Origin: Nitrospirota bacterium | Lineage (GTDB): Bacteria > Nitrospirota > Nitrospiria > 2-01-FULL-66-17 | Assembly: GCA_049325335.1 (NCBI GenBank) | Contig: JBMOMC010000011.1 | Span: forward strand, 52,926 to 116,925 | Length of the DNA stretch: 64,000 nt | Direction of reading: 5' to 3' | Shown here: one piece after another, positions 1 through 64,000 of the stretch | How the letters are laid out: every line of letters begins with the position of its first letter | How positions within the stretch are numbered: the stretch's first letter is position 1 | Translations under genes and position numbers: made by a program | Notes under the pieces: generated by a model | The model's database searches: none | Told to the model about the DNA's origin: nothing | The model's input: only the letters and a program-made list of their open reading frames with translations

Positions 1-71
1 GACCCCGGAGGTGGACCCCGGAGGTGGACCCCGGAGGTGGACCCCGGAGGTGGACCCCGGAGGTGGACCCC
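1..71 (+). repeat. 13-bp perfect tandem repeat (GACCCCGGAGGTG) x5 plus a partial copy, running off the window start
   Basis: Identical units at 1, 14, 27, 40 and 53, then a partial GACCCC at 66-71; no spacers. Confidence 0.97.
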
Positions 72-130
72 ATGGCGAGTTGATCGTGCTCGTCTTACGG
101 ATTGGACCGAGAGGGGGAGTGTCCCGGTGA
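71..130 (+). pseudogene. C-terminal remnant of a RelE/ParE-family toxin
   Basis: Frame 71-130 reads HGELIVLVLRIGPRGGVSR*, resembling the RelE C-terminal pattern (hydrophobic strand then IGxRxxVY). Its TGA overlaps the antitoxin GTG (GTGA at 127-130). Confidence 0.6.
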
Positions 131-540
131 GCGTACAAATTCTTAAAAAGGACGGGAAGCCCGAGTGGGCGGTGCTTCCGTATGATGAATACCGGAAGTT
201 GCTTGACGCCGCGGAAGTCTCTGAAGACGTGGCGGTCTATCGTGCCGCCAAGGCTATTCCGGAAGAAGAATTGGTGCCGGCTGAGGTGGTCAACCGGATT
301 CTGGACGGCGAGTCGGCGGTCACGGTTTGGCGCGAACATCGCGGGATGACGCAAGCGGCGCTGGCAAAGGCGGCGGGACTCAGCACTGCGTACGTGTCGC
401 AAATCGAGGCGGGAAAGCGGGTGGGAACCGTCACCGCGCTCCGCGGTATTGCCAAAGCCCTCAACGTCGGACTCGATGAGTTGGCGCCGTCTTCAGGCCG
501 TCGTGCTCGAAGACTGAACCCGAAGGGTCGTGCTGCCTGA
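127..540 (+). CDS. XRE-family HTH protein, HigA-like antitoxin
   Basis: GTG start after GGGGGAG; N-terminus SVQILKKDGKPEWAVLPYDEY; HTH WREHRGMTQAALAKAAGLSTAYVSQIEAGKR. Confidence 0.85.
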   Translation: MSVQILKKDGKPEWAVLPYDEYRKLLDAAEVSEDVAVYRAAKAIPEEELVPAEVVNRILDGESAVTVWREHRGMTQAALAKAAGLSTAYVSQIEAGKRVGTVTALRGIAKALNVGLDELAPSSGRRARRLNPKGRAA

Positions 541-544
541 GGAA

Positions 545-1690
545 CTACTTGTCAGAGGACGCGAAGAACCGCTGGTGGGCTCCACCAGCGTCGATTGCCC
601 GCCGCGCACGATCGGCTCCGTCGGTGAGCGTTTCGGTTTGTCCCGCCTGACGTAAGATCATCGCCGCAGCCAACACCAGGCTGTCCCTCATCGGTCCCGT
701 TGTTCCCTTCAGGGCGTTTATGCCGGCCTCAGCCGTCGGTTCAGCGAGACGTGAGAGATCGTGTTCCTGGGACGTTTCATCGAAGACTTCATCTTCCGAT
801 CCTTGACTGCTCTTCGATGTGATGGGAACCGACCGCACCGTGGACTCGATGCCCGCGTCTTTGGGGTTGAGTTTCCATTCCTCGTCGGGTTTGCCGCTCT
901 GATATGAAACGACTCTCGTTTGCGCGTTGAGCGAGGGGATGACGCCGCCTTCGATGCCGCGGACTACGAGCGTGGACGCGTAGCCCACGTCGCGGCCGGC
1001 CATGGTGATGGAGCGTTCGTAGCCGGGGTGGACGTAGCCGACGATCAGGTGATTTCTTCCGCGTGCGCGCACCGGGCCGCAGAGTTTTTCCCAGGTCGAG
1101 ATGCACGGGCGTTTGATAATCAAGCGACGCAATTCGGACAGTGCGTCGAGTTCGGGGTGGAATTGCGCCTGGTCCACGTAGGCCCAGCCGATGTTCGGAT
1201 CGGCGATGCGCGCGGCGGCTTCTTCCGGCGTTAGATCCACGCGCAGGCCGGCGGCTTTAAGGATCTGGTGGTGGGTCACGCCGTATTTGGGGCCAAGCGT
1301 TTCGCAGCCGTGCGAGACCGTGGGCACGCCGCAGGCGGCGAGCACGGCGGGGAGGAACGGGGGTGCGGGGAGGTGGCGGGAGAAGCCGTCGTAGGGGTCG
1401 CCGAGGTCAACCAGGTCGGGCACGTCCACGGTCGCGGCGTGCGTGGTGTCGCGCAGTGCGGCGAGCACGCCGAGGTTCTCTTCGTCGGTCTCCCGCTTCA
1501 TTCTTAGCGCGACGAGGAACACGCCGGATCGCACGGGATCAACGGCACGTCGCAGCACGAGGTTCATCCCGTCGCGCGCTTCCTCCCTCGAGAGGTTCTT
1601 GCTCATCTGGGGACCGGTGGCGATCCGCTTTAGATAGGACACCATCCGGTCGTCGGGGGAGAGGGCGGCGAGGTCGGTCGGGGACGTCAT
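545..1690 (-). CDS. Anthranilate phosphoribosyltransferase-like protein (TrpD2/YbiB, glycosyl transferase family 3)
   Basis: N-terminal helical bundle LSREEA..ALRMKRET; PYDGFSR in place of the TrpD GTGGD motif; HG..LGPKYGVT. Confidence 0.8.
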   Translation of the reverse strand: MTSPTDLAALSPDDRMVSYLKRIATGPQMSKNLSREEARDGMNLVLRRAVDPVRSGVFLVALRMKRETDEENLGVLAALRDTTHAATVDVPDLVDLGDPYDGFSRHLPAPPFLPAVLAACGVPTVSHGCETLGPKYGVTHHQILKAAGLRVDLTPEEAAARIADPNIGWAYVDQAQFHPELDALSELRRLIIKRPCISTWEKLCGPVRARGRNHLIVGYVHPGYERSITMAGRDVGYASTLVVRGIEGGVIPSLNAQTRVVSYQSGKPDEEWKLNPKDAGIESTVRSVPITSKSSQGSEDEVFDETSQEHDLSRLAEPTAEAGINALKGTTGPMRDSLVLAAAMILRQAGQTETLTDGADRARRAIDAGGAHQRFFASSDK

Positions 1691-1729
1691 GGGCGGCTCA
1701 GCGTAGGCTGATTCACGGCTGCAGTCAAC

Positions 1730-4700
1730 TCACGACCACGGCGCGCGTCGCGGAGAGCGTTCATGTCGCTCGGTTCGCAATCTGACGACCTTTCGACGCG
1801 CGTTGAGCTCGTCTCGCCATGATCCGGCGCTGACTTGATCGCTGGGCACGGTCCACGTCGGGCCTTTGGCCAGGGCGTGATGCACCTGCTGCGCGATGTC
1901 GGGATCGAGCGTGGTGGCGATCTCAAACGCCGCGCCTTGTCGCGACCCCACCGGTCGGCCCGCGATGAACGCCACGCACGAGCTAGCCTGAGCCGGGACG
2001 CGATCGCCGGAAGTGATGATCCCCACGAGGTTGGCCGGATCAGTCGCGGACACAATGACCGGCGTGGAATCGGCCGCCGCATCGCGCAATCGGCGCAGCG
2101 GCTCGATGGTCTCAGGCAAGGCGTACTGTTCGCCGCCCACGCCCGCCACGAACCGGCCGCCGCGGATTTCACCGCGGGACTCCAATCTGCGAAACACGGA
2201 GAGCAGGCGCGACCAAGGCGGGGCCGCGTCTTCGCGCGTAAGCAGCTCTCGAAACACGACCCCGTAACGCCGCAGAAGTTGGCGCGCCCACGGTTCGAGG
2301 ATCTCGTCGGTGAGGTAATCGTCGGAGGGGGCCGGTCTCGACAACAGGGTCCAGCGCCCCACGCCGCGGCTGGGCGTTCTGGCCTGGCGGTGGCGACCGC
2401 GGTGTTGGCGTTTGGCATCGACCAGTGCTCGTACGCCCGCGAACCCGTCCTGCGTGGCTACGCCCACCGCGGCCAACTCCCAGAGCGCGACCGTCACTTC
2501 GGCCGGGAGCAGGCGTGTGGATGACGCGAGGTCGGACACGAACGACGCGCCTTGGCGGCTCAAGGCGTCCCACACGGTCCTGGCTTTGGGGCTGACGGGA
2601 GGTGGCTCTTTTTGCGCCGCCCTCCAACTGACCCAGGGCAATGCCTCACGCGCCAGCAATGACAGCGGGACTGTCCGGCCCGGCGTTCGTTGGGCAGCGC
2701 GCTCGCCGTCACCGGTCGAGCTGGTGGGCGGGGTAACGCGCGCCCACATGAGTTCGCCCGACAAGCACAGGTCGTCCAGCCACTGCGGATCATAATCCGC
2801 CACGCGGGCGGGCAGGATGTCGCGCTCCCAGGCGATGGCCGGGATGTCGAAGCCCTGTAATTGGTCGAACGCATCGCGTAGGCCGTGGCGTCCTCGGACC
2901 TGCGCGCCGGGCGAAAGGTGCGTCCACTGAAGCAGGAATCGAATATACGTATCAGGGCTCGCGGGTTCGATTTGCCGACGGAGACCGTCGAGCGTCAACC
3001 GGTGAATACGAGCGAGCAGACGCCGCGCGCACCACTCCGTCTCTGCAGCGTTCGGCGTGAACGTACCGCGAAGCACGAAGCCCTCGTGTTCGAGCGCGAG
3101 CAGGGCGCGGTCGATTCGCGATAATGGAATTCCGCTATGACGTGATAAGTCGTTGCCGGTGATCGGTCCGGAGACTTCGAGTCGACCGCGGACCAGAGTG
3201 AGGTCGGCGTCTTCCTGGCTGACCGACGGCGCGGCGGCGTGGCGAGCGACTTCAAAGGCGGCACGCATGTCGGACCGCGAAACCTCGACGATTGGCCAAC
3301 GTTCAACCGCGATCCAGGATTGGCGGCCGATTTCATCGGTGCCGATGACGGCGCGCTTTGCTCGTACTAGTTCCTCGAACTGTGAACCCCACGCCTGTCC
3401 CTCATCACTCGACACCAGTCCGATCAGCATCAGCGCGTCATACAGTTCGTCCGCATCCCGAACCAAAGGCCAGGCTTCGCGCTGGACGCGTTCGATGGCT
3501 TCGGGGTCCAACGTCCCCAGGTCGCGGACGGATTCCACGGTCAACGTCCTGCGAGTAGCCACGGCGCGCGCGCGGCGCTCTTCCAGCGGGGCGTCGTCGA
3601 GGAACGCGTAGGGGTTGGCGTTGAGGATTTCGTACGCGAATGGGGAGGGCTCGCGGGTGTCGATCGGGGTGATGGCGATCGCGCCGGACTCGATGCCTCG
3701 CAACAGATTGGCAAGCCCGTCGAGGTCGCACGCCTCGTGTAAGCAGTCGTGCATGGTCTGCCACACGAGCGGGTGGTCCGGGATCTCAATGTCCGGGCCG
3801 GTCAGATTCTCCGGACATGCCATCTGCTGGGGAAAGACCGCGACCATCAAGTCATCCGACCGCATGCGTTGCAACGGCGGGGGCACGCGGCGGCCGTGTT
3901 GCTGTCGCGGCACCGCGAGCGCGCGGTTGGCATTCCAACGCCAGCGCGTGGCAAAAATCGGGGAGCCCAACACGGCTTGGGTCAGGATATGCTCGGTCTG
4001 AGAGGACGGGAGCATCATCGGCACGTCCGACAACGGAAAGCTTTGCTGCGGGCCGAGCGAGAGCACGATCCCGTCGTCGTCCGCGCTGGCTTGCAGCTCG
4101 AAGTCGAACGTACGGCAGAAGCGTTTGCGCAGCGCCAGCCCCCACGCGCGGTTGATGCGTCCGCCGTAGGGCGAGTGGATCACGAGCTGCATGCCGCCTG
4201 ATTCGTCGAAGAAGCGCTCGATCAACACGTGGTCGCGCGTGGGCAGGAGTCCCACCGCGGCGAGTTGCGCCTGGACATACGAGACGATTTCCCGGGCCGC
4301 GGAGTCTGCAACCAGGCTTTCGGTGGTCAGCCATTGCGCCGCGGCATCGGGATCGCCCATGCGGGTCGCCAATTCGCGCCGCAGGTCCGAAAGCGCCACG
4401 GACAACTCCGCGGTGCGCGAGGGCGCTTCACCTCGCCAGAAGGGAATGGTCGGCGGCGCGCCGTGCGCGTCGTGCACCACCACGTCGCCCGCGCGCACGT
4501 ACTGAATCTGCCACGACGTGTTCCCGAGCAGGAAGATGTCGCCCGACATGCTCTCGACCGCAAAATCCTCATCGACCGATCCCACCACGGTGTGATCCGG
4601 TTCCGCGACCACGCGATAATCCGCCAGTTCCGGAATGGCGCCGCCGGAGGTGAGCGCGGTCAGGCGCGCGGCGCGGCGGGCCTTGATGCGTTTCCCGATC

Positions 4701-6133
4701 CGATCGTGGTGCAGGTACGCACCGGCGCGGCCCACGCGCGTGGCGTACCCTTCGGCGAGCATGGACACGACCTGGTCGAACCGTTCGCGTGACAGGCGCC
4801 GATACGGCCAGGCCGAGCGGAACCGTCGATAGAGGTCGACTTCCGGCCATTCGTCGCACGCGGTTTCCGCCACGATCTGTTGCGCGAGAATGTCCAGCGG
4901 CGCTTCCGGAATCACCACGCGATCCAGCTCGCCGCGACGCACCGACCGGATCAACGCGGCGCACTCCATTAGTTCGTCGCGCGTCAACGGGAACAGGCGG
5001 CCGCGCGGCACGTGGCCCAGGGCGTGACCTGACCGGCCCACGCGCTGGAGGAACACGGCGATCGAACGTGGCGACCCGATCTGCACCACTAAGTCAATGA
5101 AGCCCACGTCAATCCCGAGTTCAAGCGATGCGGTGGCGACCACGGCCATGAGGTCGCCGGATTTGAGGCGCAGTTCCGTGTTCCGGCGGATCTTCTTGGA
5201 GAGGCTGCCGTGGTGAGAGAGCACGGCGCCGTCCCCGAGGCGTTCGGACAGTCGCAGCGTGATGCGTTCGGCCAACCGTCGCGTGTTCACGAACACGATG
5301 GTGCTGCGATGAGCCGCGATCAACTCCGCGACGCGCGTGTACACTTCGTCCCACTGCTCATTCGAGCACACCGCGGCGAGGTCGGTCGGCGGGACGTTGA
5401 TCGCCAGATCCAACTCGCGTCGGTGTCCCACGTCTACGATCGCGCAATCCGGCATGCCATCCGGTTTTACACGATCGGTCCCGATCAAGAAGCGGGCGAT
5501 CTCATCGATGGGGGCTTGCGTGGCGGACAGGCCCACGCGCACCGGGCGGCGCTCACATAAGGCGTCGAGCCGCGCGAGCGACAATGCCAGGTGCGACCCG
5601 CGTTTGTCGCGTGCGACCGCGTGGATCTCGTCCACGATCACGGTCTCCACGGTTCGCAACAGGGCGCGGCCTTTGACCGACGTCAGTAGGAGATAGAGCG
5701 ATTCCGGCGTGGTGACCACGATGTGGGGCGGGCGACGGGTCATGCGCTGCCGCTCCGCCGCAGGCGTGTCCCCGGTGCGGACCGCCACGCGGATGGGCGG
5801 CAAACGGCGGTCGGAGGCGGCAACCGCGCGTTCGATAATTTCCTCCAACGGGCTGGTCAGATTCCGCTCCACATCGTGGCTGAGCGCTTTCAGCGGAGAG
5901 ATGTAGAGGACGCGGGTCTGGTCGGTCAGGGTGCCATGCAGGGCGCTCCTCAAGAGACGGTCGATGGAGGCGAGGAACGCCGCGAGCGTTTTCCCCGACC
6001 CGGTCGGCGCGGCGATCAGCGTATCGCGATGGGCGGCGATATGCGGCCACCCGAGACGCTGGGCCTCGGTGGGCTCGCCGAAGCGGTGCCGGAACCACTC
6101 GTTCACCACGGGGTGAAACATTGAGAGCGGCAT
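1730..6133 (-). CDS. lhr: Lhr-family ATP-dependent DEAD/DEAH helicase (long form)
   Basis: APTGSGKT, DEIH, SAT, SLELGID and QRVGRSGH motifs; C-terminal LLRRYGVV/RGGRFV region; start ATG at 6133 (MPLSMFHPVVNEWF). Confidence 0.92.
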   Translation of the reverse strand: MPLSMFHPVVNEWFRHRFGEPTEAQRLGWPHIAAHRDTLIAAPTGSGKTLAAFLASIDRLLRSALHGTLTDQTRVLYISPLKALSHDVERNLTSPLEEIIERAVAASDRRLPPIRVAVRTGDTPAAERQRMTRRPPHIVVTTPESLYLLLTSVKGRALLRTVETVIVDEIHAVARDKRGSHLALSLARLDALCERRPVRVGLSATQAPIDEIARFLIGTDRVKPDGMPDCAIVDVGHRRELDLAINVPPTDLAAVCSNEQWDEVYTRVAELIAAHRSTIVFVNTRRLAERITLRLSERLGDGAVLSHHGSLSKKIRRNTELRLKSGDLMAVVATASLELGIDVGFIDLVVQIGSPRSIAVFLQRVGRSGHALGHVPRGRLFPLTRDELMECAALIRSVRRGELDRVVIPEAPLDILAQQIVAETACDEWPEVDLYRRFRSAWPYRRLSRERFDQVVSMLAEGYATRVGRAGAYLHHDRIGKRIKARRAARLTALTSGGAIPELADYRVVAEPDHTVVGSVDEDFAVESMSGDIFLLGNTSWQIQYVRAGDVVVHDAHGAPPTIPFWRGEAPSRTAELSVALSDLRRELATRMGDPDAAAQWLTTESLVADSAAREIVSYVQAQLAAVGLLPTRDHVLIERFFDESGGMQLVIHSPYGGRINRAWGLALRKRFCRTFDFELQASADDDGIVLSLGPQQSFPLSDVPMMLPSSQTEHILTQAVLGSPIFATRWRWNANRALAVPRQQHGRRVPPPLQRMRSDDLMVAVFPQQMACPENLTGPDIEIPDHPLVWQTMHDCLHEACDLDGLANLLRGIESGAIAITPIDTREPSPFAYEILNANPYAFLDDAPLEERRARAVATRRTLTVESVRDLGTLDPEAIERVQREAWPLVRDADELYDALMLIGLVSSDEGQAWGSQFEELVRAKRAVIGTDEIGRQSWIAVERWPIVEVSRSDMRAAFEVARHAAAPSVSQEDADLTLVRGRLEVSGPITGNDLSRHSGIPLSRIDRALLALEHEGFVLRGTFTPNAAETEWCARRLLARIHRLTLDGLRRQIEPASPDTYIRFLLQWTHLSPGAQVRGRHGLRDAFDQLQGFDIPAIAWERDILPARVADYDPQWLDDLCLSGELMWARVTPPTSSTGDGERAAQRTPGRTVPLSLLAREALPWVSWRAAQKEPPPVSPKARTVWDALSRQGASFVSDLASSTRLLPAEVTVALWELAAVGVATQDGFAGVRALVDAKRQHRGRHRQARTPSRGVGRWTLLSRPAPSDDYLTDEILEPWARQLLRRYGVVFRELLTREDAAPPWSRLLSVFRRLESRGEIRGGRFVAGVGGEQYALPETIEPLRRLRDAAADSTPVIVSATDPANLVGIITSGDRVPAQASSCVAFIAGRPVGSRQGAAFEIATTLDPDIAQQVHHALAKGPTWTVPSDQVSAGSWRDELNARRKVVRLRTERHERSPRRAPWS

Positions 6134-6201
6134 GGTTATCCGTATAATACCGGCTCCGAGGCGTGAAAGGCACGGGGATGAAACGTGATGAACGGCATCT
6201 C

Positions 6202-6271
6202 CCGTCGTCCCCGCGAAGGCGGAGGCCAGAGATTTTGTGGGCTCCGGATTCCCGCCGAGGCGGAGTGACGG
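6202..6271. repeat. Degenerate REP-like inverted repeat (CGTC..CCCGCGAAGGCGG...GGATTCCCGCC..GACG type)
   Basis: Intergenic ccgtcgtccccgcgaaggcggaggcca...ccggattcccgccgaggcggagtgacgg with complementary ends. Confidence 0.55.
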
Positions 6272-6351
6272 CAAGAAGACCTAAGTTGACAGTCGCCCCC
6301 CGAGCGCCTAGGATCGGGCGGTTGCAGCACGTGATTGATCCGGAGGACGCG

Positions 6352-6780
6352 ATGAGCGACCTGTTGCCCACATTGTGCCCCATGTTCAAAGAAGAGGTGT
6401 ACCGACGCACCCGAAGGATCAGCAATCTGACCGTCGGCGGATCAGCCGGGTTGGTCGCGGGGATGTTGTGGTTTGCGACGTGGGCGGATGAGTTCGGTGA
6501 TGTGGAACGCATGGTGTGCGCGGTGGCCGTACTCGTATTCGTCGGCACCCTGCTGCACCAAGTCTCGCGGGAGGCGGCGCGCCACGCGGGCGCGAAAGAG
6601 GCATTGATTCGGGTTGAACGAGCGCTGGGCCTGTTCGAGCCCGGTCGCCATCTGCCCGGGGACGCATTGTACCCGGACGCGTGGATGAAGGCGCCGCCGC
6701 GCTCGCGCGCGACCCGCGCGGCGGAGGTGGTGCTCACGGTTCTGGGAGTGTTGTTCGTTCTGGAAATCTTCTGGGCCTAA
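6352..6780 (+). CDS. Hypothetical membrane protein (about 3 TM segments)
   Basis: ATG at 6352 after GGAGG; hydrophobic segments; no family recognised. Confidence 0.65.
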   Translation: MSDLLPTLCPMFKEEVYRRTRRISNLTVGGSAGLVAGMLWFATWADEFGDVERMVCAVAVLVFVGTLLHQVSREAARHAGAKEALIRVERALGLFEPGRHLPGDALYPDAWMKAPPRSRATRAAEVVLTVLGVLFVLEIFWA

Positions 6781-6790
6781 CCATCCTGCT

Positions 6791-6830
6791 GGGAAGGGCC
6801 GGCCACCCGACATAGATACCGGCCCTTCCC
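6791..6830. terminator. Hairpin between convergent genes, possible terminator
   Basis: GGGAAGGGCCGG-16 nt-CCGGCCCTTCCC gives a 12-bp stem; no U tract. Confidence 0.5.
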
Positions 6831-6837
6831 GGAGGGG

Positions 6838-8451
6838 TCACTCGGCTGATTTCACATACACTGCGGCGTATTCGATGCCGCGGTCGGTCCGAATAAACCG
6901 GCCCAACACGCCGATCCGTTGTCCGACCAGCTCGGGCCCAAAACTCAGATCCGGCGCAAACACCGTGGTCGTGGTCACGCGCACGCGAAGCACGGCTTCG
7001 ACCAGCACGCCGTGCGGGGTGCTCACCAGCCCGTTGGCCGTGCCGACGCGCAACAGGAACGACCCCACGCTTGGGTCACTGGGATCCGATTCAACGTCCG
7101 TCACGAGTCCGACCAAGGCATGGCCGGGCAACACCACCACGCGGGCGGCCAGGAAGGTCACGCCGCCGGGCGCGCTCGCGTCCGGCGCCAAACGACCCCA
7201 CACCCGTACCAGCGATCCCGCGTGGATCAGCAATGGGCACGGCAGATCGTGCTGCGTGTGCACCGTGATCGTGTCGTTCGGGAGGGTCACTCCGGCTAAG
7301 GCCAGGCGCGCGAGCAATCGACGCGGCCCGATCTTGACCGACAGCGTGTCGTCCGTCGCACAGGCGGCGATGTCGGTGACCACGCCGGCAAAGCGATCGC
7401 CGCGAATGCGGATCACCTTCGCCTGCAACACACCCGACTCGTCCCGGTCTCCGCCGACGCGAACGAGCTGGCCGTTCGCCAAGTCGGCGGTCGTGAGTGT
7501 CTGCCCGCGAAACCGGACCCGCGTATCGTTCGTGTACTGCACAGCGATGGGATCGCGGTGCACGTGCACCAGGTGGAAGGTCCCGGCCGTTGCATCGAGA
7601 TTCGCGATCACGCCCACGTCCGCGTACCGTTGGCGCACGAGGTGAACCATCTCGGCCGCCAATCGTCCATCGGCTTGGAGCGTGCCTTCGACGTGGACGA
7701 GCAGGCCCGCGTGCAGGTCGGAGAACGCGGCCTCGCCGTGGTGGGACACGAACGCCGTTTCGTCGGTGACCACGATCACGATGCGCGAGCCGGCCACGGT
7801 GCGCAGCTCGAACGTGCGCGCATCCGCGTCAACCGACGCGACCACGCCGCGCACATCGTCCACCAGCGGGTTGTCCGGATCATCGGCGTTCAACCCGGTG
7901 CTGACAAAGATTTGCGGCCGAAGGATCAGGCGGCCGTTCCCGGTCTCCGTGAGCTTGAGCGAATCCTCGGCGGAGAAGTCCAACTGGATCGTGAGCGAGC
8001 CTCCATCAACAACGTCCACGTGGCCTTGGAAATTCAAGTCAACGTGTCCGTTGGCGACGATGGTCACGTCTTGGACCGTGCCGTCGGGCCAGGTGACCGA
8101 GGCGTCACGGATTCCTAATCGCACCTTGGTATACCGCCCCGCGGGTACCGCCGCGGTCGCGAGGATCTGGTTGATGCCGTCCAGGTCCAGGATATTGACT
8201 GTAATCGGTTCGCCGTCCGGCAGCGGAAGGTCGATGGGGCCATCGTCGCCGATCAACGCCGCCGACTCGATCGTCACGGTCAGGGCATCGAGCTCGTCGG
8301 CGGGTGCATCGGTCATGGCTAGCGTGACGGTCCCGGCGGCCGGCTCGTTCCCCGCGCCTGATCCGCTGCACGCTGATAGGCCTGCCAGGGCGAAGAGTCC
8401 AAAGACCATGCCCAGCACGCGGGCGCCGAATGGGGGATGGTGTTGTTTCAT
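6838..8451 (-). CDS. Lipoprotein with DUF4382-like N-terminal domain and repeated DUF5666-like beta domains
   Basis: Lipobox LSAC; LAMTDAP and PAGRYTKVRL motifs; repeated units such as V.TDET.F...DL.AG..V.VEG. Confidence 0.8.
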   Translation of the reverse strand: MKQHHPPFGARVLGMVFGLFALAGLSACSGSGAGNEPAAGTVTLAMTDAPADELDALTVTIESAALIGDDGPIDLPLPDGEPITVNILDLDGINQILATAAVPAGRYTKVRLGIRDASVTWPDGTVQDVTIVANGHVDLNFQGHVDVVDGGSLTIQLDFSAEDSLKLTETGNGRLILRPQIFVSTGLNADDPDNPLVDDVRGVVASVDADARTFELRTVAGSRIVIVVTDETAFVSHHGEAAFSDLHAGLLVHVEGTLQADGRLAAEMVHLVRQRYADVGVIANLDATAGTFHLVHVHRDPIAVQYTNDTRVRFRGQTLTTADLANGQLVRVGGDRDESGVLQAKVIRIRGDRFAGVVTDIAACATDDTLSVKIGPRRLLARLALAGVTLPNDTITVHTQHDLPCPLLIHAGSLVRVWGRLAPDASAPGGVTFLAARVVVLPGHALVGLVTDVESDPSDPSVGSFLLRVGTANGLVSTPHGVLVEAVLRVRVTTTTVFAPDLSFGPELVGQRIGVLGRFIRTDRGIEYAAVYVKSAE

Positions 8452-8489
8452 GATGCGGTCTCCTGTGAAAGAGGGTTTATACCCCTTTC

Positions 8490-8515
8490 AACACACCACC
8501 CGGGGAAAAGTTTCA
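8490..8515 (-). promoter_or_regulatory. Putative ECF sigma promoter TGAAAC-N16-TGTT
   Basis: Minus strand TGAAACTTTTccccgggtggtgTGTT, about 40 nt upstream of the lipoprotein start; matches the site at 11107-11132. Confidence 0.65.
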
Positions 8516-8995
8516 GCGTTTTGGGGCGCGATTGAGACGATTGAGCAATCGCTGTTGTTGCGTGGGGGTCAGTTGATTGAACCGCGGCGAACGTTCAAGG
8601 ACCTCGCGCCGTTGGTCCGGGGGAAGGCGTTTGATCCGCTCCAGACGCTGGTGAATCCGTTGACGCTGCTCGGGTGAAAGATCGCGCCAGGTGTGAAAGT
8701 TGCTCCGGACTCGCGCCTGGTCGTCCGGGGACAATGCGCGGAAGCGGCGAAAGCGCTCGATCAGTTCCCGGCGTTTCTCCGGCGACAACCCTTGAAACCG
8801 TTGCCAGCGCTCGTGCAATGCCTCGCGCTCGGCCGGCGAGAGGTGCTCCCAACGCGCACGGTTACGATCGTCGATCGCAACATCGTCGCCGGGGGGCGAT
8901 GCCCCGGTTTCCGCCGCCGATGCCGTTCTCGCGTGGAGAACTGGTCCTGCGACCACCACGCCGAGGATGAAAAGCCCTACGAGTCTGCGGACCAT
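8513..8995 (-). CDS. Exported helical-repeat protein, DUF3106-like
   Basis: Signal peptide; repeats of the form W/F..LSPE.R..L.ER. Confidence 0.8.
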   Translation of the reverse strand: MVRRLVGLFILGVVVAGPVLHARTASAAETGASPPGDDVAIDDRNRARWEHLSPAEREALHERWQRFQGLSPEKRRELIERFRRFRALSPDDQARVRSNFHTWRDLSPEQRQRIHQRLERIKRLPPDQRREVLERSPRFNQLTPTQQQRLLNRLNRAPKR

Positions 8996-8996
8996 A

Positions 8997-9263
8997 TTAA
9001 AACTCCTCTTCAGGGGGTTCCGGCGTCTTGACCGCGTCGAGCACCTCCAGTGATTCGAGCAGGTCGAGATGTTCGAGCAAATCCAAGTGACGGATCAATT
9101 CCTCGTCCTGTTCCACACGCGCGGGTTCGGCCACGGTCGGCCGAGCCTGGTCGGGTTTCGCGCGGTCAGGCGTCGGCCAGGCCGCGGGGTCGGACCCCTC
9201 CGCCGCAAGAGCGGTCGCGGCGGACCACAACACGAACAGGGTCCCGAGGAGCCTCGTCACCAT
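8997..9263 (-). CDS. Small exported protein with an acidic-leucine C-terminal motif
   Basis: Signal peptide ending ATALA; C-terminal DEELIRHLDLLEHLDLLESLEVL; tightly coupled to both neighbours. Confidence 0.7.
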   Translation of the reverse strand: MVTRLLGTLFVLWSAATALAAEGSDPAAWPTPDRAKPDQARPTVAEPARVEQDEELIRHLDLLEHLDLLESLEVLDAVKTPEPPEEEF

Positions 9264-10633
9264 GCCACATCCAGTCCGGCGGCCACCTTGTACACCGGTT
9301 CCGGATCGGGATCGAAGCGCGTTGTTTGGTAGAACGATCCCGGGAACAAGACGTCGGCTTCGAGGCGAGCCGTCAACCAGTTGGTGACGGCGTACGCCCC
9401 TTCGGTATCAATCTCCACCCCGTAATGGCGGCCGCCTCCGTCGGTCGCGTGGAATTCCGACCACAGGTCCGCGGCCGTGACCCGCAGCGTGGTTCGGTCG
9501 ATCGTGGCCACGGCCGTGAGGATGCCCGCCAACACGCCACGGCCCAGGACGCCCGACGCGCCGGGTGTTCCGGAGACGAAGGTGGAATCGATCCCTCCGT
9601 TGAAAAACAGATTGGTGGCGTCGATAAACGGGAAGACGCCGACGAACGCGTCGTAACGTTGATCGCGCATGGTTTCGATCGGCCCTCGCGAGTCTCCGCT
9701 GGTATAGAGACCCACCGCGCGGACCGAAACGGCATCGGTTACCTCGTAGGCGGCGATGAACTGAGCCGCTTTTCCCGACAGCGCGATGGATTCCTCCCGG
9801 GCCAGGAGCGGGATGGACGGATTGCTGACGCCGTTGAGGTTTCCGGTCTCCAGCACGACTTGTCCGCCGACGTGCCAGCGGGTGTTTTCCGCAACGCCGT
9901 CGACGATCCAGTACGTCAATACGCCGTTGTCCGGACGAAAGGAGGCATCGCTCAACGCCAATTGCACGTTGGTTGGCAAGAGAGTCGGAATCAGAGCGTC
10001 GCGATCCCGTAATCGGGACAGGGAGAAGGACAACCGACCATAGGTCGGGAACGCGATATCCACACGACCGCCCCCGTACAGGCTTTGGCCTTCGTGCAGC
10101 GTGCCGTCCGGGGCCAGTCGAGCGCCAAAGGCTTTGAGGTTGATGCCGGGTGTGTCGGGTGTGATGGTCATACTGCCGGACACCGCGGGTTGATAGGAAT
10201 CCATCACCAGCCCGCGGCCGATGACGAGCCGTTGTTTGCCGGCCTTGAGCCACGCCGAACCGCGGCGTGCTTTGATCCAGGCCTCGTCGATGAAGCGGGT
10301 GGTCTCCCATCGGTCCTCGACCGTGCCGTCATCCAGCGTGTCGCGGGATACCTCGCGCGAGGCAACGGTCACCACGCCCTCGACGGCGCGCACGGGTCGG
10401 ACGGAGAGCGTGGTCGTGAGATAGGCGAGCGGTGTGGACGCGTTGTGATCGTCCGGGCGATCGAGCGCGGGATTGACGTTCCACGTCGCTTCGTAGCGGG
10501 CGGCCAACAGGCCGGTGATCGAGGCGTTGACGGACCACGGGACGGTCGTTGGACCGTCTTCAGCCTTCACGCCGGGTACCGCACTGGTTAAGATGAGACA
10601 GGCGCCCATCGTCGCAAGCCCGTTACGGATCAT
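9257..10633 (-). CDS. Putative outer-membrane beta-barrel protein (alginate-export/porin-like)
   Basis: Signal peptide; alternating beta strands; LKAGKQ, YTSGD and YGVEID motifs; C-terminal aromatic residue (AGLDVAW). Confidence 0.75.
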   Translation of the reverse strand: MIRNGLATMGACLILTSAVPGVKAEDGPTTVPWSVNASITGLLAARYEATWNVNPALDRPDDHNASTPLAYLTTTLSVRPVRAVEGVVTVASREVSRDTLDDGTVEDRWETTRFIDEAWIKARRGSAWLKAGKQRLVIGRGLVMDSYQPAVSGSMTITPDTPGINLKAFGARLAPDGTLHEGQSLYGGGRVDIAFPTYGRLSFSLSRLRDRDALIPTLLPTNVQLALSDASFRPDNGVLTYWIVDGVAENTRWHVGGQVVLETGNLNGVSNPSIPLLAREESIALSGKAAQFIAAYEVTDAVSVRAVGLYTSGDSRGPIETMRDQRYDAFVGVFPFIDATNLFFNGGIDSTFVSGTPGASGVLGRGVLAGILTAVATIDRTTLRVTAADLWSEFHATDGGGRHYGVEIDTEGAYAVTNWLTARLEADVLFPGSFYQTTRFDPDPEPVYKVAAGLDVAW

Positions 10634-11081
10634 CAAGCGACAACAATACGTCGAGATCCTCAACGACCTCAAGATTCTCCAGCAATTCGTGCGACTCCAT
10701 GGCGTCAAGTTGGGCCAGCAGCTCGGGCCGATCCTGCGTGTCCTGATGCCATACCGCGACCGGCAGCACCGCGGCGAGGACCACGGCCAGCGCGGCCGCG
10801 GCCAGACGCAGCGACCACACCGGACGCGGCGGTCCCGCCGGCTCGCGGGCCTCGATCTTGGCCCAGACGCCGGCGGTGAATCGCGGCGAGGGGTCGCGGG
10901 CCTCGACGATGTTGAGGAGCGCCCACGCCGCGTTCAGTCGCTTCGCCTCGGCGCGGCACGTGGCGCAGCGTTCGAGATGGTCCGCGACGTCCGGCGTCGG
11001 TCTGTCCAAATCCGTACTAAGCCGGGACCGTACCGTCCGGCAGTCAGGCCTCGAAGAGAACGGGTTGTCGTTAGATGCCAT
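10623..11081 (-). CDS. Membrane-anchored zinc-finger (ZAS/zf-HC2) anti-sigma factor
   Basis: HLERCATC (HxxxCxxC), one TM helix, directly downstream of the ECF sigma. Confidence 0.85.
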   Translation of the reverse strand: MASNDNPFSSRPDCRTVRSRLSTDLDRPTPDVADHLERCATCRAEAKRLNAAWALLNIVEARDPSPRFTAGVWAKIEAREPAGPPRPVWSLRLAAAALAVVLAAVLPVAVWHQDTQDRPELLAQLDAMESHELLENLEVVEDLDVLLSLDDP

Positions 11082-11106
11082 CTGCTGATACTCCTGTAGT
11101 TCGTGA

Positions 11107-11132
11107 AACCCGCGGCGGTGCCAAAAGTTTCA
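11107..11132 (-). promoter_or_regulatory. Putative ECF sigma promoter TGAAAC-N16-GGTT
   Basis: Minus strand TGAAACTTTTggcaccgccgcgGGTT, overlapping the sigma stop codon and upstream of the anti-sigma. Confidence 0.65.
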
Positions 11133-11717
11133 TGGTGAGTCCTTCAGGTAGGGAGTGAGTCGGTTGGCCAAGATGGCGTTGGCGCGATGCACGCGCAATT
11201 TGGCCGCGGTCACGGAACACCCCAAAATTTGGGCGATTTCTTCGTAACCGAGGTCTTCATAACGTCGTAGCACCACGGCGAACCTGAGGCGTTCGGGTAG
11301 GCTCGCCACGGCCTGGGCCACGACCCGTCGCAACTCGCGGCGTTCCATGTCGAGCATGGGATCAAGCGTCCGAGGATCGGGGGGATCGTTGGGTGGATCA
11401 TCCTGGTCATCGTCTCCGGTCAATGTGAACCAGCGTCGAAACCTCTGCGCGCGCGCGTGGTTCAGACACACCCGACGGGCGATCGTATACAGCCACGTCG
11501 AGAACTTCGCGGTCGGCTCATACCGCGGCGCCGACCGGTAGACCCGGACGAACACGTCCTGCGCCAAGTCCTCCGCGTCCGCGTCGCGTCCGATCGTGCG
11601 GGCAATGACATTCATGAGCGGTTTGCGGTACCGCTCGACCAGCACGTCGAACGCCGCGCGGTCTCCCTCCCGCACGCGCAGCATGAGGGCGACATCCGGA
11701 TCAGACAGAAAATCCAT
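11130..11717 (-). CDS. ECF RNA polymerase sigma-70 factor
   Basis: DAEDLAQDVF and FSTWLYTIA (region 2); LGYEEIAQILG (region 4). Confidence 0.93.
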   Translation of the reverse strand: MDFLSDPDVALMLRVREGDRAAFDVLVERYRKPLMNVIARTIGRDADAEDLAQDVFVRVYRSAPRYEPTAKFSTWLYTIARRVCLNHARAQRFRRWFTLTGDDDQDDPPNDPPDPRTLDPMLDMERRELRRVVAQAVASLPERLRFAVVLRRYEDLGYEEIAQILGCSVTAAKLRVHRANAILANRLTPYLKDSP

Positions 11718-11852
11718 GCGCCGCAAGCATAGGCATCCGACCGGTTGGTTGCAAGTCGGGCACGATCCAGGCTACTGAAAGAGCCCGCCTACTGGCTGGT
11801 CACGTCTCAGTCGTGGTAGGCTGTCGGCGCCGGTCTAACCCAGGAGGACACT

Positions 11853-12248
11853 ATGTCGCAAGCGTACGGAATGCGTACTACGGTCAAGGGCTCCTACGAG
11901 GAGGCGATCCCGCGCGTGACCGAGGCGCTCAAGCAAGAAGGGTTCGGGATACTGACCCAGATCGACGTGAAGGAAACGCTCAAGAAGAAATTGAATGTTG
12001 ACTTCACAAAATATGTGATCCTTGGCGCGTGTAACCCACAGCTCGCATACAAGTCCCTCGTGTCCGAGACCGAGATCGGTCTGTTGCTTCCGTGCAACCT
12101 GATTGTTTACGAGGGTAAGGACGGCCGGACCGTAGTGGCTGCGCAGGACCCGGATGCGGCGTTGGGAATCGTGGGCAACCCCGCGCTGGTTCCGGTTGCC
12201 AACGAGGCGCGCGAGCGGCTCACACGGGTGATCAAGAGTCTGATGTGA
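11853..12248 (+). CDS. DUF302 domain protein
   Basis: GFGILTQIDV, YVILGACNP and IGLLLPCN motifs; AGGAGG RBS. Confidence 0.9.
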   Translation: MSQAYGMRTTVKGSYEEAIPRVTEALKQEGFGILTQIDVKETLKKKLNVDFTKYVILGACNPQLAYKSLVSETEIGLLLPCNLIVYEGKDGRTVVAAQDPDAALGIVGNPALVPVANEARERLTRVIKSLM

Positions 12249-12254
12249 TGTTCC

Positions 12255-12282
12255 GTAGGGGCGCACGGCCGTGCGCCCCTAC
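12255..12282. repeat. GTAG-type REP, perfect 28-bp palindrome
   Basis: GTAGGGGCGCACGGCCGTGCGCCCCTAC between convergent genes. Confidence 0.85.
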
Positions 12283-12294
12283 ACAACATGGACC

Positions 12295-12807
12295 TCACCC
12301 TTGTACTGGCTGCCGTAATGCCTTGATCGCGGCCAAAATCTCCGATGGCCGCGGGGGGCAGCCGGGAATTCTCACGTCCACCGGGATGTGCCGCTCCACC
12401 GGTCCGGTCACCGCGTAACTGCCCTTGAACGCGCCGCAGTCGATGGCGCAGTCGCCGAGCGCGATCACGAGCTTGGGGTCGGGGGTCGATCGATGCGCGT
12501 CTTTGAGCGCCCGCTCCATGTTGCAGGTCACCGGGCCCGTGACCACCAAGGCGTCTGCGTGGCGGGGCGAGGCCGCGATGTGGATGCCGAAACGCTCCGC
12601 GTCGTAGACCGAATTGACGAGCGCGTTCATCTCCATCTCGCAGGCGTTGCACGACCCGGTGTCCACTTCGCGGATCGTGAGCGACCGGCGGAAGCAGGCC
12701 GCCTTCCGCGAGGCATCGTCGGAAATCACGGGGAGGGGCGCGGTCGGTTCGGGATGCCGTCCCGTCACGACACCGGTTTTTAGACTTTTCTTGATGATTC
12801 GGAACAT
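12295..12807 (-). CDS. hyfI: Ehr/hydrogenase-4 small subunit (HyfI/NuoB-like, one [4Fe-4S] cluster)
   Basis: GSCNAC, SPRHAD, GDCA and GCPP motifs. Confidence 0.9.
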   Translation of the reverse strand: MFRIIKKSLKTGVVTGRHPEPTAPLPVISDDASRKAACFRRSLTIREVDTGSCNACEMEMNALVNSVYDAERFGIHIAASPRHADALVVTGPVTCNMERALKDAHRSTPDPKLVIALGDCAIDCGAFKGSYAVTGPVERHIPVDVRIPGCPPRPSEILAAIKALRQPVQG

Positions 12808-12822
12808 CGTGTAATTCCCCCC

Positions 12823-14415
12823 CTATAGATCGGTTCCTGCGTACGATAAATTAAAGCTTTTGTTTATTAATGGAAAATCCGGAATGATGTTGCCCAGCAC
12901 AGCGAACTGGATCGCGGGCCAGTTCACGAACGAGGGGTCGCGGACTTTGCAGCGGTGGATCGCGCCGTGCTCGCCGGCCATGACGTAGTAGAGGATTTCC
13001 CCGCGCCAGCCCTCGACCGCTCCCAGCCCCCATTGTCCGGTCTCGGGTGGTCCAGGGATCGCGGTGCGGACCTCGCTCGCCGGAATACGCTCGCACACCT
13101 GCCGAATGAGTCGGATCGACTCCGTCACCTCGTCGATCCGTACGCGCACCCGCGCGCGGACGTCGCCGTAGTTGAAGACCGGTACGCGAACGCCGAGATC
13201 GGAATATGCGGCGAACGGGCGGTCGCGTCGTACGTCGCGGTCGATGTTGGACGCGCGTCCCACCACGCCCATCACTCCGTGGTCCCAGGCAATTTGTTCG
13301 GACAGGATGCCCGTACTTTCCAGCCGATCAGTGAGCGAGGCGTTGCCAAACACGATGGCGGCCAATTCACCGAAGTCTTTGTCGGTCGCGTCCGCCTCAC
13401 GGCACACCTCGTCGAGTCGGGATTGGTTTAGGTCGATCGCGGTGCCGCCCACCACATTCACGCCGCGCAGGAAGCGACTTCCGGTGAGCCGATCGGCAAG
13501 CTGCATGAGGCGTTCTTTCATCCGACCGGCATGCGCCAGCGCAAGGGCGTAGGCCGCATCATTGCAGATCGCGCCCACGTCTCCGATGTGGTTGTGGAGC
13601 CGCTCCAACTCCAGAAATAACGTACGGAGGTAGCGCGCGCGCGGCGGGACCGTGATCTCCATCAACCGTTCCACGGCCTCGCAGTATGCCAGCGTGTGGC
13701 CGAACGAGGTGTCGCCGGAAACCTTTTCCGCAAGCGACGCACCGTCCACCAGGGGCCGGTTCTCGAAGAGCTTCTCCACGCCGCGGTGCTTCCAGAAGTG
13801 GCGCAGCTCAAGTTGCATAATGGGCTCACCCGCGACCGAAAACCGGAAATGGCCCGGCTCAATGATCCCGGCGTGGATGGGGCCCACCGGGACCTCGAAC
13901 ACGCCTTCGCCCTCAATTCGGCGGAAATGGTATTCCCCCTGCTGACGTCCCATGACGTGATCCCAGGCAAAGTCTTTCTTCAACGGGTGGGTGCCCCTGG
14001 GCCAGTGCTCGTGGCGGACGAGGCGGCGAAGGTCGGGGTGCCCTTCCGGAATCAGACCGAATAGGTCGCGGATCTCGCGCTCGTACCACTTTGCGGCGTG
14101 GATGTGGGGCGTGATCGAGGGGAAGATCCGATCGCCGTCGGAAAGCTCGGTCAGCAGAATAAGCCACGCGCCGCGACCGGCGAGCGAGAACAGGTAGTAG
14201 ATCTGGGTACGGGCCGCCATCGGCCGGAGATCCACGGCCCACTGTAGCGACAGCGTGCCGCGAAACTCCGCCGTGCTGTGGATATAGTGCGCCACCGTCG
14301 GAATGGCCTCTTTGGCCATGCTGACGATAGGGATATCTTGAACGCGACCGACACCCACGATCTGGTGTTTAAAGGTCGTGACGATTTGTTGTGCTGCCAC
14401 GTCCGCGTCATTCAC
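12823..14415 (-). CDS. hyfG: Ehr large subunit (HyfG/NuoCD-like) lacking NiFe-binding cysteines
   Basis: WYERE, VGPIHAGIIEPGHFRF and EGWRGE motifs. The L1 site reads KVSGDT and the C-terminus reads DFPLINKSFNLSYAGTDL; neither has CxxC. Confidence 0.9.
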   Translation of the reverse strand: MNDADVAAQQIVTTFKHQIVGVGRVQDIPIVSMAKEAIPTVAHYIHSTAEFRGTLSLQWAVDLRPMAARTQIYYLFSLAGRGAWLILLTELSDGDRIFPSITPHIHAAKWYEREIRDLFGLIPEGHPDLRRLVRHEHWPRGTHPLKKDFAWDHVMGRQQGEYHFRRIEGEGVFEVPVGPIHAGIIEPGHFRFSVAGEPIMQLELRHFWKHRGVEKLFENRPLVDGASLAEKVSGDTSFGHTLAYCEAVERLMEITVPPRARYLRTLFLELERLHNHIGDVGAICNDAAYALALAHAGRMKERLMQLADRLTGSRFLRGVNVVGGTAIDLNQSRLDEVCREADATDKDFGELAAIVFGNASLTDRLESTGILSEQIAWDHGVMGVVGRASNIDRDVRRDRPFAAYSDLGVRVPVFNYGDVRARVRVRIDEVTESIRLIRQVCERIPASEVRTAIPGPPETGQWGLGAVEGWRGEILYYVMAGEHGAIHRCKVRDPSFVNWPAIQFAVLGNIIPDFPLINKSFNLSYAGTDL

Positions 14416-14423
14416 CGGTCACC

Positions 14424-15953
14424 TCACTTCACTGTAATGATTGCGACCGCCATACCCATCAAGTCCCTGAGAGGCCAGGGAATCGTCACCCCCAACACCA
14501 CGAGTGCGCCGATGCTGAGAGCGAAGGGAAGATGGCTCAGTCCGAGTTTCTCGCCTCGCGGGACCCCTTCGGGGGGATCTCCCGAGACCATGCCCGCCAC
14601 TCGGTACATAAACCCTCCAAACACCACGACCGCGATGACTAGGAAGCCGGTGACGAGCGCGAGGTTGCGGACTTCGTCCGCGATCATGATGGTCAGAAAT
14701 CGACCGAGATGAATGGAGTCGGCGGCATAGACGCGCGTCGCGAGAGCCGCCAGGATCGAGAATTCGCTGACGAACATGGCCAGCGGCGGCATGCCCACCA
14801 GCGCCAGGGCTGCGATCAAGAAGGCGGTGGCGGTCCAGGGTTGAGCCTTGAGCAGCCCACGCACGCCGTCGATATCCCGCGTCCCGAACCGAACGTGGAT
14901 ATTCCCGGCGGCAAAGAACGCGAGGGATTTGGCGACAGCGTGGTTGATCAGGTGGAACAGGGCCCCGAAGGTTCCGACCCCGCCGACTCCGAACCCGATG
15001 GCCGCAATACCCATGTGCTCGATGCTTGAATACGCGAACAACCGCTTATAGTCACGCTGAACGAGAATGAACAGCGCGGAGACCCCGAAGGAAAGGAACC
15101 CGAACGTGATCAAAAGATTACCGGCATAGCCCGGGGAGACGACGGCATCGACGACAAGCTTGCTCCTGAGAATGGCGTAGAAGGCGACGGTTTCCAAGAC
15201 GCCGGCCAGCATCGCGGTGACCGGCGCCGGGGCTTCCCCGTAGGCTTCGGGGACCCAGGTGTGCATGGGAACCAGGCCGAGCTTGGTCCCATACCCGACC
15301 AGGATGAACACGAACGCCAGCTTGACGACGTGCGGATCGAGTTGACCGGCGACCGCCAACAATTCGGTGATATTGAGCGCCGCGCTGACGTCTCCCAAGG
15401 CCCGGACGGAGGATGAGTACATCAAGACGGTTCCGAACAGGGCCAGGGCGATTCCCACCGAACAGAGGATCAAGTATTTCCACCCGGCTTCGAGCGAGGC
15501 CTTCCGTCTGAAGAAGTTGATCAGAAACGTGGTCGCCAGGGTGGTGGCCTCGATCGCCACCCAGAGAATACCGAGGCTGTTGGCCAGGGTGGCCAAGATC
15601 ATGGCGAACATAAAGAGATGAAAGAGCGAGAAATACCGCTTCATCATGCGAGGCGTGATGGTTCCTCGAGCCAGGTAATGATCGAAGTACTTCCAGGCGT
15701 AAAGAGAGGAGGTGAAGCCAATCGTTGTAATGACAAGGAGGACGACGCTCGCCAGAGCATCCACATGCACGAGATCATCGTAAGCAAGGAAACTCCCATC
15801 GCGAAGAACCCTGGACATTAAGAGGGCTTGAGCGCCTCCCAGTGAAATCATCGCGGCAAAATTGATCGCGTACAACGCTTTCGGAGTTCGAAGGCCCAGG
15901 CTGAGCAGACTCGCGGCGAGAGGGATCGTGAGGAGCAAGGTGACGGAGATCAT
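14424..15953 (-). CDS. hyfF: Antiporter-like membrane subunit (HyfF paralog 2)
   Basis: WVAIEATT, EAGWKY, GYGTKLGLVPMHTW and KRLFAYSSIEHMG motifs. Confidence 0.88.
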   Translation of the reverse strand: MISVTLLLTIPLAASLLSLGLRTPKALYAINFAAMISLGGAQALLMSRVLRDGSFLAYDDLVHVDALASVVLLVITTIGFTSSLYAWKYFDHYLARGTITPRMMKRYFSLFHLFMFAMILATLANSLGILWVAIEATTLATTFLINFFRRKASLEAGWKYLILCSVGIALALFGTVLMYSSSVRALGDVSAALNITELLAVAGQLDPHVVKLAFVFILVGYGTKLGLVPMHTWVPEAYGEAPAPVTAMLAGVLETVAFYAILRSKLVVDAVVSPGYAGNLLITFGFLSFGVSALFILVQRDYKRLFAYSSIEHMGIAAIGFGVGGVGTFGALFHLINHAVAKSLAFFAAGNIHVRFGTRDIDGVRGLLKAQPWTATAFLIAALALVGMPPLAMFVSEFSILAALATRVYAADSIHLGRFLTIMIADEVRNLALVTGFLVIAVVVFGGFMYRVAGMVSGDPPEGVPRGEKLGLSHLPFALSIGALVVLGVTIPWPLRDLMGMAVAIITVK

Positions 15954-17446
15954 GGAATCTTCACCGCGACGTCTGCGCCAAAGAGACCGACTATGGGGAT
16001 GAACAGCTCCCGCAGGAAACCGGGCATGTACAACCCGAGCGAGCTCAGGGCCACGATGTTGACGATCAAGGCCGAGGTGGTGAAACGCCGAGTCGAGCCA
16101 GCCAACACGTGGCCGGGTCCAAGAGATTCGCCCAGGATCATCGGCAACGCCTGAGCGAGCAACGTGGCAAACGCGAGGGCCAAAAGGCCCAAGAAGACGG
16201 CGGCAATCCAGGGATACCGCTGATACGCCGCGGTGGCGATCAGCACTTCGCTGATGAACAGCCCGAACGGCGGCATTCCCGCGAGGGCGATGGCCGCCGT
16301 CAGCATCCCACCCCCGGTGGCCGGGTCCTGCCTGAGCAGGCCGGTGACCCGTTCCGTCACTTTGTGCCCGTGTCGCAGCAAGACCAAGCCCGCGGCGTAA
16401 AACGCGGTGGACTTCGCCAGAGCGTGGTTGAGCATGTGGAAGAAGCCGCCGAACACGCCGGCCGGTCCACCGATGCCGAACCCGACGAGGGCGATCCCCA
16501 TGTGCTCGATGCTCGAGTACGCGAAGAGCCGCTTGTAGTCGCGCTGGATCAGCATGAAGACCGCGGCAACGGCGATCGACAAGAGGCCGAGTCCGATCAC
16601 GATCGGCGCGGTGAAGGCCGCGCCCGCCGCCTGGTCCACGATGTTCTTCAGCCGCAGCACCGCATACAGGGCGATGTTCAGCATGAGACCCGAGAGCATG
16701 GCGCTGATGGGCGTGGGTGCTTCGGCGTGAGCATCAGGCAACCAGGTGTGCATGGGGGACACGCCGGCTTTGGTCCCATACCCGATCAAGACAAAGACGA
16801 AGGCCAGTTTGAGGGTGGTCGGGTCCAGCGTCGGCGCGGCCCGGTGGAGCGCGCTCCAGCTCAAGGCTTCCATGCTCACGCCGAGCACGCGCTCGGCGGC
16901 GTAGTAGACCAGCACCGTGCCGAATAACGCGAGCGCGATACCGATGAAGCTCAAGATGATGTATTTCCATCCCGCTTCCAGGGCGGCCTTGGTCCGATCG
17001 AACCCCACGAGCAGCGCTGCGGCAAGCGTGGAACCTTCGATCGCGATCCACATGAGGGCGATATTGTCGAGGGTGGTGGCCAACAACATCGCACCGAGGT
17101 ACAGGTTCAGCAGGCCAAAGAACAGCCGGTACCGCACGTGCCCCAGATGCCCGCGCGTGAGTTCCTCACCCATGTACCCCAGGGCGTAGATCAGCCCCGT
17201 CCCGCCCACGACGGCCAGCATGAGGGTCATGAAGGCGCCGAGCGTGTCGACACGCAGGAGGTGTCCAACCACGATGTCGTTTCCGGAGGCGACAGGCCCA
17301 ACCACGAGCCCCATCGCGACCAGAAGAACGGCCACGAGGGTGCCTTGAAGCCATTGCATCGCTTCTCTGGTGTGCGTCACGAGACTCAACGGGCCTGCAA
17401 GGAGCGGAGCAAGCGTGAGGACGACCAAGGCGACGCCCGCGGTCAT
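15950..17446 (-). CDS. hyfF: Antiporter-like membrane subunit (HyfF paralog 1)
   Basis: WIAIEGST, EAGWKY, GYGTKAG..PMHTWLPDAH and KRLFAYSSIEHMG motifs. Confidence 0.88.
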   Translation of the reverse strand: MTAGVALVVLTLAPLLAGPLSLVTHTREAMQWLQGTLVAVLLVAMGLVVGPVASGNDIVVGHLLRVDTLGAFMTLMLAVVGGTGLIYALGYMGEELTRGHLGHVRYRLFFGLLNLYLGAMLLATTLDNIALMWIAIEGSTLAAALLVGFDRTKAALEAGWKYIILSFIGIALALFGTVLVYYAAERVLGVSMEALSWSALHRAAPTLDPTTLKLAFVFVLIGYGTKAGVSPMHTWLPDAHAEAPTPISAMLSGLMLNIALYAVLRLKNIVDQAAGAAFTAPIVIGLGLLSIAVAAVFMLIQRDYKRLFAYSSIEHMGIALVGFGIGGPAGVFGGFFHMLNHALAKSTAFYAAGLVLLRHGHKVTERVTGLLRQDPATGGGMLTAAIALAGMPPFGLFISEVLIATAAYQRYPWIAAVFLGLLALAFATLLAQALPMILGESLGPGHVLAGSTRRFTTSALIVNIVALSSLGLYMPGFLRELFIPIVGLFGADVAVKIP

Positions 17447-18111
17447 TCCTTCAATCCGGTGAGTTTGCTCACATCCACGCTGTCGAAGGCATCTTGGAGT
17501 CGATGGGTGTAGATTCCGATAATGAGGCCGGCCACCAGCACGTCGAAGAACACGCCGAGTTCCACGATCAGCGGCATCCCGTACGCGGCGGCGACCGCCC
17601 CAAGGAACAGACCGTTCTCAACCATCAAGAACCCCACGACCTGTGTGATGGCCTTTTTCCGAGCGATCATGGTGAAGAACCCGATCAGCACGATCGCGAG
17701 CGCCACGGCCAGGGAATCTTTGGTGAGAAGAAACCCCAAACTGGCCACGGGTTCGGTGACGGAAAACGCCAGGATCACCAGCGCGCCGCAGATCAAGAGA
17801 GAAGGAGGAATGTTGATCACGAAGGCCACTTCGCGCTGGACGTTCAGTCGCTCGATGACCTTCTTCAAGATGATCGGGATGATGATGGCCTTGATCAGAA
17901 TCGTGAGCCCTGCGGCGACGTAGATGTGGTGAATGCCGGTCAAGAAGGCCACCAGGGCCGCCGTCACCGCCAAAAACACGGACTGGACGGCGAAGAGATC
18001 CACGCACGCGGAGAGCCGGCGTTGCGCCACGATGGCGAATGAGGTGACCAACAGCATCATGGAGCACACATTCACCAACTGGGAGCCGAGGTCGGCAGGC
18101 ACGGTGGTCAT
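17443..18111 (-). CDS. hyfE: HyfE-like membrane subunit
   Basis: ATGA overlap with the hyfC stop; ENG and PLIVELGVFFD motifs. Confidence 0.88.
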   Translation of the reverse strand: MTTVPADLGSQLVNVCSMMLLVTSFAIVAQRRLSACVDLFAVQSVFLAVTAALVAFLTGIHHIYVAAGLTILIKAIIIPIILKKVIERLNVQREVAFVINIPPSLLICGALVILAFSVTEPVASLGFLLTKDSLAVALAIVLIGFFTMIARKKAITQVVGFLMVENGLFLGAVAAAYGMPLIVELGVFFDVLVAGLIIGIYTHRLQDAFDSVDVSKLTGLKE

Positions 18112-19064
18112 GGTGTTCCTCGCAAAATGTAGAAAAACACGAGGGCCAACAGCGAAAGGATGAACGCGACCCCCAGTAGATCCGTGACCCGAAACAGCCG
18201 AAGTTTGGCGAACATGGATTCGATCAGGCCCACGAGCAGTGCAAGCGCGGAGACTTTGGCCAGCCAGACGCCCAGCCCGATCGCCATACTGGCCGGATCG
18301 GGCTCGATGGCGATTCCCCATGGGGCGAAGATGTTGCTCACGAGGGTCAGCATCAGAAGCAGTTTCATGGCGGCGGCCCACTCGACCAAAGCCAGGTATC
18401 GACCCGAGTATTCAAGCACCATGGCCTCGTGGATCATGGTGAGTTCCAGGTGCGTGGCTGGATTGTCCACGGGAACACGGCCGGTTTCAGCCAGGGTGAC
18501 GATGAACAGGGCGGCCAGCGCCATGAGATGGGGGGGCGGATCGGTGACGATGCCCTGAAGCAGGGCCGTGTTGTGGACGATCGTGCTCACGTTCGTGGAG
18601 CCGGCCGTGAGGCCCACCGCAAAAATGGAAAGCATCATGGCGGGCTCGGTCAACGAGAAGACGATGGCCTCGCGGCTGCTCCCCATTCCCCCGAAGGCCG
18701 AGCCGGCGTCCATACCCGCCAACATGAGAAAGAACGTTCCCACGGTCAACAACGACACCACGGTGATGACATCGCCGGCAAAGCTCAACGGCACTCGCGA
18801 AAGAAAAATGGGTACCAACAAGCTGGCCGCCAGCGTGGAGCCGAACAGAATGTAGGGAGTCGCCGTGAAGATCCACGACGTGGTGGTTGAGACGACCACG
18901 CCTTTTTTCAACAGCTTGGTCAGGTCCGAGTAGGGTTGCAGCACACTCGCCCCCCGCCGGCATTGCAGGCGAGCCTTGACCTTGCGGATGAGCCCCACCA
19001 CGAAGGGCGAGACGGCGAGGATGATGACGGTCTGCATGAGGGCGATAGCGGCTGATTGAAGCAT
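18108..19064 (-). CDS. hyfC: HyfC/NuoH-like membrane subunit
   Basis: RKVKARLQCRRG, QPYSDL, GMGSSRE and ETGRVPVDNPATHLELTMIHEAMVLEYSG motifs. Confidence 0.92.
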   Translation of the reverse strand: MLQSAAIALMQTVIILAVSPFVVGLIRKVKARLQCRRGASVLQPYSDLTKLLKKGVVVSTTTSWIFTATPYILFGSTLAASLLVPIFLSRVPLSFAGDVITVVSLLTVGTFFLMLAGMDAGSAFGGMGSSREAIVFSLTEPAMMLSIFAVGLTAGSTNVSTIVHNTALLQGIVTDPPPHLMALAALFIVTLAETGRVPVDNPATHLELTMIHEAMVLEYSGRYLALVEWAAAMKLLLMLTLVSNIFAPWGIAIEPDPASMAIGLGVWLAKVSALALLVGLIESMFAKLRLFRVTDLLGVAFILSLLALVFFYILRGTP

Positions 19065-19084
19065 CGTTATTTACCGTCCGCCTC

Positions 19085-19112
19085 GTAGGGGTTCGACATG
19101 TCGAACCCCTAC
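19085..19112. repeat. GTAG-type REP, perfect 28-bp palindrome inside the hyf operon
   Basis: GTAGGGGTTCGACATGTCGAACCCCTAC; contains the hyfB TAG stop. Confidence 0.8.
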
Positions 19113-21157
19113 CCAACCCATAAGAGCAACGCAATCAGCGTCAGAAAGATGTACGCGAGATACAAGTGCAGGCTTCCGGTCTGCACGATGCGGAGACGGT
19201 TGGCCAGCATGTTGAAGACCCAGACCACGGGATCGTAGAGGTATCGCTGAAACGTGGGTTCAATGTGGACCTCAAACCGCATCCGTTTAGCGAAGTAGCG
19301 GGACTCCTCCAGCATGTCCTTTTCAACCTTGACGGTCGGTCGGTAGATCGTGCTGAAGACCTGACGGATCGGCTGGGCAAATCCGGTGGCCGTGTACTCC
19401 ATTCGCGGCTTGAGATTGATGCCGCAACCCCACGTCTTATAGAACCGTCGGTTCAGTTTTCCCGCGATGAGTACCACGCCGAGGAGGACCAACGGAATGG
19501 TAATCGCCAGGAGGAGCATCAGCACGGGTGTGGAGATGCTGGCAAATTCCGGCCCCATGGGCGTGAGCGCCCACCCGCCTCCGGAGACCACGCTCTGAGC
19601 GAGCTGGGCGTCCGTAAATGAAGCGGTCACTTTGTCGATCATCGGGATGACCGCCATCGGAGCGAGCCCGAGCGCCACACACGCGGCGGCGAGCGCCCCC
19701 ATCCCGATGCGCATGGGCATCGGAACCTCCCGGGCATGCTGGGCGTGGTGGCTGCGCGGCATGGCTAAAAACGAGATCCCGAACGCCTTGGCGAAACAGG
19801 CGACGGCCAGAGCCCCTGTCAGCGCCAGCATGGCCGCGCCGATGGGAATCAAGATCTTCATCAGGGGATCGGGAAGCATGAAACTGAGGAAGAGGCTCTG
19901 AAACGTCAACCATTCACTGACGAACCCATTGGTGGGGGGGAGGGCCGAGATCGAAATCGCTCCTACGAGAAAAAAGAACGCGGTCCACGGCATGGTGCGG
20001 ATCAGCCCGCCGTATTCCTCCATGTTCCTCGTATGGGTGGCGTACAGTATGGACCCGGCTCCCATGAACAGGAGTCCCTTGAACATGGCGTGGTTCAGGG
20101 TGTGATACAGCGCGGCGAGCAGCCCGAGCGCGGCGAGATGAGACAGGCCGTACGATTGGAAGATCATGCCGGCGCCGATTCCCAAGAGAATGATGCCGAT
20201 ATTCTCAACGCTGTGGTAGGCGAGCAGACTCTTGAGGTCGTGTTCCATCAGGGCGTACATGACCCCTAAGAGGGCCGAAACGGCTCCGATGGCCAGTACG
20301 GCAAAGCCCCACCACCAGGGGAATGCGCCGCCGAGAAAGTCAAAGTACACCCTGATCAGCCCGTATATGGCGGTTTTGATCATGACGCCCGACATAAGGG
20401 CTGAAATATGGGACGGGGCGGCGGGGTGGGCGTAAGGCAACCATACGTGTAAGGGCACGATACCGGCCTTGGCGCCGAAGCCGATCAAGGCAGCCAGGAA
20501 AACGACCGTCCGGAAGCCCTCGGGGAGGGGTTCGCCGGGATGGCGAAACGAATCGAACGCAAAGCTGCCGGTCTGCTGGTAGAAGACCAGATAGGCGATC
20601 AGAATGAATGCGGTGCCCACGTGGGTCATCACCAGATAGAAGAACCCGGCATATTTGGTTTCGGCCTTCTCGTGTTCGGTGACCACCAGTAGGTACGAGA
20701 CGAGCGACATGATTTCCCATACGATGAGGAAGAAGAATCCGTCGTCCGCCGTGACGACGAGGACCATCGAGAGCAGAAAGCCGTGATACAGAACGCCTAA
20801 GGCACCGATCGAGTGGCGCCCGTAGAACTCGCGGACGTACCCGAGCGCGTAGATCGAGACGGCGACGCCCGAGACGGAAATGATGAGGACAAAGAAGGCC
20901 GACAATGGGTCGAGACGGAGTTGGATGTGCAGGAGGGGAATGGTCGAAGGAAGCGAGAAGGCGAGGGGTTCGGACGCCAGCAACCCGCCAATGCCGATGA
21001 GCACACCCGCCGTGCAGGCCACCACGGCGGCGCCGTGGGTGAGGGCGTTCTTGACCCGATCACTTGACGGCCAGAGCATAGGAACCAGCGCACCGGCGAG
21101 ATGCGCGGTCACAAGACTGAAGAGGGCCGGACGAACGATTAATGCAGGATCAAACAC
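19109..21157 (-). CDS. hyfB: HyfB-like antiporter subunit
   Basis: WEIMS, KAGIVPLHVWLPYAHPAAPS, LLAYHSVENIG and TWGCG motifs. Confidence 0.92.
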   Translation of the reverse strand: MFDPALIVRPALFSLVTAHLAGALVPMLWPSSDRVKNALTHGAAVVACTAGVLIGIGGLLASEPLAFSLPSTIPLLHIQLRLDPLSAFFVLIISVSGVAVSIYALGYVREFYGRHSIGALGVLYHGFLLSMVLVVTADDGFFFLIVWEIMSLVSYLLVVTEHEKAETKYAGFFYLVMTHVGTAFILIAYLVFYQQTGSFAFDSFRHPGEPLPEGFRTVVFLAALIGFGAKAGIVPLHVWLPYAHPAAPSHISALMSGVMIKTAIYGLIRVYFDFLGGAFPWWWGFAVLAIGAVSALLGVMYALMEHDLKSLLAYHSVENIGIILLGIGAGMIFQSYGLSHLAALGLLAALYHTLNHAMFKGLLFMGAGSILYATHTRNMEEYGGLIRTMPWTAFFFLVGAISISALPPTNGFVSEWLTFQSLFLSFMLPDPLMKILIPIGAAMLALTGALAVACFAKAFGISFLAMPRSHHAQHAREVPMPMRIGMGALAAACVALGLAPMAVIPMIDKVTASFTDAQLAQSVVSGGGWALTPMGPEFASISTPVLMLLLAITIPLVLLGVVLIAGKLNRRFYKTWGCGINLKPRMEYTATGFAQPIRQVFSTIYRPTVKVEKDMLEESRYFAKRMRFEVHIEPTFQRYLYDPVVWVFNMLANRLRIVQTGSLHLYLAYIFLTLIALLLWVG

Positions 21158-21327
21158 GAAAGTGCCACACGCTGCAGTTCCTCGTTCTTCAATGACCGTG
21201 TACGACGTGGTGACCCGCGCAGGAGAGTTCCTGGCGCAAACTGTCTTGCATCATAGGACAAAGCGCGCGGAGAACACAATGGCTGTGAATGCGTCGTGTC
21301 GTGGAAGTGGGGTAGGCGCGTGATCCC

Positions 21328-21939
21328 TCATGAAGACTTCGACCGCTTCGCGGATGAGGTCTTGAGTCGCGTTACGGTGTCCGCGAGCTGCGAGATCGTC
21401 GCGGCAGTGAGGTCGCGGATGGTGATATTGGCCTCTTCATCGCCGTGGAACGTGCAGAGCGCGATGGTATAGCAATTCGTCCCGCCACGGATAATTTTCA
21501 GCGCGATGTTCGACTGGTGGCAGTGTACGCCGACGAAGACGCACACGTCGATGCGGTTGTGCCAAATCGTGATATTGGGGTGGTTAGGATTAATTTCGAC
21601 CTCAGGATTGAGCTTGGGATACTTCGGCCGATAATCGGCCATGGGAATCACGTGCGCGGGAATGGACTCGGCCAGCTTCTTGACGGCCTTCGCTTCGGCC
21701 GACGAGCGTTCGGACCAGTGCCAGAGGACCAGCGGACCGGGGAAGATAGTAGGGTGCTTGGCGGCGATCAACCGCCGAGCGGCGATTTCCATGCCTTCCG
21801 CCACCGGAACCGGTGACCCCTCGACCAAGATCTGGCCCGCGTCGGGGGTCATGACGCCCATCGCGGCTGCCGCGGGAGGGAGAAATCCCTCTGGACCTGG
21901 AAGCACCCGGTATTTCGATTGTAGCTGTTGCCGTTCCAT
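21328..21939 (-). CDS. Delta-subunit-like protein of five-subunit 2-oxoacid:ferredoxin oxidoreductases (PorD/ForD type), paralog 1
   Basis: PTIFPGPLVLW, DYRPKYPKLNPEVEINPNHPNITIWHN, GVHCHQ and GTNCYTIALC motifs; AGGAGG RBS before ATG 21939. Confidence 0.75.
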   Translation of the reverse strand: MERQQLQSKYRVLPGPEGFLPPAAAAMGVMTPDAGQILVEGSPVPVAEGMEIAARRLIAAKHPTIFPGPLVLWHWSERSSAEAKAVKKLAESIPAHVIPMADYRPKYPKLNPEVEINPNHPNITIWHNRIDVCVFVGVHCHQSNIALKIIRGGTNCYTIALCTFHGDEEANITIRDLTAATISQLADTVTRLKTSSAKRSKSS

Positions 21940-22014
21940 GTGTGACGTCCTCCTTTCGGTTGTGAAGAGGTTCACAGGGCTAAAACCTTGTCGGAAGTCG
22001 GTGATGCCGGGTGG

Positions 22015-22857
22015 TCACGTCCATGCCACGCGGTGTTCATCTAACACGGCTTCAAGGATCGCCGTATCTTCCCACTGTTCGCGGGAGAGATTGGAGCCAT
22101 CCGTGAACGCGTACGTCGGGCGCTCCACCTGGTAGAGGAGGCCGACGCACGGCACGCTGTCCGCGAAGGCGGCCGACAGCGCGTGGGTCAGGTTCCCGGC
22201 GTCGTGGGTTGATCCGATTTCCTTCACGAGTGGGATGCCGTTTGATCCGGTTTCTCCCTCTCCGTGGTGAAACGTTGGGCAGGGCGAGAGCATATTCACC
22301 ACCGAAAATCCCGGATGGTTGAGGGCCCGCGCGATTAACGTGTGCGCTTCATCCGGTCGCCATGTCGCTGTCTGAGCGACGAACGTCGCTCCGGCCGCGA
22401 GCAGGACGGCGAGGGCATTTAAGGGGTGGGCGCCCTCGCGGACGTTCGTCGGAGACGGCTGTCCTCTCGTCATGCCGTAGGACTGGTTGTCCATAATCAG
22501 ATAGGTGAGTCGGGGATTCTTGCGGGCGGTGTGGATGAGATGATTCCCGCCGATCGAGAAGGCGTCGCCGTCTCCACCCGCTACCACGACGCGGAGCCCC
22601 GGGTTCGCCGCCTTTACGCCGAGGGCTAAGGGGAGCGCGCGACCGTGCGCGCCGTGAATCGCGTAGCTCCGAAGCTGAAACGTGATCAGGCTGGAACAGC
22701 CCACTCCGGTGACGACGACCGTATCGGCCGGTCGCGCGCCGGACGCCGCCAGGGCGCGGCACAGCGCGTCAAAGATGTCGGCGTGTCCGCATCCTTGACA
22801 CCAGCGGGCGTCCCTGCCGGTCGAAAACGTGAGACGAGCATGGACATCGGTGGGCAT
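22015..22857 (-). CDS. korB: 2-oxoacid:ferredoxin oxidoreductase beta subunit (TPP-binding)
   Basis: WCQGCG, GVGCSS, HGRALP, GDGD..N, YGMTRGQPSPT and SPCPTF motifs. Confidence 0.9.
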   Translation of the reverse strand: MPTDVHARLTFSTGRDARWCQGCGHADIFDALCRALAASGARPADTVVVTGVGCSSLITFQLRSYAIHGAHGRALPLALGVKAANPGLRVVVAGGDGDAFSIGGNHLIHTARKNPRLTYLIMDNQSYGMTRGQPSPTNVREGAHPLNALAVLLAAGATFVAQTATWRPDEAHTLIARALNHPGFSVVNMLSPCPTFHHGEGETGSNGIPLVKEIGSTHDAGNLTHALSAAFADSVPCVGLLYQVERPTYAFTDGSNLSREQWEDTAILEAVLDEHRVAWT

Positions 22858-22865
22858 CGGGTCTC

Positions 22866-24641
22866 CTACTGCGTGAGGTCTTCTCTTCCGAAAATATCCC
22901 AGGCCGTCAACGGGACTCCACGATACCGGGTTACCAGCTTTGGTTTGATCGCGGTTGAGGCGGCGATCACGCGGGCGAATTGGCCTTGGCGATTGCCTTC
23001 CACGACCACGACCTGGCCAACGGACCGTGCGAAGTCCGTCAGCGTCTTAACCGGAGGCGGCCACAACACCTTCGGATACAGCGCCGCGACGGGCATGCCG
23101 ATCGCGTTGAAACGCTGCACCGCTTCCCGCACCGCGCCCTGCGTCGACCCCCAACTGACCAGGCCCACCGCGGCCGCGGGAGGACCCTCGCGCTCTACCG
23201 GGGGACACTCGTCCTCGAGCCGCAGGAGCTTTTGAAAGCGTTTATCCGTCATGGCTTCGTGGATGTCGGGTGCGTCCGAGGGGAACGCAAGCCCCGTGTG
23301 TTCGAGTCCGGTCGCCGCGTATTCACCGCCGGCCTGTCCGGGGACGGACATGGGCGAAATCCCGGAGTCGGTCAGCCGATAGCGGGAATAGGGCCCCTGT
23401 CCGGGTAGGAATGGCACACGATCGACGACCGCGATTGCCGCGAGATTCGGCCGCGCAATCGTGTGTTCCCGAAGAGCCAGCGACGCGTCGCTCAACAGAA
23501 TCACGGGGAGTTGATATCGCTCGGCGAGATTGAATGCCTCGACGGTGAGGTGGACGCAATCGTGGACGTCTCCCGGCGCGAGGACGATCCTGGGTGCGTC
23601 GCCGTGTGCCCCGCAGGTGGCTGACAGCAGGTCCGCTTGTTCGTACTTGGTGGGAAGGCCGGTGCTGGCTCCCGCGCGCTGGATGTCGACGACCACGACT
23701 GGGATCTCGGCCATCGATGCGTACCCGATCAGTTCTTGCATCAGGTCGAGTCCCGGGCCGGATGTGCCGGTCATGGCTTTGACGCCTGCCAACGACGCAC
23801 CGATGGCCACGCCGAGCGAGGCCATCCCGTCCTCCGCCGCGCATATCTTCCCGCCGAGGAGAGGAAGATGAACGGCGAGCCATTCCGCGACCGACGTCGC
23901 CGGCGTAATCGGGTAATGGGCATACAACCGGCAGCCGGCCATCAGCGCCCCGAGGCCGATCGCCTCGTTGCCGGTGAGAAGAACGGCTTCATCACGCGCC
24001 GCGCCGACCGGGGCCAAGAAGCGGTCGCGTTTCACCAGATGCTCCTTCGCGTACCGCGCGCCGCCGGCCAATGCAGCGAGGTTCGAGGACACCACGTGGT
24101 GCCCCTTAGTTGCCAGCCGTTTTCGCAACGAGGTTTCGATGTTGGCGAAGGAGAACCCGAACAATTCCGAGAGAACCCCTAATGCCACGACATTTTTCGC
24201 GACCGGCGACCCGGCGGCTTCGGCGAGCGCGCTCATGGGCACGGGATAGGACACGACACCGGGGGGGTACGCTCGGGGCGCCGCGTCGTGTACACGGTCG
24301 TAGAGCACGACATCTCCCGCGGTCAGATCTTCTCGGTGGGCGCGATGGGCTTCGTGATCGAGCACGACCCACACATCGACGCGGTCCCCTTCCGTCAGGA
24401 GGGTTGAGGGCGAGACCCGGAGCTGGTACATCGTGTCCCCACCGCGTACTTCCGCGGAGAAGGTGGCTCCGGATAGGACCTCCAGTCCGGACAATGCGGC
24501 GGCTTCGGTCAGCATCCGGCCGGCGGTCAGGATCCCATCGCCGCCCACACCCACAAATCTGACGATAAGGCTCTCGTCAAGCTGACTTAGTCGGCGCGAC
24601 ATCAGGGGCCACGCGGCGGACGAGAGGAGGTTTTCGGGCAT
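22866..24641 (-). CDS. korA: 2-oxoacid:ferredoxin oxidoreductase alpha subunit (gamma-alpha fusion)
   Basis: GVGGDG, AEVRGG, YPITPA, TSGPG and QRAGASTGLPTKYEQADL motifs; TGATG coupling with the upstream TPR gene. Confidence 0.9.
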   Translation of the reverse strand: MPENLLSSAAWPLMSRRLSQLDESLIVRFVGVGGDGILTAGRMLTEAAALSGLEVLSGATFSAEVRGGDTMYQLRVSPSTLLTEGDRVDVWVVLDHEAHRAHREDLTAGDVVLYDRVHDAAPRAYPPGVVSYPVPMSALAEAAGSPVAKNVVALGVLSELFGFSFANIETSLRKRLATKGHHVVSSNLAALAGGARYAKEHLVKRDRFLAPVGAARDEAVLLTGNEAIGLGALMAGCRLYAHYPITPATSVAEWLAVHLPLLGGKICAAEDGMASLGVAIGASLAGVKAMTGTSGPGLDLMQELIGYASMAEIPVVVVDIQRAGASTGLPTKYEQADLLSATCGAHGDAPRIVLAPGDVHDCVHLTVEAFNLAERYQLPVILLSDASLALREHTIARPNLAAIAVVDRVPFLPGQGPYSRYRLTDSGISPMSVPGQAGGEYAATGLEHTGLAFPSDAPDIHEAMTDKRFQKLLRLEDECPPVEREGPPAAAVGLVSWGSTQGAVREAVQRFNAIGMPVAALYPKVLWPPPVKTLTDFARSVGQVVVVEGNRQGQFARVIAASTAIKPKLVTRYRGVPLTAWDIFGREDLTQ

Positions 24642-24910
24642 CAGGATACGGTTTCGCGACCAAGCGAGCGGGCCTGAACCAGCGCCTCTCGCGCGGCCAA
24701 GTGATTCGGATCCATCCGGAGGATTTCTTGGAGCACCGTGACGGCCTCGTCGCTGCGGCGGAGGTCCAGCAGGAAGAGCCCACACTTCAATCGAAGGTCG
24801 ATGTCACGAGGCTTGACGGCGAGTTGTCGGCGATACCAACCGATCAGCCACGCCACCTCGTCGGGAGAAATCGTCGCGCTGTCCTTCTTGGCAATCATGA
24901 CCAACTCCAT
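24641..24910 (-). CDS. Small TPR-like protein
   Basis: TPR-like pattern LKCGLFLLDLRRSDEAVTVLQEILRMDPNHLAAREAL; translationally coupled to korA. Confidence 0.7.
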   Translation of the reverse strand: MELVMIAKKDSATISPDEVAWLIGWYRRQLAVKPRDIDLRLKCGLFLLDLRRSDEAVTVLQEILRMDPNHLAAREALVQARSLGRETVS

Positions 24911-24961
24911 GTTCTGTTCCGGTTCGTCGTCTCGTCGTGTCGTTATTGAGAGGGCCCGCAG

Positions 24962-25708
24962 TCACTCCGCATGTTCATCCAGCCCGACGGCCAGTTCATG
25001 GTCCCACCGTTCCATGGTGGCTTGGACCTCTTGCCGAGCTTGTGCACGATGCTTGGCTCGTGCAGCCAATTCGGCCTTTCCCGCGTCCGTGAGCGCCCAC
25101 GGAACAACTTTCCCACTGTTACGCCGCGCGACAATGGCTTTCCGCAGACGGGCGAGCTTGTCGAGGTCGACCCATCCGAGACTGGCGATGGCATCCTCGT
25201 GGGTATCGTTGGCGCACAGCGCGATCGTGTAACAGTTCGTCCCCGCGCGGATCATCTTCATCATCACGTTTACAAAGTGACAATGAGCGTCCATGAACAG
25301 GCCCACTTCGATCTTGTTGTGCCAGATCGTCAGGTTGGGATGACAGGGATTGATCACCACTTCAGGGTCGATCTTGGGATAGATCGGCCGGTAATCGGGC
25401 ATGGGGATGATGTTGATTCCCGGGATTTCGGCGATGAGCTCGAGAGCCGCTGCCGCACGTACTCGCGTCGCTTCGTTCCACCCCCACAGCAGCAACGGAC
25501 CGGGGAAGAACGTGGGGTTGCGTCTCGTGAGCAACTGTTCCGCGATCTGCGGGATCAATTCCTCATCCGATACCACGTCGCCTTCCAACCACCCTTGGCC
25601 CGGGACCGGGAATCGGGTCGCCAAGGCCGCGGCCGCTGCCGGAAGCAGCTCGCCTGGTCCGGGTTGAATGGGGCCTCTCCGTCTTCCTCGGGCAGACTTA
25701 ACGGGCAT
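24962..25708 (-). CDS. Delta-subunit-like protein (PorD/ForD type), paralog 2
   Basis: PTFFPGPLLLW, PMPDYRPIYPKIDPEVVINPCHPNLTIWHN, AHCH and GTNCYTIALC motifs; AAGGAG RBS before ATG 25708. Confidence 0.75.
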   Translation of the reverse strand: MPVKSARGRRRGPIQPGPGELLPAAAAALATRFPVPGQGWLEGDVVSDEELIPQIAEQLLTRRNPTFFPGPLLLWGWNEATRVRAAAALELIAEIPGINIIPMPDYRPIYPKIDPEVVINPCHPNLTIWHNKIEVGLFMDAHCHFVNVMMKMIRAGTNCYTIALCANDTHEDAIASLGWVDLDKLARLRKAIVARRNSGKVVPWALTDAGKAELAARAKHRAQARQEVQATMERWDHELAVGLDEHAE

Positions 25709-25778
25709 CGACAACTCCTTTGCTGTGGAGACGTGCTGGTAAAAGCATCGCGCTCGCAGGTCACATCGCGCCCAAACT

Positions 25779-25794
25779 TGCATCGACCATGCCA
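25779..25794 (-). promoter_or_regulatory. Sigma54 -24/-12 promoter for the oxidoreductase/Ehr genes
   Basis: Minus strand TGGCATGGTCGATGCA (GG-N10-GC), about 70 nt upstream of ATG 25708. Confidence 0.75.
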
Positions 25795-25977
25795 GATAGA
25801 TGAATCCGGTGAATCGAGCGAGGCGACGAGTTTCATGGGGTCCGACGACAAGCGCCCATGCGGAGGTCGTCGCAAGAAGATGCAAACTCTGCGGTACAAG
25901 AAAAAACTGCACCGGGTTCATCGCCGGACACTGGATCTTCCGGACGTGTTATAATGCAGCACTTCCACGTTGAATTG

Positions 25978-27348
25978 ATGTTTCGTCCCAGTCCGCAACA
26001 GCCGCTACTTGGGAATTTCCCTGCGCGGCTCATCATCCCGGTTCTCGTCATCCTTGCGGCGGTTGTCGCCATCGTGGCCTTCCTCGGCCTCGAACACGAG
26101 CGGCGAATCTTCCAAGACGTCACCAACCAGGCGGCGGGCGTTGAGTCGGCCCGCACTCGCCTCATCCAAACGACGATCGTCCTGTTTCTCTTCGCGGGCT
26201 TGGGCATCTCGGCGCTTCTGACCTATCAAAGTGATCAATCGACCAAACGGACGCTGGAACGGGTCAAAGGGCTGGCTCGGAATATCCTCCACAGCATTCC
26301 AAGCGGTGTGTTGACGGTAGATCAGTCGGGACGCGTGACGGCCATCAATCCAATGGCTGAGCGAATCTTGGGTGTCACCGCGGAATCGACACTCGGTTTG
26401 GACCTTGACCAGCGGTTCGGCGTCGACGACCCCGTGTATCAGTGCATGCGCCAAGCCTTGGCTGATGCCGAGTTCGTTCGGAATTTCGATATTCGGTATC
26501 CGCCGCAGGACGTCCGCTGGATTCGGCTCACGACGTCCCCACTCACGGATCACGAACATGGGAGAGCCGGCGTGGTGATCCTGCTCCAGGACGTCACCGA
26601 CCTCTTGGTGTTGGAAGACCAACTCCGACGCGGCGAGAAACTCTCGGCGCTCCATACGCTCTCGGCAGGCGTGGCTCACGAGATCCGCAACCCGTTGAGT
26701 GCGATCGATCTCAATCTGCATCTCTTACAGGAAGAGATCGGCGGCGAACCCATGAATACCGGGGCGGTCCAAGGCTACTCGGACATCCTCAATGCCGAGG
26801 TCAGACGGATCAGAGGCATTTTGGATAACTTTCTGCGCTTTGCGCGGCCCACGTCGCTGGTGTTGAGCGACGTCAGGCTGGATGGGATTGCGCGACATAT
26901 CGGTGAGCTCGTCCGGTACGAAGCTCAAGAGCACGGCGTTGAAATTCTCATCGATTTCCCCGACGATCTCCCCGTTGTGTCGGGCGACGAGACTCAATTG
27001 GGCCAGGTGTTTCTCAACCTGATGATCAATGCGGTTCAGGCCATGCCACAGGGAGGGACGCTGCGGATATCGGGCCTGCAGCGGATCGCCGACGTAAGAA
27101 CCGTCGTGGAGATCTCGGTCCGCGACACGGGAATCGGTATCAACAAGGCCGACCTCACGAAAGTCTTTGAGCCGTTCTTCAGCACCAAGGCGGACGGGAA
27201 CGGTCTCGGGCTCGCCATCGCGTACCGTATCGTTGAAGATCATGGTGGAACCATTCGGGTGACCAGTGAACCGGGGGCGGGAACCACGTTTGTATTGTCA
27301 TTCCCAACCGTTCCCGCAGCAGATGAACAGACGATCCGGCAGACATGA
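25978..27348 (+). CDS. NtrB-like sensor histidine kinase (2 TM, PAS, HisKA, HATPase)
   Basis: AHEIRNPL, NLMINAVQAM, DTGIG, FEPFFSTK and GLGL motifs; start codon uncertain (25954 or 25978). Confidence 0.92.
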   Translation: MFRPSPQQPLLGNFPARLIIPVLVILAAVVAIVAFLGLEHERRIFQDVTNQAAGVESARTRLIQTTIVLFLFAGLGISALLTYQSDQSTKRTLERVKGLARNILHSIPSGVLTVDQSGRVTAINPMAERILGVTAESTLGLDLDQRFGVDDPVYQCMRQALADAEFVRNFDIRYPPQDVRWIRLTTSPLTDHEHGRAGVVILLQDVTDLLVLEDQLRRGEKLSALHTLSAGVAHEIRNPLSAIDLNLHLLQEEIGGEPMNTGAVQGYSDILNAEVRRIRGILDNFLRFARPTSLVLSDVRLDGIARHIGELVRYEAQEHGVEILIDFPDDLPVVSGDETQLGQVFLNLMINAVQAMPQGGTLRISGLQRIADVRTVVEISVRDTGIGINKADLTKVFEPFFSTKADGNGLGLAIAYRIVEDHGGTIRVTSEPGAGTTFVLSFPTVPAADEQTIRQT

Positions 27349-28703
27349 CGGACAAACCGCGAATCCTTGTGGTGGACGACGAGCCCAACATCCGCAGCGC
27401 GATCGTCACCATTCTCGACCGTTCAGGGTATGCCGTTGAGGGCGCGGCTGGCCCCAGCGAGGCGGACCGCATCCTGAGCCAGGCGGACTGCCACGTGGTG
27501 CTGCTGGATTTACGCATGCCGGGGGCGAACGGGCTGGACTGCCTGCGCCGGTGGAAAGCTGAGCACCCGCACACCGAGATCATCGTCATTACCGCGTTTG
27601 GCTCCGTGGAAACCGCGGTCGAGGCCATGCGGCTGGGCGCCTACGATTACCTCTCAAAGCCGATCGACCGAGACCGGCTCCCCATTGTGGTGAAAAAGGC
27701 GGTCGAACGCCATCTTTTGAGCACCGAGAACACTGTGCTCAAGGAACGGCTGGCGCGCCGGGATGGTTACGGCCCCTTTATCGGCCACAGTTCCGCGATG
27801 CTCCGCGTGTTCGAACTGATCGATCTGGTGGCGCCCAGCGATGCCACCGTCTTGATCGTGGGGGAAAGCGGCGTGGGGAAGGAGCGGGTCGCACGCGCGA
27901 TCTACGAACGGGGGCCGCGCGCCAACGGGCCGTTCATCGCGGTCAACTGCGGGGCGTTACCGGAGGCGCTTCAGGAAAGCGAACTCTTCGGGTATGAAAA
28001 GGGCGCGTTTACGGGTGCAACGACCACCAAACCAGGCCGCTTCGAACTCGCGCACGAGGGGGTCCTCTTTCTGGACGAAGTTGGGGAGATGAGCGCGAAG
28101 ACCCAGGTCGACTTCCTCCGGGTGCTCGAGACGAGAGAATTCCGACGCGTCGGCGGGACCCGTCTCGTCAAGGTGGACGTACGGATCGTGGCGGCTACGA
28201 ATCGCGACCTCAAGAAAGCCGTTGACGAGGGACGGTTTCGAGAAGACCTCTACTACCGGTTCAATGTGGTACCGATTCGCGTCCCTCCGCTTCGTGAACG
28301 CCCCGACGATCTCCCGCTGTTGATTGAGGCATTCCTTGACGAATTCGCCGTCACGTACCGGCGCGAGCGTCAGGTGCTCGCGCCGGAAACGCTGGCGCGG
28401 TTCGTGGCCTATTCGTGGCCGGGAAACATTCGAGAACTCCGGAATCTCCTCGAACGTCTGGTCCTCACGAGTCGGGAAGCGGTGATCGGCCCCACGGACC
28501 TCCCGCCGGAGATGTTGAGCGAGGCTCCCGCACGGGCGCAGGGAAATCGGTTGGCGGGCAAGACGCTTCGCGATCTTGAAAAGGACGCCATCATCGAGAC
28601 GCTTCGCGACATCACGTCTCACCGGGAGAAGGCGGCGAAGATCCTCGGCATTAGTCCCCGCGCGCTCCAGTACAAGATCAAGGATTACGGGATCGACGTG
28701 TAA
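27345..28703 (+). CDS. Sigma54-dependent response regulator (NtrC family)
   Basis: Receiver domain; GESGVGKE, GAFTGA, FLDEVGE and WPGNIREL motifs; C-terminal Fis-type HTH. Confidence 0.95.
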   Translation: MTDKPRILVVDDEPNIRSAIVTILDRSGYAVEGAAGPSEADRILSQADCHVVLLDLRMPGANGLDCLRRWKAEHPHTEIIVITAFGSVETAVEAMRLGAYDYLSKPIDRDRLPIVVKKAVERHLLSTENTVLKERLARRDGYGPFIGHSSAMLRVFELIDLVAPSDATVLIVGESGVGKERVARAIYERGPRANGPFIAVNCGALPEALQESELFGYEKGAFTGATTTKPGRFELAHEGVLFLDEVGEMSAKTQVDFLRVLETREFRRVGGTRLVKVDVRIVAATNRDLKKAVDEGRFREDLYYRFNVVPIRVPPLRERPDDLPLLIEAFLDEFAVTYRRERQVLAPETLARFVAYSWPGNIRELRNLLERLVLTSREAVIGPTDLPPEMLSEAPARAQGNRLAGKTLRDLEKDAIIETLRDITSHREKAAKILGISPRALQYKIKDYGIDV

Positions 28704-28851
28704 CGCAAGAGTCCCGGCATGGCTTCGGCTCCAGATTCCCTGCGCAAAATTTCGCTCGAATCTGCAATTCTTGCATCTCAATGGAGATGCCAAGTTTCAG
28801 ATTCGATCGACTGATCTCTGTCGTGTCTGAGAACTGATCACGTTCCCGTAC

Positions 28852-28867
28852 TGGTACGGAATCTGCT
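28852..28867 (+). promoter_or_regulatory. Sigma54 -24/-12 promoter
   Basis: TGGTACGGAATCTGCT (GG-N10-GC) downstream of the NtrC-family gene. Confidence 0.72.
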
Positions 28868-28940
28868 ATGAGTAAAGTCGGCGGGACACACCATGTCATT
28901 CCGTGGCGCAGAGATAGAGGGATTCCCAACGGAGCGCGAA

Positions 28941-29222
28941 TTGCGAAGAGTCCAAGTCGTGTGCCAGCGATGCCATCGTCACGTGCATACGCTGTATGTG
29001 GTCCCTGATTTTGAGCGGGTCTGCGTCGAGTGCCGCCGTCAGTTGGCTCAGCAACGAAAGCGCGTTCGAGAGCAGAAAATGAAGAAAACCAAAGATGCTC
29101 TCCTCACGGTTGATGAGACCTCAGCCCCGCCATCCTCTGACGCCCCGATTGAAGCGATAGCCCCTGCCCCCCCACCGACGCGGGAGGATGAACAGTGGGA
29201 TCCCAAAATGGGTATTGATTGA
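28941..29222 (+). CDS. Small protein with two CxxC motifs (putative zinc finger)
   Basis: CQRCH..CVEC followed by a basic helix and a Pro/acidic tail; start either TTG 28941 after GGAG or ATG 28893; lies behind the sigma54 promoter. Confidence 0.55.
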   Translation: MRRVQVVCQRCHRHVHTLYVVPDFERVCVECRRQLAQQRKRVREQKMKKTKDALLTVDETSAPPSSDAPIEAIAPAPPPTREDEQWDPKMGID

Positions 29223-29293
29223 GCCGGGACAGGGTGGTGGGTAGTCGTCGAGCATTCGAACAGGTGTCCGTCGGTCGGATTCGGGTCAAACAT

Positions 29294-29331
29294 CCAGAGG
29301 GTGGGCGCACGGCCGCGCGCCCACCCTCTGG
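29294..29331. repeat. REP-related palindrome or terminator-like hairpin
   Basis: CCAGAGGGTGGGCGCACGGCCGCGCGCCCACCCTCTGG; core nearly identical to the REP at 12255. Confidence 0.7.
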
Positions 29332-29337
29332 CGTGTC

Positions 29338-30156
29338 CTACCGCAAATTGGTCTTGAAGAACGCCAGGGTTTTGTTCCACGCGTCGGTGGCCATCTCCGA
29401 CTTGTAGTTGGGATTGCTGGGGTTGGCGAACGCGTGGTCCGCGTCGTAGTGGTGGATCTCGTGTTTGACCGGGGTGGCCTTGAGCGCGGTTTCGAAGTCT
29501 TTGACCATCGCCGGCGTGATCCATCCGTCGCGGTCCGCGAAAATTCCGAGTAACGGTCCCTTGAGTTTCTTTAAGACCGCGGGGTCTTTTTCCACCATCC
29601 CGTAGTACATCACCACGGCGTCAACCGGTTCGTTCAATCCCAATTGCAGGGAGTGCCCGCCGCCCATGCACCATCCCACCGAGCCAATCTTTTTGCCCTT
29701 GGAGAAGGACTGGGATCGAACCCACGCATAGGAGGCGGTCAGCATCTTGGTGGCTTTGGCCTGATCCAACTCGTTCATGTATTTGCCCGCGGTCTGCGGG
29801 TCCGTGGCCAGTTTGCCTTCGTACAGATCGGGCGCAAAGACCGCGTACCCTTCTTTGGCGAGAAGGTCGGCTTGCTGTTTGATGTGGGTGTTGAGTCCCC
29901 ACCACTCGTGCAGCATGATGACCGCGGGAAACGGGCCGGCCCCGTCTGGTTTGGACATATAGCCCGCGAGCTTCACGTCGCCGACCGTGGCGGAAACGGC
30001 CTGGCCCTTGAGGGCAGGGGCATCCGCGACGCGCAGCGGGTGGGGTTGCGTGCCGGCGTCATCGCCCATTCCGGCGAACACCGTGGCGGCGAGCAAACCG
30101 ACCCCAGCGATTGTGGTGAGGGTTGACCAAACAGCGGGTGCAAGCGTCCGGCTCAT
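29338..30156 (-). CDS. Exported dienelactone hydrolase family protein
   Basis: HEWWGLN, nucleophile motif GWCMGG, HAFAN; N-terminal signal or anchor. Confidence 0.9.
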   Translation of the reverse strand: MSRTLAPAVWSTLTTIAGVGLLAATVFAGMGDDAGTQPHPLRVADAPALKGQAVSATVGDVKLAGYMSKPDGAGPFPAVIMLHEWWGLNTHIKQQADLLAKEGYAVFAPDLYEGKLATDPQTAGKYMNELDQAKATKMLTASYAWVRSQSFSKGKKIGSVGWCMGGGHSLQLGLNEPVDAVVMYYGMVEKDPAVLKKLKGPLLGIFADRDGWITPAMVKDFETALKATPVKHEIHHYDADHAFANPSNPNYKSEMATDAWNKTLAFFKTNLR

Positions 30157-30275
30157 GACTCCCTCCGCGTAACGGTCGAAGCGTGATCGCGTCGTGCGAC
30201 GCGCGGAGCCTACCGCACGTCGGCGGTAAAACTCAAGAGGTCACGGCGGGGATCCACTCCTGAAAACGTTTTGAG

Positions 30276-30354
30276 CGTGGTTCGACAGGCTCACCACGAA
30301 CGGACAATTTACCGGATCGTCAACGTCTCATTCCGTCGTCCTGAGCGTGTCGAA
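30276..30354. repeat. REP-like inverted pair (TTCGACAGGCTCA...TGAGCGTGTCGAA type)
   Basis: cgtggttcgacaggctcaccacgaacgg ... ccgtcgtcctgagcgtgtcgaa form near-complementary arms in an intergenic region. Confidence 0.7.
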
Positions 30355-30382
30355 AAACGTCTACGGGGTTGGCCTCCACTAG

Positions 30383-31315
30383 CTAGGAGTGTGGCGTCTT
30401 GAGATCGCAATACAACGGTTTCGGTTCCGCCACGGTTTCGTATTCCACGGTGGCGTGGCTGATGCCGAATTGCTCCCGCAATTCGCGGCGCAGCGTACGC
30501 GTGAGTTGTTCGGTTCGGCTGACCGGCATATCGTCCACGACCACCCGGCAACTCAGCGCGGACAACCCCGACCCCAGCGCCCAGATATGCAAATCGTTGA
30601 TGTCGCGCACGCCGGACGCCGCGCGTAGTTGCGCGGCCACCGCGTCGGTGTCGATGTGCGTGGGTACGCCTTCCAGCAGGATCGTGACCGACTCCCGTAG
30701 AATCTTCCACGCTTCACCCGCGATGATGAGCGCGATCACCGCGCCCGAGGCCGCGTCCAGTGCAGTCCACCCGGTGACGCCGATGACCAGCCCCGAGCCG
30801 ATCACGCCCAAGGAAATCAGTGCGTCGGCCACCATGTGAATGAACGCGCTTTTGACCGAGAGGTTCTCGGCGGCCGAACGGCGGAGCAATAAGGCGGTCC
30901 ACAGATTGGCTGCGAACGCCAGGCCCGCAACCAGCGCCACGGTGCGCCCGTCCACCGGCTGGGGATCCAGCAGCCGGTGCGCGGATTCCGTAACCAGCCA
31001 CGCCGTCATGCCCAAAAACAGGGCGGCGTTGAGCAGGGCGGTCAGAATTTCAGCCCGGTGATACCCGAATGTGCGGCGACCGTGCGAGGGTTTTGTCGCT
31101 TGATACACCGCGTACCACGAAATCACCAACACGGCGACGTCGGTGGCGTTGTGCGCGGCGTCGCTGAGCAGACCGAGGCTGTTGGCCATCAATCCGCCGA
31201 CGACCTCGACCAGTACGATGGCGACGTTCAACGCGATCGCAAATCCCAATCGACGGCGGATGGCGGCGTCGGGGGTTCGGGCCTGCGGCGACGAGGTGAC
31301 GGTCGGGTGGCTCAT
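30383..31315 (-). CDS. Cation diffusion facilitator (CzcD/ZitB-like) metal efflux transporter
   Basis: SLGLLSDAAHNATD, TFGYHRAE, HMVAD and DLHIW motifs. Confidence 0.92.
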   Translation of the reverse strand: MSHPTVTSSPQARTPDAAIRRRLGFAIALNVAIVLVEVVGGLMANSLGLLSDAAHNATDVAVLVISWYAVYQATKPSHGRRTFGYHRAEILTALLNAALFLGMTAWLVTESAHRLLDPQPVDGRTVALVAGLAFAANLWTALLLRRSAAENLSVKSAFIHMVADALISLGVIGSGLVIGVTGWTALDAASGAVIALIIAGEAWKILRESVTILLEGVPTHIDTDAVAAQLRAASGVRDINDLHIWALGSGLSALSCRVVVDDMPVSRTEQLTRTLRRELREQFGISHATVEYETVAEPKPLYCDLKTPHS

Positions 31316-31325
31316 ACCCTGGGGA

Positions 31326-31997
31326 CTATCGAGTGGTTGATCGCGCGGATGGCTCGTCGGACTTCGGGAGACGGCGGTTGCGCGTCGGAAGCAGATACCA
31401 TAGTCGGAGCGCCAGCAGCGCGGTCAGGATCACGGCGAAGACGAACGGCGCGCCGGTGTCGACTTTGACGGACAAGATGTAGTGCACGACCCCGAGGGCG
31501 GCGGCGGGGTACACAAGTTGGTGCACCTGTTGCCATCGGCGTTCGCCGAGCCGGAGCGCGGCCCACCCGAACGATGTGGCGGCGGGCGGCGTCATCAACG
31601 CGAACGACAACAGGCCGACCGTCACGTGCGGACGCTTGATCACGTCGGCCGTGATGTCGGGGATGGACAGCGCCTGATCCAGGCCCGCGTAGGCTGCGGT
31701 GTGCAGGCACGCGTAGAAAAACGAAAACAATCCGCACGCCCGCCGCCAGACCAACGCGCCCTCCCAACGCAGCAGCCGTCCCGCCGGCGCGAGCCCCAGC
31801 GTCAGCACCAGGAGGGCCAGCGCCCACCATCCGGTCGAGCGAATCACCCGGTTGATCGGGTTGGCGCCGAGCCCGCCGGTGAATGCGTCGATCAGGAGCC
31901 ACAGCAGCGGCAGGCAACCGACCACGAACGGCAGGCGGTGCGTGATGCGGGGTGCGAATCGGGGAGCGGAAGCTGCGGCGTCCACGGACATTGCCAC
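31326..31997 (-). CDS. msrQ: Heme-binding membrane subunit of protein-methionine-sulfoxide reductase
   Basis: LGANP, TGWWAL, RRACGL..FFYACLH and WQQVHQLVY..VVHY motifs; adjacent to msrP. Confidence 0.9.
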   Translation of the reverse strand: MAMSVDAAASAPRFAPRITHRLPFVVGCLPLLWLLIDAFTGGLGANPINRVIRSTGWWALALLVLTLGLAPAGRLLRWEGALVWRRACGLFSFFYACLHTAAYAGLDQALSIPDITADVIKRPHVTVGLLSFALMTPPAATSFGWAALRLGERRWQQVHQLVYPAAALGVVHYILSVKVDTGAPFVFAVILTALLALRLWYLLPTRNRRLPKSDEPSARSTTR

Positions 31998-31998
31998 G

Positions 31999-32961
31999 CT
32001 AAAAGTTCACGGACAGATCCATCCCGGAGTACAGTCCCGCCACCTGGTCGGCGTACCCGTTAAACGGGAGGGTCTTGCGTTTGAGGAAGTCGCCGATGCG
32101 TCGTTCGCGTTCCTGACTCCACCGCGGATGATCCACCGCCGGGTTGACGTTGGCGTAAAAACCGTATTCATCGGGGCTGTAGGCGGCCCAGGTGGTCGTC
32201 GGTTGGGTCGCGACCAACCGGATCGCGGTGATGGCCTTGATGCTTTTGAACCCGTATTTCCAGGGCACCACGAGCCGGATCGGCGCGCCGTTCTGGTTGG
32301 GCAAGATTTTTCCGTAGAGCCCGACCGCCAGAATCGTAAGGGGGTGCATGGCCTCGTCGAGTCGCAGGCCCTCGCGATACGGCCACTGGAGGACCGGTTT
32401 GCGTTGGCCGGGAAACCGTTTGGGGTCGTGGGGTGCGGTGAATTCGACGTAACGGGCTTTGGACGTGGGTTGGATCCGTTGGAGCAGATCGCGCAACGGA
32501 AACCCGATCCACGGAATTACCATGGACCAGGCTTCCACGCAGCGCAAACGGTAGACGCGCTCTTCGAGGGTAAACGATTTGATGAGTTCATCAACGTCGT
32601 ATACCCCCGGGGTGGTCACGTCGCCTTCAACGGCGACGGTCCACGGCCGCGCCTGGAAGTTTTTGGCCAACAGGGCCGGGGCTTCCTTGTCCGTGGAGAA
32701 CTCGTAGTAGTTGTTGTACCCGGTGATGTCGTCGAACGACGTGGCCGGTTCATTCGTGCTGAGTGGACTCTTCGTCACGCGGCCGAACGCGCCTTCCGCG
32801 AGCGTGTTGTCCCCGTGCGCGTCCGACCAGCGTCCCAACGACAGCGCCGCGCCGAACCCGGCCGCGGTTTTGAGAAATCCGCGCCGTCCCATAAACGCGC
32901 GATACAATCGCTCGTCGGTGATCTCTGATGAGGGAATACCTCGGCTCCGTCCGATGAACAT
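31999..32961 (-). CDS. msrP: Periplasmic molybdoenzyme protein-methionine-sulfoxide reductase
   Basis: Tat motif [27 protein letters not shown] and [18 protein letters not shown] motifs. Confidence 0.96.
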
Positions 32962-33125
32962 GGCGCGCTCCTAGGCACTATTTCACGACCAAACCGACAA
33001 ACAGTCAAGTGCTCCCCGAGGGGGGCCGTGACCTCCGGCAGGGTGACGTGAGCTCGGCTCCGCCGTATTCCGGTTGCCACGGCGTCGTGTTGAAATCCCG
33101 AGCGCGACTCTGCTAGAAGATTCCC

Positions 33126-33695
33126 GTGGAGGATGTCGACCGGGCGCTGGTCGAGCGCGTCAAGGAGGGAGATAGCTCGGCGTTCGAGCGTCTCTTTTCC
33201 CGACACGCGGAGCGCATCTTCCGATTCGCCTCGCGCATGTGCCGCCACGCGCAGGACGCGGAGGACATCCTCCAAGAGACGTTCCTGGCCGCCTACCGCC
33301 ACCTGAACACTTTCGGCGGCAAGGCCCGATTCACCACCTGGCTCTATACCATCGCGGCCAACTCCTGCCGGCGCACGCGCCGTCACGCGGGTGCGTCCAC
33401 CACGATCAACGACACCGACGGCGCCGACGGGCACGTGCCGGTGGACGACTGGACGCGTCGTCCCGACGTGCAGGCCATACGCAAAGAAACACGGCGCGTG
33501 ATCGAGGATGCGGTGGCGGCATTGCCCAAGGACCAGCGGCTGGTGCTGGTGCTGCGCGACATGGAGGGGCTGCCGGCCGAGGAGGTGGCCCGGATCACGG
33601 GCGCGAGCGTGCCCGCGGTCAAGTCGCGGTTGCACCGGGCGCGGCTGGCCGTGCGCAACGATCTGACGCGTCGGTTTCAGGAGCGGGGGCGATGA
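33126..33695 (+). CDS. ECF sigma-70 factor
   Basis: DAEDILQETF, FTTWLYTIA and AVKSRLHRAR motifs. Confidence 0.92.
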   Translation: MEDVDRALVERVKEGDSSAFERLFSRHAERIFRFASRMCRHAQDAEDILQETFLAAYRHLNTFGGKARFTTWLYTIAANSCRRTRRHAGASTTINDTDGADGHVPVDDWTRRPDVQAIRKETRRVIEDAVAALPKDQRLVLVLRDMEGLPAEEVARITGASVPAVKSRLHRARLAVRNDLTRRFQERGR

Positions 33696-33964
33696 GCCGT
33701 CCCGCGCCGCGTCATGTTCGTCCGTGTCTGCGACGGCTGGGGCGCTTGTCCGCCTATCTTGACCGCGAGTTGCCGGCCTCGGCCTGCGACCAAATCCGCA
33801 AACACATGGCCGGCTGCCCGGATTGCCGCATTGTCCTGAAAACACTGAAAAAAACTATTACTTTGTGCCGTCAGGCCCCGAAGCAACAACCCTCGCGCGC
33901 GGCGTTGACCCGGATCCTGTCCGCGATCAAACGGGAACTGGCCACGTCACGTCCGAAGGTCTGA
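33692..33964 (+). CDS. Soluble ZAS (zf-HC2) anti-sigma factor
   Basis: LSAYLDREL and HMAGCPDC, extra Cys residues, no TM segment; ATGA overlap with the sigma gene. Confidence 0.88.
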   Translation: MSRPAPRHVRPCLRRLGRLSAYLDRELPASACDQIRKHMAGCPDCRIVLKTLKKTITLCRQAPKQQPSRAALTRILSAIKRELATSRPKV

Positions 33965-34031
33965 ATCCTTTTCCGCGTTCGTGACTCTACAGGGCAGAAG
34001 GTGCGGCGTTCTTACCCTGGGAGGACCGACG

Positions 34032-34235
34032 ATGAAATTGGACATGAATGCGTGGCTGCGGGCGATTGCCGGGACCGTGGTGTTGGCGAGCGTGGGGCTG
34101 AGCGTGGCGCACGATCCGCGGTGGCTATGGCTGACCGCGTTCGTGGGGCTGAATCTGCTCCAGTCGTCGTTCAGCAACGGGTGTCCGATGATGACGATTT
34201 TGCGGAAAGCGGGAGTTAAAGAGGGCCGATGCTGA
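34032..34235 (+). CDS. DUF2892 (YgaP-like) small membrane protein
   Basis: LRAIAG..WLWLTAFVGLNLLQSSFSNGCPM; GGAGG RBS. Confidence 0.88.
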   Translation: MKLDMNAWLRAIAGTVVLASVGLSVAHDPRWLWLTAFVGLNLLQSSFSNGCPMMTILRKAGVKEGRC

Positions 34236-35275
34236 TGAAACGTGTACTCATTGTCGCGGCGGTATCGGCCGCGGCGATCATCGGATATCTGTGGTGGACG
34301 GGCGACCACGGCGCGGGACCCCAAGAGCGTGAGCGTCCCACGGTGTCGGGAGCGACGTTCGTGGCGGCGGTGGGCGATGCGCCCCGCGTGGTGGAGGCGA
34401 CCGGCGTGGTGGTGTCCGCGCGCGAAGCGGTCCTGGCCGGCAAGGTCGTGGCCGCGGTGAACACGCTCCGGGCCAGGGAGGGCTCGATCGTGGCCGCCGG
34501 CCAGGTGGTGGTCGAATTGGACGATCGGGAACTGGCCGCGGATTTGGAACGCGCCGAAGCGGAGCGTCGCAACGCCACCAGTCGGCTGGAGCGCCTGCGG
34601 TCGGTGGCCACCGAGGGCCTGGTCGCGCCCCAAACGCTTGAAGACGCGGAGCGCGCGCTGCGCGTGGCCGAAGCCTCGCGGACCGCGGCCGCGGCGGTGC
34701 TCGCTTCAGCCGTGATCCGGGCGCCGTTTCAGGGCGTGGTCACCGAACGGTACATCGAGGTCGGAGACATGGCGACGCCGGGCAAACCCCTCCTGAAGGT
34801 TGAAGGCAGCCGCGACCTGCGCCTTGAAGTGACCGTGGCCGGCGACGAAGCTGCCTTGATCCAGACCAGTCAATCCGTTGAGGCGGTGATTGACGCATTG
34901 GGCGCCCAGCCGCTGGCCGGCACGGTGGCGGTGATCGTGCCGCGCGCCGAAGCCACGACGCAGTCCGTGACCGTGAAAGTGGACCTGCCGCCCACACCGG
35001 GCCTCAAAGGCGGACTGTACGGCCGCGCGCGTTTTACCGTGGGTCGGGAGCAGGCGCTCACCGTACCCGCCGCGGCCGTGTCGTCCGTCGGGGCGCTGGA
35101 TCGCATCTACGTGGTAGGCGCGGACAATGTGCTGCGAACGCGGCTCGTGCGCTTGGGCCGCCGATTCAACGACCGCGTGGAAGTACGTGCCGGGTTGGAG
35201 CCAGGCGAACGGGTGCTCGCGGACGGCAGTCTCGGCGTGGACGGCGCCAGATTCCAGGACGCGGCAGGGCCATGA
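34229..35275 (+). CDS. RND efflux membrane fusion (periplasmic adaptor) protein
   Basis: N-terminal anchor; IRAPFQGVV, GDMATPGKPL and GLEPGERV motifs. Confidence 0.92.
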   Translation: MLMKRVLIVAAVSAAAIIGYLWWTGDHGAGPQERERPTVSGATFVAAVGDAPRVVEATGVVVSAREAVLAGKVVAAVNTLRAREGSIVAAGQVVVELDDRELAADLERAEAERRNATSRLERLRSVATEGLVAPQTLEDAERALRVAEASRTAAAAVLASAVIRAPFQGVVTERYIEVGDMATPGKPLLKVEGSRDLRLEVTVAGDEAALIQTSQSVEAVIDALGAQPLAGTVAVIVPRAEATTQSVTVKVDLPPTPGLKGGLYGRARFTVGREQALTVPAAAVSSVGALDRIYVVGADNVLRTRLVRLGRRFNDRVEVRAGLEPGERVLADGSLGVDGARFQDAAGP

Positions 35276-38200
35276 CCCCGCCGCTGGGCCTGGCCGGCCG
35301 GATCGCGCGCGCGTTCGTCACCTCGCGCCTCACGCCGTTGTCCATGATCGCCGTGCTGCTGCTGGGTGCGGTGGCCATCGCGGTCACCCCACGCGAAGAA
35401 GAGCCCCAAATCGTCGTGCCCATGGCCGACGTATTCATCCCGTTTCCCGGCGCCTCGGTCGGGGAAGTCGAACAACAATTGACCGGCCCCATTGAACGCA
35501 AGCTCTCCGAAATCCGGCGAGTGGAGTATGTGTACTCGATCTCGCGACCGGGGATGGCGCTGATTATCGTGCGCTTTCGCGTGGGCGAAGATCTGGAAAA
35601 GAGCCTGGTGGACCTCTACGACAAGCTGATGGCCAACCAGGATCTCATCCCAGCAGGCGCGGGGCCGTTCCAGGTCAAACCGCGCGACATCAACGACGTG
35701 CCGATCGTGGCCGTCACGTTGTGGAGCGAACGTTACGGCGACGACGAACTCCGCCGGGTGGCGGATCACGTGCTGGAAGAGATCAAGAAGGTGCCGCAGA
35801 CCTCGGGCGGGTTCATCGCGGGCGGCCGGTCGCGGCGGTTGAGGATCGAGCTGGATCCGTCGCGCCTGGCGGCGCACCAGCTCACGCCCCTGGACGTGGC
35901 TGATCGCGTGGCGGGTGCGAACCAGCAGCAAATCGTGGGACGGCTGCAGGCCGGCAATCGGGAACTCGCGGTCGAGGCCGGCGGCTTCTTGGGTTCGCGC
36001 GACGCGTTCGAGAGCATCGTTCTGGGGGCATCCCGAGATGGCGTGGTCCACCTCCGTGACGTGGCCACGGTCCGCGACGAGGCTGAAGACGTGACCCACT
36101 ACAGTTGGTTCGGGACCGGACCCGCGGCCAAGGCTCAGGAAGGGGCGGCTCCGGATACCGTGTTTCCCTCGGTGACCGTAGCCATCGCCAAGCAACCGGG
36201 CGCGAATGCGGTGAGTGTGGCCCGCGAGGTCATCGCCACGGTGGAGCGTCTTCGAGGCGTGGTGATTCCGTCCGAGATCCACGCCACCGTGACGCGCGAC
36301 TACGGAGCCACGGCCAATGAAAAGTCCAATGAGTTGCTGGAGCACCTGGTCATCGCGGTAGTGGCGGTCGTCGTGTTCCTCGGGTTCGCGCTCGGGGTCC
36401 GCGAAGCCGGGGTGGTGGCATTGGCCATCCCGCTCACGCTCGGCCTCACGCTCTTTGCGTCGCTGCTGATCGGGTACACCATCAACCGGGTGACCCTGTT
36501 CGCGTTGATCTTTGCCATCGGCATCCTGGTGGACGACGCGATCGTGGTGGTGGAAAATATCTACCGGCATCTGCGGTTGGGCCGCCAACCGCCGCTCCAG
36601 GCCGCCATCGCGGCCGTGGACGAGGTGGGCAATCCCACGATTCTCGCCACGTTCACGGTGATCGCGGCGTTGTTGCCCATGGCGTTCATCTCCGGCCTGA
36701 TGGGGCCGTACATGCGGCCGATCCCCATCAATGCGTCGATCGCCATGTTCGCGTCGCTGCTGGTGGCGTTCATTGTGGTGCCGTGGTTCTGCCGCGTCTG
36801 CCATCGTGAAGGCGCGCAGACCGGGCACTACGACGAAGGTTCGTCGGTCGGGGACGGTCCACTGTACCGGATCTATCAACGGGTGCTCACGCCCCTGATC
36901 GAGCGGCGCATGCTCCGTGGCGTGTTCTTTCTGGTGATCATCGGACTGTTGATCGGATCCGCGTGGCTGTTTGTAAACCGGTCCGTGGTCGCCAAGATGT
37001 TGCCCTTCGACAACAAGAGCGAGTTCGAGATCGTGGTCGACATGCCGGAAGGCACCACGCTGGAGACCACGGCCGACGCCGCGCGTGCCCTGGGCCGCTA
37101 CGTGGGCACGATCCCGGAGGTCACCAACTACCAAATCTACGTGGGCACACCCGCGCCGTTCAACTTCAACGGCCTGGTGCGCCACTACTTTTTGCGCGAG
37201 GAACCTCACCAAGCCGAGATCCAAGTCAACCTGGTTGGCAAACACGAACGCGCGGCCCAGAGCCACGACATCGCGCGGCGTATCCGGCCCGACGTGGAGC
37301 GCATCGCGCGAGCGCACGGAGCCGCAGTCAAACTCGTGGAAGTGCCGCCCGGCCCGCCCGTGCAGTCCGTCTTGGTGGCCGAGGTGTACGGACCGAACGA
37401 AACCGCGCGTCGCGGCGCGGCCGCCGGAGTGGTCAAGGCGTTCGCGGATGCGCCGGGCGTGGTGGACATCGACGACACGCTCGAAGTCGAGCGACCCAAA
37501 TTGGTGGTCGTGGTGGACCAAGGCAAGGCCGCGGCCAGCGGCGTGGCCACGTCGGACATTGTGCAGGCCTTGTCGCTCGCGGTCACCGGCGTGCCGGCCG
37601 GCCGCATGATCGACCCACGCGAGAAGGAACCGATCCCGGCGATCGTGCGACTGCCGTACGAAGCGCGCAGCGCCATGGACAGCTTGCTGAGCATGCGTCT
37701 GCGCGCAACGGGCGGCGGCATGGTGCCGATCTCCGAATTGGTCCGCGTGGAGCGCCCACTCGAAGAGCCGCCGCGCTACCACAAGAACCTGCGGCCCGTG
37801 GTCTACGTGACCGGCGACGTGGCGGGCCGCGAAGAAAGCCCGGTCTACGGCATGTTCGCGATCAACGAGCGCTTGGCCGCGCAACGTGCGCCCGACGGTT
37901 CGCCGCTCGAACTGCTCTACACCGCGCAACCGTCACGCGAAGATCGCGTGGCGGTCAAATGGGACGGGGAGTGGCAAATCACGTACGAAACCTTCCGCGA
38001 CATGGGCATCGCATTCGGCATCGCGTTGGTCCTGATCTACCTGCTCATCGTGGGCCAGTTCCAATCGTTCCTGATCCCCTTGGTGATCATGGCGCCGATC
38101 CCGCTTACGTTGGTGGGGGTGATTCCAGGCCACTGGCTCACCGGCTCGTACTTTACCGCCACCTCCATGATCGGCTTCATCGCGCTCGCGGGCATCGTGG

Positions 38201-38508
38201 TGCGCAACTCGATCCTGCTCGTGGATTTTATCCAGACCGAACAAGCAGCCGGCCGATCACTGACCGAAGCGGTCCTGCGCGCCGGGGCCATCCGCACGCG
38301 CCCTATTCTGCTCACCGCCGCCGCGTTGATCGTGGGTGCGTTCGTGATCATCCTGGACCCGATCTTTCAGGGCTTGGCGATTTCGCTGTTGTTCGGGGTG
38401 GTGGGATCCACGCTGTTGACGCTGGTCGTGATCCCGGTGTTGTACGTCACGCTGGCGGAGCTGACCGATTCAAAACGTCATGCCCAGGCTGATCCTAACG
38501 CGACGTAG
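35272..38508 (+). CDS. RND efflux permease (AcrB/AcrD/AcrF family)
   Basis: 1078 aa; PREEEPQIVVP, GILVDDAIVVVENI, GIVVRNSILLVDF and RTRPILLT motifs. Confidence 0.95.
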   Translation: MTPPLGLAGRIARAFVTSRLTPLSMIAVLLLGAVAIAVTPREEEPQIVVPMADVFIPFPGASVGEVEQQLTGPIERKLSEIRRVEYVYSISRPGMALIIVRFRVGEDLEKSLVDLYDKLMANQDLIPAGAGPFQVKPRDINDVPIVAVTLWSERYGDDELRRVADHVLEEIKKVPQTSGGFIAGGRSRRLRIELDPSRLAAHQLTPLDVADRVAGANQQQIVGRLQAGNRELAVEAGGFLGSRDAFESIVLGASRDGVVHLRDVATVRDEAEDVTHYSWFGTGPAAKAQEGAAPDTVFPSVTVAIAKQPGANAVSVAREVIATVERLRGVVIPSEIHATVTRDYGATANEKSNELLEHLVIAVVAVVVFLGFALGVREAGVVALAIPLTLGLTLFASLLIGYTINRVTLFALIFAIGILVDDAIVVVENIYRHLRLGRQPPLQAAIAAVDEVGNPTILATFTVIAALLPMAFISGLMGPYMRPIPINASIAMFASLLVAFIVVPWFCRVCHREGAQTGHYDEGSSVGDGPLYRIYQRVLTPLIERRMLRGVFFLVIIGLLIGSAWLFVNRSVVAKMLPFDNKSEFEIVVDMPEGTTLETTADAARALGRYVGTIPEVTNYQIYVGTPAPFNFNGLVRHYFLREEPHQAEIQVNLVGKHERAAQSHDIARRIRPDVERIARAHGAAVKLVEVPPGPPVQSVLVAEVYGPNETARRGAAAGVVKAFADAPGVVDIDDTLEVERPKLVVVVDQGKAAASGVATSDIVQALSLAVTGVPAGRMIDPREKEPIPAIVRLPYEARSAMDSLLSMRLRATGGGMVPISELVRVERPLEEPPRYHKNLRPVVYVTGDVAGREESPVYGMFAINERLAAQRAPDGSPLELLYTAQPSREDRVAVKWDGEWQITYETFRDMGIAFGIALVLIYLLIVGQFQSFLIPLVIMAPIPLTLVGVIPGHWLTGSYFTATSMIGFIALAGIVVRNSILLVDFIQTEQAAGRSLTEAVLRAGAIRTRPILLTAAALIVGAFVIILDPIFQGLAISLLFGVVGSTLLTLVVIPVLYVTLAELTDSKRHAQADPNAT

Positions 38509-38549
38509 TCCCGCTTCCGATTCATCGCCATTTTGGGGGGGCTGACGTC

Positions 38550-38578
38550 TTGACACCATAGTTCACGCCGGATAGTAT
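38550..38578 (+). promoter_or_regulatory. Sigma70 promoter TTGACA-N17-TAGTAT
   Basis: Near-consensus boxes with a 17-nt spacer upstream of the GGDEF/EAL gene. Confidence 0.7.
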
Positions 38579-38792
38579 CCGGCCATTCGCTGGGAGTTTC
38601 CGTGATGGCCCGACGCGTTTGCCTCGAGGCTCCACCGGTTTCCCGCACCCCCATCCGATTGCGGACGTATCCGCGGTCACGTTGTTTCGATCACATGGTG
38701 TTTCGCGACGGTCTTTGCCATGCGGGTGGATATCGCCCGTTCAATCGACGCCGTCCCTGCGTGACGCAGTCGCGTCGAACGCATACGGTCTG

Positions 38793-40913
38793 ATGGGCGA
38801 GTCAACTGGCAAACCGCTGAGGGTGTTGATCGTGGATGATTCCGACGACGATGCCCTGCTGATCCTGCGGGAGCTCCGGCGTGGCGGGTACGAGCCCGCG
38901 CACCAGCGCGTGGACACGGCGTCGGCGTTGGAAACCGCGCTGGACGCGCAGCCGTGGGACGTGATCTTGAGCGACTACACCATGCCGTCGTTCAGCGGCG
39001 CGGAAGCGCTCGCCCAGGTGCGGGCGCGGGGGGACGACGTCCCCTTTCTCTTCGTGTCGGGCACGATCGGCGAGGAGTTCGCGGTGTCGGCGGTTCGGGC
39101 CGGCGCGAATGATTACATCCTCAAGAAGAGCCTGAAGCGACTCCCGTTAGCCGTGGACCGGGAACTCTCGGACGCGGAATCCCGCCGCGGGTACGCGCGC
39201 GTCAAAGACGACTACCGGGCCAGCGAAGCGCGCTTCCGCAATATCCTGCGGTTGGCGGCCGACGCCGTCATTTTAGTGGACGAGGCGCACCGGATCATGG
39301 TGTTCAACCAAGGCGCGGAAACCATATTCGGGTACACGGCGGCGGAGGCCACGGGGCAGTTGATGGACGTCTTGCTCCCGGAGCGGTACGCAGCGGTGCA
39401 TCGTCGGTACCTCCAGGATCTGGCGCTCGCACCGGAGATGTCCCAGCGCATGGGGCATCGCGGCGAGTTGTACGGCCGTCGGAAAGACGGATCCGAGTTT
39501 CCCGTGGAAACCAGCGTCTCTAAACTCATCGAAAACGGGCGAATCGCGTTTACGATCATTCTCCGCGACGTGACCGAACGCAAAGAAGCCGAGGAACGCA
39601 TGCACTTTCTGGCGCACTTCGACGCGCTTACAGTGCTGCCCAATCGAGTGCTGTTCCAGGACCGCCTCACGCAGAACGCCATCAACGCGTCGCGCCACAA
39701 TCGGATCGTGGGCGTGATGTTCATTGACCTGGATCGGTTCAAACCGATCAACGACACCTTGGGGCACGCCGTGGGCGACCTGTTGCTCAAGGCCGTGGCG
39801 GATCGCTTGATCTCCTGCGTGCGCGAAGGCGATACCGTGGCGCGACTCGGGGGCGATGAGTTTGCGATCATCTTGGCCGACATGGCGCAGCCCGACGACG
39901 CGGCGGGCCTCGCGCGCAAGATCCTCAGCGAATTTTCTCGCCCCTTTGCCGCGGGGTCTCACGCCTTGTCGATCACGGCCAGTATCGGCATCACCCTGTA
40001 TCCCACCGACGATGAGCGCGTCGATCGTCTCCTGGAAAATGCGGACGCCGCGATGTACCGCGCCAAGGAACTGGGGAAAAACGCGTACCAGTTCTACACC
40101 GCGGAGATGAACGTCGCCGCGGTGGCCCGGCTCGACGTGGAACAACATCTGCGTCACGCGTTGGAGCGGCGGGAATTCGTGTTGCACTACCAACCGCTGG
40201 TGGATTTGGCCACGCGTCGGATCATCGGGGTCGAGGCGCTGATTCGCTGGATGCGGGCGGATCGGGGCATGGTGCCGCCGGCGGAGTTTATCCCGGTCGC
40301 CGAAGACATGGGGTTGATCAACGTGATCGGCGAGTGGGTGTTGCACGCCGCCTGTACGCAAGCCAAGATCTGGCTTGATGCGGGCCTCGCGCCGATGCGG
40401 GTGGCGATCAACGTCTCCGCGACGCAATTTCGCCGCCCCGATTTCGCGGCCGCGGTCACGCGGGCGCTGTCGGAGACCGGGTTGCCGCCGAGATGGTTGG
40501 CGCTGGATCTGACGGAACACCTTTTGATGGCGCCCGATCAGGCGGTGACCGACCACCTTGCGTCATTACACGCCGACGGGATTTCGATCTCCATCGACGA
40601 CTTCGGCACCGGGTATTCCTCCTTAGCCAACATCAAACGTTTCCCGATCGACGCGCTGAAGATCGACCGTACGTTCGTGCGTGACCTTCCCGAGGGCGCG
40701 GACCACGCGGCGATTGCGGGCGCCATCGTCTCCATCGCGCGCGACCTTACGCTGCGGGTCGTGGCCGAAGGGGTGGAAACCGAAGCCCAAGCCATGTTCC
40801 TCCGGGCGATCGGGTGCGACGCCGCGCAAGGATTTCTCTTCAGCCGCCCGCTTCCGGCCGACGCTATCGAACCGCATCTGATGGTGGGGCGTATCCGCGG
40901 CCCCATGCCGTGA
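38793..40913 (+). CDS. REC-PAS-GGDEF-EAL diguanylate cyclase/phosphodiesterase
   Basis: Receiver LIVDD..LSDYTMP; PAS domain; RLGGDEF; EALIRW, DDFGTGYSS and AEGVE. Confidence 0.95.
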   Translation: MGESTGKPLRVLIVDDSDDDALLILRELRRGGYEPAHQRVDTASALETALDAQPWDVILSDYTMPSFSGAEALAQVRARGDDVPFLFVSGTIGEEFAVSAVRAGANDYILKKSLKRLPLAVDRELSDAESRRGYARVKDDYRASEARFRNILRLAADAVILVDEAHRIMVFNQGAETIFGYTAAEATGQLMDVLLPERYAAVHRRYLQDLALAPEMSQRMGHRGELYGRRKDGSEFPVETSVSKLIENGRIAFTIILRDVTERKEAEERMHFLAHFDALTVLPNRVLFQDRLTQNAINASRHNRIVGVMFIDLDRFKPINDTLGHAVGDLLLKAVADRLISCVREGDTVARLGGDEFAIILADMAQPDDAAGLARKILSEFSRPFAAGSHALSITASIGITLYPTDDERVDRLLENADAAMYRAKELGKNAYQFYTAEMNVAAVARLDVEQHLRHALERREFVLHYQPLVDLATRRIIGVEALIRWMRADRGMVPPAEFIPVAEDMGLINVIGEWVLHAACTQAKIWLDAGLAPMRVAINVSATQFRRPDFAAAVTRALSETGLPPRWLALDLTEHLLMAPDQAVTDHLASLHADGISISIDDFGTGYSSLANIKRFPIDALKIDRTFVRDLPEGADHAAIAGAIVSIARDLTLRVVAEGVETEAQAMFLRAIGCDAAQGFLFSRPLPADAIEPHLMVGRIRGPMP

Positions 40914-41007
40914 GGATGGAGAACCGTGGGAACCATGTGAGCCATCACGCGGCCCGACGGGCGACGAGCCGGTCGGGATAATCACCTCCGGGGAAAGGCG
41001 AGTGGGG

Positions 41008-42171
41008 ATGGATGACCGACTCTCCGTAACAGTGCGTGAATTACGTTCGATCGCCGATGGGGTCACGCGCGAGCACATCGCGCCGCGCAGCCGACAGGTC
41101 GATGCGGAATCCGCCTGGCCCGAACACGCCATGCGCGCCTTGGCCAAGGGGGGCCTGTTGGGCCTGCACGTTCCCAAGCGGTTGGGCGGTCACGAGCAGG
41201 GGTTGCTCGCGCTGGCGGTTATCAGCGAAACGATTGCGCGCGGGTGCGCCTCCTCCGCCATGTGTTACGCCATGCACTGCGTGGGCACCGCGGTCATCGC
41301 GGCCAAGGCCACACCGTATCACGAAGACCGGTACCTACGCCCGATCGCCGACGGCCGCCACGTCACCACCCTCGCCCTCTCGGAGGCCGACACCGGCATC
41401 CATTTTTATCTGCCGCGGACGGACCTCGAACGTCGGGGAGACGCGTATGTGGTCCGCGGCGCCAAGCAGTTCGTGACCAACGGCGGGTATGCCGACTCCT
41501 ACGTGGTGTCCACCAAAGCCAGCGCGCCGAACGCGGAGCCCGGGGAGTTCAGTTGTTTGGTTGTGGATGCGGGGGCACCGGGCATGACGTGGCTCGAACC
41601 CTGGAATGGTTTTGGTATGCGTGGGAATTCGTCGCGCGCGCTGCAACTCGACCAAGTCCGCGTCCCGGCGGACAACTTGCTGGGTCGGGAGGGGGACCAG
41701 ATCTGGTTCGTGTTTGAAGTCGTGGCCCCGTATTTTCTCATGGCCATGGCCGGCGTGTATGTCGGCGTATCGCTGGCTGCGCTTGATCTCGTATTTGACC
41801 ACTTGCGGAATCGGCGCTACGCGCACGCGGGCAGCACATTAGCCAACACGGAGGTGTTGCAGTATAAGGCGGCGGAACTCTGGATCGCGGTCGAGCGAAC
41901 GCGTGCCCTGGTCTACCACGCCGCGCGTCTGGGGGACATGGGTGATCCGACCGCCACCGCGGCCATCATGGCGGCGAAGGCCGACGCCGGGGACATGGCG
42001 GTATGGGTCGCCAACGAAGCCATGACCCGCTGCGGTGGCGCGGCATACCGGGAAAACGGCCCGCTGGCGCGGTTGCTGCGGGACGCCCGGGCGAGTCACG
42101 TCATGGCGCCTACCACTGATATTCTCAAAGTGTGGCTGGGGCGTTCCTTGTTGGGGTTGCCGCTCCTGTAA
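41008..42171 (+). CDS. Acyl-CoA dehydrogenase-like flavoprotein with an atypical active site
   Basis: TLALSEADTG, GAKQFVTNG, GMRGNSS and RLLRDARASHVMAPT motifs. Confidence 0.85.
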   Translation: MDDRLSVTVRELRSIADGVTREHIAPRSRQVDAESAWPEHAMRALAKGGLLGLHVPKRLGGHEQGLLALAVISETIARGCASSAMCYAMHCVGTAVIAAKATPYHEDRYLRPIADGRHVTTLALSEADTGIHFYLPRTDLERRGDAYVVRGAKQFVTNGGYADSYVVSTKASAPNAEPGEFSCLVVDAGAPGMTWLEPWNGFGMRGNSSRALQLDQVRVPADNLLGREGDQIWFVFEVVAPYFLMAMAGVYVGVSLAALDLVFDHLRNRRYAHAGSTLANTEVLQYKAAELWIAVERTRALVYHAARLGDMGDPTATAAIMAAKADAGDMAVWVANEAMTRCGGAAYRENGPLARLLRDARASHVMAPTTDILKVWLGRSLLGLPLL

Positions 42172-42208
42172 TTCGGCGGACGAGGTTCCGCGCAATGGAG
42201 TTTACTCG

Positions 42209-44224
42209 ATGGCTACACCCGCGTTGCTGATCGACGCCGATCCATCAAGCGACGGCCTCGTCCAAGCGCTGCGTCGCGCGGCGCCCGAGTTGGAGTTGGA
42301 CGTTCAGCACGTCCTGGACGTTGAGGCCGTGGTGGAGGACCTCACGCAACGCGGCCAGGCCGGGGCCTCGCCGCTCCTGATTCTGCTGGGCCCACACCTC
42401 AAGAACCCGGTGGCGTCCGCTCGGCGGATGCACCGGGCTTCGCCGCTCTCGTACCTCGTGTTCATGACCGATCCGGACCACGCGGCCGAGCTTCGATGCT
42501 CGCTCTCCTCGGTCGCCATGATCGGCGCCGAGTGGCGCGTCACCGGACTCGGAGCCGACGACTTGGGCGATGCGTTGCGGGGCGCCGCGCAGTCGACGCA
42601 ACAACGCCGACACCTACGAATCACACACGAGCGCATTAATGCGCAACTCATGTTGCGGCGGGCCTCCGGCGCCGAAGCGAGTCGCCAGACCATTTCCGAC
42701 CGGTTCTTGGCCAGCGTCTTGGAGCATGCGTACGACGCGATCATCGCCACCGACACGGCGGGTGTCATCACCACTTGGAACCGCGCCGCCGGCCGGTTGT
42801 TCGGATTGTCCGAACGCGAGGCGTTGGGGCAGTCGATCGAAACGGTGGCGCTCGGCGAGTGGGGCGACCAGGTTCCGCATCTAATTGAAGACCTGCTGGC
42901 ATGGCGGGTGTCCCAGGGGGCGCGCGAGCTGCGGTGCCGACGCGTCGATAAGACCATCATCGAGGTCGAACTCGTTTTGACGCCGGTCCACGATGAATCG
43001 GGGCTGCCGATCGGGATCTCGGCGATCGTGCGGGATATCACGGCGCGTAAACGAGGCGAGCAGGCGCTCCTGCAGAGCGAACAGCGCGTTCGGTTGATTG
43101 TGGATTCCGCGTTGGACGCCGTTGTCACCATCAACGCACACGGAAACGTGACTGGATGGAATCCACAAGCCCAAGCCATCTTTGAATGGCGGCGCGACGA
43201 GGCTATCGGCCGACCGTTGGCGGACCTGGTTATTCCGGAGCACTCCCGAGACGCCCACCGTGCCGGGCTTCAGCGGTTTCTCGCCACGGGCGAGGGCCGT
43301 GTGTTGAACAAACGTCTGGAGCTGACCGCGTTGCGCAAGGGGGGCGAAGAATTTCCGATTGAACTGACGATTGCGCCGCTGGAACTGAGCGATTACTACG
43401 AATTCAGCGCGTTCATCCGCGACATCACCGAACGCAAACGGTTGGAAGACGCGCTAAAACGTTTGACCCAGGAGTTGGAACATCGGGTGGAGGAACGCAC
43501 CGCGCAGTTGGCGCGCTCCAACGAGGCGCTGGAACGCAGCAATTTGGAGTTGACCCGTTTCGCGTACGTCGCGTCGCACGATCTTCAGTCGCCATTGCGC
43601 TCGATTAGCGGCTTCGCTCAATTGATCAAACAGGACTATCAGGGACGGCTCGGCGCGGAGGCCGATGTGTGGATCAGCCGGGTGGTCGAGAACACGAACC
43701 GGATGCAAACCCTGATTGCGGATTTACTGTCGTATTCGAGGGTGGATTCCGCTGCGCACCCGCTGAGACCGACCGATTTCCGAGCCGTGTTTAAGGACGC
43801 CGTCGCCTCGCTCGATGCCGCCATTGTCGACAGCGGCGCCCAGGTGACCTGCGGCGAACTGCCCACCGTACTGGGGGATACCTCGCAATTGGTGCAACTG
43901 CTGCAAAACCTGATCGACAACGCCGTCAAATACCACGGGACTGATCCGCCCAGGGTTCACGTCGAGGCCCGCGCGCAGGGCGACGAATGGCTCTTTTCGG
44001 TTCGAGACAACGGCATCGGAATCGAGCCCAAACACACGGAACGTATTTTCGAAGTTTTCCAACGGTTGCATACCCACCAAGCCTACCCCGGAACCGGGAT
44101 CGGCCTGGCCGTCTGCCGCCGCGTCGTTCATCGCCACGGCGGACGAATTTGGGTCGACTCACAACCAGGGCATGGGAGCGTGTTCTACTTCACGATTCCA
44201 GTACCCAGGGAGACCACGATATGA
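42209..44224 (+). CDS. Cytoplasmic histidine kinase: degenerate receiver-like N-domain, 2 PAS, HisKA, HATPase
   Basis: FAYVASHDLQSPL, NLIDNAVKY, DNGIG, FQRLH and GTGIGL motifs; no TM segment. Confidence 0.93.
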   Translation: MATPALLIDADPSSDGLVQALRRAAPELELDVQHVLDVEAVVEDLTQRGQAGASPLLILLGPHLKNPVASARRMHRASPLSYLVFMTDPDHAAELRCSLSSVAMIGAEWRVTGLGADDLGDALRGAAQSTQQRRHLRITHERINAQLMLRRASGAEASRQTISDRFLASVLEHAYDAIIATDTAGVITTWNRAAGRLFGLSEREALGQSIETVALGEWGDQVPHLIEDLLAWRVSQGARELRCRRVDKTIIEVELVLTPVHDESGLPIGISAIVRDITARKRGEQALLQSEQRVRLIVDSALDAVVTINAHGNVTGWNPQAQAIFEWRRDEAIGRPLADLVIPEHSRDAHRAGLQRFLATGEGRVLNKRLELTALRKGGEEFPIELTIAPLELSDYYEFSAFIRDITERKRLEDALKRLTQELEHRVEERTAQLARSNEALERSNLELTRFAYVASHDLQSPLRSISGFAQLIKQDYQGRLGAEADVWISRVVENTNRMQTLIADLLSYSRVDSAAHPLRPTDFRAVFKDAVASLDAAIVDSGAQVTCGELPTVLGDTSQLVQLLQNLIDNAVKYHGTDPPRVHVEARAQGDEWLFSVRDNGIGIEPKHTERIFEVFQRLHTHQAYPGTGIGLAVCRRVVHRHGGRIWVDSQPGHGSVFYFTIPVPRETTI

Positions 44225-44721
44225 ACGACCGGCTCGCGGACGGCAAGCCAGCGGAAATTCTCCTCGTCGAAGACAATGCCGACGACGTGTTGCTCACCCG
44301 TCAAGGATTTAAACGCGCCAAGTTCTTGGTGAATTTACACCACGTTGAAAACGGTGAGGAGTGTATGGCGTTCTTGCGCAAGCAGGGGCAATACGCCAAC
44401 GCGCCCACGCCGGACATTATCCTGCTCGATCTGAATATGCCGGTGATGGATGGCCGCGAAGTGCTCACCGCGATGGTGGCGGATACGAACCTGAGCCACC
44501 TGCCGGTGGTCGTGTTAACCACGTCGTCCAACGATCAGGATATTCTCAAAATGTACAAACTGCGGTGCAGTTCGTACATTGTCAAACCGGTGGACTTCGA
44601 CCAGTTTCAACACGTTATCCAAGGCATCAGCGACTATTGGTTTACCTTGGTCGTCCTGCCCGACCAGCATGAGCGAAGCGGACTCACGCGTTCAGCGCGG
44701 ACTGGCTCTCCATCAGCTTAG
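44221..44721 (+). CDS. Single-domain response regulator (Rcp1-like)
   Basis: ILLVEDN, LLDLNMP, VVVLTTS and YIVKPVD motifs; ATGA overlap with the kinase. Confidence 0.92.
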   Translation: MNDRLADGKPAEILLVEDNADDVLLTRQGFKRAKFLVNLHHVENGEECMAFLRKQGQYANAPTPDIILLDLNMPVMDGREVLTAMVADTNLSHLPVVVLTTSSNDQDILKMYKLRCSSYIVKPVDFDQFQHVIQGISDYWFTLVVLPDQHERSGLTRSARTGSPSA

Positions 44722-44886
44722 CAGGTGCTGCGCCTCTTGATCCACTGGCGCCGACGCGGTCTACCTGGGGGGGTGACCATCCGGTGGCCCCTCGGTCTTT
44801 ACTGGCCATACAAGGCCGTGTTATAAGCGCGCCATGACGCAGGCTCCCGTACCACCTCAGGTCGCGCGCGGTTCCTGGAAGGCTGA

Positions 44887-45432
44887 GTGCTCCTGACGCC
44901 GGACAAGCAGCAATACTACATGGGGATCGCGTTCGCGGTCCGCAAACGCGCCAATTGCGTGGGCCGGAAAGTCGGTTCGTTGTTGGTGGTAGAGAATCGG
45001 ATTATTTCCACCGGCTATAACGGCACGCCCGAGGGCCTGACCAACTGCAACGACGGGGGGTGCCACCGTTGCGCCAATCGAGAGTCCTACCAGTCCAGCG
45101 TGGGGTACGACGTGTGTATCTGCGTGCACGCGGAGCAGAACACGTTGCTGTCGGCCGCGCGGTTTGGGATCGCGGTGTCCGGCGCCGCGACGTTCACCAC
45201 GCTCAAGCCGTGTTTCGGGTGCGCCAAGGAATTGTTCCAGGCCAATGTGCGCACGCTCTACTACCTTGACGAATGGGTCTATCCCGGTCGGGAGCTTCAG
45301 GAGCAATACACCGAACTCTTGGGGCGGTTCCAAGTAGTCCACGTCAAGGTGGCGGACCCGGAGGCCGAGTGGGCCAAGGGCGTCGGGATAACGCCGTCAA
45401 GCGTGGACGATCTGGGGCACCAGCAGTTGTAG
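44887..45432 (+). CDS. dCMP deaminase family protein
   Basis: TGYNGTP, CVHAEQN and PCFGC zinc-binding motifs. Confidence 0.9.
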   Translation: MLLTPDKQQYYMGIAFAVRKRANCVGRKVGSLLVVENRIISTGYNGTPEGLTNCNDGGCHRCANRESYQSSVGYDVCICVHAEQNTLLSAARFGIAVSGAATFTTLKPCFGCAKELFQANVRTLYYLDEWVYPGRELQEQYTELLGRFQVVHVKVADPEAEWAKGVGITPSSVDDLGHQQL

Positions 45433-45447
45433 TCGGGCGAGGGTAGG

Positions 45448-45855
45448 TTACACCACTCCGGAATAGTACCGCACGATGTCGGAGATCGAGATAATGCCGA
45501 CCACGGTTTCGTTTTCCGTCACCGCCAAATGACGGATGCCGTGCTCCTTCATCAGTTTGACGGCTTCGATGATCGGCTCGTTGTCCTCGATCGACACGAT
45601 CTTGCGGTTCATCACGGCTTCCACCAGGGTGGTATTGGGGTCCAGGCCTTTGGCCACGGCGTTGCGGCTCAATCCAGCCTCGGTGATCACGCCCACGTAC
45701 CGCTTGTCGTCGTCCACGAAGAGCAGCCCGATCTTGTATCGTTGCAGCAACTTGCCCGCCTCTTTGAGCGTGGCGTTCCATCGCACGCTGCGTACGTCCT
45801 GGGTCATGTAGTCGGCCACCGTCGCATCCGTGTTCACCGCTCCCTGTGTTCTCAT
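45448..45855 (-). CDS. CBS domain pair protein
   Basis: VADYMT, YVGVITE and MKEHGIRHLAV..VVGIISISD motifs. Confidence 0.9.
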   Translation of the reverse strand: MRTQGAVNTDATVADYMTQDVRSVRWNATLKEAGKLLQRYKIGLLFVDDDKRYVGVITEAGLSRNAVAKGLDPNTTLVEAVMNRKIVSIEDNEPIIEAVKLMKEHGIRHLAVTENETVVGIISISDIVRYYSGVV

Positions 45856-46033
45856 GCCTCGTCCTCGCGTTGAAAAGTGATGGGTGTTGCGCGTTGCGGT
45901 CGATATCCGAGCGCAAGTGTACCAGATCAGCGCGGATCCGGCCGCTGCCGCGTCATTCGGCGATCCGCATGCGCGTGATCGGTGACATTCCGATCGGGCT
46001 CGTGATATAACGGCGTCCTGATCAGAGGCCCCG

Positions 46034-46110
46034 GCCCCCGTAGCTCAGTTGGATAGAGCAGCGGTTTCCTAAACCGCGTGTCGGCCGTTCAATTCGGCCC
46101 GGGGGCACCA
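46034..46110 (+). tRNA. tRNA-Arg (anticodon CCT)
   Basis: Acceptor stem GCCCCCG/CGGGGGC with ACCA end; D arm AGCTCAGTTGGATAGAGC; anticodon arm GCGGT-TTCCTAA-ACCGC; T loop GTTCAAT. Confidence 0.97.
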
Positions 46111-46270
46111 GCCAAACAGCATGGAACAGGCACACATCGTGATGTTGGGCAGGCCGTCGCACTGGGGCGGCGGACGCCGTGTGCACGATTGTACACGCGC
46201 CGGAACACGGAATTTCCTCGCCGCGCCCGTGGTTCCTCCTTCGAGTTTATTGAGTTCTGGGAGGCCCGTG

Positions 46271-46603
46271 ATGAGTTATACCCAATCCGCCGAGCAGCGT
46301 CCGTACGTTCGCGTCCCATTTGCTGGACCGGCCACGATTCGATTCGGCCCGACGTGTTTGATCGGCACGATCCGGGACATCAGTTTTTCGGGGTGTTTTA
46401 TCGCGGTGCCGCCGCGGTTCGACGTGGGCACCGCCATGAACATCACGATTTCGTTGGACGAGGGCGAAACGCAGTTCATCATGACCAACGCCCGGATCGT
46501 ACGGCGTTCGCCGCACGGCATCGGCGTGCGGTTCTCGTATATCGACGCGCGCACCCCACGGGTGCTCAAAGACTGGATCGAGGCTCGGCGCCCCGCGCCG
46601 TGA
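46271..46603 (+). CDS. PilZ domain protein (c-di-GMP receptor)
   Basis: RxxxR (RPYVR) and DxSxxG (DISFSG) motifs; GIGVRF. Confidence 0.85.
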   Translation: MSYTQSAEQRPYVRVPFAGPATIRFGPTCLIGTIRDISFSGCFIAVPPRFDVGTAMNITISLDEGETQFIMTNARIVRRSPHGIGVRFSYIDARTPRVLKDWIEARRPAP

Positions 46604-46683
46604 CGGCGATGCCGGTGCTCGTGGAGAGGCGCCGGGTTCGGTTGGTCGGTTCCCGGCAAGGGCTCGGTCCGAATGGGCGAGGC

Positions 46684-47295
46684 ATGGTGGCTTCTCTTCG
46701 CCGCGCATATACCTTGTGGGCTCCGTTTTACGACGTGGCCGTGGCCGCGTCGTTGGCCGACAGTCGCCGCGCAAGTTTGGCGGCGATGGGGGACGTGTCC
46801 GGGCAGCGAATCTTGTTGGTCGGCGTCGGCACCGGACTCGATGTCCCGTGGTTGAGACCGGGCGCCGCGTACGTAGGACTGGACCTGACTCCCGCCATGC
46901 TGCGACGAGCGCGCGAGAAGTCCCGGCGGTACGGGATCCCGACCGCGTTGTCCGTCGGCGACGCGATGAAGCTGCCGTTTCGCGAGGCCGCGTTCGATCG
47001 CGTGGTGCTCCACTTAATTCTAGCGGTGGTGCCGGATGCCGTTGCCGCGTTGCGTGAAGCGGCGCGCGTGGTGCGCCCGGGCGGCACGATTCATATTCTC
47101 GACAAGTTCCTCCGTCCCGGGCAATACGCGCCGGTCCGGCGCTGGTTGAGTCCCCTACTCGGGCGATTGGCCACGCACACCGACGTGGTTTTTGAAGACG
47201 TGTCGGCCGCCTGTCCCGGCGTCAGCGTGGTGAGCGATGAACCGGACCTCGCGCGAGGGTGGTTCCGGCGCATCGTGCTGAAGCGTCCGCGTTGA
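46684..47295 (+). CDS. Class I SAM-dependent methyltransferase (PmtA-like)
   Basis: YTLWAPFYD, LLVGVGTG, GDAMKLPF and RVVRPGG motifs. Confidence 0.85.
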   Translation: MVASLRRAYTLWAPFYDVAVAASLADSRRASLAAMGDVSGQRILLVGVGTGLDVPWLRPGAAYVGLDLTPAMLRRAREKSRRYGIPTALSVGDAMKLPFREAAFDRVVLHLILAVVPDAVAALREAARVVRPGGTIHILDKFLRPGQYAPVRRWLSPLLGRLATHTDVVFEDVSAACPGVSVVSDEPDLARGWFRRIVLKRPR

Positions 47296-47327
47296 CGTCG
47301 GCCGCACATTCCTTTGCGGAATTCCCT

Positions 47328-48827
47328 TTACGACACGCGAAACAGACTGAGCGGGCCCCTTTCCGCGACGAGCTGGAGGCGACCTTCGGCGAGCAACGGG
47401 GGGATCAGGCTCAGGAGCGGGCGGGAATAGCCGATCCCCACCTCCTCGCTCACGTAACGGGCGTCGATCAACAGATAGTCGATTTGTCGGTCGCGAAGGC
47501 GCTCGTGCCATTGATCGGCGGTCGACGCGTTGAACAGGTCCACGGGAGGATCGTCAAGATTCGGCATGGGCCACAAGACCTGTCGGCCCGTGTGGTAACG
47601 GACCTCGGCCCACCATTCAGTCACCACGGTGGCGTTTGGATCCGTGGTTGATGCAATCACGCGGAGCATCTCCGCGAAATTCCTCGACGGATTGAAGTTG
47701 ATTCGGTAGTTGGGCATCGTGACGACGTGAACCGTTGCAAAGAGGGCGATCACCGCCGCGCCGGACAGCAGCACCGGACGGCCGAAGCGCGAGAGGGCGT
47801 CCACGCCCAGGAAGGCGATCAGCGGCAGCAGAAAGAGGGTATGGCGTTCCACCAATCGTCGATCGACCAAAAACACGAGGATCAGCGCCGCCAATAATGA
47901 AAGATGGATTAGATACGGATAGTTCCGACGGCCGCGTATGACGAGCAACGCAACGGGGACGGCCAGCAGGACCATCGGCACCAGCCCCCATGTCGCGCGG
48001 ATGGTGTCGAAGAAGATGCCGTAGGGAACCTGCGCCGCATCCATAGCCGATGCCCACACCTCGGCATGACGGGTCGGCATCAGGAACAACAGCGGATTCT
48101 CGCCCCGGATCCACATCACACCCAGATACGTCACCGAGAACAGGCCCGCGATGCCGACGAGCCACGTCATCGCGCGCCGTTTCGGTGTGGGGCCGACCGC
48201 CAACACCCAACACCACACGACGAGATACACGGCGAGGATCAAGAGTCCGGTTTGTTTGGTCCACACCAAGAGGCCGGTCGCCGCTCCGGAGACGATCGCA
48301 TCGCGGCGTGCGGCGTGTTGTAGCACGAGCGCCAACCGCCACCAGGACACGCAAAATAGGGCGGCGGTCAACATCTCCACGTAAAATCGCAGGCTGTACA
48401 TCGCGAACAACGGCGTGGCGAGCAGGGCTAAGGCTAGGGCGGAGCGTTCGACGGGGCCGACCAAGGCGTTTCGACCGAGTACGATGAATCCGAGCAATGT
48501 GGCGCCGATCGCGATATTGAGATAGAACCACGCGCTCGGGCCGAACAGGTTGTAAAGCGCGGCGCCGATCGCGTGAAACAATGGCGGGTAGTCTAGGTGA
48601 TAGGGGTCGCGCATGATCTCCGTCGTCGTGGTGACCAGCCCTCCGGACGCGGCCATGATTCTGGTCACCAGCGCGTGCCAACATTCGTCCACGCTGAAAA
48701 ACGCGGTTGACGCGAATCCGGTGAGTCGGGCGACGTTGATGACGGTCAGCGAGAGGGCGACGGCCATTGCGACGTACGGGACGGCGGTGGTCAGCCGGGG
48801 TAGGCGCTGTCGGAACGCGGAGAACAT
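47328..48827 (-). CDS. GT-C fold membrane glycosyltransferase (ArnT/PMT-like)
   Basis: DE motif after the first TM; DYPPLF and WTKQTG motifs; many TM helices. Confidence 0.8.
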   Translation of the reverse strand: MFSAFRQRLPRLTTAVPYVAMAVALSLTVINVARLTGFASTAFFSVDECWHALVTRIMAASGGLVTTTTEIMRDPYHLDYPPLFHAIGAALYNLFGPSAWFYLNIAIGATLLGFIVLGRNALVGPVERSALALALLATPLFAMYSLRFYVEMLTAALFCVSWWRLALVLQHAARRDAIVSGAATGLLVWTKQTGLLILAVYLVVWCWVLAVGPTPKRRAMTWLVGIAGLFSVTYLGVMWIRGENPLLFLMPTRHAEVWASAMDAAQVPYGIFFDTIRATWGLVPMVLLAVPVALLVIRGRRNYPYLIHLSLLAALILVFLVDRRLVERHTLFLLPLIAFLGVDALSRFGRPVLLSGAAVIALFATVHVVTMPNYRINFNPSRNFAEMLRVIASTTDPNATVVTEWWAEVRYHTGRQVLWPMPNLDDPPVDLFNASTADQWHERLRDRQIDYLLIDARYVSEEVGIGYSRPLLSLIPPLLAEGRLQLVAERGPLSLFRVS

Positions 48828-48834
48828 CCTCCCG

Positions 48835-50001
48835 TTACCGCGCTCGCAGCGCGTCCACGATCCGAAGCCGCCCGGCCCGCATCGCGGGCAACACGCCGCC
48901 CACGAATCCCATCAACAGCGCGAACGCCAGCGACTGCGCGACGACCAGCGGGGACAACGCGAATCCGAACGCGATTTCCGTGAACGTCGAGAAGTTCACG
49001 GCGGAGATGTGCACGAAGCGCAGGAACCAGGCCGCGCCGAGCCCCGCCGCGCCGCCGAGCAATGAGAGCGCGAGGGCCTCGACCACGAACGCCGACCAGA
49101 TGGCGCGGCGACTGAACCCCAGCGCGCGCAGGGTCCCGATTTCCGACGTGCGATTGGACACCGCGGCGTACATGGTGATCATGGCGCCGATCATGGCGCC
49201 CAGGCTGAAGATCGCGGTGACCAACAGCCCCAGGACGCGAATGAAATTCGCGAGCACCTCGGACTGCGCCGCGTAATAGGCGCTCTCGCGCGCGACGTCC
49301 ACGGTCAGACGGGGATCCGCCTCCAAGCGGGCCTTGAGCGCGTTGAACGCCCGATCGTCGGGCACGCGCGCGAGCACGGACGAGTAGATGGTCCGACGAA
49401 ACGCCTGCATCATCTGATCCGCGTCCACCCAGATTTCCGAGTCAAATCCGGTTCCGCCCGCGTCGAACACGCCCACCACGGTCCAGTCGCGCAGCGCGAA
49501 CCGCAGGGTTTCGCCGAGCCCCGCGCCGGCAAACCGCGAAGCGATCGCGCGGCCCACGATAATTTCGGACGACCCCGGTTGCCACATGCGTCCCTCGACG
49601 AGCCGGACCTGCGGGCGCAGCGTCAGGGTCGCGGCCGAGGCGCCGCGAATTTGGACGTTCGAGGGTTTCCCGGTGCCGCGTTTGGGCAGGTTGATGATGG
49701 AGACGGTTTCCGCTCCGGCGAGGGCCGCGCCGTCCGCGCCGCGCGCGATTTCGTCCGCGGCGAGCATGACCTGGGCCTGGTCCCGGGCGATAAAGCTCTG
49801 GGTTTCCGCGGTGGCCGACCGTCGCGTGATCAACGCGTTGTCCGGCGAGCCGGTGCTCACCATGGTGCGTTCCAATCCGTGCGCCAACATCAACACCGCG
49901 GTGAACACGAACACCACGAGCGCCATGCCCGCGGCGGTCATGGCCGTGGTTAATCGACGTGATCGCAGGTTGTGTAGGCTGTAACGCAGGGGAACGGCCA
50001 T
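48835..50001 (-). CDS. ABC transporter permease (FtsX/MacB type)
   Basis: RTSEIGTLRALGF motif; MacB-type periplasmic domain; ends IVDALR. Confidence 0.92.
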   Translation of the reverse strand: MAVPLRYSLHNLRSRRLTTAMTAAGMALVVFVFTAVLMLAHGLERTMVSTGSPDNALITRRSATAETQSFIARDQAQVMLAADEIARGADGAALAGAETVSIINLPKRGTGKPSNVQIRGASAATLTLRPQVRLVEGRMWQPGSSEIIVGRAIASRFAGAGLGETLRFALRDWTVVGVFDAGGTGFDSEIWVDADQMMQAFRRTIYSSVLARVPDDRAFNALKARLEADPRLTVDVARESAYYAAQSEVLANFIRVLGLLVTAIFSLGAMIGAMITMYAAVSNRTSEIGTLRALGFSRRAIWSAFVVEALALSLLGGAAGLGAAWFLRFVHISAVNFSTFTEIAFGFALSPLVVAQSLAFALLMGFVGGVLPAMRAGRLRIVDALRAR

Positions 50002-50004
50002 GAT

Positions 50005-51168
50005 TTACCCGATGTGCCGGAGGCCGTTGGCGATGGTGGTGCGCGCTACGAACCACGACGGGATCGCCGCGGCCGCTACGGCCGCGGTCAGGTCCAACCC
50101 CGTTGCGAGCGCGAGGGTGACGGTCGAGACTTCGAACACCGGGAAAAACGGGCCGACTGCGGCGCCGAACGCGTGGGCCAGCGGAAACACCGTCGCCAGG
50201 CCTAACAAACCGCCAGCGGCCGCAAGCAGGACGGACTCGCCGTAGATCAGCCACGCGAGACGGGACGGGGAAAACCCCAGCGTCTTCATCACCGCGTATT
50301 CCGTCACGCGCTCGCGCACCGACATGGACATCGTATTCGCCAGCACGATCAGGATCAGCCCGACGATCACGATCGAGATCGCTTGGACCGCCAGCAGGAT
50401 CGCCTCGGTCATGGAGACGAACCCCATTTGAAATTCGCGTTCGGTTTCCGTGAGCGTCTCCGCCAACGAATTCGCGAACAGGCCGTCCACGGCGCGGCTG
50501 ACCTCGGCGGGGTCGCGGCCGTGGTCGATCGTGAACATATAAAACCCCACGTGGCCCGCCGCGTCCGGGAGCGTCTGTCGTATGTTCTGCTCCAGGGTAT
50601 CCCAATGGAAGAACATCTGCGTTTCGTCCGCGGTTTTCACCCGGGGGTCCGCGGCGTAGATTCCCCGGACGACGAAGTCCCAGTCCCCGGGGAAAAACGT
50701 GCCGCGCAGTCGCACGATGTCCCCGAGTGTCCACCCGTACCGATCCGCGAGCTTACGGCCCACCACCGCGGCGTTGCGTTCGGCCATGAACGCGTCCATC
50801 TGGTCGGGGGGGAGCTGGTACTCGGTGAACACGCGAAACCAGGTTTCCGCATCCACGCCGAACTGCGCGAAGAAATTCTTCTCGTCGATGTAGACGCCGC
50901 CGAACCAGTTCGCATACGTGACGTTCGAAATGCCCGGCACCTGCGCGATGCGGTCGCGGTACGCCAATGGCAGGGGAAAGGCGAGCGAGACCGCGTTTCG
51001 GGACACCAGCCGGTTTTGCTGCGAGGCGTTCACACCCGCGTACCACGCGTCCACCACGGTGCGGAGCATGGCGAACGCGAGCACGGCGATCGCCAGGCCA
51101 AAGACGGTGAGCACCGTCCGGAGCTTGTGTCGGAACGCGTTGGCGATGATCAATTTGATCAGCGGCAC
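50005..51168 (-). CDS. ABC transporter permease (FtsX/MacB type)
   Basis: RHKLRTVLT and SVRERVTEYAVMKTLGF motifs. Confidence 0.92.
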   Translation of the reverse strand: MPLIKLIIANAFRHKLRTVLTVFGLAIAVLAFAMLRTVVDAWYAGVNASQQNRLVSRNAVSLAFPLPLAYRDRIAQVPGISNVTYANWFGGVYIDEKNFFAQFGVDAETWFRVFTEYQLPPDQMDAFMAERNAAVVGRKLADRYGWTLGDIVRLRGTFFPGDWDFVVRGIYAADPRVKTADETQMFFHWDTLEQNIRQTLPDAAGHVGFYMFTIDHGRDPAEVSRAVDGLFANSLAETLTETEREFQMGFVSMTEAILLAVQAISIVIVGLILIVLANTMSMSVRERVTEYAVMKTLGFSPSRLAWLIYGESVLLAAAGGLLGLATVFPLAHAFGAAVGPFFPVFEVSTVTLALATGLDLTAAVAAAAIPSWFVARTTIANGLRHIG

Positions 51169-51192
51169 GTCAGCGCTCGCGCGGGTCGGAGG

Positions 51193-52446
51193 TCATGACG
51201 CGGGACGTCGCACGACCACGCGCGCGCCATCGGCCAGTTGTTCGGGCGGGTTGAGCACCACCCGGTCGCCCGAGGCCACGGCCCCGCGCACCTCGACCAC
51301 GCCGTTGCCCGACGCACCAGTCTCCACCGTGGTGCGCACCGCGCGGTTGTCGCGGACCAGAAACACGGCCTTGCGCCCGTCCTGTTCCGTGATCGCGTCC
51401 GGCGGCACCGCGATCCGCGGCGCGTCAGAGGGCGGAGCGGACGGCGCGCCGGACAGGAACGCAACCTTGGCGCTCATTTCGGGCAGCACGCGATCATCGA
51501 GTTGCTCGAAACGAATCTTGGTGAGCACGGTGGCCTTGGCGCGGTCCGCGGTGGGCACGATGGTGGCCACCACGCCCTGGTAGCGTTGCTGTGGGTAGGC
51601 ATCGAGCGTGATCTCGCAGGGCGAGCCCTGCGTCACCTGATCCAGGTGACGTTCCGAAACATCGGCCTCGACCATCAGCGACCGCATGTCCGCGATCCGC
51701 ACCACCGCGGCGCGCGCCGTGGTGGAGGACCCGAACGGGGCCACGATTTCACCCACGTCCGCGTTCTTGGTGAGCACGGTGCCGTCGAACGGCGCGCGAA
51801 TCACGGTGTTATCCAGTTCCACCGCGGCGGCCCGCACCAAAGCCTCCGCGGCCCGAACCTGCGCCTCGGCCGACGCCACGCCGGCCTGCGCCGTGGCATG
51901 CCGCGCTGTGGCCAGGTCGAACTCCGCGTTTGAAATTAAATCGGCTTGGAGCAACCCTTGCTTGCGCTCGAAATCCAATCGGGCTTCATTGGCCGCGGCC
52001 GATGCCTGGACCACGGCCGCTTGCGCGGCGGACACGCTGGCCTGCGCTTGATGCAGCCTGGCGGTCATGTCCGCGCTCTCGATCCTGGCCAACACCTGCC
52101 CCGCGGTCACGCGGTCGCCAGGCCCGACGTAGAGCGCGACCAACCGGCCAGTGGCTTTGGATGCCACGTCAGCCTGGCGTTGCGCGACCACGTAGCCGCT
52201 GGCGTGCAGGAGGGGTGATACGTTGGTCGCGCCGATGGTCGTGGCCGTCCCGACCTCCACCGGGATCGCCGCCGTGCTCCACGAATACGCGGCCCATGCC
52301 CCGACCAGCGCGATCGCCACCGCAATGCCCCACCCGAAAAACGGGCGGCCCGAGCGGTGCGGCCCGGATTCGGGCGGGCGGTTGATCCGAAGTGCCGACA
52401 GATCAACGGGGTCGCTGGAGGAAGTGTGTCCGGATGCGGATGACAT
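51193..52446 (-). CDS. Efflux membrane fusion protein (HlyD/MacA-like)
   Basis: ASGYVVAQR, IRAPFDGTV and VEADVSE motifs. Confidence 0.92.
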   Translation of the reverse strand: MSSASGHTSSSDPVDLSALRINRPPESGPHRSGRPFFGWGIAVAIALVGAWAAYSWSTAAIPVEVGTATTIGATNVSPLLHASGYVVAQRQADVASKATGRLVALYVGPGDRVTAGQVLARIESADMTARLHQAQASVSAAQAAVVQASAAANEARLDFERKQGLLQADLISNAEFDLATARHATAQAGVASAEAQVRAAEALVRAAAVELDNTVIRAPFDGTVLTKNADVGEIVAPFGSSTTARAAVVRIADMRSLMVEADVSERHLDQVTQGSPCEITLDAYPQQRYQGVVATIVPTADRAKATVLTKIRFEQLDDRVLPEMSAKVAFLSGAPSAPPSDAPRIAVPPDAITEQDGRKAVFLVRDNRAVRTTVETGASGNGVVEVRGAVASGDRVVLNPPEQLADGARVVVRRPAS

Positions 52447-52536
52447 GCCCGGCGCATTATATCGACTCGGCGCGGCGATGGCGAGCCCCCGGCGCACGCT
52501 TGACAGGCATCGGTCGGTTCGCGTACAGTCGGCGTA

Positions 52537-54155
<1,619 letters not shown>

Positions 54156-54159
<4 letters not shown>

Positions 54160-55457
54160 CGCGCCGGACCGAGAGCCGCTCGCTCTTGATCCGCGGCGGG
54201 CGGGTCATCGACCCGGCGAGCGGGCTCGACGCGGTGTGTGATATCGAAATAATCGACGGGAAAATTGCGGCCTGCGGGACCGGGCTCAAACCATCGCCCA
54301 CGACCGAGGTATTCAACGCGACAGGACTGGTGGTCTGTCCCGGGTTGATCGACCTGCACACGCACGTGCGCGAGCCCGGATACGAGTATAAGGAAACCAT
54401 CAAGAGCGCCACCGCGGCCGCAGCGGCCGGCGGGTTTACCACGGTGTTCGCCATGCCCAACACCAACCCGATCAACGACACCCGCGCGGTCACGGAACTG
54501 GTGCTCGACGTGGCACGGCGAGAGGGATCGGTCAACGTGAACCCTGTGGGCGCGATCACCAAGGGTTCGAAGGGCGAAGAGTTGGCTGAGATCGGCGAAT
54601 TGGTGGAGGCGGGTTGCCTTGCGATCTCGGACGACGGGCGGCCCGTCACCAGCAGCCTACTGATGCGCCGCGCCTTGGAATACTCGCTGTCGTTCAACGT
54701 GCCGGTGATCGACCACTGCGAAGACCTCTGCTTGTCGTCCGGCGGGGTGATGCACGAGGGCAGGGTCTCGACCATGCTGGGGCTCAAGGGCGTGCCGGCC
54801 GCGGCCGAAACCGTGATGGTCGCGCGCGATCTGGCGTTGGCCGAGTTGACCGGCGGGCGGCTGCACTTGGCCCACATGAGCTGCGCCGCGTCGGTACGCA
54901 TGATCCGCGAGGCCAAGGGACGTGGGGTGCGCGTGACGGCTGAGGCATGCCCGCATCACTTCTCGCTGACCGACGAAGCCGTGATCGGGTTTCAAGCCGA
55001 CGCCAAGATGAATCCGCCGCTGCGCAGCCGCGAAGACGTGCTGGCCGTGATCGACGGCTTGGCGGACGGCACCATCGATGCGATCGCCACGGATCACGCG
55101 CCCCACGCGCCCGAGGAGAAGTCCTGGCCTATCGCGGAGGCGCCGTTCGGCATCGTGGGATTGGAAACTGCCTTGCCGCTCGCGTTGGCGCTGACGGCGA
55201 ACGGCTGCGTCTCGCTGCCCCAGGTCATCGCATTGTTGACCGCGAAACCCGCCGCGGTGATGGATATCGATCGCGGGAGCCTGCGCGTGGGTTCGGTCGC
55301 GGACGTGACCATTTTCGACCCGGACGCGGAGTGGGTGGTTGATCCGTCCGCGTTCCGTTCCAAGAGCCGCAATACACCGTTTGCCGGGTGGAAAATGCGC
55401 GGCCGCGTGATCAAAACACTGGTGGGCGGGAAGGTGGTGTATGACGCGAACGCCTAA
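54156..55457 (+). CDS. pyrC: Dihydroorotase
   Basis: [17 protein letters not shown] and ATDHAPH motifs. Confidence 0.97.
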
Positions 55458-56580
55458 ACGACCCGCCATGCTCGCGTTGGCGGACGGGACCGTGTTTCGC
55501 GGCGCCGCGTTCGGCGCGGACGGGGAGTCGGTGGGCGAGGTGGTGTTCAACACCAGCCTGTCGGGGTACCAGGAGATTCTCACGGATCCGTCGTACCGCG
55601 GACAGATCGTGGTGATGACCGCGCCGCAAATCGGTAACTACGGGGTGAACCCCGAGGACGTGGAGTCCGGCCGCGTGTGGGTGGAAGGCTTCGTGGTCAA
55701 GGAGTGCTCACCCGTGTCGAGCAATTGGCGCGCGCGCCAGAACCTCAACGATTACTTGAAGGACGCGGGGGTGGTCGGAATCGAGGGTATCGACACCCGC
55801 GCCCTGACCAAACACCTCCGCGACTCCGGCGCGCAGGAAGGCGTGTTGTCCACGATCGACCTGGATGAAAAACGGTTAGTGACTAAGGCCAAGGCTTCGC
55901 CCGGATTGGTGGGCAGGGACCTCGTGCGCGACGTCACGTGTCAGAAGTCGTACGAGTGGATCGAGCCGACGTGGAATTCCCGCTCTAGCTCCTCCCCCCT
56001 TGCGGGGGAGGGCAGGGTGGGTGGCGCGCGTGTGATCGTCTACGACTTCGGCGTGAAACGCAACATTCTCCGAAGCCTGGTGTCTTCCGGATGCCTCGTC
56101 ACCGTGGTTCCAGCCTCCACACCGGCGGCCGATGTGTTGGGGGCAAAACCCGACGGCGTGGTGCTGTCCAATGGTCCCGGTGATCCCGCGGCCGTGACCT
56201 ACGCGGTGGAAGCCGCGCGGGCCTTGGTCGGGCGCGTGCCCATGTTCGGCATCTGCCTCGGGCACCAGATTCTGGGCTTGGCCATGGGTGGAACCACCTC
56301 TAAGTTGAAGTTCGGGCACCACGGCGGAAACCAGCCCGTGCTCGATCTCGCGTCGAACCAGGTCACGATCACGGCGCAGAACCATGGGTTCACCGTGGAT
56401 CTGGAATCACTCAGAGGCGAGGTGGAAGCCACGCACGTGAATTTGAACGATCGCACGGTGGAAGGTTTGCAGCACAAGAAGCTGCCGATCTTCTCGGTGC
56501 AATACCACCCCGAAGCCTCGCCCGGCCCGCACGACGCGGGGTACTTGTTTCAGCGGTTTATGGACGTGATCAACCGGTAA
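55441..56580 (+). CDS. carA: Carbamoyl-phosphate synthase small subunit
   Basis: [21 protein letters not shown] and [10 protein letters not shown] motifs. Confidence 0.98.
55989..56024. repeat. REP-like hairpin element inside the carA coding sequence
   Basis: CCTCCCCC-CTTGC-GGGGGAGG followed by GCAGGGTGGGTGG; translates as [11 protein letters not shown]. Confidence 0.6.
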
Positions 56581-56583
56581 CGT

Positions 56584-59500
56584 ATGCCTAAGCGCACCGA
56601 CATTCACAAGATCCTCTTGATTGGCTCCGGGCCGATCGTGATCGGTCAGGCGTGCGAGTTCGATTACTCGGGTTCGCAGGCGTGTAAGGCGTTGCGGGAG
56701 GAAGGGTACGAAGTGGTGTTGGTGAACTCCAACCCCGCCACCATCATGACCGACCCCGAATTGGCGCACCGCACGTACATCGAACCCATCACGCCCGACG
56801 TGGTCGAACGCATCATTGAACGCGAGCGGCCCGACGCGCTGCTGCCTACCATGGGCGGGCAAACCGCACTCAACGTGTCGGTGGCGTTGGTTGAGCGCGG
56901 CGTGTTGGAGAAATACCGAGTCAAATTGATCGGCGCGCAGTACGAGGCCATCAAGAAAGCCGAAGATCGCGAGCGTTTCAAACAAGCCGTTCGCCGGGTA
57001 GGGCTCAAGGTCCCGGAAAGCGGCACCGTCTCGTCGGTGGAAGAGGCCATGAGCGTGATCGAGCGCGTGGGATTTCCCACCATCATTCGGCCGTCGTTCA
57101 CGCTGGGCGGGGCGGGCGGATCGGTCGCGTACAACCGGGAGGAGTTCACGCGCGCGGTGGAGTGGGGGCTGGACGCGAGCCCGACTCACCAGATTCTGGT
57201 GGAACAGTCCGTGCTGGGGTGGAAAGAGTTCGAGTTGGAGGTGATGCGCGACCTGCGCGACAATGTCGTGATCATCTGCTCGATCGAGAATATCGATCCG
57301 ATGGGCGTGCACACCGGGGACAGCATCACCGTGGCTCCGGCCATGACGTTGACGGACAAGGAATACCAGGCGATGCGTGATGCCGCGATCGCGATCATCC
57401 GCGAGATCGGCGTAGAGACGGGCGGCTCGAATATCCAATTCGCGGTGAACCCTGATAACGGCGACATGGTCGTGATCGAAATGAACCCGCGGGTGTCGCG
57501 CAGCTCCGCGCTGGCGTCGAAGGCCACCGGGTTCCCGATCGCCAAAATCGCGGCCAAACTCGCGGTAGGATACACGCTCGACGAGTTGCCAAACGACATC
57601 ACACGGCAGACCCGCGCCGCGTTCGAACCCACCATCGACTACGTGGTGGTCAAGATTCCGCGGTTTACCTTTGAGAAGTTTCCGCAGGCCGACGCCACGT
57701 TGACCACCCAGATGAAGTCGGTCGGGGAAGCCATGTCGATCGGCCGGACGTTCAAGGAAGCGCTGCACAAGGCCATCCGTTCGTTGGAAATCGACCGCTT
57801 CGGGTTGGAGTCCGCGATTCGACTGTCCGGCAGTGTGCCGGCCGAAGGTGAACGCGAACGGGTGATCGAGAAGCTGCGGGCGCCGAACTGGGAACGATTG
57901 TGGTATGTGGCGGACGCATTGCGCCTAGGGATGACCGTGCAGGAGGTGTCGACGATCACGAGGATGGACCCCTGGTTTCTTCACCAGATCGCCGAACTCG
58001 TGCAGGCGGAGGACGACCTGCGCGCGCGACGCGCCCAATTGATCGCCGACGGGATCAGGCCGGACGCGGAGAACATGCTACCGCGTGAAGTGTTGGCCGA
58101 GGCCAAGGCGATGGGATTTTCCGACCACGCATTGGGCCGACTGGTGGGGTCGGGTGAGGACTCGGTGCGCGCGCTGCGCGAACGAGCCGGGATTCGCCCG
58201 GTGTACAAACGCGTGGACACGTGCGGCGCGGAGTTCGTGGCGCACACCCCGTACCTCTACTCCACCTACGAGCCCGAGTGCGAATCGCAACCCACGGATC
58301 GTAAGAAGGTGATGATCCTGGGTGGCGGCCCGAATCGAATCGGGCAGGGGATCGAATTCGACTATTGTTGCGTCCACGCGTCGTACGCTTTACGCGACAT
58401 GGGCTACGAAACGATCATGGTCAACTGCAACCCGGAGACGGTCAGCACCGACTACGACACGTCGGACCGGCTCTACTTCGAGCCGCTCACGCTCGAAGAC
58501 GTGTTGCACATCATTCAGGTGGAACGTCCGTTGGGCGTGGTGGTACAGTTCGGCGGGCAGACCCCGCTGAAGCTGGCGGTGCCGCTCGCGCGCGCCGGTG
58601 TTCCGATCCTGGGCACCTCGCCGGACGCGATCGACCGCGCCGAAGATCGCGAACGGTTCCGCGAACTGCTGGTGCAACTCACCCTGCGGCAACCCGAAAG
58701 CGGAACCGCGCGCACGCCCGGCGAGGCGTTGGCCATCGCGGCGAGGATCGGATACCCGGTCATGGTCAGACCCTCGTACGTGCTGGGCGGACGCGCCATG
58801 GCGATCGTGTACGATGAGGCGAGCCTGAACGCGTATCTGGCCGCGAACCTGCCCGCGAACCTGGCCACCGGCGTGTTGATCGATCAGTTCATCGACGATG
58901 CGGTGGAAATCGACGTGGACGCGGTGTCGGACGGCGAAACCGTGCTGGTCGCGGGCGTGATGGAGCACATCGAAGAAGCGGGGATCCATTCGGGCGACAG
59001 CGCGTGTTCGCTGCCCCCGTACTCGCTACCGGCTGAAACATTGGCCGAGATCGAGCGGCAGACGGTACAACTCGCGAAGGCGTTGGGCGTGATCGGCCTG
59101 ATGAATATCCAGTTTGCGGTCAAAGGCCGAGACGTATACATCTTGGAAGTGAATCCGCGCGCCTCGCGCACCGCGCCGTTTGTCAGCAAGACGCTGGGCG
59201 TGCCGTTGGCCAAGTGGGCCATGAAGGTGATGATGGGCCGCACACTCTCGGAGCTGGGCCCCGCGCCGAAGCCCACGTCGTACACCGCGGTCAAGGAAGC
59301 GGTGTTTCCGTTCAACCGGTTCCCGGGCGTGGACACGCTGCTGGGACCGGAAATGAAATCCACCGGCGAGGTGATGGGGATCGACCGGGACTTCGGCCGC
59401 GCGTTCGCCAAAGCGCAGGCCGCGGCCGGTGGCGCCTTGCCCGAGTCGGGCACCGTGTTTCTGAGCGTGCGCGATCGCGACAAGGACGCGTTGGTGCCGA

Positions 59501-59871
59501 TCGCGCGGTCGTTGGCCTCGCTCGGTTTCCGCCTCATCGCGACCACGGGCACCGCGTCCGTGCTCAAGACTGCGGGGATCGAGGTGCACACGGTGTTGAA
59601 GGTGCACGAAGGGCGGCCGCATATCGTGGATCACCTCAAAAACCGCGAGGTGCAACTGGTGATCAACACGGTGGGCGATCAGGCCTCGCAGCGCGACTCT
59701 GCGTCCATCCGCAGGACCACGTTGGTGTCCGGCATTCCGTACATCACGACCATCGCGGGCGCGAGGGCCGCGGCGGCCGCGATGCAGGCCCGTCCGCGCG
59801 GCGCGGTGGACGTTCGTTCGGTGCAGGAGTATTACCAGGAAACTCGAAACCTCGGCTCACGATCACGGTAG
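56584..59871 (+). CDS. carB: Carbamoyl-phosphate synthase large subunit
   Basis: [23 protein letters not shown]; duplicated ATP-grasp domains; GPEMKSTGE. Confidence 0.99.
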
Positions 59872-59881
59872 GGGAACGACG

Positions 59882-60358
59882 ATGGCGAAAATTCCGATGA
59901 CCCCTCGCGGGTATCAAATGCTCAAGGACGAATTGGACCGGCTCAAACGCGTCGAGCGTCCGAAGAACATTCAAGATATCGCGGAAGCCCGGGCGCACGG
60001 CGACCTGAGCGAGAACGCGGAATACGCCGCAGCCAAAGAACGCCAGTCGTTTATCGAGGGGCGAACGCGGGAAATCGAAACGCAGATCGCGGACGCGGAG
60101 GTGATCGACACCACCAACATGTCCGCGGACAAGGTGGTATTCGGCGCCACCGTGGTCATGGAAGACACCGAATCCGGGGACAAGAAGCAAGTCACGATCG
60201 TGGGGCAACATGAGATCGACCTGAAAGGCGGGCGCATTTCGGCCCACTCGCCGGTCGGCAAGGCGCTCATCGGACACCGCGTGGGCGATCTCGTGACGAT
60301 CGTGGCGCCTGCCAAAACGAGCGAGTATCAAGTGCTTGAAATTCGCTTCGATCCGTAG
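59882..60358 (+). CDS. greA: Transcription elongation factor GreA
   Basis: ARAHGDLSENAEY and SPVGKALIG motifs. Confidence 0.97.
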   Translation: MAKIPMTPRGYQMLKDELDRLKRVERPKNIQDIAEARAHGDLSENAEYAAAKERQSFIEGRTREIETQIADAEVIDTTNMSADKVVFGATVVMEDTESGDKKQVTIVGQHEIDLKGGRISAHSPVGKALIGHRVGDLVTIVAPAKTSEYQVLEIRFDP

Positions 60359-60608
60359 CAATTCCACGATGGATTGGCCGCAACTCAGGATCGGGTTGCA
60401 CCTCGCGCTCGGCTCGCGCCGCTTCGGCGTGAACGGCCGTTTGCGCGAGCCGTTCGATTCGCTGATGGCCAAACCATTGTTCGGGTTTGGATGGAGCCTG
60501 CTCTTCCGGCCGTGGGCATGGTCCGCCGCGTGGCGGGTGATCCGTTTGCGGATGGACATTGCGGGCTGGACGTGACTTCCGCGATCGGATGACCGGCCTT
60601 TGGGCGTC

Positions 60609-61547
60609 ATGAGCAATGCGTCTCCCAATCTGACCGTCAATCTCGGCGACGGGCTCGTCCTCAAAAATCCCATCATCGCCTCGTCGGGCACATTCGGTTA
60701 CGGGGAAGAGTACGCCGGGGTGTTGGACTTGAACCGTCTCGGCGCCGTCGTGGTCAAGGGACTGTCGGTCGAACCCAAAACCGGGAATCCGGTTCCGCGG
60801 TTGGTGGAGACGCCGTCCGGGTTGCTCAACGCAATCGGCCTCGCCAACGTGGGGATCGAGGCATTCCTCTCGGAGAAGTTGCCGTTTCTGCGGCGATTCG
60901 ACGTCAAGGTCATCGTAAACATTTTCGGCGGAACGATCGAGGAGTTCGAGCGTCTGACGGATCGACTATCCGACGCCGAGGGCGTACACGCGATCGAGGT
61001 CAATGTTTCGTGCCCGAACGTCAAACAAGGCGGCATGAGCTTCGGGCAATCGGCGACCGGCGTGTTCGAAGTGGTGCGCGCGGTGCGCCGAAAGACCCGT
61101 GTGCCGCTGATCGTGAAGCTCTCTCCAAACGTGACTGACGTGACGGAGATGGCCAAGGCCGCGCACGCGGCGGGCGCGAGCGCGCTCTCGTTGATCAACA
61201 CGGTACTGGGTATGGCGATCGACGTGGACACACGGCGTCCCAAACTCGCCTCGTGGACCGGCGGCCTGTCCGGGCCCGCGATCCGTCCGATCGCGGTGCG
61301 GATGGTATGGGAAACGTCCCGGGCGGTGCCGATTCCGATCATCGGGATGGGGGGCGTGACGTGCGGGGAGGACGCGGTGGAGTTCCTGCTGGCCGGCGCT
61401 TCGGCCGTGGCCGTGGGGACCGCGAACTTCATGAACCCTCGGTCCACCGTCGAGATTTTGGACGGTCTCACCCGGTATATGGCCCGCCACGGCATTCACG
61501 ACGTCAGGAATCTCGTCGGCGCGATCGACGTCACCGGGCGAGGTTAA
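60609..61547 (+). CDS. pyrD: Dihydroorotate dehydrogenase, family 1 (1B-type) catalytic subunit
   Basis: SGTFGYG, NAIGLAN, NVSCPN, VKLSPNV and GGLSGPAI motifs. Confidence 0.95.
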   Translation: MSNASPNLTVNLGDGLVLKNPIIASSGTFGYGEEYAGVLDLNRLGAVVVKGLSVEPKTGNPVPRLVETPSGLLNAIGLANVGIEAFLSEKLPFLRRFDVKVIVNIFGGTIEEFERLTDRLSDAEGVHAIEVNVSCPNVKQGGMSFGQSATGVFEVVRAVRRKTRVPLIVKLSPNVTDVTEMAKAAHAAGASALSLINTVLGMAIDVDTRRPKLASWTGGLSGPAIRPIAVRMVWETSRAVPIPIIGMGGVTCGEDAVEFLLAGASAVAVGTANFMNPRSTVEILDGLTRYMARHGIHDVRNLVGAIDVTGRG

Positions 61548-61548
61548 C

Positions 61549-62337
61549 GTGGCGATCGTCACGTTAACCTCGGATTTTGGCCTGAGTGATCCCTGGGTCG
61601 GCAGCCTCAAAGGCGTGATCCTCTCCGTTGCGCCGGATGCCGTGCTGGTGGACCTGACCCACGAGATCCCGCGGCACGCGGTGGCCGCCGCGTCCTACGT
61701 CGTGTCTTCGGTATCCCGCCATTTCCCGCCCGGCACGGTCCACCTGGTGGTGGTGGACCCCGGCGTAGGCGGCGCCCGACGCCCGCTTGCGTGCACGGCG
61801 GGCGGGGCGATGTTCGTGGGGCCCGATAACGGGGTGTTCGACCGCGTGTTGGGCCGAAATCCCGATGCGCGATGCGTGGAGATCGCCGACCCGCGTGTCA
61901 TGCGCGCGGCACCGTCCAAGAGCCCCACATTTCAGGGGCGCGACGTGTTCGCCCCGGCCGCCGCGTGGTTGGCGCGAGGCACGCGTGTGGAAGCGCTCGG
62001 GCCGTTGGTGACCGATCCGGTCCGGCTTTTCGTTCCTGAGGCGCGCGGCCACGCCTTATCGTGGGACGGCGCGGTGGTATGGGTCGATGGGTTCGGCAAT
62101 CTGATCAGTAATATCGAAATTCCTCGCGGAACCGTAGTCACCACGGTGCGCGTGGCGGGCCGGGAGCTTCCCGTGGTGACCCACTACGCGGAAGGACCGC
62201 CGGGTCGGGCCGCCGCGCTCGTCAACAGCGACGGCCTGGTTGAGATTTTCGTGAATCGCGGCGAGGCGTCCACCATGCTCGGGGTCTCACCGGGCGAACC
62301 GGTCACGGCCGCGATCGCGGTGCGCGATCATACGTAG
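61549..62337 (+). CDS. SAM hydroxide adenosyltransferase / chlorinase-fluorinase family protein (DUF62)
   Basis: LTSDFG, VVVDPGVG, GPDNG, TFQGRDVF and DGFGN motifs. Confidence 0.92.
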   Translation: MAIVTLTSDFGLSDPWVGSLKGVILSVAPDAVLVDLTHEIPRHAVAAASYVVSSVSRHFPPGTVHLVVVDPGVGGARRPLACTAGGAMFVGPDNGVFDRVLGRNPDARCVEIADPRVMRAAPSKSPTFQGRDVFAPAAAWLARGTRVEALGPLVTDPVRLFVPEARGHALSWDGAVVWVDGFGNLISNIEIPRGTVVTTVRVAGRELPVVTHYAEGPPGRAAALVNSDGLVEIFVNRGEASTMLGVSPGEPVTAAIAVRDHT

Positions 62338-63716
62338 GCGACTTCGATCGTTCCGCGCCGTTCTTCGGACGGAGGACGAACCGCCACGTAGCAGTCTCCA
62401 GACCGCACCAGTCCGGAGTCGTTCGCCGCGTTGATTCCCCGTCGAAACCATTCGGGATTGTCATCCGCGGCGTGGATGAGCGGCGTCACGCCCCAAACCA
62501 GGGACAGACGGGCGGCGACCCGGCGATCGCTGGTCGGCGCCAAGATCGCCTGACGCGGCCGGTAGGCGGCTACGTGAATCGGCTCGGTTCCGTCTCCGGC
62601 CGGGACCACAATCACGTCGGCATGGATGTCCTCGGCGAGCGCGCAGGCCGCGCGCGACATGGCTTGAGCCACTCCGCCGACTTCACGCCGCAAGAAGCGG
62701 GGGCGATCCATTTCGCGTTCAGCGCGTTCGGCGATGCGCGCCATGGTGGCGACCGCTTGCACCGGATATTTCCCGATCGCGGTCTCTTCCGAGAGCATCA
62801 ACGCGTCCGTGCCGTCGAGAACCGCGGCGGCTACGTCCGTGGCCTCGGCCCGCGTGGGCCGCGGGGAGGCCACCATGGACTCGAGCATTTGCGTGGCGGT
62901 AATGACCGGAATCCCACAGCTCAATGCGCGTGTAATCACGGTTTTTTGATGGAAGGGGACGTCCTCCAGGGCGGTTTCCACGCCGAGGTCGCCGCGCGCA
63001 ACCATGACGCCGTCGGATTCACTCGTGATGGCGGCGATATCATGCATGGCTTCCCTTTGTTCGATCTTAGCGATGAGGGGAATCCGGCGCCCGGCCCGGT
63101 CCATCCACGATCTGGCGGTGCGGATATCTCCAACGTGGCGAACGAAGGAGAGCGCGATCCAGTCAAGCCGCTGCTCAACCGCCCCGAGAAGGTCATCGCG
63201 GTCTTTGGCGGTCAACGCCTCAATCGCCAGGCTCCGGCCAGGAATATTGACCCCTTTGTGCGCGCCCAACAAACCTCCGACCACCACCCGGGTGGCGACA
63301 TCCCCGTCGCCGACGCGTTCAACGACCAACTCGATGGTTCCGTCGCTCAGGAGAATCGTGTCTCCTGGTTTCACGGCCTCTGTGAGTTCTGGACAATCCA
63401 CGGACACGGACCGCCAGTCTCCGGGAACGCGGTTCGCGGTCAGAATGAATGGATCTCCCGCGCGTAACATGACGGCCTCGCGGCTCAGCGTCCCGGTGCG
63501 AAGCTTGGGGCCCGCCAAGTCTCCTATGACCGCGACGGTCCGGCCCAACGACTCAGCCACGGCGCGAATCCGCGCGATGCGACCGGATTGTTCTCGGGCG
63601 TCGCCGTGGGAAAAGTTGACCCTGGCCACATCCATGCCGGCAAGGATCATGGCTCGGAGCACGTCCGGGTGGTCGCTGGCTGGTCCGATGGTGCACACGA
63701 TTTTCGTGCGGCGCAT
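62328..63716 (-). CDS. pyk: Pyruvate kinase
   Basis: TKIVCTIGPAS, RVNFSHG, IAKIE, MVARGDLGVE and TATQMLESM motifs. Confidence 0.97.
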   Translation of the reverse strand: MRRTKIVCTIGPASDHPDVLRAMILAGMDVARVNFSHGDAREQSGRIARIRAVAESLGRTVAVIGDLAGPKLRTGTLSREAVMLRAGDPFILTANRVPGDWRSVSVDCPELTEAVKPGDTILLSDGTIELVVERVGDGDVATRVVVGGLLGAHKGVNIPGRSLAIEALTAKDRDDLLGAVEQRLDWIALSFVRHVGDIRTARSWMDRAGRRIPLIAKIEQREAMHDIAAITSESDGVMVARGDLGVETALEDVPFHQKTVITRALSCGIPVITATQMLESMVASPRPTRAEATDVAAAVLDGTDALMLSEETAIGKYPVQAVATMARIAERAEREMDRPRFLRREVGGVAQAMSRAACALAEDIHADVIVVPAGDGTEPIHVAAYRPRQAILAPTSDRRVAARLSLVWGVTPLIHAADDNPEWFRRGINAANDSGLVRSGDCYVAVRPPSEERRGTIEVAYV

Positions 63717-63908
63717 GGAACTCCTTTTCCAGGACGCGTCACCCTTCGTTTCGGGAGCGACCTCTTAATAATAGAGGACTGCAGGTTCAGCGGCCGGATT
63801 CGGGGACAGGACCATCCTGAATTGATCCTGCCAGGCAACGCCCCCTGCGTCAAGGTTTCCTGCGCAGACCATGTGCCCGAAGTATCGAGCCTTTATGTCC
63901 GCATTATA

Positions 63909-64000
63909 TTAGAAGAGGGCTCGCGTGATCCAATACCCCCATGCTTTAGGCGAGTTCATAACCATCACGAAAATATCCTTTAAACCTCGTGCAACCCTAT
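63909..64000 (-). CDS. Possible 3' end of an unidentified gene that extends beyond the window
   Basis: The longest open minus frame from the window end reads RVARGLKDIFVMVMNSPKAWGYWITRALF*; no family recognised. Confidence 0.3.
   Translation of the reverse strand, partial: RVARGLKDIFVMVMNSPKAWGYWITRALF

Follow-up and report, generated by a model that had tools for sequence, protein, structure and literature searches.

An Ehr gene cluster of Nitrospirota with altered ForD and PorD paralogs and a degenerate KorAB, a possible inducible unit in support of the reductive TCA cycle

We analyzed a cluster of twelve genes in a stretch of 64,000 nucleotides from a Nitrospirota bacterium (the window). 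The cluster combines a complex of the Ehr type (Ech/energy-converting hydrogenase-related) with one paralog each of ForD and PorD, both altered, and with a KorAB pair that is likely inactive as an enzyme. Our preferred reading, to which we give a probability of about 0.4, is that these genes are induced as one unit and that Ehr draws on an ion gradient to provide retuned POR and OGOR enzymes with inorganic carbon. Ehr would spend the gradient, probably without a redox reaction, and thereby raise the inorganic-carbon supply, and the two delta proteins are predicted to take the place of the housekeeping deltas in the five-subunit OGOR and POR of the host. The whole cluster would then be an inducible aid for reductive-TCA carbon fixation and not for 2-oxoacid oxidation. 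The exchange of deltas on these enzymes, a carbon-supplying chemistry within the HyfG pocket, and any physical contact are our inferences.

Layout and regulation of the cluster

All twelve co-oriented genes listed in the initial annotation were found on the minus strand, in the order delta1, TPR, korA, korB, delta2, hyfB, hyfC, hyfE, hyfF, hyfF, hyfG, and hyfI. The upstream block consists of delta1 (24962..25708), a small TPR protein of 89 amino acids (24641..24910; TPR_14, E = 2.8e-5) whose stop codon overlaps the korA start, korA (22866..24641), korB (22015..22857), and delta2 (21328..21939). The Ehr block encodes the antiporter-like subunit HyfB/EhrA (19109..21157; NF005086 over cut-off), the NuoH-like HyfC (18108..19064), the membrane subunit HyfE (17443..18111), two antiporter-like HyfF copies (15950..17446 and 14424..15953), the NuoCD-like HyfG/EhrL (12823..14415), and the NuoB-like HyfI/EhrS (12295..12807). 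Likely starts were corrected to 25708 for delta1, 24641 for korA, 21939 for delta2, 18111 for hyfE, and 25978 for the kinase; the longer reading frames at 24962-25921, 22866-24785, and 17443-18381 were discarded because their starts were over-extended. The cluster contains no separate ferredoxin or HyfH/NuoI gene, as already noted in the initial annotation, and no DabA or CupA head gene. The DabA of this genome is encoded on contig C44, and the genome carries two complex I clusters.

The divergent regulatory genes are both present on the plus strand, namely, a sensor kinase with two hydrophobic N-terminal segments, PAS, HisKA, and HATPase domains (25978..27348) and an activator with a receiver, an AAA+ domain with GAFTGA, and a Fis HTH (27345..28703). 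The proposed GG-N10-GC promoter is also real: a sigma-54 (-24/-12) site, TGGCATGGTCGATGCA, lies on the minus strand at 25779..25794, 86 bp upstream of delta1. It was the top of three minus-strand sigma-54 matches across the cluster and is conserved in two relatives (L028 and L047) while its flanks diverge. This site and the adjacent GAFTGA activator are the marks of a sigma-54 regulon. An extended -10 element (TGTTATAAT; 25947..25955, plus strand) stands in front of the kinase. The cluster is presumably co-transcribed and induced by the kinase and activator, and our guess is that carbon limitation is the signal.

The 170-bp gap between delta2 and hyfB showed no terminator in a scan that returned 13 sites versus 14.3 expected. 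The gap holds a putative sigma-70-like promoter (TTGTGT-18 bp-TATGAT; 21250..21279, minus strand), of which TTGTRT, the 18-bp spacing, and TATGAT were kept in all three genomes aligned, although the consensus promoter scan did not list it. Since this element is conserved, separate transcription of the Ehr block is also possible, and the probable presence of a promoter inside the cluster, ahead of hyfB, makes a single operon less certain. In N. moscoviensis at steady-state growth, PMC6606698 gives hyfB at 0.24x the median, forD at 8.3x, and porD at 4.0x, so Ehr looks conditional.

KorAB and the delta paralogs

The top structure match for both Kor chains was the two-subunit OGOR KorAB of Magnetococcus marinus (PDB 6N2N; E = 2e-148 and 5e-52), with which they share the domain order and the FeS and ThDP motifs. 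KorA is a gamma-alpha fusion of 591 amino acids (TIGR03710 over cut-off) that retains Thr246 of YPITP and Arg322, the substrate Arg of alpha; KorB, of 280 amino acids, retains the four proximal [4Fe-4S] Cys and GDGD, with the GDG ThDP motif. In contrast to 6N2N, KorA has Gly272 in place of the Glu of AEDE, the ThDP-activating residue, which is kept in three PDB alignments. This Glu was absent from 35/35 proteins of the clade of this KorA, where G, P, A, or V replaces it, and present in 85/85 proteins outside. KorB likewise has Leu where 6N2N chain B has Arg63, the basic residue after GxGCS that is tied to 2-oxoglutarate specificity, and all six linked KorB copies carry Leu or Met there. The pair therefore lacks the ThDP-activating Glu of a two-subunit OFOR and the beta-chain basic residue of a 2-oxoglutarate-specific OGOR.

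KorB was found at only 4 of the 35 other informative Ehr loci. Among 100 metagenomic loci, most of which were short, it occurred in 4; of the loci with 1.7 kb or more of readable upstream sequence, 1/36 had KorB versus 32/36 with pseudo-KorA. Within the KorA clade, the protein degrades to a pseudo-KorA without KorB, the only form in the Nitrospiraceae. Both genes are under purifying selection (dN/dS of 0.17 to 0.27). From these residues and counts, KorAB is likely inactive as an enzyme here, and we read it as a scaffold without catalysis, or as a relic that holds cofactors, which later lineages reduced or lost. The proposal of KorAB as the catalytic module for electron input or output is not supported, and KorAB is probably the wrong electron partner.

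The genes initially called delta-like encode PF02552 proteins paralogous to ForD and PorD and not ferredoxin-type delta subunits. Delta1 (248 amino acids) is 56% identical to the host's own ForD, and delta2 (203 amino acids) is 63% identical to its PorD; the five-subunit POR/OGOR of the host is encoded elsewhere in the genome. Both proteins fall in the ForD or PorD clade and share invariant HCH and Cys residues. They carry the pocket motifs CANDTHEDA (delta1) and CTFHGDEEA (delta2) instead of the housekeeping C-x3-GHEDA loop, and they lie outside a por/for operon. GHEDA was present in 40 of 73 deltas, and all 33 motif variants came from the accessory module or from delta pairs detached from it. 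Delta1 groups with the ForD of its own lineage, a single delta1 clade being rejected (p-AU = 1.5e-5), and its C-terminal tail resembles that of the host's housekeeping ForD. The pocket change common to Ehr-linked deltas arose in separate branches. By sequence, the deltas had no PDB match at E values up to 1. Fold searches gave CODH epsilon and DHS-like domains, the best matches being CODH epsilon and the middle domains of ThDP enzymes (Z of about 11); delta2 has a DHS-like NAD/FAD-binding fold. No carbonic anhydrase was among the fold matches listed, so these searches lend no support to a carbonic anhydrase role for the deltas. The two deltas, specialized paralogs of ForD and PorD, are better conserved as partners of Ehr than KorAB.

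The Ehr core and its neighborhoods

HyfB, -C, -E, and -F membrane subunits together with NuoCD-like and NuoB-like subunits in one cluster identify the complex as Ehr. In agreement with the initial annotation, it has no NiFe site: all four NiFe Cys of HyfG are replaced (S233, T236, S524, and G527), and alignment to HycE (7Z0S) placed KVSGDTSF and NLSYAG where the Cys motifs stood. With both CxxC motifs missing, HyfG does not belong to a group 4 [NiFe]-hydrogenase (Hyf/FHL-2). Nor does it have the ligands of a complex I-like quinone reductase, as Ile185 and Gly234 occupy the positions of the quinone-binding His and Tyr of NuoD (2FUG chain 4). HyfI retains C53, C56, C120, and C150 and only an N-terminal stub of the HyfH-like dicluster (ferredoxin) domain that is fused to HyfI in other phyla. 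These four Cys are kept in all Nitrospirota HyfI copies listed. Most of the FeS ligands are missing from a large subclade of Ehr. Because the third and fourth Cys are changed to Asp in 22/60 HyfI proteins, yet the HyfG pocket (H181, H189, R272, D513, K519, S520, and S524) is invariant in 92/92, a non-redox function of the Ehr core is plausible.

The synteny of Ehr with korAB and the deltas extends to the whole module in L028 and L152 and in family f1, and KorB is rare at the other Ehr loci. A full-length delta occurred at 12 of the 35 other informative Ehr loci, in addition to one genome with the delta downstream (G011), and 22/35 showed none. Conversely, among metagenomic GD[DE]EA deltas followed by 3.5 kb or more of sequence, Ehr was present in 15/24 loci (15/19 without the Leptospirillum type) and DabA instead of Ehr in 2. 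In the Leptospirillum-type genus g65, a degenerate forD follows hyfI in 11/11 loci examined and forA in 10, as well as in G181, and Ehr lies directly upstream of forABGE; this layout counts as one inherited event. At L133, Ehr precedes a Fer4-bearing four-subunit POR. Ehr is thus joined to OFOR genes in three different layouts, and the suggested rTCA link stands insofar as Ehr is repeatedly tied to the 2-oxoacid:ferredoxin oxidoreductase genes of that cycle.

Deltas also flank DAB operons in family f22 (L161, L369, and L370). L042 has the order dabB-dabA-PII-delta-delta-hyfB, and DAB stands in place of Ehr at L279 and L324, which come from one assembly and probably reflect one event. In family f18, HyfB matched 51/64 genomes, with deltas in 2 and DabA in none. 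Beyond the Nitrospirota, SulP was beside Ehr at 3/55 loci and DabA at 1, and most neighbors were unrelated; the case for a general Ehr-carbon-transporter rule is weak. DabA was found in 46/50 f3, 24/24 f12, and 27/28 f22 genomes, so the idea that Ehr and DAB exclude each other was rejected. Ehr was absent from all 24 f12 genomes, whose extra deltas are solitary GHEDA copies or fragments. HyfB had no match in one genome that carries the delta module (G223), and detached GD[DE]EA pairs occur in f22. Across loci, korB, korA, the deltas, and TPR are lost stepwise while Ehr stays intact.

Competing explanations and known systems

The carbon-supply reading draws on the residue losses in KorAB, the scarcity of KorB (4/35) relative to delta (12/35), the changed delta motif, and the ForD ancestry of delta1. 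The Ehr-for layout of g65, the deltas flanking DAB operons, the plausibly non-redox core, and the low hyfB level in N. moscoviensis (PMC6606698) point the same way. Against it count the many Ehr loci without deltas (22/35, and f18), the few SulP or DabA neighbors outside Nitrospirota, and the fact that the DAB-for-Ehr swap is probably a single event and the g65 layout one inherited event. DAB is already present in nearly all these autotrophs, the source genome included; the deltas have a DHS-like fold, and the matches listed for it include no carbonic anhydrase; KorA and KorB are under purifying selection; the HyfI of the cluster keeps its four Cys; and a promoter likely lies upstream of hyfB. 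Furthermore, Azorhizobium Hyq, of the same six-subunit type, is reported to recycle H2 in vivo (PMC3357923).

The main rival, which we regard as somewhat unlikely, is reverse electron flow. Three antiporter-like subunits would push electrons uphill via the HyfI cluster to the epsilon subunits ForE/PorE, which are ferredoxin-like, or to free ferredoxin, in either case replacing the deleted HyfH domain, and the deltas would dock POR/OGOR on Ehr. The conserved HyfI Cys without the dicluster domain, the doubled HyfF, and the position of Ehr ahead of forABGE or the Fer4-bearing POR suit this model, as does the Nitrospira 2M complex I, whose extra pumping subunits are proposed to drive ferredoxin reduction (PMC9381531). 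However, no electron donor site is visible, as both the NiFe Cys and the quinone His/Tyr are absent, a large Ehr subclade has lost most FeS ligands, two complex I clusters already exist in the genome, and hyfB is weakly expressed under nitrite-driven autotrophy (PMC6606698). We are equally doubtful that the genes are independent, a sigma-54 regulon having gathered spare deltas, a decaying KorAB, and a stand-alone Ehr ion/pH device that share only the inducing condition. Stepwise gene loss around an intact Ehr, the internal promoter-like element, and delta modules detached from Ehr (G223 and f22) would fit; the three layouts linking Ehr with OFOR genes, the separate origins of the pocket change, and purifying selection on all parts tested argue against it. 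It appears very unlikely that KorAB is catalytically active and connected to Ehr, so that the oxidation of 2-oxoacids drives ion pumping or the system runs in reverse. Its tight co-location, full synteny in f1, retained cofactor motifs and KorA residues, and dN/dS below 0.3 speak for activity, and glyoxylate carboligase works without the conserved Glu. Nevertheless, the loss of Glu across the clade and of the substrate Arg, the rarity of KorB in metagenomic loci, and the lack of a dicluster ferredoxin domain on either side as a bridge weigh against it.

A bolder form of the carbon-supply reading, which we hold to be quite improbable, would make Ehr an unrecognized ion-gradient-driven CO2/bicarbonate machine that docks both rTCA carboxylases via exchangeable deltas, that is, a membrane-anchored carbon-concentrating metabolon without a carboxysome in Nitrospirota. 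In any case, the cluster links two open questions in a testable way, the function of Ehr and the role of the fifth subunit in O2-tolerant rTCA carboxylases. Cultured Nitrospira and Leptospirillum are usable as test systems, with diagnostic residues to follow, and the KorAB clade displays the stepwise turn of an enzyme into a pseudo-enzyme. In nitrifier genomes, module genes should not be read as CO dehydrogenase, hydrogenase-4, or active OGOR. Indeed, databases name the deltas CO dehydrogenase beta subunit, so the "CODH" reported beside hyf in one Nitrospira (PMC5596200) is probably such a delta gene.

Ehr complexes have been described in Nitrospirales (PMC12342949, PMC10284858, PMC5596200), Geobacter (GSU0739-45; PMC7894505), and Azorhizobium (Hyq; PMC3357923), and Ehr occurs in about half of Nitrospirales genomes with a function stated as unknown (PMC12342949). 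In the literature searched, largely without subscription papers, we found no description of the module; Figure S3 of PMC10284858, on Ehr gene clusters, may show neighbors. The cluster shares with known Ehr complexes the hyfBCEFGI set, a NuoCD-like large subunit without NiFe Cys, and a NuoB-like small subunit, but differs in having two HyfF copies, a deletion of the HyfH-like domain, and, upstream, a block that encodes two PorD/ForD paralogs with changed motifs, a TPR protein, and a KorAB that has lost active-site residues. In the five-subunit POR/OGOR (PorABDEG and ForABDEG) of Hydrogenobacter, Aquifex, and Nitrospira (PMC10052474, PMC13768988), ForD and PorD share PF02552 with delta1 and delta2, and the delta subunit, according to PMC13768988, has no known role; in contrast, delta1 and delta2 adjoin Ehr and not alpha, beta, gamma, and epsilon genes, and their C-x3-GHEDA loop is changed. 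The likeness to the CO2-hydrating complexes DAB/MpsAB and cyanobacterial NDH-1MS is a functional analogy only. The cluster lacks a DabA or CupA homolog, and a carbonic anhydrase site in HyfG or delta is hypothetical; what these systems share is a soluble head joined to membrane subunits of the complex I type, encoded near CO2-fixing genes.

Cluster organization and the KorAB pair

The twelve minus-strand genes (delta1, TPR, korA, korB, delta2, hyfB, C, E, F, F, G, and I) and the divergent kinase and activator genes were found as the initial annotation had stated, and the sigma-54 promoter at 25794-25779 was confirmed and is kept in two relatives. We revised the starts of delta1 (25708), korA (24641), delta2 (21939), hyfE (18111), and the kinase gene (25978). 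A terminator scan found no terminator-like site in the 170-bp gap before hyfB, and a sigma-70-like element lies inside this gap in all three aligned genomes. The flanks, both on the minus strand, look ordinary, with an ECF sigma factor gene next to DUF3106 and DUF4382/DUF5666 genes (6838-11726) and with genes for a dienelactone hydrolase, a CDF transporter, msrQ, and msrP (29338-32961). Elsewhere, the host genome carries two complex I clusters, five-subunit por and for genes, two more delta genes, and a DAB operon. The host PorD gene (within the region 318847-324500 of G000 contig C2) lies outside the por operon, 28 kb from porA, and two genes that appear citrate-lyase-like are found ∼2 kb downstream of it.

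The nearest structure to KorAB of the window is the Magnetococcus OGOR (6N2N). In KorA, Gly272 replaces the second Glu of AEDE, which we take to be the ThDP-activating residue; Glu occupies this position in each of the three PDB alignments listed, as it does in the host's own PorA and ForA. This Glu is missing in 35 of the best 120 of 4114 KorA homologs (Pro, 18; Gly, 8; Ala, 8; Val, 1), which form a single clade (FastTree support, 100), and is kept in 85/85 sequences outside. The clade takes in the window's protein and five other Ehr-linked copies that we added, genomic context having been read for a minority of the 35. In KorB, Arg63 is replaced by Leu or Met in 6/6 linked copies, with FeS and ThDP motifs retained. 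Loci of family f3, which we infer to be Nitrospiraceae, encode a pseudo-KorA of 470 to 540 amino acids that is homologous over its full length (probability 100%, E 1e-61) and is devoid of YPITP and QR motifs; korB was not found at any f3 locus read. The dN/dS ratios were 0.17 to 0.27 for korA and korB and 0.29 to 0.37 for two close pseudo-KorA pairs, compared with 0.10 to 0.14 for hyfB and 0.09 to 0.18 for the deltas in close pairs. Selection on korA, korB, and pseudo-KorA is relaxed yet present.

HyfG and HyfI

Alignment to HycE showed that all four NiFe Cys of HyfG are substituted, and alignment to Thermus Nqo4 placed Ile185 and Gly234 at the positions of the His and the Tyr that bind quinone. 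HyfI of the window retains its four Cys. Fusion of HyfI to a HyfH-like dicluster domain is frequent in other phyla; only the first ∼20 residues of this domain are left here, so that the missing electron link noted in the initial annotation is explained by a deletion. Of the 60 HyfI rows compared, 37 retain all four Cys; in 22, Asp takes the place of the third and the fourth. A polar pocket in HyfG does not vary among 92/92 sequences, the Asp-type HyfI group included, which suggests that electron transfer may be dispensable for the conserved core function of Ehr. In the Asp-type subclade (22/60 rows; L083, L085-L090, L093-L102, L104, L105, L107, L109, and L110), hyfI precedes hyfB and the first Cys is replaced by Thr or Asp; these loci, whose records carry titles such as Patescibacteria, Scalindua, and Actinomycetota, probably encode an FeS-free, non-redox Ehr.

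Delta subunits and genomic neighbors of Ehr

Delta1 is of the ForD type and delta2 of the PorD type. The C-x3-GHEDA motif occurs in 40/73 deltas, which are housekeeping, solitary, or DAB flanking and include a pair between DAB and Ehr in genome G019. GD[DE]EA (20/73) and other variants (13/73) all come from the accessory block or from pairs detached from it. The His-to-Asp change is also seen in a branch of family f22 that groups with housekeeping deltas, suggesting convergence. In a core-domain tree, delta1 grouped with ForD of the same lineage, and one clade of all 13 delta1 was rejected (p-AU 1.5e-5; the group was defined after inspection of the first tree). This ancestry, together with matching C-terminal tails of delta1 and own-lineage ForD, would be in line with a subunit adapted to binding the For core of the host. 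The delta2 model (pLDDT 83) adopts a DHS-like NAD/FAD-binding fold, resembling that of CODH epsilon and of the ThDP-enzyme middle domain (Z about 11; rmsd 2.6 to 3.3 over 123 to 126 residues). The altered delta loop presumably sits at the adenine-nucleotide pocket of this fold, and the paralogs may therefore have a different ligand or be regulated differently. One delta adjoining forE (L316:263-865) is ForD-like in its N-terminal half and delta2-like in its C-terminal half, possibly a misassembly or a recombinant.

HyfG had a match in 25/41 related genomes and KorA an ortholog with >50% identity in 5/41. The class's other genomes yielded 40 Ehr loci, five of which end too early. KorB occurs at 4 of the 35 informative loci (those with ≥4 kb of upstream sequence or with a complete delta in view, a rule that tilts slightly toward deltas), part of korA at 10, a full-length delta at 12, and the activator at 18; in one further case (G011), the accessory block lies downstream of Ehr. 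Deltas are gone from most f3 loci, 3/21 retaining one. Of 301 genomes surveyed in the phylum, 158 have HyfB, 112 have deltas, and 106 have DabA. In family f18, HyfB is present in 51/64 genomes and deltas are in only 2, and family f12 has deltas in 24/24 and no HyfB match. Together with the locus counts, these distributions establish that Ehr does not depend on the accessory block. Nitrospiraceae versions of the cluster, as at L134, encode two proteins absent from the window's cluster, one of 92 amino acids with no Pfam match (6310-6588) and one of ∼315 that has a carboxypeptidase-regulatory-like domain and is hydrophobic over a stretch near its N terminus (8682-9632). A metagenome scan by delta motif gave 107 stretches, from which 5 duplicates were removed, with a motif ORF at 100/101 loci. 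Where ≥3.5 kb was available downstream (n = 24), we found Ehr at 15 loci, DabA at 2, and a Leptospirillum-type pair without either at 5; upstream, pseudo-KorA was present at 32/36 readable loci and korB at 1/36.

In genus g65 (family f22), a degenerate forD comes next after hyfI at 11/11 loci, with forA behind it at 10. This layout is absent from 7/7 loci of three other genera, is shared by genome G181, and is lacking at two further loci. We infer that g65 is Leptospirillum type from the porGED order described in PMC2607301. The g65 loci (L373:5492-16958, L379-L389) carry hyfBCEFGI, the degenerate forD, and forABGE on the same strand. This forD has lost HCH and kept its C-terminal tail, suggesting that the tail may anchor ForD to the For core. 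At L133 (G270), a four-subunit POR with a Fer4-bearing gamma-delta fusion lies directly downstream of hyfI. DAB operons (dabB, dabA, PII) are flanked or preceded by housekeeping-type deltas, separate from por/for genes, at L161, L369, L370 (f22), and L042, the last joining DAB, deltas, and Ehr at one locus; at L279 and L324, DabA follows the accessory block at the usual place of hyfB. Outside the phylum, Ehr neighbors included SulP (3/55 loci) and DabA (1/55), and most of the 67 flank proteins scanned (65 of 91 picked plus 2 added) were unrelated, so that these neighbors lend only modest support to a carbon-supply role of Ehr. PTS EIIA-domain proteins are encoded upstream of Ehr in several phyla (L077, L084, L116, and L067); at L067, EIIA is fused to a SulP-STAS transporter within the Ehr cluster.

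Possible roles of the cluster

Published reports describe Ehr in about half of Nitrospirales with unknown function (PMC12342949; likewise PMC10284858), a "CODH" next to hyf in Ca. N. nitrosa (PMC5596200), an unknown role for the delta subunit (PMC13768988, PMC10052474), an FDH-Ehr proposal (PMC6349859), an increased Ehr level on formate (PMC7894505), and RPKM values of 24 for hyfB, 809 for forD, and 391 for porD (PMC6606698 supplement). The RefSeq label for porD is "carbon monoxide dehydrogenase." The literature considered also took in PMC9381531, PMC11540253, PMC6458275, PMC8115632, PMC3357923, and bioRxiv 10.64898/2026.09.02.748891. Nothing in the literature searched described the delta pair or pseudo-KorAB together with Ehr.

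We tentatively favor, with a probability of about 0.4, an inducible aid to rTCA carboxylation: the kinase and activator would switch on the cluster, the alternative deltas would be exchanged onto OGOR and POR, and Ehr would draw on the ion gradient for inorganic-carbon supply. Reverse electron flow from Ehr to ForE/PorE or ferredoxin, for which the for genes behind hyfI and the four Cys of HyfI can be cited and against which the lack of NiFe Cys and quinone ligands in HyfG can be, is unlikely. Co-regulation with nothing more shared is doubtful to the same degree, the sigma-70-like element before hyfB speaking for it and the recurrence of Ehr beside por and for genes against it. The initial annotation had suggested that KorAB may be the electron input or output module of Ehr under sigma-54 control; its link between Ehr and rTCA oxidoreductases was right, but KorAB is probably the wrong partner. 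An active KorAB coupled to Ehr, which the retained KorB motifs would allow and Gly272 of KorA opposes, is quite improbable. Whatever its role, the combination of Ehr with a delta pair and pseudo-KorAB is real and conserved and is apparently an undescribed variant of a known complex.
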